Shown here piece after piece: positions 1 to 36,764 of a DNA stretch of 36,764 nt. This DNA comes from Malassezia furfur (lineage: Eukaryota). The stretch lies in the NCBI GenBank assembly GCA_052055015.1, contig JBQJIT010000066.1; one strand, 5' to 3'. Positions within the stretch are counted from its first letter, which is position 1. Each line of letters starts with the position of its first letter. The notes under the pieces were generated by a model, which was not told the origin of the DNA, did not search any database, and saw only the letters and a list, made by a program, of their open reading frames with translations. The translations under genes and the position numbers were made by a program.

Positions 1-184
1 CCCCCGCGTGCGCACGGTCTCTCCCCCCGCGCGCGTGTGCACGCCGCACGCCCCGGTTCCACGCCGCCGGCTGCAGCTGCCGTACACCACCGATGGGCCA
101 CGCACACCCTCGTCGTCGTCGCCGTTTCGCGGCGCCGTCCGCTCCCGACTGCACGGCCACACACCGCCGCGTACGCCGGGCGGA

Positions 185-1553
185 ATGTGGGACATACACA
201 TGCGCGCGACGCACGCGCTGTCCCCGCCATCGATCCTTGTGTCGCCCCCGGCGGCCGACATCGAGTCGATCCTCGCACACACGCGCCAGGATGGCCATGC
301 GCTGCACCGCCTGCCGATTCGGCACGAGTGGCAGTTTGCCTTTGTGGGTACGCTGCTCGCGCGCGACCAGGCGGCACTCGCCAAGCTCCAGTGGCAGCTC
401 GACCTGGCGTTTGCTGCGCTCGCATGTCCGCCAGCGCATGCCAGCATTCTTGAGCATCGCCCGCGCCTCGCCACACGCCTCGCGCAACAGACGGCGCACG
501 CCGTTGTGCACCTCCTCCGTCGCGCGTGGAAACCCAGCACGCCCGCCGAGTTTGCGTACAGCCCGCCAAGCTTTCGCGAGTCGTCCGCGACACGCGAGCC
601 GCTGGCGCCTGGCGCACTGGGCGCAGTGCACACCGCCTGGGCGCAGCACCTCTCGGGTGTACTCGGTGCCGAGATGGTCGACAAGATCGCCGCACACATT
701 ACCCAGGCTCTGTGGTATATGGCCACGCAGTACGTAGCCGCGCTGATCCCAGGGACCGACAGCGTACGTTTGCACGACCGGCGACCCTCGCCTACTTTTG
801 CGCCTCGTGCGTCGCACAGCTCGATCAGTGGGACTACCAAGAGGCCCGCGAAGGTGCGCGCCTCCTGCCGCATCGGCACACCACCCACGCCGCGTGCACC
901 ACGCCGGTCACAACGGCGACGGCGCTGCGCAACGCACTGGAAGACCAGCTTCGTGTGCGATTCAATGAGACAAGCGCCGCGATTGCCCGGGCTGCACGCT
1001 CCACTCACACGCTCCAGGTGCCCATGGCGAGTCCGGAGCGCGGGCGCACGCACACCACACGACCCAAACGCCCGGTGCTGCGCGACGCGGCGTTGGTCGA
1101 TGCGGCACGCTTCCTGGGTGAGCTGTGCTGCCAGCAGGTGATGGTCGATGCATCGCTCGTCGTCACCTGGCTCGATACGCTGCTCCTTGCGCCGCGCGCA
1201 TGGGTTCATGTGCCGCTGTGTGAGCTGGAAGCGGCGTGCGCGCTCCTTTTGCTCGTTGCTCCGCATTGGGACGCAACATGGCTCCTGGGCGGGTCGCCCG
1301 TTCGACACTGCTCGCTCACGACAATGGCATCACAACCGACGGAAACAAGTGATGTGTCCGAAGTGATGACGCGGTGCGTACAGCGATTGGAAGAGTTGGT
1401 CCAGTCCAGGCTCGTGCCGGAGGTCACGAAAGAATGGGTCAATGTACGTAATGGGCCCAATTAACTCCACAGGGCGTATTGCGTGCCGGACGACGTAGGT
1501 ACACTAAGACCCACCGGGGCCCAGGTGACTCACGACCCCTCCCAACATCCTAG
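185..1553 (+). CDS. Hypothetical protein with C-terminal MIF4G-like (HEAT) domain; introns 730-752 and 1444-1472; both ends uncertain
   Basis: A 23-nt GTACGT..CTGATCCCAG intron joins ORF 8..1141 in frame to ORF 526..1464. The second part has MIF4G-like motifs (LAYFCASCVAQL..LRNALEDQLRVRF..RFLGELCCQQVM..ELEAACALLLLVAPHWD..CVQRLEEL). A second intron GTACGT..TTAACTCCACAG extends the frame to TAG 1551-1553. The start may lie upstream of ATG 185. Confidence 0.55.
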
Positions 1554-1672
1554 CGCGGCCCCTCACACCTTCGTTGCAGGTTCTCAGGCGCCCGCGGCCA
1601 GGCCTCCTCGCTCAGCATTCATGCTATACCCAGGTTATATACACAAGCCGACCTAGCACCTTCAACCAGTTC

Positions 1673-1770
1673 TCCTAGTTAGTACAACGGTTAGTATATG
1701 TCGCTCTCATAAGATCACACTTGATCTGTGAAGCGCCGACAAGACCCGGGTTCGACTCCCGGATTGGGAA
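1673..1770 (+). tRNA. tRNA-Glu (anticodon CTC) with 26-nt intron 1710-1735
   Basis: Acceptor stem TCCTAGT/ATTGGGA; D arm GTAC..GTAT; anticodon stem TGTCG/CGACA with CT-CTC-A (anticodon 1706-1708); intron at the canonical 37/38 position containing an AGATCA/TGATCT hairpin; T arm CCGGG-TTCGACT-CCCGG; oligo-T Pol III terminator just downstream. Confidence 0.93.
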
Positions 1771-1872
1771 CACATTTTTTGCAATTTTTATTTTTTGGAT
1801 CCAAACCCCGCGTCGATCTGGTACGATCGGGGCACGATCGGGTTTGGCGACACTGCGCACGGCACAACGGTC

Positions 1873-3368
1873 ATGTTGGCCTGGTTGACCCGGCTGTTTG
1901 AACGGCTGCATCTCAATCGAAATGGTATCTTTGGAGTTGGCTTTGTGAGTGGACTCGTCGTTGGGCTCGGGTCCCTTGCTTTTGCGAAACTACACAAGGT
2001 CCTCCTCAACACGGTGTGGAACCCGCGTCTTCCGAAGCGCTGGAGTGCGCGGCGTGTGGGGTACGAAGCACCGGAGCACTTTGAGCCTGTGGAACTGCGC
2101 AGGAGCGGTAAAATTGTCGATGGAATCGCCGGGATGATCGGTATGTGCCAATACTCATACAGGGAATACGCCTCTGATGCGCATCAATAGTTTGTCGGAG
2201 CTAACGGGCTGCGAAATTCTGGGCAAGGCCGAATTCCTCAATCCCGGCGGCAGTCCAAAAGACCGCGTCGCCCTCGAAATCATTAAACAAGCGGAAGAGC
2301 GTGGTGAGCTCGTGCCCAATGTCGGCTCATGGATCTTTGAAGGAACCGTCGGGTCTACTGGGATCTCGATCGCGACACTGGCGCGCGCCAAGGGCTACAA
2401 CTGCTGCATCGTACGCATTCTATCTCACACAGATTGTCCCAGACGATGTTGCCGAAGAAAAGGCACAGCTGCTCCGGCGCCTGGGCGCCAAAGTTGAAGC
2501 CGTGCGGCCCCGGGGGATTGTGGATCCGCGCCATGTACGTCGCCTGCTGACACCCCAGTTTGTCAACGAAGCCCGCGCTCGCGCCAAAGCGTGGACACCC
2601 AACGCCTACGAACCGTATGCTCGTGCCTTCTTTGCGGACCAGTTCGAGACTGAGGCCAACTTTTATGCACATTATCACCACACGGGACCGGAAATCTGGG
2701 AGCAGACGAACGGGAACTTGGACGCCTTCGTTTCGGGGGCCGGTACAGGCGGTACGATTGCAGGCGTCGCTGCGTACATCAAGCGCAAAGCAAACGAACA
2801 AGAAAACGGCAAGGATCCACTAGTGATTATCGCCGACCCTCCGGGTTCAGGTGTGTACAACCGGGTCAAGTACGGCGTGCTGTACAACTCGACCGAGGCC
2901 GAAGGGACGCGCCGGCGGCACCAGGTGGACAGCGTCGTGGAGGGCATTGGTCTGAACCGCCTGACGCACAACCTAGAGATGGGCCTCCCTTACATCAACA
3001 ATGCCGTGCGCGTCACGGACGATGAGGCAGTGCGGATGTCGCGCTACATCGCATCGCACGACGGTCTTTTCCTCGGCTCTTCCTCGGCAGTCCACTGTGT
3101 CGCAGCCGTACGTGTCGCATTGCAGCTCAAGGCGGAGCGCCTCGAGGCGTCCGGCAAAGAGGCGGAGCAGACGTCGCCGAACGGAGTCCCCGATCTCCCG
3201 GCGATGCAGACCGAGGACCGCCCGGTGGTCGTCACGGTCCTGTGCGACTCCGGTTCTCGCCACTTGTCCAAATTCCAAAATGACGAGGCCATGGAGAAGC
3301 GCGGTCTGCCCGTATCCGATGACATATCCGATATCCTTGGGGCTAGTATCGCGCCCCACCCTATCTAG
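1873..3368 (+). CDS. Cysteine synthase-like PLP enzyme with N-terminal membrane anchor (yeast YGR012W/MCY1-like); introns 2141-2162, 2411-2432, 2535-2558
   Basis: Splicing restores IGNTPLMRIN, KAEFLNPGGSPKDR (PLP lysine), EGTVGSTGIS, CCIIVPDD, DPRHFVNEAR, GAGTGGT, EGIG and LCDSGSRHLSKF. Hydrophobic N-terminal segment GIFGVGFVSGLVVGLGSLAFA. Confidence 0.9.
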
Positions 3369-4554
3369 TTACACCATAAGACTGAAGAATGCGTGTCTGC
3401 AATTCGGCTTTGCGCGCCAGCAGTTCTCGGTGCTCTTCGAGTCGTTCCTCCAAGACGACAATCGCCTCTTCTAGCACAGCAAGCTCGCTCAGAACACCCG
3501 ACTTGTTCTCGGCATCCATAGGTTCTTCGTCCTTGTTGTCGGTCCCGCGATTGCGGAGCTTTGGAAGCGCATTGCTCAGCATATCGTAGCCTTTGCGAAT
3601 GTTCGCCCGGCGTTTCTGTTCCGAGGCAATATGGTTTGCTTTTTTTTCTTGTTCGCTCAAGAGGCCATTGGGGTTGGACCGGCGCTTGGCCGCGCGAAAC
3701 TCGCGCAGTTCGGCCAAGGCCTCCGGATCGCCATTGTCGATGCGTTGCTGCAAATTCCGTTTGCGTGTACGTAGTTCATTCAAATGCGGCTGGTCCTTGG
3801 TGTCTGGTAGTGCGAAAAAGCGATGCAGTTCACGGGGAATAGTCCGCATCACTGTGTTGATGTCCATTTTCATGTCCGCCGTGCCGTTCACATTGTACTT
3901 GGGTGGCGTGTTCGACCCGGGCCTGTCATCGTAGCTTGCTGGGCGTCGGAGCGGAATGGCAGGCGGCGTTGGAGACGTGCTTCTTCGTGCATTCATAGCT
4001 TCCAACGGTATTGGACCAGGCATCTGTACAGGTGAGTGTGAATATGGATTCATGCCGTATCGTGGCAGCGGGCGCATGCTGGGGCCGGGCAGTGCCTGCC
4101 CGGCATTGGTGTGCCGCAGCTGCTCAGAATGAAGAAAAGAAATTTGTTCGGATCGCCAGCTGGGGTCTTTCCCATACGGCGAAGCCTTATTGCTCCACAG
4201 GTTCTTGGGCAGCGACCGACCCAGCGGAGGCAGCGTGGAGGTGCTCATCGCGCGGAGGAGGGAGTGGGAGCCGTGGCGGGGCCGCGGTCGTAGCAGCGGC
4301 AACGCGTCCTTGCACAGCTGAGACGAGATCAGGTATGGAAGAGGCGATTCGAATTGCGGGTGAGACTGGATATTGTATTGGTCCATGTGCGACGTCCAGT
4401 GCATCCGCAACTTCTCAAGCGCGGGAGCCGCCATGGATGGTGACGGCTCGCGTGAGCCGCGCGGTATTGCGGGATGCAGATTGGGTTCTGGTATATGACT
4501 GTGCCTGTTTGAATTCCCGGGCTCGCCTGACGACGATCCCGCGTTGGGAGACAT
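3361..4554 (-). CDS. bHLH(-zip) transcription factor, Ino4/Mlx-like C-terminal bHLH
   Basis: LLSEQEKKANHIASEQKRRANIRKGYDML..SELAVLEEAIVVLEERLEEHRELL; long Pro/Ser-rich N-terminus; first in-frame ATG at 4554. Confidence 0.85.
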   Translation of the reverse strand: MSPNAGSSSGEPGNSNRHSHIPEPNLHPAIPRGSREPSPSMAAPALEKLRMHWTSHMDQYNIQSHPQFESPLPYLISSQLCKDALPLLRPRPRHGSHSLLRAMSTSTLPPLGRSLPKNLWSNKASPYGKDPSWRSEQISFLHSEQLRHTNAGQALPGPSMRPLPRYGMNPYSHSPVQMPGPIPLEAMNARRSTSPTPPAIPLRRPASYDDRPGSNTPPKYNVNGTADMKMDINTVMRTIPRELHRFFALPDTKDQPHLNELRTRKRNLQQRIDNGDPEALAELREFRAAKRRSNPNGLLSEQEKKANHIASEQKRRANIRKGYDMLSNALPKLRNRGTDNKDEEPMDAENKSGVLSELAVLEEAIVVLEERLEEHRELLARKAELQTRILQSYGVTR

Positions 4555-4654
4555 GCTCACACGGCTCCCACTGGCGCCAAACACGTTGCCTCCGTCGTCC
4601 AAGGTCGTTCGCAAAGTGCGGGGGTTGGATGACTAATCAAAGACTACCGCTACA

Positions 4655-6681
4655 CTAACACCCGTCTTTGTATTTGTTTTTAGGCCATTGGTTGGTCTGG
4701 CCATCCGTCTTTCCTTGCTCAAACTGAGTCAAGTTGTTGTTCATGTAGAGATCCAGATGACGGTTGATGTAATCGGTCGTAGGGTGGTCTGGCGGATTGC
4801 AGGATTTGCGCGAATCCGGCACGCCGTCGCGCTGATAGACACGCTGAATGAGATTTCATAAACATACCACATAGTCAACCTTCATTGTCGCCGGGAAGCT
4901 GACGCCCTTGGTTTTCCCACCATCCCAGTCTGCGTGAGTAAGATGTAATGCCACATACTGACGTATTGGAAACCACTTGCGATTCCCAAATTGACGATAA
5001 TGCTCATAGGCTCTTCAGAGAAAATGCGTCGTGAAATCATGGCCTTGGAATCAGAGCCCAGCACCCCGGATGTAATCGTCCATGATGGTTTGCCATTGGC
5101 ATAAAAAGTGATGTATCCACTGCCATCACCATCCCAATCAGGCTCGTACTCAACACCCAACACAGTGTACGTCGCATCGTCGCCCGCGTTCTCGAAGGCG
5201 GTATCGTCGATGCGCGTTACAGACGACAGCGCCTCTTGCGTGGTACCACCGGACCACGAATTTGTGCTGGTGATATCCGTATCGTAAATATGGAAGCCGC
5301 TCTTGTTTGACTTCCAATCATAACCATCGTCGAAAGGAGCAACTTGGTACGATTGCGACGCATATGACCCTTTGTTTTGTGTATCGACTTGCAACTCGCA
5401 AATATCGATTTCAGGGGCGGTGCGCGCCACGCCATTGTTCGGACCAGGGTGGTCTTCACCCTTGCACGTGCACGAAGGATAGCGCATGCCGGGCAGTTTC
5501 GACAGCTGTTTACCCTTGTTGCCATGCAGTGCAGCATAAGGACCACGGCCATCCGCGAAAGTTTGGTTCGGCATGACACCCACATCGCACGCATCGTAGA
5601 CATAAGGCCACATACCATCAGCGGACGCCAAGTAGCCTGGACGACCAAGGTTGCCCATCAGCCAGAAGCCAGGCCAGTAACCCTGGGTTTGAGGACCGCC
5701 CGGGAATTGGAAGGAGGCTTCAATGTAGCCGCCCTGGAAACAAAACTTGTTCCAGGACTGAAGCATGCCGGATCGGAAGTACTGACCACGCTCAATTTCT
5801 TCTTCGAGCGTGATCTGAAGCACGCCATTTCCTTTTGCGTCCGTGGTGGTGTTGACGCCTTCGGGTGTGTACCATTCGAAATCGAACGTCGCACCATACC
5901 AAATATTGACGGCCTCCCAGTACGGGTCGTCGCCCTCCCAAAACGTGCGACCCGGCGTGTTAAATTCATCAGAAAAAACAAGGTTATACTTGCTTCCGTC
6001 CTGGTTGCCCGTCCGCGTCCTGCTCTCCTGCGGCGTGTCAGGGTCAATCAAGGGCCGCACGGGGATGGGGTCGACTTTGGCGTTAGATTGGAGCACTGAG
6101 TTGACGTCCACTTTTCCAAAGAGGTGGTCAAAGTGCGCAACGAGGGGGTATCCGAGGAAAAGCATAACGATGGCACACACAATCACCACGAGTGTCAACA
6201 CATTGATGCACCCGCGCCAAGTGGGGTACCTCGCATGAGCATTGGGGTTTTTATCCGGAATGTGCAGGTAGTCATCTGGCTCTGCTTGCATGGGATGCAG
6301 CACGATGGTGCCTTTCCGGGGCATGGCGCTCTGGCGCACACTGTATGGACGCGGGCGTTTCCGCGTCTCGGCATCGGGCGTGAGCGTGCCGTGGGACGTG
6401 GGCGATGCGCTGTTACCTGTCGCAAAGGATTGGTCCGGAATGGTCAGTGTAGGCGTGTTGCGGCTCCGCTGGCGGCTCAACTTCGAGGTCGGGGTCGACG
6501 CCATGGTGCTCGGAGGCACCTGCGGCCGCAGCGGCTCAGGGGAACCTTGAGATGCACCGCGCATATAGGCCCCTCGGTGGCTATTGTACGGCGAGGGCTG
6601 CACGTCGATAGCTAGCTCTTGGTTACGCCGGTCGCGCGAACGCCCGGGCGTTGAGGGCACAGCTCGGTAGTCGCGCACCAT
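4655..6681 (-). CDS. KRE6: Beta-1,6-glucan synthesis-associated protein KRE6/SKN1 (GH16); introns 4930-4958 and 4844-4867
   Basis: Type II TM segment, LVFSDEFN, SGMLQSWNKFCFQGG, WPGFWLMGNLGRPGY, APEIDICE. Splicing two short introns yields FPATMKVDYVRVYQ..CNPPDHPTTDYINRH..WPKNKYKDGC-stop (TAG 4655-4657). Confidence 0.92.
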
Positions 6682-6959
6682 CGCCCCTTGAATACTTGGC
6701 CCTGGCCGTGTTTGTCAAGAAAGCGCGGCGCGCGCTGCAACCCCGGCGACATGTGCCCGGGCAAGCGCTGATTGGCCCCGAGGTGTTGGATCCCGTGAGC
6801 CTTAGCTGACTCAGCAACCGGGGACCCAGACTGCCACACCGCCCTGCGCACGGACGCAGCGCCGAAGCTCGCCCGAAGCGACATGGAGCAACCAAAGGCA
6901 TTCTAGAACTACATTAGGGAAATTGTACATATTCACAACAGGAAGGGAAGGCAGTCGTA

Positions 6960-9078
6960 TCAGATCAAGGCCCCCACGACAGGACCGTCATGGTGAGTCA
7001 AGTGAGGACGCGACAGAGAGCTCGTCAGTTGATCCTCTTCGGTATCCTCTCCATGGGCCACCGACGTCGAGAGATCGGAGATGAGCGACTCATTGGGCGT
7101 CGCGACCGAGTCCATGTCCGAGAACATTTGTGATAGGCCCATACTCATGGATGTCGAAATAGGGGCCAGAGGCACCACACGGTGGGGATCTGTGACAGGG
7201 GTTTCACTCGAGGCTCGCGTATACAAATGCGTTCCTGCGTGGTCCTTGGCACTGGCTTCGAGTGCGGCCGAGTCGGTGAGGTAGCGCCCTTTTCCGCCTT
7301 GGATGAACGACTGCGGTGTACGGAAGTACACCGAGGCTAGGCTGTTTCCTTGCAGCAAAAGCTGGTCGAGAAGTTTGCGGTCCATGCGGTCATTGTGGGT
7401 GTCGACGACGGGGAGGCTGGCAAGAATCACCCTCCGAGCCTTTTCCGCATCTGACGATAGCAGGCGCCAATACATGTAGCCTCGATCGCGGCAGTCGGGG
7501 TGGGTCACATCTTGCGTGGCCCACTTCAGGACCTTGGGCACAAGAGAACTGCCGGCCGTGGGCCGTTTCAAAAATAGTTTCATCGTGGCAGTGAGGAGCG
7601 CCAGTTGGACTTCGACGGGCTCATCCAAGAATGTATAGAGAAAGTCTTCCAGCAGCTCCTCGCTGTTCCCTATCCGGTCGGCGTACTGCCCCAGGATCCA
7701 AATCATGGCCACTTTGGCCTGCGGTTCATTGAGTTCGCCGAGGTGGGTGCATAGTACATGAAGAAGGTCCATGTACTGGTCCGTGTACTTGCGGAACAAA
7801 TCCTTGGCCACGATAATCACCTCCTGAACCACATAGTTGGCACCCGTCTTGCCCAGGTTGGTCAGTGCATCCACGTAGGCGTCGACCGAGCTTTCTAGGC
7901 GCAACGCGATCCGTCCGATGCTGTTCACCGCTTTGCGCGCAAAATCCACGTCGTTGTCGGCCACGTAGTCGCACAGCTCTGGCAATACCTGCATGGCATT
8001 GCCCTCGTTGACCAAGCGGCAAATGATCTCCAATTTGGTCAGCTTGACATAGACGGGGTCTTTGTGTTTTCGGTAAAAAAGCTTCACATCGTGATACAAC
8101 ACCAGCGGCCTCCGCTGGATCACCAGCAGGATGTTCCGCAGACCCACATACTGGATCTGTGGAGGCGCCGACAGCAGTGTGACCAGCGCCGTGCTCATTT
8201 TGCGACAAAGCAGCGCGCGAAATTCCGCACTGGCAATGTAGTTCAGCAGGTACATGATGACCTTGACCGAGGTCAGAATCACCGAGGCACTGGTCTGCTG
8301 TAGTCGAACACTGACTGCCTCCGCAATGATCTCAGCCTGATGGCTCGTGTTCGGCACGTAAAAGAGGAGCATTTCGAGAATGTACGTCTGGCCCCACTCA
8401 GAGCACTGGCCCAAGATCGACACGAGCTTCTCGGCAATGGACACGTTGATCCGCAGCTGAATCTTTTCGCTGCGCTCGACAATGTCGTACAAGGCAACGA
8501 CTGCATTTGAGACCACCTTGACGTTCTCGTCCAAAAGCATGCTTTTCAGTACATCGACGTATCCGTGCGTTTCGATCAATGTTGGGTCAAATGTATGCAT
8601 TTTTGCGATACACATCACCGCCGTTTTCCGCACACTGGCATCCTTGTCATGGATGGCATGGTTTAGGGGCCGTGCGAGTGCGTCAAAAACCAGGGGGCTC
8701 TGCAGATACGACATGGACCGCAGTGCCAAAGCGCGTACTAGCGGGTTGGGATCGATGCAGTCGCGTAAGAAGCCCTTGATGCATAACGGGAGCAGATCCT
8801 TGTTCGAGTTTCCGTAGTTGATAATGTAAAGGTCTGCGTGAGGTGCAATACGTACAAACCATCTTCTTCACGTCAATCGCGGCAATGTCCATGCACTCGA
8901 CCACCTCGGGAAACAGCTCCTGCATATCGTTGCCCATCGTCGCATTGGCAATGATGCGTTTGAGCGTCGCGCGTCTTCGCGCCAAACTCTTTCCTTTCTT
9001 ATCCGCGGTCAGCTCATTACGCAAGTCTTCCACCGTAGAAAACTGGAAGAACTTGTCGTCGTGCCCCACGTCCGCCAT
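6960..9078 (-). CDS. APL1: Adaptor complex beta subunit, most like fungal AP-2 beta; intron 8834-8855; no C-terminal appendage
   Basis: Adaptin_N motifs LKRIIANATMGNDM..LFPEVV..KKMVYLYIINY (restored by a 22-nt intron), ALRSMSYL, VRKTAVMCIAK, DVDFARKAVNSIGRIA, DRGYMYWRLL. The N-terminus DDKFFQ..VEDLRNEL resembles fungal beta-2 more than beta-1 (from memory). Confidence 0.85.
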
Positions 9079-9146
9079 GTTGGTCGGTGCGCGTGGAGGA
9101 GTCTCGCGTTGTATCACGTGGACGAAAAATTTCGCCAGCCGCTACG
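9079..9146. promoter_or_regulatory. 68-bp bidirectional promoter APL1/UTP15 with CACGTG (9115-9120) and RRPE-like GAAAAATTTC (9124-9133)
   Basis: Divergent ATGs at 9078 (-) and 9147 (+). The RRPE-like element precedes a ribosome-biogenesis gene. Confidence 0.6.
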
Positions 9147-10799
9147 ATGGAGTATCAGCCGCTGCGTGCGCCGGCGACGGCTGCGCCTTCGGCTGCGCTG
9201 CAGCAGCCGAACGAATCAATGTACTGGCGGAAACAGTTCCAGTCTCCCATCTTCCTGAAGGAGTTTGCGCCCATCACCTGCATTAGTTTTGTGCCCACGC
9301 CCAGCAACATTGGCGAGGGCGAAGAAGGACCCAGCACCGGCTCGCGCAGCCGCTTTGCCGTAACCACTGGCACGCGCGTCCAGATCTACAGCATGCGCAC
9401 ATCGCGTGTCGTGAAGACGATCACACGGTTCAAGGATGTGGCACGCAGTGCGCATTTCCGCTCGGATGCGCGTCTGTTGGTCGCAGGTGAGGACAACGGC
9501 ACGGTACAGATCTTCGACACCAACTCGCGCACTATTCTGCGTGCATTTTCAGGCCACCAGCTCCCGGTGCATGTGTCAAAATTCTCGCCTAATCCCACGC
9601 AGGTGCTCACTGCGTCGGACGACCGCACCGTGCGAATTTGGGACGTGCCGGGTCAAAGTCAGCTGCGCTCCTTCGAGGGGAGCCAGGACTATGTGCGCGC
9701 CGCGACCGTGTCCCCGGACAACCACAATCTCATCCTTTCTGGATCGTACGACAGCACTGTGCGATTGTGGGATGTGCGCATGGCTGAGCGCGGCGGCGAA
9801 GCGATGCAGATGGACCATGGCGCGCCGGTGGAAGACGTACTGATATACCCCACAGGCGGCGGCGGCATTGCGGTCAGCGCTGGAGGCCCCGTTGTGCGCG
9901 TGTGGGACTTGCTCTCCGGCGGGCGGTGCACGCATGCCATCTCGAACCACCAAAAGACGGTCACCAGTCTGGCGCTTTCGGTGGAGTCCGGCGCCGGGTT
10001 TACCTCGTCGAGCGAGAGCAGCGGCGGCATGCGCCTAATGAGTGGCGGTCTTGACCACCTCGTCAAGGTCTATGACCCTGCCCAGGACTACCGCGTGACG
10101 CATACGATGCGGTACCCTGCGCCGATCCTCAGCCTGGCGGTTGCTCCGGTCGAGAGCCACATCGCCACTGGTATGGCAGACGGCACACTCTGCATCCGCA
10201 AACGCGAGCTCAAGGCGTCGGAGCTGCAGAGCCGTGAGCGTCGGCGCGACGCATTCCGCTCGGGCGCCTACGAACACTTTTTCGATACCAGCGCGGCGCC
10301 GGGCCGTGCGAGTGCGCCGACGGGTGCCGACGAGCTAGCGGCAGAGTCGCGGCGCAAGCAGCGGCTCAAGCGTTACGACCAGCTGCTCAAAGCCTTCCGG
10401 TACCGCGATGCGCTCGATGCGAGTCTGCAGCATGGCGTGCCAGCGAGCGTGACGTTTGCATTGCTCATGGAGCTGATTCGGCGGTCGCCCAGTGGACAGG
10501 CAGACGGTCTTCGGCGCGCGATCTCGGGGCGTGACGACGTCACGCTCGAGCCATTGCTGCGCTTCCTGCTTCGTCATGCGACGAACCCGCAGTATACCAA
10601 TTTGGTGTGCGATACGCTTAACACCGTCATCGACACCTACGCGTCGGTGCTTGGCCAGTCACCCATCATTGACGACCTCTTCGGGCGTATTTGGGCTAAG
10701 CTTGCAGAGGAGATGCGGCTGCAGAACCAGCTTGTGCAGGTCAACGGGGCGCTAGAGATGATCCTCGCACGCTCTGCCCTGGGTGCTGCCTCGACATAG
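9147..10799 (+). CDS. UTP15: U3 snoRNA-associated WD40 protein UTP15
   Basis: FAVTTGTRVQIYS..KTITRFKDVARSAHFRSD, WD repeats, DHGAPVEDVL, NHQKTVTSL, and C-terminal UTP15 domain (YDQLLKAFRYRDALD..ISGRDDVTLEPLLRFL). Confidence 0.92.
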   Translation: MEYQPLRAPATAAPSAALQQPNESMYWRKQFQSPIFLKEFAPITCISFVPTPSNIGEGEEGPSTGSRSRFAVTTGTRVQIYSMRTSRVVKTITRFKDVARSAHFRSDARLLVAGEDNGTVQIFDTNSRTILRAFSGHQLPVHVSKFSPNPTQVLTASDDRTVRIWDVPGQSQLRSFEGSQDYVRAATVSPDNHNLILSGSYDSTVRLWDVRMAERGGEAMQMDHGAPVEDVLIYPTGGGGIAVSAGGPVVRVWDLLSGGRCTHAISNHQKTVTSLALSVESGAGFTSSSESSGGMRLMSGGLDHLVKVYDPAQDYRVTHTMRYPAPILSLAVAPVESHIATGMADGTLCIRKRELKASELQSRERRRDAFRSGAYEHFFDTSAAPGRASAPTGADELAAESRRKQRLKRYDQLLKAFRYRDALDASLQHGVPASVTFALLMELIRRSPSGQADGLRRAISGRDDVTLEPLLRFLLRHATNPQYTNLVCDTLNTVIDTYASVLGQSPIIDDLFGRIWAKLAEEMRLQNQLVQVNGALEMILARSALGAAST

Positions 10800-10881
10800 A
10801 TTCCTCGAAAAAAAAAGGGTTAAACTCGGGCGCTTTGTGGAGGCGTAGGTGCAAGGCGCTTTATTCGAGCGATCGTCCGCG

Positions 10882-13108
10882 ATGAGCTCAGACGTGCGCG
10901 ACACGGACACACGTCCTACCGCGCGTCGGAGACCAACGTGGCGATGTGACGATGAGCTCACAGTACGTGGAAAATACTTATACAGCCGCGTGCGATTGGT
11001 ATGGGCATCATCGTGGGCGCCCTGATCACCTTCACCAATCTATATCTCGGCCTTCAGTCGGGGTGGATCAGTACGATGACCTTGCAGGGCAGTCTGCTGG
11101 GATTTGCTCTGTTTAAGTTGATCCCTACTTCAATTGAGCTGGGCGGCAGACGATTTGTGATCATGAGCAAGCCGCTCACGCTCAAAGAAAATGTGGTCAT
11201 TCAGACCGTCGCCAGCGCCATCGGCTCTTTGCCGCTCGTGTCAGGCGCCATCGGTGTGCTTCCTGCACTGGCTATACTAGACGAAAAGCAAGACGGCGTG
11301 GGTCCTATGATTTTCTCTCAGACCGGGATTTGGCTCTGGACGTTTGGCCTGGCCTTGTACGTCCTATCTTCTTACGCAGTGCCGGCATCTTCTTCGCAAG
11401 CCCACTGCGCGAGCCCATGATCTTACAGGAACGCCTGCCATTTCCCAGCGGTTCGGCAACGGCGCAGTTGGTTTCTTTACTGCACCGTACACCGCTGAAG
11501 CGTGACCCCGTCGAGACGCAAAATGCACGCGCCGCGGGCGAAGAGGACGTGGCCACCGAAGTCCCTTCACATGCATCGCGACAGGACGTTCAAACAAGCT
11601 GGAATGTCTTGCTCGTATCTCTGGGCGTGTCCTGCTTTGTGACACTCCTTTCGTTTGTGGTCCCTGTGGTGTATGCCTTGCCGGTGTTTGATGTGTTTGC
11701 TCCACGGGGACATTCCCTGACACGCTGGGGATGGTGGTTCACCCCATCGTTTAGCTACATTGGGCAAGGCATGATTATGGGGCTTCCCACGTCCATTCAT
11801 ATGGTGCTCGGCGCCGTTGTCGGCTGGGCAATTCTCTCGCCCATGGCACACGCTTTTGGATGGGCACCGAGCGAGCCGCTGGATGCCGACGAAGGCGGGC
11901 GTGGCTGGATCTTGTGGATCTCACTGGCTGTGATGTGCGCAGAAAGCATTATTGGTGTGGTGGCACTCGTCTTTTCCTCGGGCACCAAAGACTTTTTGGA
12001 CTGGGGCAAAAGCACCGAACACCGCATCGCGCTGCCTTCTCACGAGCACGAGGGGCTTTTGCCAAACAGAGCAGACCGACTTGCGCCGCCGGCAAGTTCT
12101 TCAGGGAGGGCGGAAGACTCACTCTCGGAAATTACGCTTCCAGATGAGGACGATGAGCCACCAGAACGGCAGACGCCCATCAATTATGTCGTCGGTGGAC
12201 TGATCATTTCCAGTGTTGTGGGCGTGTTGTCGGTCGCAGGCGCCGCGGGCACGTCCATCGCCCCATGGGCGACGCTGCTGGCCTTCATTCTTGCCAGCCT
12301 CTTTTCCGTGTTGGCCGTCCGCGCACTGGGTGAGACTGATTTGAATCCGGTGAGCGGTGTCGCAAAGATCAGCCAGCTGCTGTACGGTGTGGTACAGCCC
12401 GGCAATGTGGTCGCGAACCTGATTGCCGGCGCGATCACTGAGTCTGGAGCTATGCAGGCTGGCGAGCTGATGCAGGACTACAAGACAGGCCATCTGGTTG
12501 GCGTCGCACCCTGGAACCAGTTCCGTGGCCAGCTGCTGGGGAGCCTGCTGGGCATTGGCTTTACCGTCTTTGGTTATACCCTGTATCGCTCGACCTACCC
12601 GATCCCTGGACCCCAATTTCCCGCACCCACTTCGGCCATTTGGCTAAACCTCGCGCGGCTGATCAACAATGGTACTCTGCCAGAGACCGTGCCGTCATTT
12701 ATGCTGCTCTTCGGCGTTATCTTCGGCGTTACGGGGATTCTGCATGCCGTTGCACGTTCCCGTCACTTACGCCGCTTGCGCTCCAAGCGGCGCCGAAACG
12801 AGCCGGTGCCTATGTGGGAGCAATGTGCACTTGCGTTCCCGAGTGGCATTGCATTCGCAACTGGGATGATGAACACGCCCAACTTTTCGCTTGCACGGCT
12901 GCTGGGCGGCCTTTCGGCTGCTGCGTATACGCGCTACGCGCAGCGCTACAACACGCAACAGGACCTCAAAACCCTTCTGGTGATTGTGGTGGCCTCTGGA
13001 TTTGTACTGGGCGAGGGCTTTGCCAGTATCGCAGGACTGGTCCTGACTAATAGCGACGTGCCTGTGCTGTGCTACGGGTGCCGATATGGCTGCGGAGGCG
13101 GCTGCTAA
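10882..13108 (+). CDS. OPT superfamily transporter (YSL/YGL114W-like); introns 10963-10985 and 11357-11379
   Basis: Splicing gives ELTPRAIGMGIIVG..NLYLGLQSGW..ENVVIQT..LAFAGIFFASPLR..LPFPSGSATA..GETDLNPVSGVAKISQL..AGELMQDYKTGHL..ASGFVLGEG; many TM helices; Cys-rich C-terminus CYGCRYGCGGGC. Confidence 0.9.
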
Positions 13109-13114
13109 TGGAAT

Positions 13115-13390
13115 TCAGTGAACTTCCTCGCCGGAGATGACCTCCTTGCCCGTTTTCTTGATCTTCTCAAGCACCGTGTCGTACGGCTGCGTAGTGTACA
13201 CATCGACCGTCTGGGTCTCCATCGCGGTTTCATACTTGGAAACACCTGGATAAGCTCAATAACGCACCTTCGAGCTTCGAAAGAACGCGCTCGATCGCGG
13301 CAGAGCATGCTCCGCACGCCATCTTCACGTGAAAGCGATAGTGATGGTCGTCCTGCATTAGGTGGCTGGGGTCGTGCGACGTACTGTCAT
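13115..13390 (-). CDS. ATX1: Copper chaperone ATX1 (HMA domain); introns 13353-13384 and 13246-13267; missed by the ORF track
   Basis: Spliced product MTDDHHYRFHVKMACGACSAAIERVLSKLEGVSKYETAMETQTVDVYTTQPYDTVLEKIKKTGKEVISGEEVH, with MxCxxC and the KTGK signature. Confidence 0.93.
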
Positions 13391-13550
13391 GCTGCCGTGC
13401 GTTGCGTGGAGGGGGACGTGCGGGGATCGGCCGCGTGCGCCTGCCTGCTTGGATAAGCCGATGTCAGCAATCGACGAACTATATGCATCACGTGCAATTG
13501 ACATAGGGGCGCCTTCGCCGTTCCACGCCTGCCTACATACCGACATCACC

Positions 13551-14125
13551 ATGGAGAACATCCACGTACGTACGGCGCGCGTACGCCCCGACTAACCGCG
13601 CAGGGAGAGCTTGTTGACCTTTACGTCCCCCGCAAGTGCGCTGCCACCGGCCGTCTCATCGAGGCCAAGGACCACGCCTCGGTCCAGATTGCGATTGCGG
13701 ATGTCGACGAGAACGGCAAGATCATCCCTGGCCAGACGACCAACATCCCTATTGCTGGCTCGATCCGCCACCAGGGCGAGAGCGATGACTCGCTGAACCG
13801 CATCTGCCAGGAGAAGGGCTGTACGTATTTTTATCTGCGCGCGCGCCGTGTCGTTGGGTCGGTTGTGGCCCCCCATTTGCTCCAGACAGTCTGCGCCTGG
13901 CACGGAGGTTCCACTCCATCTGTTCATGCCAGGCGAAGGATTCCATTATTATGGAGCGCAAATCAATGTTCAGCGGATTAAGAGCTCGCAGACCCCTATT
14001 TAATGGGTTTATGAGCGTCAGACTGCTGCAACAGACCCAACGACATTGCCGCACGCAGTTGTGCGAACCGAACATGTACTAACACTCCAGTCATCCGCAA
14101 CGTGTGGGCTGCTCAGCAGAAGTAA
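13551..14125 (+). CDS. RPS21: 40S ribosomal protein S21 (eS21); introns 13566-13603 and 13821-14090; missed by the ORF track
   Basis: Spliced product [60 protein letters not shown]; both introns have GTACGT donors and ACTAAC branch points. Confidence 0.95.
13875..14036 (+). ncRNA. Intronic box H/ACA snoRNA, probable snR3-like guide
   Basis: Hairpin 1 (GCTCCA/TGGAGC; CGCCTGGCA/TGCCAGGCG), H box AAATCA 13960-13965, hairpin 2 (CAGCGG/CTGCTG; GCTCG..AGACCC/GGGTTT..TGAGC), ACA 14031-14033 exactly 14 nt below the upper stem. Pocket strands ATTAAGA and GTCAGA are complementary to conserved LSU rRNA sites (targets recalled from yeast 25S). Confidence 0.75.
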
Positions 14126-14597
14126 AAAAAGGCTGTAACTCGATAGCCTGTCCGTATTCCACGGTGTGCTCCATGTACCCCAAAATGCCATATTAGGAGA
14201 CCTCCTCAAACGTGTGTGTGCTATGGAAGGCGTTCCTGTGTTCCTGTAGCGTGTAGGTGTGTGTTGCAGCGCGATGCGCTCGACACAGCATTTGATGGGT
14301 GTGCGGGTGTGCGGGCACCGCACCGGGCGCCCCTGTGACCGGGCGGGGTCCCCCAAGGTCGCGTGTGCCCGGCGTGCGCTACACGCGTGCCACGTCGGGG
14401 CTTTTCCGTTTTCTTTTTTTCGTTCGCATGGTGCACGTGCAGGGGAAATATGCTGTTGCGCGCACGAGGAAATTACCGCTGCGGCAGCAAATCTCCTCCC
14501 GGCGTCGCTCGCGACGTGTGCGTTTCCGTCCACGTCCTAGAGGACCCCGACACGCGTCGCTTTTAGCAGCACCATTGGAGGGGCGTGGGAGGTGAAT

Positions 14598-17462
14598 ATG
14601 CGCGATTATCGCGGGACAGGTGATGCGGCGTTCCGCCGGCCTTCGGGTGCGGGTGCGAACGCCGAAGCGCCGCGCTTCGTACCCGATACGAGTACCGGTG
14701 CATTCTCGCCGGCGCTCGACCTGCACCGCACAGGATCGTGGTCGAGCGCCACAAGTGCGTCGTCGAACACACGCCAGTCGTATGGGCGCGCTGGCGGCGC
14801 CGCTGCTGGCCTGAACGGCAGCATGAGCCCGCCATTCCAGGGACGTGCGCCACCGAAACGCACCATGACGGTCGACCCGAGCGAGTTTCTGATGCGCCCT
14901 ATGCGTGGCGAGTGGACAGACGATGCGTCGTACGGATGGCCGTCCCTGCCCGGTGCAACGGCCGCGATGCGCGCCAACTCGATGCGTCCGTCGTCGTCGA
15001 CGCTGCCGCGTGTCCATCCTTTGAGCCGCTCGCAGACGCTTGACGTCGACGCACCCGTCACCGCGCGGCCTCCCCACGTATTCTCGCCGCACGGCAACTT
15101 TAGCATGCCCGGTTCGGCAGTTGGCTCGCCGCGCATGCTGCCAGTCGACGACTGGACGCCGCCGGCGCAGGCCGTTGCGGGCGCGCCCGAGTGGTCGGCG
15201 CCAGATCTTGACACGCCGTGGCTGCCGCCACGCGCAGGCTCGGGTGCACCTAACACGGTACCGCTGCGCCGCGGGAGCGCGTTCGGCGCCGAGGTGCTCT
15301 CGACATCGCCCGATGACGACAGTGCGCTACTGCACCAGCAGCAGAACGCGGAGGCATCCGTTGCGATGGCGCTTGGCGATGATGTGATGGGCACTCGCAC
15401 GCTGAGCACCTCACCGACGTCCATCTCGCGCCTTGGCGCGCCTGGCGACGCGCCGCTCTCCCCGTCGCCGACCGAGCGCGAACTTGCGCGGCAGATGCGC
15501 TCGTTGACGCTCCCCCCGGACGTGTCCAGTGGCGAGGCGGCGGCGCGCGGCGGCGGAATGCGTCGCGACACGCCGCCCGTGACGTCCCCCCCGTCGTTTT
15601 CGCCGCGCGGGTCGCTGCGCGGCACGGGGCGCCCCGAGCCGTTTGGGCGCCCTCCTGGACGGCACGCGACGCTCCACCTGCTCGACACGGGCAAACCTGC
15701 CACGGGCGCGGGCACTGCGGCTGCGTTCCCCATGCTGCCGAGTGGCCCGTTTGGCACGGAGCCGCGCAGCGCTGTTGCGTCGCCGTCGGGCAAGTACGGC
15801 AACGTGTTTTCCCCGCCCTTCTCGCCGGATCTGACGCCCCTCGCACGCGACGACGGCGCGCCGCTCGGCATGTTTGCGCCCAGCGCCGCGCCCGCCGCGC
15901 CCAAGCCACCGCTCGATACGCCGCCCGCTCCGCTGTACTTTGGCACGCACGCCGCCGCGTCGCCACGCGCCCCGAGTGTCGCCGACGGCACGCGCACCGC
16001 GTGGTTTGGCGCGCCCGGTACACTGCGCCTCGGCGACCGCACGCAGGACGTGCCCGAGCCGTCGGGCGCAGCGTTCGCGCCGTACGCGTTCGCGCCCAGT
16101 GCCGCACCGCGCGACGTGCGCCCTCGTGTGCCGTTCGAGGCGCCCGGCGCTGCGCCGGCGCCTGCGCCGTACGAGCCTGCGCCCTTTACGCGGCGGCACG
16201 CGTCTGGGCGGCGCAACGCATCGGACCACCGCCACGAGCGCCAGCGTCGGCACCACGCCGAGGACCGCGAGCACACGCACGAGCTTGGGAGCCGCTTTGA
16301 GCTGCAGGACGTGCGTGGCCGCATGGTCGAGACCAGCACGGACCAGCACGGGAGCCGGCTGATCCAGGAGAAGCTGGACCACTGCACGCAGGAAGAGCGC
16401 GACCTCGTCTTCGCCGAGCTGTACCCCGAGGCGCGGCGGCTGATGACCGACGTGTTTGGCAACTATGTCATCCAAAAGATGCTCGAGTACGGCACGGCGG
16501 AGCAGGTGCGTGCGCTCGGCGAGCAGCTGCAGGGCCATGTGCTCACGCTGTCGCTTGGCACGTACGGGTGCCGCGTGGTGCAAAAGGCGTTTGAACACGT
16601 GAGCCCCGAGCAAAAGGTCACGCTGAGCCGCGAGCTGGAGCCGTACGTGCTGGACTGCGTGCGCGACCAGAACGCCAACCATGTCATCCAAAAGATCCTC
16701 GAGCGCGTGCCCAACAAGCACCTCGACTTTGTCGCGTCCGCATTTGCCGGCCATGTGCCGGTGCTCGCGTCGCACTGCTACTCGTGCCGCGTGTTGCAGC
16801 GCATCTTCGCGTTCTGCAGCGAGGCGCAGCGCCGCCCGCTTCTCGACGAGATGCACCAGGACACGCTGCGCCTGATGCAGGACCAGTACGGGAACTACGT
16901 CATCCAGTGGGTCCTGCAGCACGGCGAGGCGCACGACCGCACCGCCATCGTGCGCCAGACCAAAACGCACCTCTTGCAGCTTGCGCGGCACAAGTTTGCC
17001 TCGAATGTGGTGGAGCACGTGGTCGAAGTCGCGCCGCCCGCCGACCTCGCCGAGCTGCTCGACGAGCTGTTCAGCCCAGTGGACCCCGCCGAGGCGCCCG
17101 CGGCGCTCACGCTCCCGGAGAGCACAGGCGCCAAGCACTGCGTCGCGACGGTCATGATGCAGGACCAGTACGCCAACTACGTCTTGCAGCGCTTCCTTCA
17201 GGTGGTCCAGGGCGAGGGCCGCCAGCGCCTCATCGCGACCGTACGTCCGGCGCTCCAGGCACTCCGCCAGATGGCCACACCCGTCTCGGGGTCGGGCGCC
17301 ACGCCCTACACAGGCGCTATCCGCCTACCGGGTGGCGGCCACATCGGCTCCAAACCCCTGCTCACCATCGAGCGACTCATCGACCAAATGTCACATGCCC
17401 CGCCGGAGCGCGCCCCGAACTCCGCATTGCACGCCACCCATACCACGGCGCATGCCCACTAG
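14598..17462 (+). CDS. PUF3: Pumilio-family RNA-binding protein, Puf3 type
   Basis: Eight PUF repeats with the canonical recognition residues SR..Q, NY..Q, CR..Q, NH..Q, CR..Q, NY..Q, SN..E, NY..Q (predicts UGUANAUA binding); long low-complexity Pro/Ala/Ser N-terminus. Confidence 0.88.
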   Translation: MRDYRGTGDAAFRRPSGAGANAEAPRFVPDTSTGAFSPALDLHRTGSWSSATSASSNTRQSYGRAGGAAAGLNGSMSPPFQGRAPPKRTMTVDPSEFLMRPMRGEWTDDASYGWPSLPGATAAMRANSMRPSSSTLPRVHPLSRSQTLDVDAPVTARPPHVFSPHGNFSMPGSAVGSPRMLPVDDWTPPAQAVAGAPEWSAPDLDTPWLPPRAGSGAPNTVPLRRGSAFGAEVLSTSPDDDSALLHQQQNAEASVAMALGDDVMGTRTLSTSPTSISRLGAPGDAPLSPSPTERELARQMRSLTLPPDVSSGEAAARGGGMRRDTPPVTSPPSFSPRGSLRGTGRPEPFGRPPGRHATLHLLDTGKPATGAGTAAAFPMLPSGPFGTEPRSAVASPSGKYGNVFSPPFSPDLTPLARDDGAPLGMFAPSAAPAAPKPPLDTPPAPLYFGTHAAASPRAPSVADGTRTAWFGAPGTLRLGDRTQDVPEPSGAAFAPYAFAPSAAPRDVRPRVPFEAPGAAPAPAPYEPAPFTRRHASGRRNASDHRHERQRRHHAEDREHTHELGSRFELQDVRGRMVETSTDQHGSRLIQEKLDHCTQEERDLVFAELYPEARRLMTDVFGNYVIQKMLEYGTAEQVRALGEQLQGHVLTLSLGTYGCRVVQKAFEHVSPEQKVTLSRELEPYVLDCVRDQNANHVIQKILERVPNKHLDFVASAFAGHVPVLASHCYSCRVLQRIFAFCSEAQRRPLLDEMHQDTLRLMQDQYGNYVIQWVLQHGEAHDRTAIVRQTKTHLLQLARHKFASNVVEHVVEVAPPADLAELLDELFSPVDPAEAPAALTLPESTGAKHCVATVMMQDQYANYVLQRFLQVVQGEGRQRLIATVRPALQALRQMATPVSGSGATPYTGAIRLPGGGHIGSKPLLTIERLIDQMSHAPPERAPNSALHATHTTAHAH

Positions 17463-17597
17463 ATACGGGGATGTATATGATATCACTGCGCCACGCATGC
17501 CTCGGCGCCCCCGAAAGACACTCTACATAGTTGCAATACGTTTTGTGTCGCGCACCGTACCGTCGCCCCTGCCCACCTCCCGCCTCCACATTGGGAC

Positions 17598-19571
17598 ATG
17601 GGCGAGGCGCCCCGCCCCACACATCGCGTCTGGGTTGAGCCCGAGGTGTGTGCGCATCCCACGGCGTATGCCAAGGACAACATCGAGGGTCATCTCGAGC
17701 TCGTCTCTACCGCGCACCCTGCCGACGCCGCATCAACTGCGCTCCGCTTTCACGTTGACGCACCGCGCGACGCGCGCACGCCGGCCTTCCACGCGGCACT
17801 CATGCGCCTGCGCTCGCTGCGCCTCGGTGCCCCATCACCCCTACGCACGTATGGCTCCGTGACGCTGCGCACAAACGACGACACGCCGCCTGTCACGCTC
17901 TTCTTCCACCACGATACCCACACGGAGGTCACGCGCACCTGGGGCGGCCAGCGCCTGCTGGATGCGCTCCGTCTGTACGTCGATGTCGTCGCGAGCCGCC
18001 AGGATCCGGGCCTTTATCTCGTGGAACCTGACAGCGAGCTACGTGCTGTACATACAGCGCCCGTGTTTTCCGACGACGCGCTCGACAAGCGCCCGACGCA
18101 GACGAACCCCGAAAGCTTCTCGCAGTGGGCACATCTGACCCGCATCTCGGTTCTTGCGCAGTTCTCGCACGTCACACGCGGTGCACGCCAGTCGCGCGAC
18201 GCTATCTGGCAAAATCCGCTGGTGCGCCGTGCTCTGCCGCAGAAGCCGAGTGCTACGCAGTCGAATGCACAAGCAGGGCCCTACATGGTGAGCGCCCAGG
18301 CGGCGCCGCCGGAGCGCGAAGAGTTTGATGCCGCGCGTGTCTATCTCGCCAAGTGGGCCCAGTCAGTCGCCAGCGAAGGCGAGCGCAACCAGATCGCCGA
18401 GGACGTCGACGTAGAGTCACTGCTGGGCACGACGCCGATCCCCTCAGGACAAGACGGAGGTAACCTCCGCTCGGCACCCGCCATCACGACCAAGGCATGG
18501 ACTTCGCTGCTGGACGGCGGCGCAGACGCCACCACTTTGGCGCAGCACATCTTCCATCGTGGCATCGCACCTGAGACGCGCAAAGAGGTATGGCCGTACC
18601 TCCTCGGCGTGCTGCAGCCGGCGTCCGAATGTATGAGCCGCGCAGCGCAATGGAATACGCACCACCGCATCTACGACGAGCTCGCTTCGGAATGGAAGCA
18701 GCCTGGCGTCGAGCTGCCCAAGGACGTCGAGACGTCTAAGCATCGTATCTGGATCGACTGCCTGCGCACCGATACCAAGCACCCGCTTTTTGCTGAGGAG
18801 CAAGGCGCAGACGAAGCCTTTCATGCCATGCAGGCCAGCGGGTGGGACCGACAGCCCCACCAGGGCAGCGATGCTGAGCGCGTGAACCACCATTTTTACG
18901 CGCTCAGCGACGTGCTCCTCACCTTTTGCTTGTACGCAGAACGCGATGAACAACTTGCCAAATTGCATGGCTACGTCCAGGGCATGAGCGATCTCTGTGT
19001 GGTGTGCTACGTGGCATGCGAAGGCGACCTAGTGCGCACGTTCTGGTGTCTTGTTGGTGTGATGCGTCAGATGGGGGCCAACTTCGTCCATGACCAGACC
19101 GGCATGCGGAATGAGCTGCTGATCCTGCAGCGCCTGCTTGCCGAGCTGTGTCCGAAACTGTATGCCTTCCTACATGCCATCGACGGGCTCAACCTCTTCT
19201 TCTGCTTCCGCTGGGTCCTCGTGTGCTTCAAGCGCGAGTTTCCGCTGTCGGACGTGCTCCGGTTGTGGGACGCAATTTATGCCGCGAGTTGGAGCACGCC
19301 CGACGATAAACTCGACTCCCCACAGTGGCCGTTGTGCTACCACTTTGAGCTGTTTATCGCATTGGCCATCCTCGAAAGCCACGCCGACGTGATTGTGCGG
19401 CACCTGCGTACTTTTGACGAGGTGCTGCAGTACGTCCACTCACTCGCCTATCAAATGGACGTCCATGCCATCCTCCGGCGTGCCGAAGCGCTCGTGTTCC
19501 GCCTGCGTGGGCGCACCGAGCACCCACACACCCAACTAGAAGCCAGCTTGAAGGAGCTTGTGCTACGCTAA
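17598..19571 (+). CDS. GYP7: Rab GTPase-activating protein with TBC domain, GYP7/TBC1D15-like
   Basis: HPTAYAKDNIEG, LFFH, EFDAARVYLAKWA, IFHRGI..RKEVWPYLLG, IWIDCLRTD (Arg finger), GYVQGMSDL (Gln finger), LFFCFRWVLVCFKREF. Confidence 0.9.
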   Translation: MGEAPRPTHRVWVEPEVCAHPTAYAKDNIEGHLELVSTAHPADAASTALRFHVDAPRDARTPAFHAALMRLRSLRLGAPSPLRTYGSVTLRTNDDTPPVTLFFHHDTHTEVTRTWGGQRLLDALRLYVDVVASRQDPGLYLVEPDSELRAVHTAPVFSDDALDKRPTQTNPESFSQWAHLTRISVLAQFSHVTRGARQSRDAIWQNPLVRRALPQKPSATQSNAQAGPYMVSAQAAPPEREEFDAARVYLAKWAQSVASEGERNQIAEDVDVESLLGTTPIPSGQDGGNLRSAPAITTKAWTSLLDGGADATTLAQHIFHRGIAPETRKEVWPYLLGVLQPASECMSRAAQWNTHHRIYDELASEWKQPGVELPKDVETSKHRIWIDCLRTDTKHPLFAEEQGADEAFHAMQASGWDRQPHQGSDAERVNHHFYALSDVLLTFCLYAERDEQLAKLHGYVQGMSDLCVVCYVACEGDLVRTFWCLVGVMRQMGANFVHDQTGMRNELLILQRLLAELCPKLYAFLHAIDGLNLFFCFRWVLVCFKREFPLSDVLRLWDAIYAASWSTPDDKLDSPQWPLCYHFELFIALAILESHADVIVRHLRTFDEVLQYVHSLAYQMDVHAILRRAEALVFRLRGRTEHPHTQLEASLKELVLR

Positions 19572-19580
19572 TATACATTG

Positions 19581-20371
19581 CTACGCCAACTCGGCATCGA
19601 CCACATACCGGTCGCCTACGTTCTCCACAGGGTATTTTTGGGGGGTATACCGGCGCCGATGCCACGAGCGCACGAGGCGCTGCGCCTCAGCAGTCGACTC
19701 GAGCCGCACCAAAAACCAGGCATCTGAGCCGGTCGCGTGCCTGTGTGAGCGGTGCAAGATGACGTACAAGCCGGGGAGTTTGAGCACACTGTTGGGGGCC
19801 CGCAGGACACCGAGTTCCAACAGTTCCGATGGCAAGCGAACCGCCTCGTCGTTGCGCGCAAAGGGCACAAGGTCGTCGAGCACCAGCGGTGTTGGAGTGC
19901 CCATCTCGCCCACGAGTGCATAGTTCCGCCGCAGCTTCTTTTCGAGCTTTTCGGCGGTGGTTTGCAGCGGCAGGTTGCGCAGCAGCACACACCGCATCGG
20001 CTCGGCGGTCAGGACGTCGAGTGCCGCGTAGAGTGCATGCGGTCTGCCCTCGTAGTGTGTGCGCAACGTTTCACGCGCCTTGTCAAGGGAGAGCTGTGTG
20101 AATGATCGGGACCTACCTCGCTAGCGGCGATCTCGCGCCCGCCGGTGCGCTTGGCATTCACGCGATGAGCGGCCCACGCTGGAGGGCGATCGCTGGGTAG
20201 TGTTACAATCGCCGCGCCGGACGGCTGGAGAAGCGGGGTGCGGAGGACATCGATGCGGACCTCGGCAGACCCCCCTCCAAGCCGCCAAATATCTTGGGGT
20301 AGGGCTGTCCGGGGAAGATTGCGTAACAGTACGCACGGTTTCATGCTTCGTCCGTGCCGCGCCGGCCCCAT
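19581..20371 (-). CDS. Hypothetical protein with two RRM-like repeats; intron 20094-20116; start at 20371 or 20344
   Basis: A 23-nt intron GTAGGT..TTCACACAG joins ORF 20009..20371 to ORF 19581..20066. Both halves contain CVLLRNLP (RNP2-like); the second has FLVRLESTAEAQRLVRSWH. Confidence 0.65.
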
Positions 20372-20563
20372 CTCACGAACTAGGGCTTAAATTTGATGTC
20401 GGCGTTGTTCGGCGCTAGTAAGAGGACCAATAAGATTTTTGCCAATGCGCGAAGCCAACACGCGAAGGCCATAGTGGCGCGACTTTTTTTTATTTGCTGA
20501 TTCTGGCCCGCCTAGACATCTTTGGGGAGGTGCAAGGTCCAGTCTTACTCCCTCACCACGACG

Positions 20564-22120
20564 ATGATCGCTCCTGTTCTGCGCGCTGCCGTGCGCAGCG
20601 AAGTGCGCCCCCTTGTGCGCAACTTCACGAGCTGCCGCCCTGTTTTCAACACGACGAGCCACTCCAAGGTGGTTTCTTCGGTGGAGGAAGCCATCAAGGA
20701 CATCAAGTCGGGCCAGACCATCATGGTGGGTGGTTTCGGGCTGTGTGGCACCCCCGAGACGCTCATCACGGCGCTTTCGAAGCGCCCGGACGTCAAGGAC
20801 CTCCATGTTGTGTCGAACAACATGGGTGTCCCCGGCGGTGGTCTGGGCCTCCTCGCTGAGGCCGAAAAGGTCAAGATCGCCATCGGCTCGTATGTCGGCG
20901 GGAACAAGTCGTTCAGCGACCAGTTCATCCGCGGCGACGTCTCGGTGCACCTGATTCCTCAGGGCACGCTTGCCGAGAAGATCCGCGCGGGTGGTGCTGG
21001 TGTCCCGGCGTTCTACACGGCCACGGGTGTCAACACCGCCGTCGAGACCGGCGAGCTGATCATGCAATACAAGAAGCAGACGCCCGAGGAAAAGGAGAAG
21101 GGTGCGCCGCTCGAGGTGGTCCGCTACTCGAAGCCGCTCGAGACGCGCGAGTTCGACGGGCGCAAGTACGTCCTCGAGAAGGCGATCAACGCCGACTTCG
21201 CGCTGATCCACGCGTGGAAGGTCGACGAGGCCGGCAACGCCATTTTCCGCCGCACTGCGCGCAACTACAACGACGTCATGGCGCGCAACGCCAAGGTGAC
21301 CATTATCGAGGCCGAGGAGATCGTGCCCGTTGGTGAAATTGACCCCGACCACGTCCACCTCCCCTCGGTGTTCACCAACCGCATTGTCAAGGCGGAGCTG
21401 CCGCTCCAGACCGAGTTTGTGCGCCTGTCGAAGCCCGATGCGGACAGTGGCAAGCCCAAGACGCCGTCGAGCTCGCGTGACGTGATTGCCTCGCGTGCCG
21501 CCAAGGAGCTGAGCAACGGCATGTACGTCAACCTCGGTATCGGTATGCCCGGCCTGGTGCCGAGCTGGCTGCCCGAGGGCGTCAACGTCATGCTCCACGC
21601 CGAGAACGGTCTGCTCGGTATCGGCCCGTACCCCTCGAAGGAGGAGGACGTCGACCCCGACCTGATCAACGCTGGCAAGGAGTCGATCACCTTCGTGCCC
21701 GGTGCCACGTCGTTCGACTCGAGCGACAGCTTCGGCATTGTGCGTGGCGGCCACCTCGACGTGACGATGCTCGGTGCGCTGCAGGTGACCTGCGACGGTG
21801 ACCTGGCCAACTTCATGATTCCGGGCAAGTTTGTCAAGGGCATGGGCGGTGCCATGGACCTCGTGTCGAACCCCGACCAGACGCGCGTGATTGTCCTGAC
21901 GGAGCACGTGGACAAGTACGGCCGCCCCAAGGTGGTCGACAAGACTTCGCTGCCGCTCACTGGCAAGCGCTGCGTCGACCTGATCATTACCGACCTTGCC
22001 GTGTTTGACGTGAACCGCAAGGACGGCGGCATGACCCTCATTGAGCTTGCGCCTGGCGTGACCGAGGAGGAGGTCCGCGAGAAGACCGGCGCGCCCTACA
22101 AGGTCGCGCTCAAGCAGTAG
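20564..22120 (+). CDS. Mitochondrial succinyl-CoA:3-ketoacid CoA transferase (SCOT/OXCT1), fused alpha/beta
   Basis: Arg-rich presequence, [44 protein letters not shown] (catalytic Glu), [17 protein letters not shown]; strongly biased codon usage. Confidence 0.95.
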
Positions 22121-22178
22121 ATAGCGATACGCAATTCAAACCACAATCCATTTTATTGACCATTGCTCTCTAGGAATG

Positions 22179-24176
22179 CTACGGGGCCCTTGTCTCGGCC
22201 CCAAGTGTGGTCGGCGACGCGGCCTGTGGCGCGTCCTCAAGCACGCGCTCGTGCTCGCTCGTCCAGCTCTCCACGCTGTCCCACGGCTTGACGCGGCCTG
22301 CCACGCCCAGGCCCCGTGCGCCCTGCGAGGAGGTGCTCGATGCATCGCCCGCCGAGTCGTACTCATCCAGGATCTCCTCGCCAATCAGCTCCTCGAGCAC
22401 ATCCTCGAGCGTGATAATGCCGAGCGGTGCATTGGGCACCTGGTTGTGCTTCTGCACAGCTGCCGGCGGCAGCGTACCACTTGCGCTCATTGGGTGCTCG
22501 GGATCCTCGAAATCGCTCTCGCGCCCGCCACGCAGGCGGTGCACGAGGCGGTGCAGGCTCGCGACCGGTAAGAACTTGTGCCGTGGCGGCGTCGTAGTGC
22601 CCGGGCCTCCCTCAGAGGCCTCGGCGTCGGTCGTGAGCGAGACGTGCGCCCGGGCAGGCACGGTCGGCTTCTCGTCCAACGACGAGTGGGGGCTCACAAT
22701 CGCCATGTGCGAGCGGCCCTCCTGGAAGACATTGAGGACGTTGAGCAGAGGCTCGTCCCACGGCACGGTCGGCAGCGCATTGATCAGCAGATCGCTCACC
22801 GGCACTGCATCATCGGGGTCCAGCAGCACACATTGCTTCACCAGCAGCGCACCGAGAATCTTGCGGCGCACGTGCGGCGCCGGGGCGTTGGACGGCGCGA
22901 CGCGCTGCAGTGGATCGCCGCTGCCTCCGCCGTCTTCGGCGTTGGGCGCACGCGCGCCAACGCCCGCCTCGGCACGCAAACCCAGCGTGCGGCTCAGCTT
23001 GCTGACTGCATTCGCCAGGTTCGTCAGCGGTGTCCACGTCCCAGACGAGGCGAGCGACGTCTCGACATCTTGGTACACGGGAATGCGCGAGTGCCCCGAA
23101 CGCACAATCTCTTCCAGCGTTGCATAGTCGAGGCGTGCCGTCACTGGAATCATGTGCACGCGATCGATCGGCGTCATGGCCTCCTTGGCCACCTTTTCTT
23201 GCATATCCAAAGCACCACCGACGATTGCGACCGTGTCGCCTTTGAGGTCGCCGCCGTGGCTGCCAGTTACCGCGTGCATCGTGACGAGCTCTTTGAGTTC
23301 CGAGCGGCGGTACACAACGCCTTGGTGCGGGCCGAGCGCATAGTGCATGATGCGAGATACGGGATAGGCAATCGGCCACAGTACGATCATGACGCATCGG
23401 GTAAACATAGCCATCGAAGCGCCCACACGTAGACCGTACCGCGAGCATATACTCTGCGGAATAAGTTCCGCAAAGAGCACCACCAGCACAATCGACACAA
23501 TCACCGCCTGGATGCCACCTCCTAACAGGGGGTCGGCAATGATCGGCAGCGTTTCGTTGGTGATCATGTTGGCGATGAGCAGTGTAGTAAGCAGTAAATG
23601 ACCATCCTTGCGGATCGGGATAATCTTGGCTGCATCTTCCTGCTCGCGCTGTGTGCCTTGTGCCGTGAGCACCTGGAGTTGTGTCTCGTCAAGTGACATG
23701 TATCCCAGCGTCAGGCCGGCAAATATACCGGACAGGATGACAAGCACAGGGATCAGAATACCATAAATGATCTTCTGACCGGACGACAGAGGTTCGTCTT
23801 TCGTCTCGCACGTGTCGCGTCGGAACAGTGGGGTGGCAGGCGGCATAGGCGACGACTGCGCGGCCACATCGATCCTTGGCATGCGCTCCCACGAGGCATA
23901 CCTACGTGCGAGTACAAGCGATACAATGCAGCCTACGGCGATGCCCACGGCAACCGCAGCGCCGAGAAGCAGCGCAAGTGTGCCACCCGCGTACCGACGC
24001 CGATACCAGGGTGGCGCTTGCTCTTCCTCCGCGGTACAGGCAGCTACGCGCGGTAGCTGCTCGTATCTGCGTTGTAGAATGCGTGTACGAATCAGGTCTC
24101 CAGCCTGATGGAGACAATCAGGCGGCTCGTCATCCGCCACCAAGTCGGGCCCAGCACCCCAGCAACCGTGAACCAT
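22179..24176 (-). CDS. MAM3: CNNM/Mam3-like metal transporter (DUF21 plus CBS pair); N-terminus uncertain
   Basis: LVILSGIFAGLTLGYMSLD, HLLLTTLLIANMITNETLP, FAELIPQSICSRYGL, GHSRIPVY, FQEGRSHMAIV, GIITLEDVLEELIGEEILDE. Confidence 0.85.
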   Translation of the reverse strand: MVHGCWGAGPDLVADDEPPDCLHQAGDLIRTRILQRRYEQLPRVAACTAEEEQAPPWYRRRYAGGTLALLLGAAVAVGIAVGCIVSLVLARRYASWERMPRIDVAAQSSPMPPATPLFRRDTCETKDEPLSSGQKIIYGILIPVLVILSGIFAGLTLGYMSLDETQLQVLTAQGTQREQEDAAKIIPIRKDGHLLLTTLLIANMITNETLPIIADPLLGGGIQAVIVSIVLVVLFAELIPQSICSRYGLRVGASMAMFTRCVMIVLWPIAYPVSRIMHYALGPHQGVVYRRSELKELVTMHAVTGSHGGDLKGDTVAIVGGALDMQEKVAKEAMTPIDRVHMIPVTARLDYATLEEIVRSGHSRIPVYQDVETSLASSGTWTPLTNLANAVSKLSRTLGLRAEAGVGARAPNAEDGGGSGDPLQRVAPSNAPAPHVRRKILGALLVKQCVLLDPDDAVPVSDLLINALPTVPWDEPLLNVLNVFQEGRSHMAIVSPHSSLDEKPTVPARAHVSLTTDAEASEGGPGTTTPPRHKFLPVASLHRLVHRLRGGRESDFEDPEHPMSASGTLPPAAVQKHNQVPNAPLGIITLEDVLEELIGEEILDEYDSAGDASSTSSQGARGLGVAGRVKPWDSVESWTSEHERVLEDAPQAASPTTLGAETRAP

Positions 24177-24437
24177 GCACGCTAACGATAAGGCGTAGCG
24201 TGGCCCATGCGCAACGTGGGGTGCGCGCAATAATTACGTCAGCACCCGTCAGCACGTGCGTCGAACGAGGTCGAAGGCGGTGTGGCCGCGCTGGAAAACG
24301 ATGGAAGGCGAAAGACGCAATGAACGCCGCCAAGCGTTGCGCGCGCATTGTTCGGCGCAGAAAAGTGCTGCAGCTCCACGCGGCGTGTATTTTACCGGCG
24401 AAGAACGCAATCAGTCTCACGACGCTGTTCCACAACC

Positions 24438-25754
24438 ATGGTGAAGTACGTATGCGCGTGTAGGGTGCGCTAACCACAGAGAGACAAAGGTATGCATGCG
24501 TTTGCGCGTTTGTCTCGCTAACACGGCAGCTATATGAATTGCTTGGCGTCGATCCCTCGGTTTCCGACTCCGAGTTGAAGAAGTAGGTGGCACACGACTG
24601 ACGCCAGGGCATACCGCAAAAAGGCGCTGGCCTTGCACCCCGACAAGGGTGGTGACCCCGAGCTGTTCAAGGAGGTCACGGCAGCATACGAGGCACTTTC
24701 TGACCCGGACAAGCGTGAGATGTATGACCGTTTCGGTATGGACGGCCTGAGCGAAAGCGGTGGCATGGGTGGCGGCATGGACCCCCAGGACCTCTTTTCG
24801 CAGCTGTTCGGTGGCGGCGGTGGCTTCTTCGGCGGCGGTGGCCGCCCCAAGGGCCCGCGGAAGGGCAAGGACCTGATCCACCGCGTCAAGGTCACGCTCG
24901 AGGACCTGTACAAGGGCAAGATCACCAAGCTTGCGCTTCAGAAGCACGTGCTGTGCTCCTCGTGTGAGGGCCGTGGCGGCAAGGAGGGCTCGGTGAAGAC
25001 ATGCGACACCTGTAAGGGTCAGGGTGTCAAGGTCGTTCTCCGCCAGCTCGGTCCGATGGTGCAACAGATGCAACAGCCATGCCCCGACTGTGATGGCACC
25101 GGTGAGCGCATCGCTCCCCAGGACCGCTGCAAGGCCTGCAGCGGCAAGAAGGTTACCCAGGAGCGCAAAGTGCTCGAGGTCCGCATCGACAAGGGTATGC
25201 AGGACGGCCAGCAGATCACCTTCAAGGAAGAGGCCGACCAGGCGCCCAACACGATTCCGGGCGATGTCATCATTATTGTGGACGAGCAGCCGCACCCGCG
25301 CTTCAAGCGCAAGGTCAATGACCTGTTTGTGGACGTCAAGGTGGATCTCCTTACCGCGCTGGCCGGTGGTAAGGTGAGCATCGAGCATCTCGACGACCAC
25401 GCGCTTTCGGTCGAGATCCCGGCGGGCGATATCATCAAGCCGGGTGACATGAAGGTGCTTCGCGGTCAGGGTATGCCTTCGTACCGCCACCATGAGCCGG
25501 GCGACCTGTACGTGAACCTGTCGGTGGAGTTCCCCGAGTCGCTCTCGGAGGAGCAGATGGGTCTCCTCGAAAAGGCACTTCCGCCCCGCAAGCGTCCGGC
25601 CAACTTGCCGAACAATGTCGACGTCGAGGACGTCATCATGGACAACATCGACGACAGGGAGGCCCACCGCGCGCGGACTGGCCCTTCCAACACCATGGAT
25701 ATGGAGGACGACGAGGCTGGCGGCGGCCCGCAGGTGCAGTGTGCCCAGGGCTAA
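24438..25754 (+). CDS. YDJ1: Type I Hsp40 co-chaperone Ydj1/Mas5; introns 24446-24479, 24490-24529, 24583-24607
   Basis: Splicing gives [31 protein letters not shown] region; four CxxCxGxG-type zinc motifs; C-terminal CaaX-like CAQG. Confidence 0.95.
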
Positions 25755-25835
25755 ACCGCTTGTACATGATCGATTTCAGCGTGGATGATTGTAGTCATAT
25801 ATTCCTAGGCAGCTGTCGTTGTCTGCGCCATCCTA

Positions 25836-26820
25836 CTAAACGTTACTCTCGAGCTCGGCCTTCTTCGCCTCAGCTTCGGCCAGGCGTCGATCTAGGTCCT
25901 CTAGCTCGTTTGCTTGCGACTCAACCGACGCTTGACTGTGTGTCAGTGCAGCAACGTACATCTGCTTCACTCGCTCCTCGATCGAGGCCAAGCCGCTCTC
26001 CGTTTCCGTACCCCCGACCGACAGCGAGGTGCCCGAGTTGGAAAGTTCCGGAAGCGTCGGCGCCGAGTTGGCAGGGTACACACCCTTGCCGTCAGCCGCC
26101 GTGTCCAGATCCGCGTCCGTACGCCCGCCGGCAGCGATGTCTGCGACGTGGAACAAGACAGGGTCGTTGCTGTTGACCTGGTCTGGCACGAACTGGAACA
26201 GACGGACTTCGGCATTCGTCCACGGGTACTCTTCCTGAATCACGCGCCGCAAGATGTCACCGTGCGCAACCAGCACAATGTGTTCCTCTGGGCGCTCGAG
26301 CAGGTATTGCCGAATCCACTTGGCACGTGCGTTGAGCGAGTCATGGTCGGCGGCTGTGTGAGCGAGCCGACGTACCGTAAAAGCCCTGCTTGCTCGTCCA
26401 TTCCGGTGTCAGGTTGGACAGGTTGAAGCGGGCAAACTCGGGGTGCGCTTCCAACACCTCGCGCGCCGAACCAGTGTCGCACGGCAGTGCGTTGCATTCT
26501 GGGATGAGTACAAGTACCTACCTTGCAGCTGAGGCAGGCAAACCACCTCCGCGTGTCCACCTAGGCGGTCCACGGCATCTGCATAGCCGAGAGACACCGT
26601 CTGTAGCGTCCGGCGCAGGGGCGAACTGAGAATTACCTGCGCCGTCTGTTGCAGCTCCGGGGTGAGCCCAGGGAGCCGTGCGGCTTGGCGCTTGCCAAGA
26701 TCCGTCAGAGGTGCGTCAGGAATCGAATAGTCATCTTCGACGTTCTGAATTAGTGGCAATCATACGTACGTGCTCTGCCTGAGCATGCCGGGTCAAATAA
26801 ATGCGACTTGTGGGGGCCAT
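25836..26820 (-). CDS. Histidine phosphatase (phosphoglycerate mutase-like) protein with C-terminal coiled coil; introns 26745-26769, 26499-26521, 26354-26375 and probably 25936-25959
   Basis: Spliced: MAPTSRIYLTRHAQAEHNVEDDYSIPDAPLTDLG..SSPLRRTLQT..LQECNALPCDTGS..WTSKQGFYAAD..IVLVAHGDILR. Confidence 0.88.
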
Positions 26821-26895
26821 GGTTGGTATGTGTGGGCAATGCGCACGGTTTCGCGAAGCTTGTCACGTGCATCGTCTACGCCTTTGTCTACGATC
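26821..26895. promoter_or_regulatory. 75-bp bidirectional promoter (phosphatase/MRPL38) with CACGTG at 26864-26869
   Basis: Divergent ATGs at 26820 and 26896; TCACGTG lies between them. Confidence 0.55.
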
Positions 26896-27369
26896 ATGCT
26901 GGGACTCAAGTCAACGATGTCGGTACGTATGCCTTTGTCTCATCAAGATTATCGACAACTCGGGCGGCCTGGTTGCTGAGTGTATCAATGTGCTGCGCTA
27001 CAAGTCCTCCAAGGGACTGGGTCGGGTCGGTACGTTGGCTTTCTTGCGTTCTTCTTTCTGACACTTGCAGGTGACGAAGTCGTGGTCGTGGTCCAAAAGG
27101 CGCGTCCTATTCCTACCAACCAGATCCCCGGTAGCTCGGCAAATGCGCTCAAGGTGCGCCGCGGAGACGTGCGCCACGCTGTAATCGTGCGCACCAAGAA
27201 AGAGGCGCAGCGTCCGGATGGGCGCGTCGTCAAGTTCGACGACAATGCGTGCGTTCTGCTCAACAATCGGAAAGAGCCACTGGGCACCCGTGTGAACGGC
27301 GTGGTCTCGAGCGAGCTCCGTGAGCGTGGGTGGGGCAAGATTCTCAGCCTCGCGCCAAAAGTCGTTTAG
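26896..27369 (+). CDS. MRPL38: Mitochondrial ribosomal protein uL14m (yeast MRPL38); introns 26923-26947 and 27030-27070
   Basis: Spliced: [83 protein letters not shown]. Confidence 0.92.
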
Positions 27370-27385
27370 CCATTATACCGTAACT

Positions 27386-29311
27386 CTATGGCTTTGCTTT
27401 CTCCTGCTCCTTCATTTCTTGTGCACGCCGCGCGATCTCCTCAGGCGCCAGGCTGCGGTGCTGCTTTTTGCGGTGCCCCTTGGCTGCTGTACCGGGGCCC
27501 CAATTCGCTTGCGGGTTCATCTGGTACCGGACGGCGTGCTTCTCCGAGGGTGCGCCGTGGAGAATGGCCTCGGTGCGCTCGTTCGGCGTCTCGTAGTCAA
27601 ATGCACGCCGTGTTGCGGGCGTGCCGTCCTCATTGCGCCGTGCGAGCAGGCCTTGGGCTGCCGATCCTTCTTTGAGGCGTTCAGGGTTGACAGGGTGCTC
27701 CTTGATCCAGGAGCGGAAAAGATCGTACACCTCACCGCGCGACGCATTCGTCTTGATGGAGCCCGCTACGCAGTGCGACCGGGAAACGTCAAACCCAGCA
27801 TTCAGGAGGGCATGTCTGCGTTAGGATAGGTATACGTACACAACGGGTGCAAGCGGCGGCGAGGTGCAATGGAAAAGACCGGCCACCTTGGCGGGGTGGA
27901 AGTAAAACGGTGCATCCAATTCCTGTGTCAGCGGTTGCGTACGTACGTCACGCGCAGTGGAGACCATGCCGCGAATACGCGGCTCGGTACCGAACGTGTG
28001 CTTGCCGGAATCGAGCGTCTCCAGAATCTCGTCGCAGAACTCCGCGTCTTGAATCGCGCCGAACCACATTGGACCACCCACATGGAAGGAACCCCCACAC
28101 TCGCCGCAACGCATGTCGGTGGGTGGACCCGGAGCCGAGCCAAACTTGATATTCGGCACACCCGTCTTGACGTTGGGCGTCGACGTTGCGCGGCCCATCG
28201 GCTGAATATGGAAATCGCTGCACTTTCCACAAGAGTACACCAAACCGGTCTTTGATGCATTCAGCTTAACCGTCTCAGGCCGTGTCCACACGCGCACAAA
28301 CACGCGAAGGTAGAAGTCGATCGAAAGCGAGAGCATTGGCTGGATATAGCGCCCATACCGACCTGCCGCCGTGGCGATCGCGTGCAAAACGAGACGAAGT
28401 GCAACTTCATGCGAGTATTCAGCTTTGACACTGACACCGCCGTACAGCGACCAGCATTTTTCGGGGTAGTTGTGGCCCGCCAGCACAGCCAGGTCCGTGC
28501 ACGTAACACACAGCAGACCACCGTCAGCGACCGATTGCACAGCAGCGTCCAAAAATGGCGCTGCGGTGCCATAAGGGTCCAGATCGACCACGTCAAAGCG
28601 CTTCGACGGGTCGCGGTGCTCGTACATCAGCGCGATAGCGTCGCCCTGGTTGACATGCACTTTACAGTCGGGGTGAATTTGGATATCATCGGTACTAGGA
28701 GCCTCTTTCGCTCCCTGCGGCTCTTTAGTGACTGCCTCGCCTTCATTGGCGGTCTGCAGCTCAGCGACTTCTTCGAGTGGTCGTCCCGGCGGGAAATTGA
28801 GTGCGAGATTTCGGCGCATGGCCTGCACTGCACTGTGCGAGAGATCGTTGGCGAGGATCGAGCCAAGCAGCGGGATTTCCTTAGCGTAACGAATGCTGCG
28901 CAGACCCGTTGCGCTCAGCGCCTCGAGAATGGTGAATTTGTACGAGCGGTACTCCTCATCGACTTTGACGCGCTTGTTTTCCGGCTCACCGCGCTTGGCA
29001 CGCTTAGCATTGCGCGTTTCCACATGCGCCATGTACCTTTGCTTCTTCTCGCGATCAAGGATCTGGCTCCAGGCGATAATGGCCAACGTGCTAAGGTCGC
29101 GATTGAACTCCTGCACCGGATTCAGGAATGCGGCTTCCTTCGAGGGCATGACAATCGTCGCGCTGTTTTCGCGAAATGCGGATTCATTGCTCTTAATATG
29201 AATACCTCGTTTTGCGACCGCATCAGCGCTCAACAAAATCGGCTCGGGTGCCATGATGCGCAGTGTCCTCGTCCAAGCAACGAGTCGTATGCCGCCAGAC
29301 GCACCAGGCAT
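27386..29311 (-). CDS. TRM1: tRNA (guanine26-N2,N2)-dimethyltransferase; in-frame ATGs at 29311 and 29254; introns 27923-27946 and 27816-27839
   Basis: FLNPVQEFNRDLS, ILEALSATGLRSIRYAKE, DVVDLDPYG, GGLLCVTCTD, SIDFYLRVFV, CxxC motifs. After splicing: HALLNAGFDVSRSHC..IKTNA..YQMNPQANWGP. Confidence 0.93.
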
Positions 29312-29366
29312 CAACTTGTGGTGCGAAGACCGCCACGTGGCCTCCACTCCTTAACTTTTCCAGACG
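29312..29366. promoter_or_regulatory. 55-bp bidirectional promoter TRM1/TPA1 with CACGTG at 29334-29339
   Basis: Divergent ATGs at 29311 and 29367; palindrome GCCACGTGGC in the middle. Confidence 0.55.
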
Positions 29367-31373
29367 ATGGCGGGTGTCGCTGACAGCTTCCGGCCCAACG
29401 TGCTGAAGGATGCGTTCATCGAGCAGAAGCACGACGAGTACGAGAAAAGCGAGCCATACCACCATGCGGTTGTTGATGGATTGATCAACGATGAACTGCT
29501 TCGTGCGGCGCGGAACGAGATCCTTGAGGAGCTGCACTTCACCGAGAAGGAGACGGACATCTACAAGGTGAACCAGACCGGCGACTTGGCCAACCTCGAT
29601 GGCCTGCCGGAGGCCGAGGCCCAGCGCCTAAAGGCGGTGCTGAAGGTTCGTAACGCGATCTACTCGGAGGAATTCCGCTCCTGGATCCAGCGCGTGACTG
29701 GCTGCGGTCCGCTGAGTGCGAAGAAGAAGGACATGAGCATCAACGACTACCGCCAGGGCTGCCACCTGCTAAACCATGATGATGTGATTTCGACGCGTCG
29801 TGTGTCGTACATTTTATACCTGCCTGACCCTGATCAAGAGTGGAAGCCCGAGTGGGGCGGTGCGTTGGAGCTGTACCCTGTCAAGAAGGCGCACATCCCC
29901 GAAGATACGCCTTCGCTGATGATCCCCCCGCGGTGGAACCAGTATACCCTGTTTGCGGTGCAGCCGGGACACTCGTTCCACAGCGTGGAGGAGGTGGTGC
30001 ACCCCACTAACAACCGCCTGAGCATCTCTGGCTGGTTCCACCGTCCCCAGCAGGGCGAACCGGGCTACTCCCAGGAGGAGGAGGACCGCGAAGTACAGGC
30101 CGAGAAGGAGTTTAGCAGCCTCGCGAACATCACCTCGGAGAAGTGGACGTCCCCGTTCCAGGAGTACGTCGACAGCGAGCCGCCGCTGCCCGGCTCGCCG
30201 ATTCCCTCGGAGCATTTGCGTTTCCTGGCGCACTTTTTGAACCCTGCGTACCTCATGGCCAAGACGCAGGCGACACTCTTTGAAAAGTTTGGCGACGACT
30301 CGCACCTGCTCCTCTCCGAGTTTTTGCGGCCAGACATTGCCGAGGTGCTGGAAAAGAGCTTGCGCAAGAAAGACGAGGAGGACCAGCTCGTCTGGTGGAC
30401 GCGTGCCGACGACGAAAAGATTAGCTTTGACGCGGTGCAGATCCAGCCGCATGCCGTGGGCACCGCACAGGCCAAGCAGCCAAGCGACGAGGACAGGCGC
30501 TGGACGCTTGCTGGCCCGCCACACCGTGAACGCTTTGCGACGCTCGAGGATACATGCACGCCCGGCAGTGCGGCGCCGGTCGACTACACGTCGTCTGCGT
30601 CGCCCATGCCGCCGCTCACCTCGAGTGCAACCGACCTTCTGCACTGCCTGACACACGTGCTGTTCCCCTCGGTGGCCTTCCGGCACTTTATCGCCAACGT
30701 CACGCAGCTCATCCCGCTCGCCGGTCGCCCCATCCGTGCGCGCCGCTTCCGTCCGGGTCTCGACTACACGCTGGCTCGCTCTGATGACGAGACGGTGCTA
30801 GACCTCACGCTGACGCTCACGCCTGACGTCGTGGCGAGTGCCAAGAAGGCGATGCGCCAGACGGGCAAGCCCAAGGGCCTGGCGGGCAAGCGCGCCAAGA
30901 CAACACCCCCATCGCTGAGCAAGGGCGCGCTGAGCAAGACGGACGTCGGCAAGCTCGAAGCGATGTGGGAGGCGGGCGATATCGGCGGCTGGGAATGTTA
31001 CCTTGCGCCGCACGAGGGCGAAGAAGACCCGGCCGTGTACCAGAGTGCAAGCTCGCGTCGCCAGCGCGAGCAGGCCGAGGCGCAAGACGCCGAGATGGAT
31101 GCCGGTGACGCAGACGGCGACCGAGACGACGAGGAAATGGACGAGGACGAGGAGGATGAGGAGGACGAAGAGGACGACGACTTTGACGGCGTGCTGCTCA
31201 ACGTCACGCCGAGCTACAACACGCTGCTGATTGTGCTTCGGGACGAAGGAGTGATGCGCTTCGTCAAGTACCTGTCGGCGAGTGCCGGCGGGAGCCGTTG
31301 GGACATCTCGGCAGAGTACACCGTGGGTGCTGCCGAGGTCGAAGAGGAGGCCGAGGAGGCCGGGCCGGCGTAA
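29367..31373 (+). CDS. TPA1: Prolyl 3,4-dihydroxylase Tpa1/Ofd1 (OGFOD1 family)
   Basis: PYHH, FTEKETDIYKVNQTGDLANL, HLLNHDDVI (HxD), WGGALELY, SFHSVEEV, RLSISGWFH, RRFRPGLDYTLA, VLRDEGVMRFVKYLS. Confidence 0.94.
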   Translation: MAGVADSFRPNVLKDAFIEQKHDEYEKSEPYHHAVVDGLINDELLRAARNEILEELHFTEKETDIYKVNQTGDLANLDGLPEAEAQRLKAVLKVRNAIYSEEFRSWIQRVTGCGPLSAKKKDMSINDYRQGCHLLNHDDVISTRRVSYILYLPDPDQEWKPEWGGALELYPVKKAHIPEDTPSLMIPPRWNQYTLFAVQPGHSFHSVEEVVHPTNNRLSISGWFHRPQQGEPGYSQEEEDREVQAEKEFSSLANITSEKWTSPFQEYVDSEPPLPGSPIPSEHLRFLAHFLNPAYLMAKTQATLFEKFGDDSHLLLSEFLRPDIAEVLEKSLRKKDEEDQLVWWTRADDEKISFDAVQIQPHAVGTAQAKQPSDEDRRWTLAGPPHRERFATLEDTCTPGSAAPVDYTSSASPMPPLTSSATDLLHCLTHVLFPSVAFRHFIANVTQLIPLAGRPIRARRFRPGLDYTLARSDDETVLDLTLTLTPDVVASAKKAMRQTGKPKGLAGKRAKTTPPSLSKGALSKTDVGKLEAMWEAGDIGGWECYLAPHEGEEDPAVYQSASSRRQREQAEAQDAEMDAGDADGDRDDEEMDEDEEDEEDEEDDDFDGVLLNVTPSYNTLLIVLRDEGVMRFVKYLSASAGGSRWDISAEYTVGAAEVEEEAEEAGPA

Positions 31374-31402
31374 CCGTAGCTCGTTTCTGTACTGCACCAC
31401 CA

Positions 31403-34400
31403 CTACATTAGACTTGTACGTGCGCCAATTGCATCGCTAGGCGCGCCATCGGGGAACGCTGCGTCGCGGTCGCCCGCAAAATTGCGGTAGATCCGCCGAA
31501 GCCGGTCGACTTCGTGCTGTGGCACACTTGGCCGCGTCGTTTGGAAAGCCGTCTCGAGCTGTGCGTGGGTGACGAGGCGTGCCTCTGGATCGGCCGCAGG
31601 GGCTTCCGCATTGTCGCTTGCGGCGGGCACGCTTGGTGTGCTGCCGAGCATGCGCGCGAGTCGGTCGGCAAACGCGGCGCGCTCGGCGCCGCTGTGCATT
31701 TTGCTCGGCGGTACTTCGCCGGGCGTGATGGCGGTATAGGCGACGGCGGCGGGCGCCGCGGCATCGGTCGACGCGGGGGCTTCGGTCGGCTGGAGCGATG
31801 CGTTGATGGTCTCGAGGTGCGCGTTGTACAGCAGCGCCTGCAAATCTGCGCCTGAGAAGCCCGCGGTACGCTCCGCCCAGTGCGCCAGGTCCACGGACGG
31901 ATGCAAATGCACCTTACGGGCAATGGCGCGCAGGATGTCGAGGCGGTCGTCGCGGTTCGGCATGTCGCACAAAAGCGACTTGTCCAAACGCCCCGGACGC
32001 AACAGGGCCGAGTCGATCAGGTCGGGGCGCGAGGTCGCTGCAAGTACATAGACGCCGTCGAGGCCCTCGGCGCCGTCCATCTGCGTGAGCATCTGGTTCA
32101 CGACGCGATCGGTGACGCCGGTCGAGTCGTGCCCACGCTTGGGCGCAATCGAGTCAAACTCGTCAAAGAAGAGCACACACGGTTTGGCGGCCTGTGCGCG
32201 GTCGAACAGGTCGCGTACCGACTTTTCGCTTGCGCCAATGTACTTGTTGAGGATTTCGGGGCCCTTGACACTGATAAAGTGTAGGCCGCACTCTTTCGCA
32301 ACGGCGCTGGCCAGCAGCGTCTTGCCGCATCCAGGGTAGCCATACAGGAGCAGACCGGAGCGCAAACGCAGAGGGCAGTTGGCAAAGATCGCCGCGTACT
32401 TCGTCGGCCACTCGAGCGTCTCGCGCAGTGTCTGCCGTGTCGCGTGTAGGCCGCCGATGTCGGCCCAGTTGGTGGTGGACGCCTGCAGCTTGACGTCGCG
32501 CAGAGACAGCGGTGTAAAGTCTTGCTGGGCGGCGGCAAAGTCGCTCATGTCGAGTGTCAGACGCCGATCGGACTCAAGCAGGCACCGCATCGTCGCCTGA
32601 TGCACCGCACGTTGCGTGAGCATCTGCAGATCCGCGGCATGGTAGCCGTCGGTGTTGTTGACGAGCGTCACCCAGTCAAGGTCGCCGGTCTCCAGGACGG
32701 CGTCGACGGGCGGCGACACGGGTGCCTCAGGCGCGGACAAGGCTGCCGCGTCCTCTGACGGGCCCGGCGTCGCTTCCGAGGCGGGTGTCGCGGGATCCGC
32801 CGGCGCACGGGGCGCGTCAGTCGGCGCCTTGTCTGTCTCCTCGGCTGGCTTCTCTACCAGGGCCTGCACGAGCGATTGGAGGATGGCACGACGTGCGTCC
32901 TTCGTTGGCGGCTTGACCGACACCGTCTCGGTCCAAAGCCGCGCGTTCTGCAACGAGGCGTGCAGATTCGTCGTTGACTGGCACGTCGCGAGCACAAACA
33001 CGTCAAAGTCCTGTACCGACTCGCGGATTTTGGCCGCAAGCGCATTGCCGAGCTGCGCCGCACGCGTGCTATCGACGTGCTCGGCCTCGGCAGGGATCAA
33101 CGTGTCGAGGTTGTCGAGCACGAGCAGCGTCGGCGCATGCCACGCAGCTTCATCGAGCCACTCTTTGAAGTGCGCACGTACCAGCGGCATGCGCTCCTCC
33201 ACAAACGTCGCGCAGTCGACGTACTGCGTGCGGTACAGCAGCGCAGGGTCCGCGGCCAGCTGTGCGCCGACGGCCCGCGCGATGCGCGTCTTGCCCGAGC
33301 CTGGGCCGCCGCATAGCAGCACGCCGCTTGTGCTCGTGTACGGCGCGGGGTGCGCCGCCGCACCCTCGTACGCATCCAGACGCCCTTGGTCGATTGCCTG
33401 CAGCGTGCGCTGGAGATGCACGCCCCGCACCGCCGCCGTGCACCGGGCCACGACGTCGTCCATGCCCGGCAGTGCCGGCACATCGTACGTCTCGAGCGCG
33501 CGCCACGTGTGTCCGCCGGTCTGTGCACCGCGTGCCGCGCCGGGCGGCGGCGCCGAAATCTGAACGAGGTCGTAGTCGGCGACGTTGAGCTTGGCGCGCA
33601 GCGCCTTGCCGAGCCACACGTGCCGCGCGGGCCACGGGCGCGGTGCGGTGGGCGACGCGTCGCCTGCGCCAAACGATGCACTGGCCGTTGCGCTCGTCGG
33701 CTGCTCGCTCGTTTCGTTGCGGCGCGTGGGGCAGGCGACTTGGGTGAAACACGCCTTGGCGTGTGGGAACGCCAGCGCCACGAGCTCGTACGACGGGTAC
33801 GCCAGGTCCGGCAGCGTATGGGTCGCTGGCAGCAAGGCTGTCCACTCCAGGGCCTCGTCGCGGCAGTACGACTCCGGCAGCACGCGCCACAAGACGTGCG
33901 TCAGTGCACCGGCGGCCGACGCGGCGGTGAGTGGCCCCTGCGGCGTGGCAACCGGCACCTCGGTCTCAGTCGTGTCGTGTGACTCGGCACGCTGCTTGGG
34001 CGCTACAATCACCTCGGTATCGGTCGAGAGGCGCACCGCAACGCTGCCGTCGGCGTCGTCGCCCGTCGCGGGGACGGTGCGGTCCACGACAAAGCGCACG
34101 ACTGTCGATGCGCTGCGCCCAACCTGCACGGCAAGCACTTGCCCCGTGCGTGCGGCGCGCACCTGCGCAAGCATGTTCGCCTCGACGTCCTCCGCGTGGA
34201 TGCTCAGAATCTCCCAGTCGTCGGCGTGGAGCGGCACGAGATGCACCTGCTCTGCAACGGGCACCGGTGGCGAGCGGAAGAGGCGCACGCGGATCTCCAT
34301 GCCGTCGCGAAGCACCGGGCTAAACAGGGACGACAACGACGGCCCAACGATGACGCGCTCGGCCGGCTGGCCGTGTGGGTCGTCGAGCACAGCGTGCGCG

Positions 34401-34588
34401 GCGCTCAGGCCGGTCCATCCGCAGTAGTAGGTCTGGGTATCTGTGCCAAGCTCGACGATGAGTGTCTGTGCCACGACATTGCGCGAGAGAAGCGTATTGC
34501 ACAGGGACGCGGGTAGGTGTACAAGGCTCGTGCGCAATGCGGGGTCGACGCCCACCCGGCACTGGGTCGCGCGCACCTTGGGCGCCAT
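31403..34588 (-). CDS. PEX1: Peroxisomal AAA+ ATPase Pex1
   Basis: PEX-1N domain (DDWEILSIHAEDVEANMLAQVRA), D1 GGPGSGKT..LDNLD, D2 WADIGGL..LEWPTKYAAIFANCPLRLRSGLLLYGYPGCGKT..FFDEFDSIAPKRGHDSTGVTDRVVNQ..LRPGRLDK. Confidence 0.95.
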   Translation of the reverse strand: MAPKVRATQCRVGVDPALRTSLVHLPASLCNTLLSRNVVAQTLIVELGTDTQTYYCGWTGLSAAHAVLDDPHGQPAERVIVGPSLSSLFSPVLRDGMEIRVRLFRSPPVPVAEQVHLVPLHADDWEILSIHAEDVEANMLAQVRAARTGQVLAVQVGRSASTVVRFVVDRTVPATGDDADGSVAVRLSTDTEVIVAPKQRAESHDTTETEVPVATPQGPLTAASAAGALTHVLWRVLPESYCRDEALEWTALLPATHTLPDLAYPSYELVALAFPHAKACFTQVACPTRRNETSEQPTSATASASFGAGDASPTAPRPWPARHVWLGKALRAKLNVADYDLVQISAPPPGAARGAQTGGHTWRALETYDVPALPGMDDVVARCTAAVRGVHLQRTLQAIDQGRLDAYEGAAAHPAPYTSTSGVLLCGGPGSGKTRIARAVGAQLAADPALLYRTQYVDCATFVEERMPLVRAHFKEWLDEAAWHAPTLLVLDNLDTLIPAEAEHVDSTRAAQLGNALAAKIRESVQDFDVFVLATCQSTTNLHASLQNARLWTETVSVKPPTKDARRAILQSLVQALVEKPAEETDKAPTDAPRAPADPATPASEATPGPSEDAAALSAPEAPVSPPVDAVLETGDLDWVTLVNNTDGYHAADLQMLTQRAVHQATMRCLLESDRRLTLDMSDFAAAQQDFTPLSLRDVKLQASTTNWADIGGLHATRQTLRETLEWPTKYAAIFANCPLRLRSGLLLYGYPGCGKTLLASAVAKECGLHFISVKGPEILNKYIGASEKSVRDLFDRAQAAKPCVLFFDEFDSIAPKRGHDSTGVTDRVVNQMLTQMDGAEGLDGVYVLAATSRPDLIDSALLRPGRLDKSLLCDMPNRDDRLDILRAIARKVHLHPSVDLAHWAERTAGFSGADLQALLYNAHLETINASLQPTEAPASTDAAAPAAVAYTAITPGEVPPSKMHSGAERAAFADRLARMLGSTPSVPAASDNAEAPAADPEARLVTHAQLETAFQTTRPSVPQHEVDRLRRIYRNFAGDRDAAFPDGAPSDAIGARTSLM

Positions 34589-34640
34589 GGTGGTTCAGCA
34601 CGTGACGTGCGCTCGTCCGCGCTCGTTGGAGACAACGGCG
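34589..34640. promoter_or_regulatory. 52-bp bidirectional promoter PEX1/SUR1 with CACGTGACGTG starting at 34599
   Basis: Divergent ATGs at 34588 and 34641. Confidence 0.55.
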
Positions 34641-36566
34641 ATGGTCCTGGTAAGCCGCCGGACCTCGTCCGTGCTGCTCGGCTGTCTGGGCCTCTTTCTG
34701 CTCGGCACGGTGGGCGTACTATCCATTGTACGCGCATACTTCAAGGTCGATGACATTGCATACATTCAGCACACCGAGCTCGGCACGCTTGCCGAAATCG
34801 CGCGTGGGGTGCGGCCGGCCGCGCTGTCGATTGCGCCCAACGCGCAACTCAACGCGACCGACGTCCCGATCGAGCGCATCCCGCGCATCATACATCAGAC
34901 GTGGAAGACAGACACGCTGCCGCCTCGGTGGGCCAAGACCCGCGCCGGGTGCGCCGCGATGATGCCCGATTACGACTACATGCTCTGGACGGACAAGAGC
35001 TCGCGCGAGCTCATCGCCTCCGACTACCCGTGGTTCTTGCCCGTATTCGACGCGTACCCGCACAACATTCAGCGCGCAGATGCCATCCGCTACTTTGTCC
35101 TGCATAAGTATGGCGGTATCTACATGGACCTCGACATTGGATGCAAGCGCCGCCTCGACTCGCTGCTGCGCTTTGAGGCGATCCTGCCCAAGACGATCCC
35201 GGTCGGCGTGAGCAACGATCTGATGTTCGCGGCAAAGGGCCATCCGTTCGTCAAGCAGCTCACCGAGAACCTGGCACGCTTCAACCACAACTTCCTCACT
35301 CCCTACGCTACAGTGATGTTCTCGACCGGGCCCATGTTTGTCTCGGCAGTGTACCGCATGTTTTCTGACGCACATCCTACCGTGGCACCCTCAACGCCAG
35401 CGCAGCCCACGCAGGGCTTCCACGGCGTGCGCGTCTTACCCAAGAGCCTGTACGGCAAGAACGCCAAGCCAAGCGAGGCACCCGACTCCTTCTTTGAGCA
35501 TATGTACGGCTCTAGTTGGCATGAGGGTGATGCAGGCTTCCTCATTTTCCTCCGCAAGTACGGCCGCTTGCTCATGCTCGCGGGCGTCGGAGTGATTGTG
35601 TTGGGTCTGCGCCGCTTCTACGCCACGCCGCTCTTGGCGCTCGGCCGGATGCTCTGGGATGTTTTGCGTCCCCTGCTTGCCCTGCTCCCGTTCTTGCCGC
35701 CCGACTGGACCGCGCCGCGGTCCTCGAGCGGTCCCGAGTGGGTCCATCTGACCGACCGCGAGGATGAGCGCCTGCTTGACAGCGGCACGCCAAAACCCGT
35801 GCCGATGTTTGTTGCGGACGAAACGCTCCACACTCCCGCCCCCGACGTGCCGACGGTGGTCCGAACCACGGGACGTCCGGCCTCGCGCACGGGGTACAGC
35901 GAGCAGAACCCCGTGGCGCTCGCCGAGCACACATGCCGTACCGCGCACGAGGACACGGCGCTCGGCTCCTATTCCAAGCGGCAGGAGTCGTGGGGTGCCG
36001 AGCCGACGCGTCTTCCTGCGTACTACGTCGGCGGCGCGAGCGAGTACGCCATGGCCGACACCAGCTTCGGCTCCAACGAGGATAACGAGAAGAACGACAC
36101 CGAGCCGGCCACACGTCGCTCCTTCCAACTTACGCGCTTCCGGCCAAACTGGCGCTCGTTGTCGGTCGCGCCACTCAAGGCGCTTGTGCCGCGGCCGCTC
36201 CGCCGCAATTCAGCGTCACAAAGCGAGGGCGGCGACCTCGACAATATCAGTGTCGAGGGCGGCGAGCCGCTCAGCCGAACCATGAGCTCGCAAAGCGACG
36301 AGTACCACCGCGAGTTTGCAAGCCTCGTGCAGGGCAATGCCGGCGATGCATACCTCGTTGCCTCGCCGCCGTTCGGACCCGTGGGCTCGCCGCCTGCGAC
36401 TGTGCTCATCTCGCAGGACCAGGCGCCATCACACCGCCATGGCGCCGTCGTGCGTCGCCAACCGGTCAACGACCTGTCGCGCGTCATGACGCCGGCCGTG
36501 CCGCCGATCCCCCCTGCGGACTACGCGCCGAGCCAGGACCATCTGCGCGCGCCCCCGGGGCTGTGA
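34641..36566 (+). CDS. SUR1: Mannosyl-inositolphosphorylceramide synthase (GT32, SUR1/CSH1-like) with long disordered C-terminus
   Basis: N-terminal TM, IPRIIHQTWK, IQRADAIRYFVLHKYGGIYMDLD (DxD), PVGVSNDLM, VMFSTGPMFVS, FFEHMYGSSWH, second TM region. Confidence 0.9.
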   Translation: MVLVSRRTSSVLLGCLGLFLLGTVGVLSIVRAYFKVDDIAYIQHTELGTLAEIARGVRPAALSIAPNAQLNATDVPIERIPRIIHQTWKTDTLPPRWAKTRAGCAAMMPDYDYMLWTDKSSRELIASDYPWFLPVFDAYPHNIQRADAIRYFVLHKYGGIYMDLDIGCKRRLDSLLRFEAILPKTIPVGVSNDLMFAAKGHPFVKQLTENLARFNHNFLTPYATVMFSTGPMFVSAVYRMFSDAHPTVAPSTPAQPTQGFHGVRVLPKSLYGKNAKPSEAPDSFFEHMYGSSWHEGDAGFLIFLRKYGRLLMLAGVGVIVLGLRRFYATPLLALGRMLWDVLRPLLALLPFLPPDWTAPRSSSGPEWVHLTDREDERLLDSGTPKPVPMFVADETLHTPAPDVPTVVRTTGRPASRTGYSEQNPVALAEHTCRTAHEDTALGSYSKRQESWGAEPTRLPAYYVGGASEYAMADTSFGSNEDNEKNDTEPATRRSFQLTRFRPNWRSLSVAPLKALVPRPLRRNSASQSEGGDLDNISVEGGEPLSRTMSSQSDEYHREFASLVQGNAGDAYLVASPPFGPVGSPPATVLISQDQAPSHRHGAVVRRQPVNDLSRVMTPAVPPIPPADYAPSQDHLRAPPGL

Positions 36567-36709
36567 GCGACGGCACCGTTGCGACCGTCGGGATGCGCCT
36601 GGCGAGCGCCCCGACGGGCCCCTGTATGATTGTTCCATTGCACCATGCTGCCGTATTTCTCCCGCCCCTTCACCCTCCTTGGTAGACCGGAAGCATGTCC
36701 ATTCTGGTA

Positions 36710-36764
36710 AGGACCAGGCGCCATCACACCGCCATGGCGCCGTCGTGCGTCGCCAACCGGTCAA
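36710..36764 (+). repeat. Exact 55-nt direct repeat of 36415-36469, running to the window end
   Basis: AGGACCAGGCGCCATCACACCGCCATGGCGCCGTCGTGCGTCGCCAACCGGTCAA occurs at both positions. Confidence 0.9.

Follow-up and report, generated by a model that had tools for sequence, protein, structure and literature searches.

The genes on a 36,764-nt stretch of Malassezia furfur DNA (hereafter the window) are interrupted repeatedly by segments of little more than 20 nt, which raises the question of whether these segments are spliceosomal introns and, if so, what sets their minimum size and whether they call for an unusual splicing machinery. The closest named protein matches of the window are from M. 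furfur and M. brasiliensis. A first-pass annotation had placed 26 introns here and had described 18 of them as 22 to 25 nt long; our own count also arrived at 26, and the coordinates and lengths of all 18 short introns proved exact (five of 22 nt, five of 23 nt, five of 24 nt and three of 25 nt). Each of the 18 lies on the strand of the gene that it interrupts (18/18). The others measure 27, 29, 32, 34, 38, 40, 41 and 270 nt, giving for the window (n = 26) a median of 24 nt and a mean of 35.8 nt, or 26.4 nt without the single 270-nt intron. Introns of 22-25 nt therefore do dominate the window (18/26), as had been claimed, and those of 29 nt or less (20/26) give it the majority under 30 nt that characterizes ultrashort-intron lineages. 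Splicing of the individual introns is deduced here from the comparison of DNA and protein.

Table 1. Introns and micro-exon in the window, with the evidence for each
Feature	Position	Strand	Gene	Evidence or remark
23-nt intron	730..752	+	no Pfam family; 5'-truncated by window	GTACGT..CTGAT..CAG
22-nt intron 1	2141..2162	+	cysteine synthase 2-like (PALP)	15/16 spanning homologues gap-free
22-nt intron 2	2411..2432	+	cysteine synthase 2-like (PALP)	Pfam PALP 83/85 across exons
24-nt intron 3	2535..2558	+	cysteine synthase 2-like (PALP)	multiple of 3, no in-frame stop
24-nt intron 2	4844..4867	-	SKN1/KRE6-like	in-frame stop inside; ORF open only once removed
29-nt intron 1	4930..4958	-	SKN1/KRE6-like	Pfam and ORF evidence common with intron 2
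22-nt intron	8834..8855	-	AP complex beta-adaptin	Pfam Adaptin_N 62/64 across exons
23-nt intron 1	10963..10985	+	OPT oligopeptide transporter	12/12 spanning homologues gap-free
23-nt intron 2	11357..11379	+	OPT oligopeptide transporter	Pfam OPT 116..119; 15/15 homologues gap-free
22-nt intron 2	13246..13267	-	ATX1-like copper chaperone	colinear with solved yeast Atx1
32-nt intron 1	13353..13384	-	ATX1-like copper chaperone	two codons into gene; splice signals present
38-nt intron 1	13566..13603	+	RPS21	next exon begins at Pfam Ribosomal_S21e position 6
270-nt intron 2	13821..14090	+	RPS21	GTACGT ... CTAAC ... CAG; sole long intron in window
27-nt intron	19741..19767	-	no Pfam family	multiple of 3, no stop
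23-nt intron	20094..20116	-	same Pfam-less gene as 19741..19767	L001 orthologue single-frame through site
34-nt intron 1	24446..24479	+	YDJ1-like DnaJ	38 nt in L001, signals kept
10-nt micro-exon	24480..24489	+	YDJ1-like DnaJ	flanked by two introns
40-nt intron 2	24490..24529	+	YDJ1-like DnaJ	38 nt in L001
25-nt intron 3	24583..24607	+	YDJ1-like DnaJ	exact 25-nt gap at borders in L001 and L002
24-nt intron 4	25936..25959	-	histidine phosphatase family	multiple of 3, no stop; 25 nt in L001
22-nt intron 3	26354..26375	-	histidine phosphatase family	27 nt in L001; 7/10 homologues gap-free
23-nt intron 2	26499..26521	-	histidine phosphatase family	26 nt in L001; 6/10 homologues gap-free
25-nt intron 1	26745..26769	-	histidine phosphatase family	24 nt in L001; 9/10 homologues gap-free
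25-nt intron 1	26923..26947	+	mitochondrial ribosomal protein L14	3' end AAG
41-nt intron 2	27030..27070	+	mitochondrial ribosomal protein L14	41-nt gap in L001/L002; Pfam 37/37 across exons
24-nt intron 2	27816..27839	-	TRM1 tRNA methyltransferase	25 nt in L001; Pfam TRM 339..344
24-nt intron 1	27923..27946	-	TRM1 tRNA methyltransferase	multiple of 3, no stop; 24-nt gap in L001/L002

Each of the 12 gene models that we built kept an open reading frame down to its stop codon once the introns were removed, and exon-by-exon matches to Pfam profiles, solved structures or orthologues ran unbroken across the junctions. That splicing restores protein continuity was borne out for all 18 short introns, each with independent support from Pfam profiles, solved structures, orthologues or comparative DNA (Table 1). 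The spliced reading at 730..752 aligns without a gap in seven of nine spanning library representatives. In the cysteine synthase 2-like gene, the sole exception at the first junction is the M. furfur model P0003, in which 11 residues are missing, and the second junction is gap-free in 16 of 18 spanning homologues. The eight residues potentially encoded by 2535..2558 are missing in 18 of 20 aligned homologues, inserts at this site being found solely in two unspliced ORF calls, P0001 (eight residues) and P0004 (seven residues). The evidence that decided both this intron and 27923-27946 came from orthologues and the related contig; the solved-structure homologues, which are bacterial and archaeal, are too distant for a decision. 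For the SKN1/KRE6-like gene, the Pfam profile SKN1_KRE6_Sbg1 is matched up to position 430 by the upstream exon and from 447 by the last exon; the exon that separates the two is 62 nt long. The beta-adaptin exons end at residue 93 and restart at 95 of the solved chain 6uri_B, and meet at 69 and 71 of 2jkr_B, the single missing residue being due to the codon that the intron splits. On yeast Atx1 (1cc7_A) the upstream exon of the copper chaperone gene covers residues 5-30 and the downstream exon residues 33-72, and the spliced model is a 72-residue ORF from ATG. In RPS21, the start of the downstream exon at profile position 6 fits the five codons upstream of the 38-nt intron, which we preferred to a nested 23-nt candidate (13581-13603) that would add five residues. 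Removal of the 270-nt intron of this gene yields an 88-residue protein of S21e length; a search for Rfam families inside this intron found none, and no known snoRNA. A 30-nt candidate at 14061-14090 is the 3' end of the same intron.

The remaining genes could also be compared with L001 and L002, two related metagenomic contigs of about 74% protein identity that are syntenic with 19.4-35.6 kb of the window. This comparison takes in 15 window introns, of which five (19741, 20094, 24583, 27030 and 27923) are absent from the relative exactly at the intron borders and ten are present with their signals retained and their interiors diverged. At 19741..19767, for example, the L001 orthologue is one uninterrupted ORF without exactly those nine residues, and around 20094..20116 the spacing is 95 nt in the window versus 72 nt in L001. 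Where length was measured in L001, five of eight introns differ from the window by a number of nucleotides that is not a multiple of three. Among the 18 short introns, three are exactly absent from the related contig and four differ in this way. One such case is 25936..25959, the equivalent of which is 25 nt long and must therefore be spliced in L001; the corresponding insert is also missing in four of five Malassezia homologues. At 26499..26521 the gap-free homologues include all five from outside Malassezia. The L14 exon that follows 26923..26947 begins at position 10 of Pfam Ribosomal_L14, with nine codons upstream, and at this site L001 has 25 nt with a diverged interior and a CAG end. In the DnaJ gene the ORF begins with ATG only if 24446..24479 is spliced, the 10-nt micro-exon is required for the frame from this ATG into the J domain and is conserved in L001/L002 with two substitutions, and the exon after 24583..24607 begins at Pfam DnaJ position 20. 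Since one 27-nt intron is present only in the relative, intron turnover between these two Malassezia amounts to five window-only and at least one relative-only intron.

What the introns have in common is a compact set of signals. We searched with a strict motif, GT[AG]NG[TC] ... CTNAY 4-9 nt ahead of the end ... YAG, which matches 16 of the 18 short introns, all of them starting with GT and ending with AG (18/18). The other two depart from it at one element each: 20094-20116 has the branch motif TTCAC and 26923-26947 ends in AAG. At lengths of 18-26 nt and on both strands the motif has 20 matches in the window, compared with a mean of 2.35 (sd 1.5, maximum 8) in 200 dinucleotide-preserving shuffles, an enrichment of about 8-fold. 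Over the whole set, the 5' splice site is GT[A/G]NG[T/C] in 26 of 26 introns (GTACGT in 17), the 3' end is AG in 26 of 26 (CAG in 25, AAG in one), and the branch box, here assigned by motif, is CTNAY in 25 and TTCAC in one, 5-9 nt from the intron end. The branch A so assigned lies just 5 nt from the end in 16 of 26 introns, 13 of them among the 18 short ones, in which it occupies position 16-20. The layout of the introns is thus 6 nt of 5' splice site, followed by some 7-10 nt of free spacer, CTNAY, 1-4 nt and CAG; a polypyrimidine tract is absent. CTNAY-N-CAG joins branch site and 3' splice site in a single element, an addition to what has been published for the genus. Yeasts of the Yarrowia lipolytica type likewise have a very short branch-to-3' distance, the branch box standing nearly against the 3' AG with no pyrimidine tract, but their introns are far longer overall than those of the window.

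Collectively, the 5' consensus, the 3' AG, the motif-assigned branch box, the restoration of frame, and the border-exact absence or non-multiple-of-3 length change in relatives are those of U2-type GT-AG introns, and the U12-type 5' splice site [A/G]TATCCTT was found in none of the 26. The segments are, with high confidence from sequence comparison, ordinary U2-type introns in nuclear genes of a yeast of the M. furfur group that have shrunk to little beyond their splice signals. They would be recognized across the intron and spliced out along the usual two-step lariat pathway; such intron definition is favoured by the 10-nt micro-exon, which exon definition could not recognize.

Compatible with this explanation, but going beyond it, is the idea that the spliceosome itself is miniaturized or rewired, such that U1 and U2 are unable to share a 22-nt intron and early assembly is sequential or dispenses with factors such as U2AF/Mud2. 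The geometry lends it some weight: the five 22-nt introns have only 7 nt between 5' hexamer and branch pentamer and a single nucleotide between pentamer and CAG, with no pyrimidine tract, and the suggestion of the first-pass annotation that U1 and U2 could scarcely bind side by side is consistent with this 7-nt gap. A like steric argument, with a lariat loop of about 10 nt, is made for Stentor in the available text of PMC9505925. However, the same text describes Stentor as keeping all snRNAs and most spliceosomal proteins at introns of 15-16 nt, so tiny introns need no reduced machine, and the genes studied here also hold introns of 29-41 nt and one of 270 nt. We therefore regard a rewired spliceosome as possible but unlikely. 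Scanning the window for tRNA genes and Rfam families gave no match, and no snRNA gene was found within it. The most far-reaching picture, which we put forward only tentatively and with low confidence, is that introns of the M. furfur lineage may sit at two spliceosome limits (about 16 nt and 5 nt), with a 9-nt CTNAY-N-CAG unit, no co-occupancy by U1 and U2, an A complex that departs from the textbook and lacks U2AF-type recognition of a pyrimidine tract, and fast intron turnover. If this is true, Malassezia would offer a genetically tractable fungal system for the study of minimal-intron splicing.

Returning to ordinary U2-type introns, four of them (2535-2558, 19741-19767, 25936-25959 and 27923-27946) have lengths divisible by three and contain no in-frame stop, and their partial retention could occur without breaking the protein. 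That they are partly facultative, retention adding 8-9 residues and producing a second isoform, nevertheless seems improbable to us. Read-through of all four meets no stop, and in relatives automated ORF calls as well as one NCBI model (P0256) include such segments in the protein, but the extra residues are never found in orthologues outside Malassezia, and the length change at 25936 together with the absence of 27923 and 19741 in the relative means that there is no protein-level conservation of the inserted residues. The notion that assembly indels or pseudogene lesions account for the frame changes, for which we found no supporting evidence, can safely be set aside, as every segment carries full splice signals, independent related contigs either share the intron sites or lack the introns precisely from GT to AG, and the excess of the motif over shuffles argues against indels.

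If the introns are reduced to little beyond their signals, the question arises of how short they can become. A hard floor at 22 nt had been proposed, and within the window this stands, with no supported intron below 22 nt; it does not extend to the genus, given a case in a relative. Here, the unspliced ORF call P0004, from an M. obtusa-like genome, has exactly seven extra residues (21 nt) at the 2535-2558 site, and none of them appears in the annotated M. obtusa protein P0007, from which we infer that the M. obtusa-like relative probably carries a 21-nt intron. The minimum length would then reflect two separate limits rather than one: about 16 nt between the 5' end of the intron and the branch A, as might be imposed by the lariat loop, and some 5 nt between the branch A and the 3' end. 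In sum these limits would permit an intron of 21 nt, the very length deduced for this one relative. The model is based on the 26 window introns, ten motif matches in L001 and the single putative 21-nt case, and these two floors would be an addition to published knowledge. Two motif-only matches in the window, at 6795-6814 (+, 20 nt, intergenic) and 9278-9298 (-, 21 nt, antisense inside the UTP15 coding region), were not counted, because such matches are no more numerous than chance predicts; like the candidates 1675-1720 and 25458-25484, they were dropped for want of coding support.

Genome statistics already document very short introns for the genus, so that their presence here is not in itself news. 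The available portions of the genome papers give 5,350 introns averaging 30 bp, with 99% RNA-seq support, for M. sympodialis ATCC 42132 (PMC5389616), and for M. restricta KCTC 27527 they put the mean at 37.2 and the median at 30 (PMC6473144, PMC9241646), and the accessible part of a review refers to very short introns in Malassezia genes (PMC7426719). The statement that Malassezia has short introns agrees with these figures (mean or median about 30), whereas the accompanying claim of novelty in degree does not survive them: the window values of 35.8, 26.4 and 24 (median) bracket the M. sympodialis mean and lie close to the M. restricta median, which makes the window typical rather than extreme. 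Its median is somewhat below that of M. restricta, but with n = 26. In the portions available, the M. sympodialis and M. restricta papers provide summary numbers without signal anatomy, minimum length or branch-to-3' distance. Our literature search turned up no paper in which Malassezia is presented as an ultrashort-intron lineage, and the accessible text of a 2026 article that lists Microsporidia, Dicyemida and Myxozoa among lineages with introns below 30 bp (PMC13644364) mentions Malassezia 0 times. Microsporidian splicing is described there as inefficient, in contrast to the 99% RNA-seq support of M. sympodialis introns (PMC5389616). As far as the available texts go, introns average 25 nt in Paramecium tetraurelia (PMC8997360) and measure 15-16 nt in Stentor coeruleus (PMC9505925). 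Ciliates thus resemble the window in having GT-AG introns that are comparable in size or smaller, a largely conserved spliceosome and the same steric question of the lariat loop, but they are an unrelated lineage in which nearly all introns are tiny, whereas the 22-25 nt introns of the window stand beside others of 29-41 nt and 270 nt, with the 5' consensus GTACGT and a yeast-like CTNAY branch box.

Malassezia is transformable, according to the accessible part of PMC5654937, and could therefore serve for testing what sets minimum intron size. Our data also bear on annotation. M. restricta annotators were forced to a minimum intron length of 15-20 (PMC6473144, PMC9241646, in the portions available), and gene finders run on Malassezia require a minimum of about 20 nt or less, as several public Malassezia protein models mis-splice tiny introns. 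For the histidine-phosphatase gene, all four NCBI Malassezia models (P0253-P0256) drop residues conserved in other fungi beside the 23-nt intron, and the M. furfur cysteine-synthase model P0003 has lost 11 and 21 conserved residues adjoining two 22-nt introns.

The window (36,764 nt, G+C 61.6%) carries about 21 tightly packed protein genes, as read from ORFs, Pfam domains and homology. The closest named proteins to its cysteine synthase and histidine phosphatase are those of M. furfur (P0003, 97% identity across 88% of the query, and P0253, 92%), with M. brasiliensis matches next (93% and 90%), which identifies the window as nuclear DNA from a yeast of the M. furfur group. The first-pass annotation had listed 18 segments of 22-25 nt as introns. 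Their coordinates and lengths proved exact, each lies on the strand of the gene it interrupts, and all 18 start with GT and end with AG. Each of them is backed independently by protein comparison, by the DNA of a relative, or by both, and as judged by these alignments the 18 segments are real spliceosomal introns, which confirms the observation.

For the protein evidence, flanking exons were searched one by one, asking whether a match carries on over the junction. This was the case for the Pfam profiles PALP (positions 83|85 over 2411-2432), Adaptin_N (62|64 over 8834-8855), OPT (116..119 over 11357-11379), TRM (339..344 over 27816-27839) and Ribosomal_L14 (37|37 over 27030-27070), and the SKN1 profile covered positions 430..447 over a 62-nt exon bounded by 4930-4958 and 4844-4867. 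The exons 3' of 24583-24607 and 26923-26947 begin at position 20 of the DnaJ profile and position 10 of the L14 profile, respectively, as predicted by their short upstream exons. The two ATX1 exons correspond to residues 5-30 and 33-72 of the solved yeast Atx1, while the two adaptin exons match 6uri_B, the first to residue 93 and the second from residue 95. When script-spliced models of cysteine synthase were aligned to homologues, the junctions of the introns starting at 2141, 2411 and 2535 were backed by 15/16, 16/18 and 18/20 of these. The 730-752 junction was gap-free in 7/9 representatives spanning it, the OPT junctions (introns starting at 10963 and 11357) in 12/12 and 15/15 homologues, and the histidine-phosphatase junctions in 9/10, 6/10 and 7/10 (introns 1-3) and 4/5 (intron 4); for the 23-nt intron of this gene, the gap-free set takes in all five non-Malassezia homologues. 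All spliced models are open to the stop codon.

One scan of metagenome contigs, using the large TRM1 exon as query, found L001 (21.3 kb) and L002 (11.6 kb), which derive from a related Malassezia; the two contigs share 99.6% identity and show about 74% protein identity to the window. Synteny covers window 19.4-35.6 kb, a region containing 15 introns. Ten of these sites are kept in the relative, with conserved signals and diverged interiors. For the eight that were measured, lengths in the window and L001 are 34/38, 40/38, 24/25, 22/27, 23/26, 25/24, 25/25 and 24/25, and in five of them the difference is not a multiple of three, a change that would not be tolerable in coding sequence. The other five have no intron in the relative: at 24583-24607 (25 nt), 27030-27070 (41 nt) and 27923-27946 (24 nt) it has gaps of exactly the intron length, and at 20094-20116 (23 nt) and 19741-19767 (27 nt) its orthologue is one unbroken ORF. 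Conversely, at least one 27-nt intron (L001 13364-13390) has no counterpart at the window site, so that tiny introns turn over fast between these two Malassezia species.

We also defined a strict motif (GT[AG]NG[TC], followed by CTNAY whose A lies 4-9 nt before the end, and YAG, total 18-26 nt), which had 20 matches on both strands of the window, compared with a mean of 2.35 (sd 1.5, maximum 8) in 200 dinucleotide-preserving shuffles. It is fitted by 16 of the 18 listed introns, and the remaining two are off-motif at one element each, namely the branch motif (TTCAC) in 20094-20116 and the 3' end (AAG) in 26923-26947. Two of the four leftover matches are alternatives nested within real introns. 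The others, 6795-6814 (+), which is intergenic, and 9278-9298 (-), which is antisense within the UTP15 coding region, have no support and were rejected; this is in line with chance.

Counting all 26 introns in the window, lengths are 22, 23 and 24 nt (five each), 25 nt (three), 27, 29, 32, 34, 38, 40, 41 and 270 nt, giving a median of 24 and a mean of 35.8 nt, or 26.4 nt when the 270-nt RPS21 intron is left out. The introns are GT-AG with yeast-like branch boxes: GTACGT forms the 5' site in 17/26, whereas the motif-assigned branch motif CTNAY and a CAG 3' end each occur in 25/26. The branch A lies 5 nt before the intron end in 16/26 (13/18 of the short ones), so that branch and 3' site make up a single block, CTNAY-N-CAG, without a pyrimidine tract. 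In short introns, the branch A occupies position 16-20 and G+C averages 50%, against 61.6% for the window; a 22-nt intron leaves 7 free bases between 5' hexamer and branch pentamer. There is no consensus among the exon bases adjoining the 5' site. The earlier idea that U1 and U2 are hardly able to bind together is in keeping with this geometry; the window itself contains no snRNA. Recognition would occur across the intron, because the 10-nt DnaJ micro-exon is too small for definition as an exon, and removal would follow the usual lariat pathway, with the 3' site probably chosen by nearness to the branch and not by a pyrimidine tract.

A hard floor at 22 nt had also been proposed. Within the window nothing shorter is supported, but a 21-nt intron is implied in a related species. 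At the 2535-2558 site, P0004, an unspliced ORF call from an M. obtusa-like yeast, exceeds P0007, the annotated protein of M. obtusa, by exactly 7 residues between identical flanks, which implies an intron one base under the window minimum. A pair of limits describes the data better than a single one: the branch A falls no earlier than position 16 and lies at least 5 nt from the end. Together they permit 21 nt; in 2535-2558 the branch A is at position 16 and is followed by 8 nt. Since Stentor splices introns of 15-16 nt, in which the lariat loop measures about 10 nt (PMC9505925), any floor here would be set by the machinery of this lineage and would not be universal.

Short introns are already known for the genus. 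M. sympodialis has 5,350 introns with a mean of 30 bp, 99% of them RNA-seq supported (PMC5389616), those of M. restricta have a mean of 37.2 and a median of 30 (PMC9241646), its annotation set the minimum intron length at 15-20 (PMC6473144), and a review describes very short introns in Malassezia genes (PMC7426719). By these statistics the window is typical of the genus, and the suggested novelty in degree finds no support. In a provisional survey with subscription journals outside its scope, we found no paper on Malassezia splice signals or minimum intron size and none listing Malassezia as an ultrashort-intron lineage; PMC13644364, which lists ciliates, microsporidia and dicyemids, leaves Malassezia unmentioned, and PMC8476143 covers M. 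sympodialis solely as intron-poor.

Comparison with homologues suggests that public Malassezia models often miss tiny introns. Next to the two 22-nt introns of cysteine synthase, M. furfur P0003 is short of 11 and 21 conserved residues, and next to the 23-nt histidine-phosphatase intron all four NCBI Malassezia models (P0253-P0256) have lost residues that other fungi conserve; P0256 also translates through a 27-nt intron. Similarly, 21 residues are missing from P0121 after the 730-752 junction and 8 from P0136 shortly upstream of the 11357 junction. Together with P0002, P0016 and P0020, these models, orthologues of the genes at 1873-3368, 25830-26820, 1-1464 and 10882-13108, skip conserved residues or read through at introns of 22-27 nt. 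These discrepancies look like errors resulting from minimum-intron-length settings in annotation. P0123, an orthologue of the 1-1464 gene, carries 8 inserted residues precisely where the 730-752 intron lies, which may be a translated 24-nt intron of another species.

Six introns have lengths divisible by three; four of them (2535-2558, 19741-19767, 25936-25959 and 27923-27946) contain no in-frame stop, and their retention would not set off nonsense-mediated decay. In Paramecium, introns of this kind are depleted; six are too few for comparison.

Further features of the window and of the related contigs
Feature	Position	Description
DnaJ (YDJ1-like) 5' end	24438-24530	8-nt coding exon, 34-nt intron, micro-exon, 40-nt intron
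DnaJ micro-exon	24480-24489	10 nt; conserved in L001/L002 with 2 substitutions
RPS21 intron	13821-14090	270 nt, sole long intron in the window; perfect TACTAAC-like branch box; first intron of the gene is 38 nt
beta-adaptin (-) / UTP15 (+)	9076-9149	divergent; start codons 68 nt apart
Succinyl-CoA:3-ketoacid CoA-transferase, window	20516-22120	single copy
Same, L001	17099-18262, 18824-20239	tandem pair
Same, L002	7337-8500, 9062-10477	tandem pair

No Rfam family was found in the long RPS21 intron, and any RNA hosted there would be undescribed. The start codons of beta-adaptin and UTP15 are so close that the promoters and 5' UTRs of the two genes must overlap.
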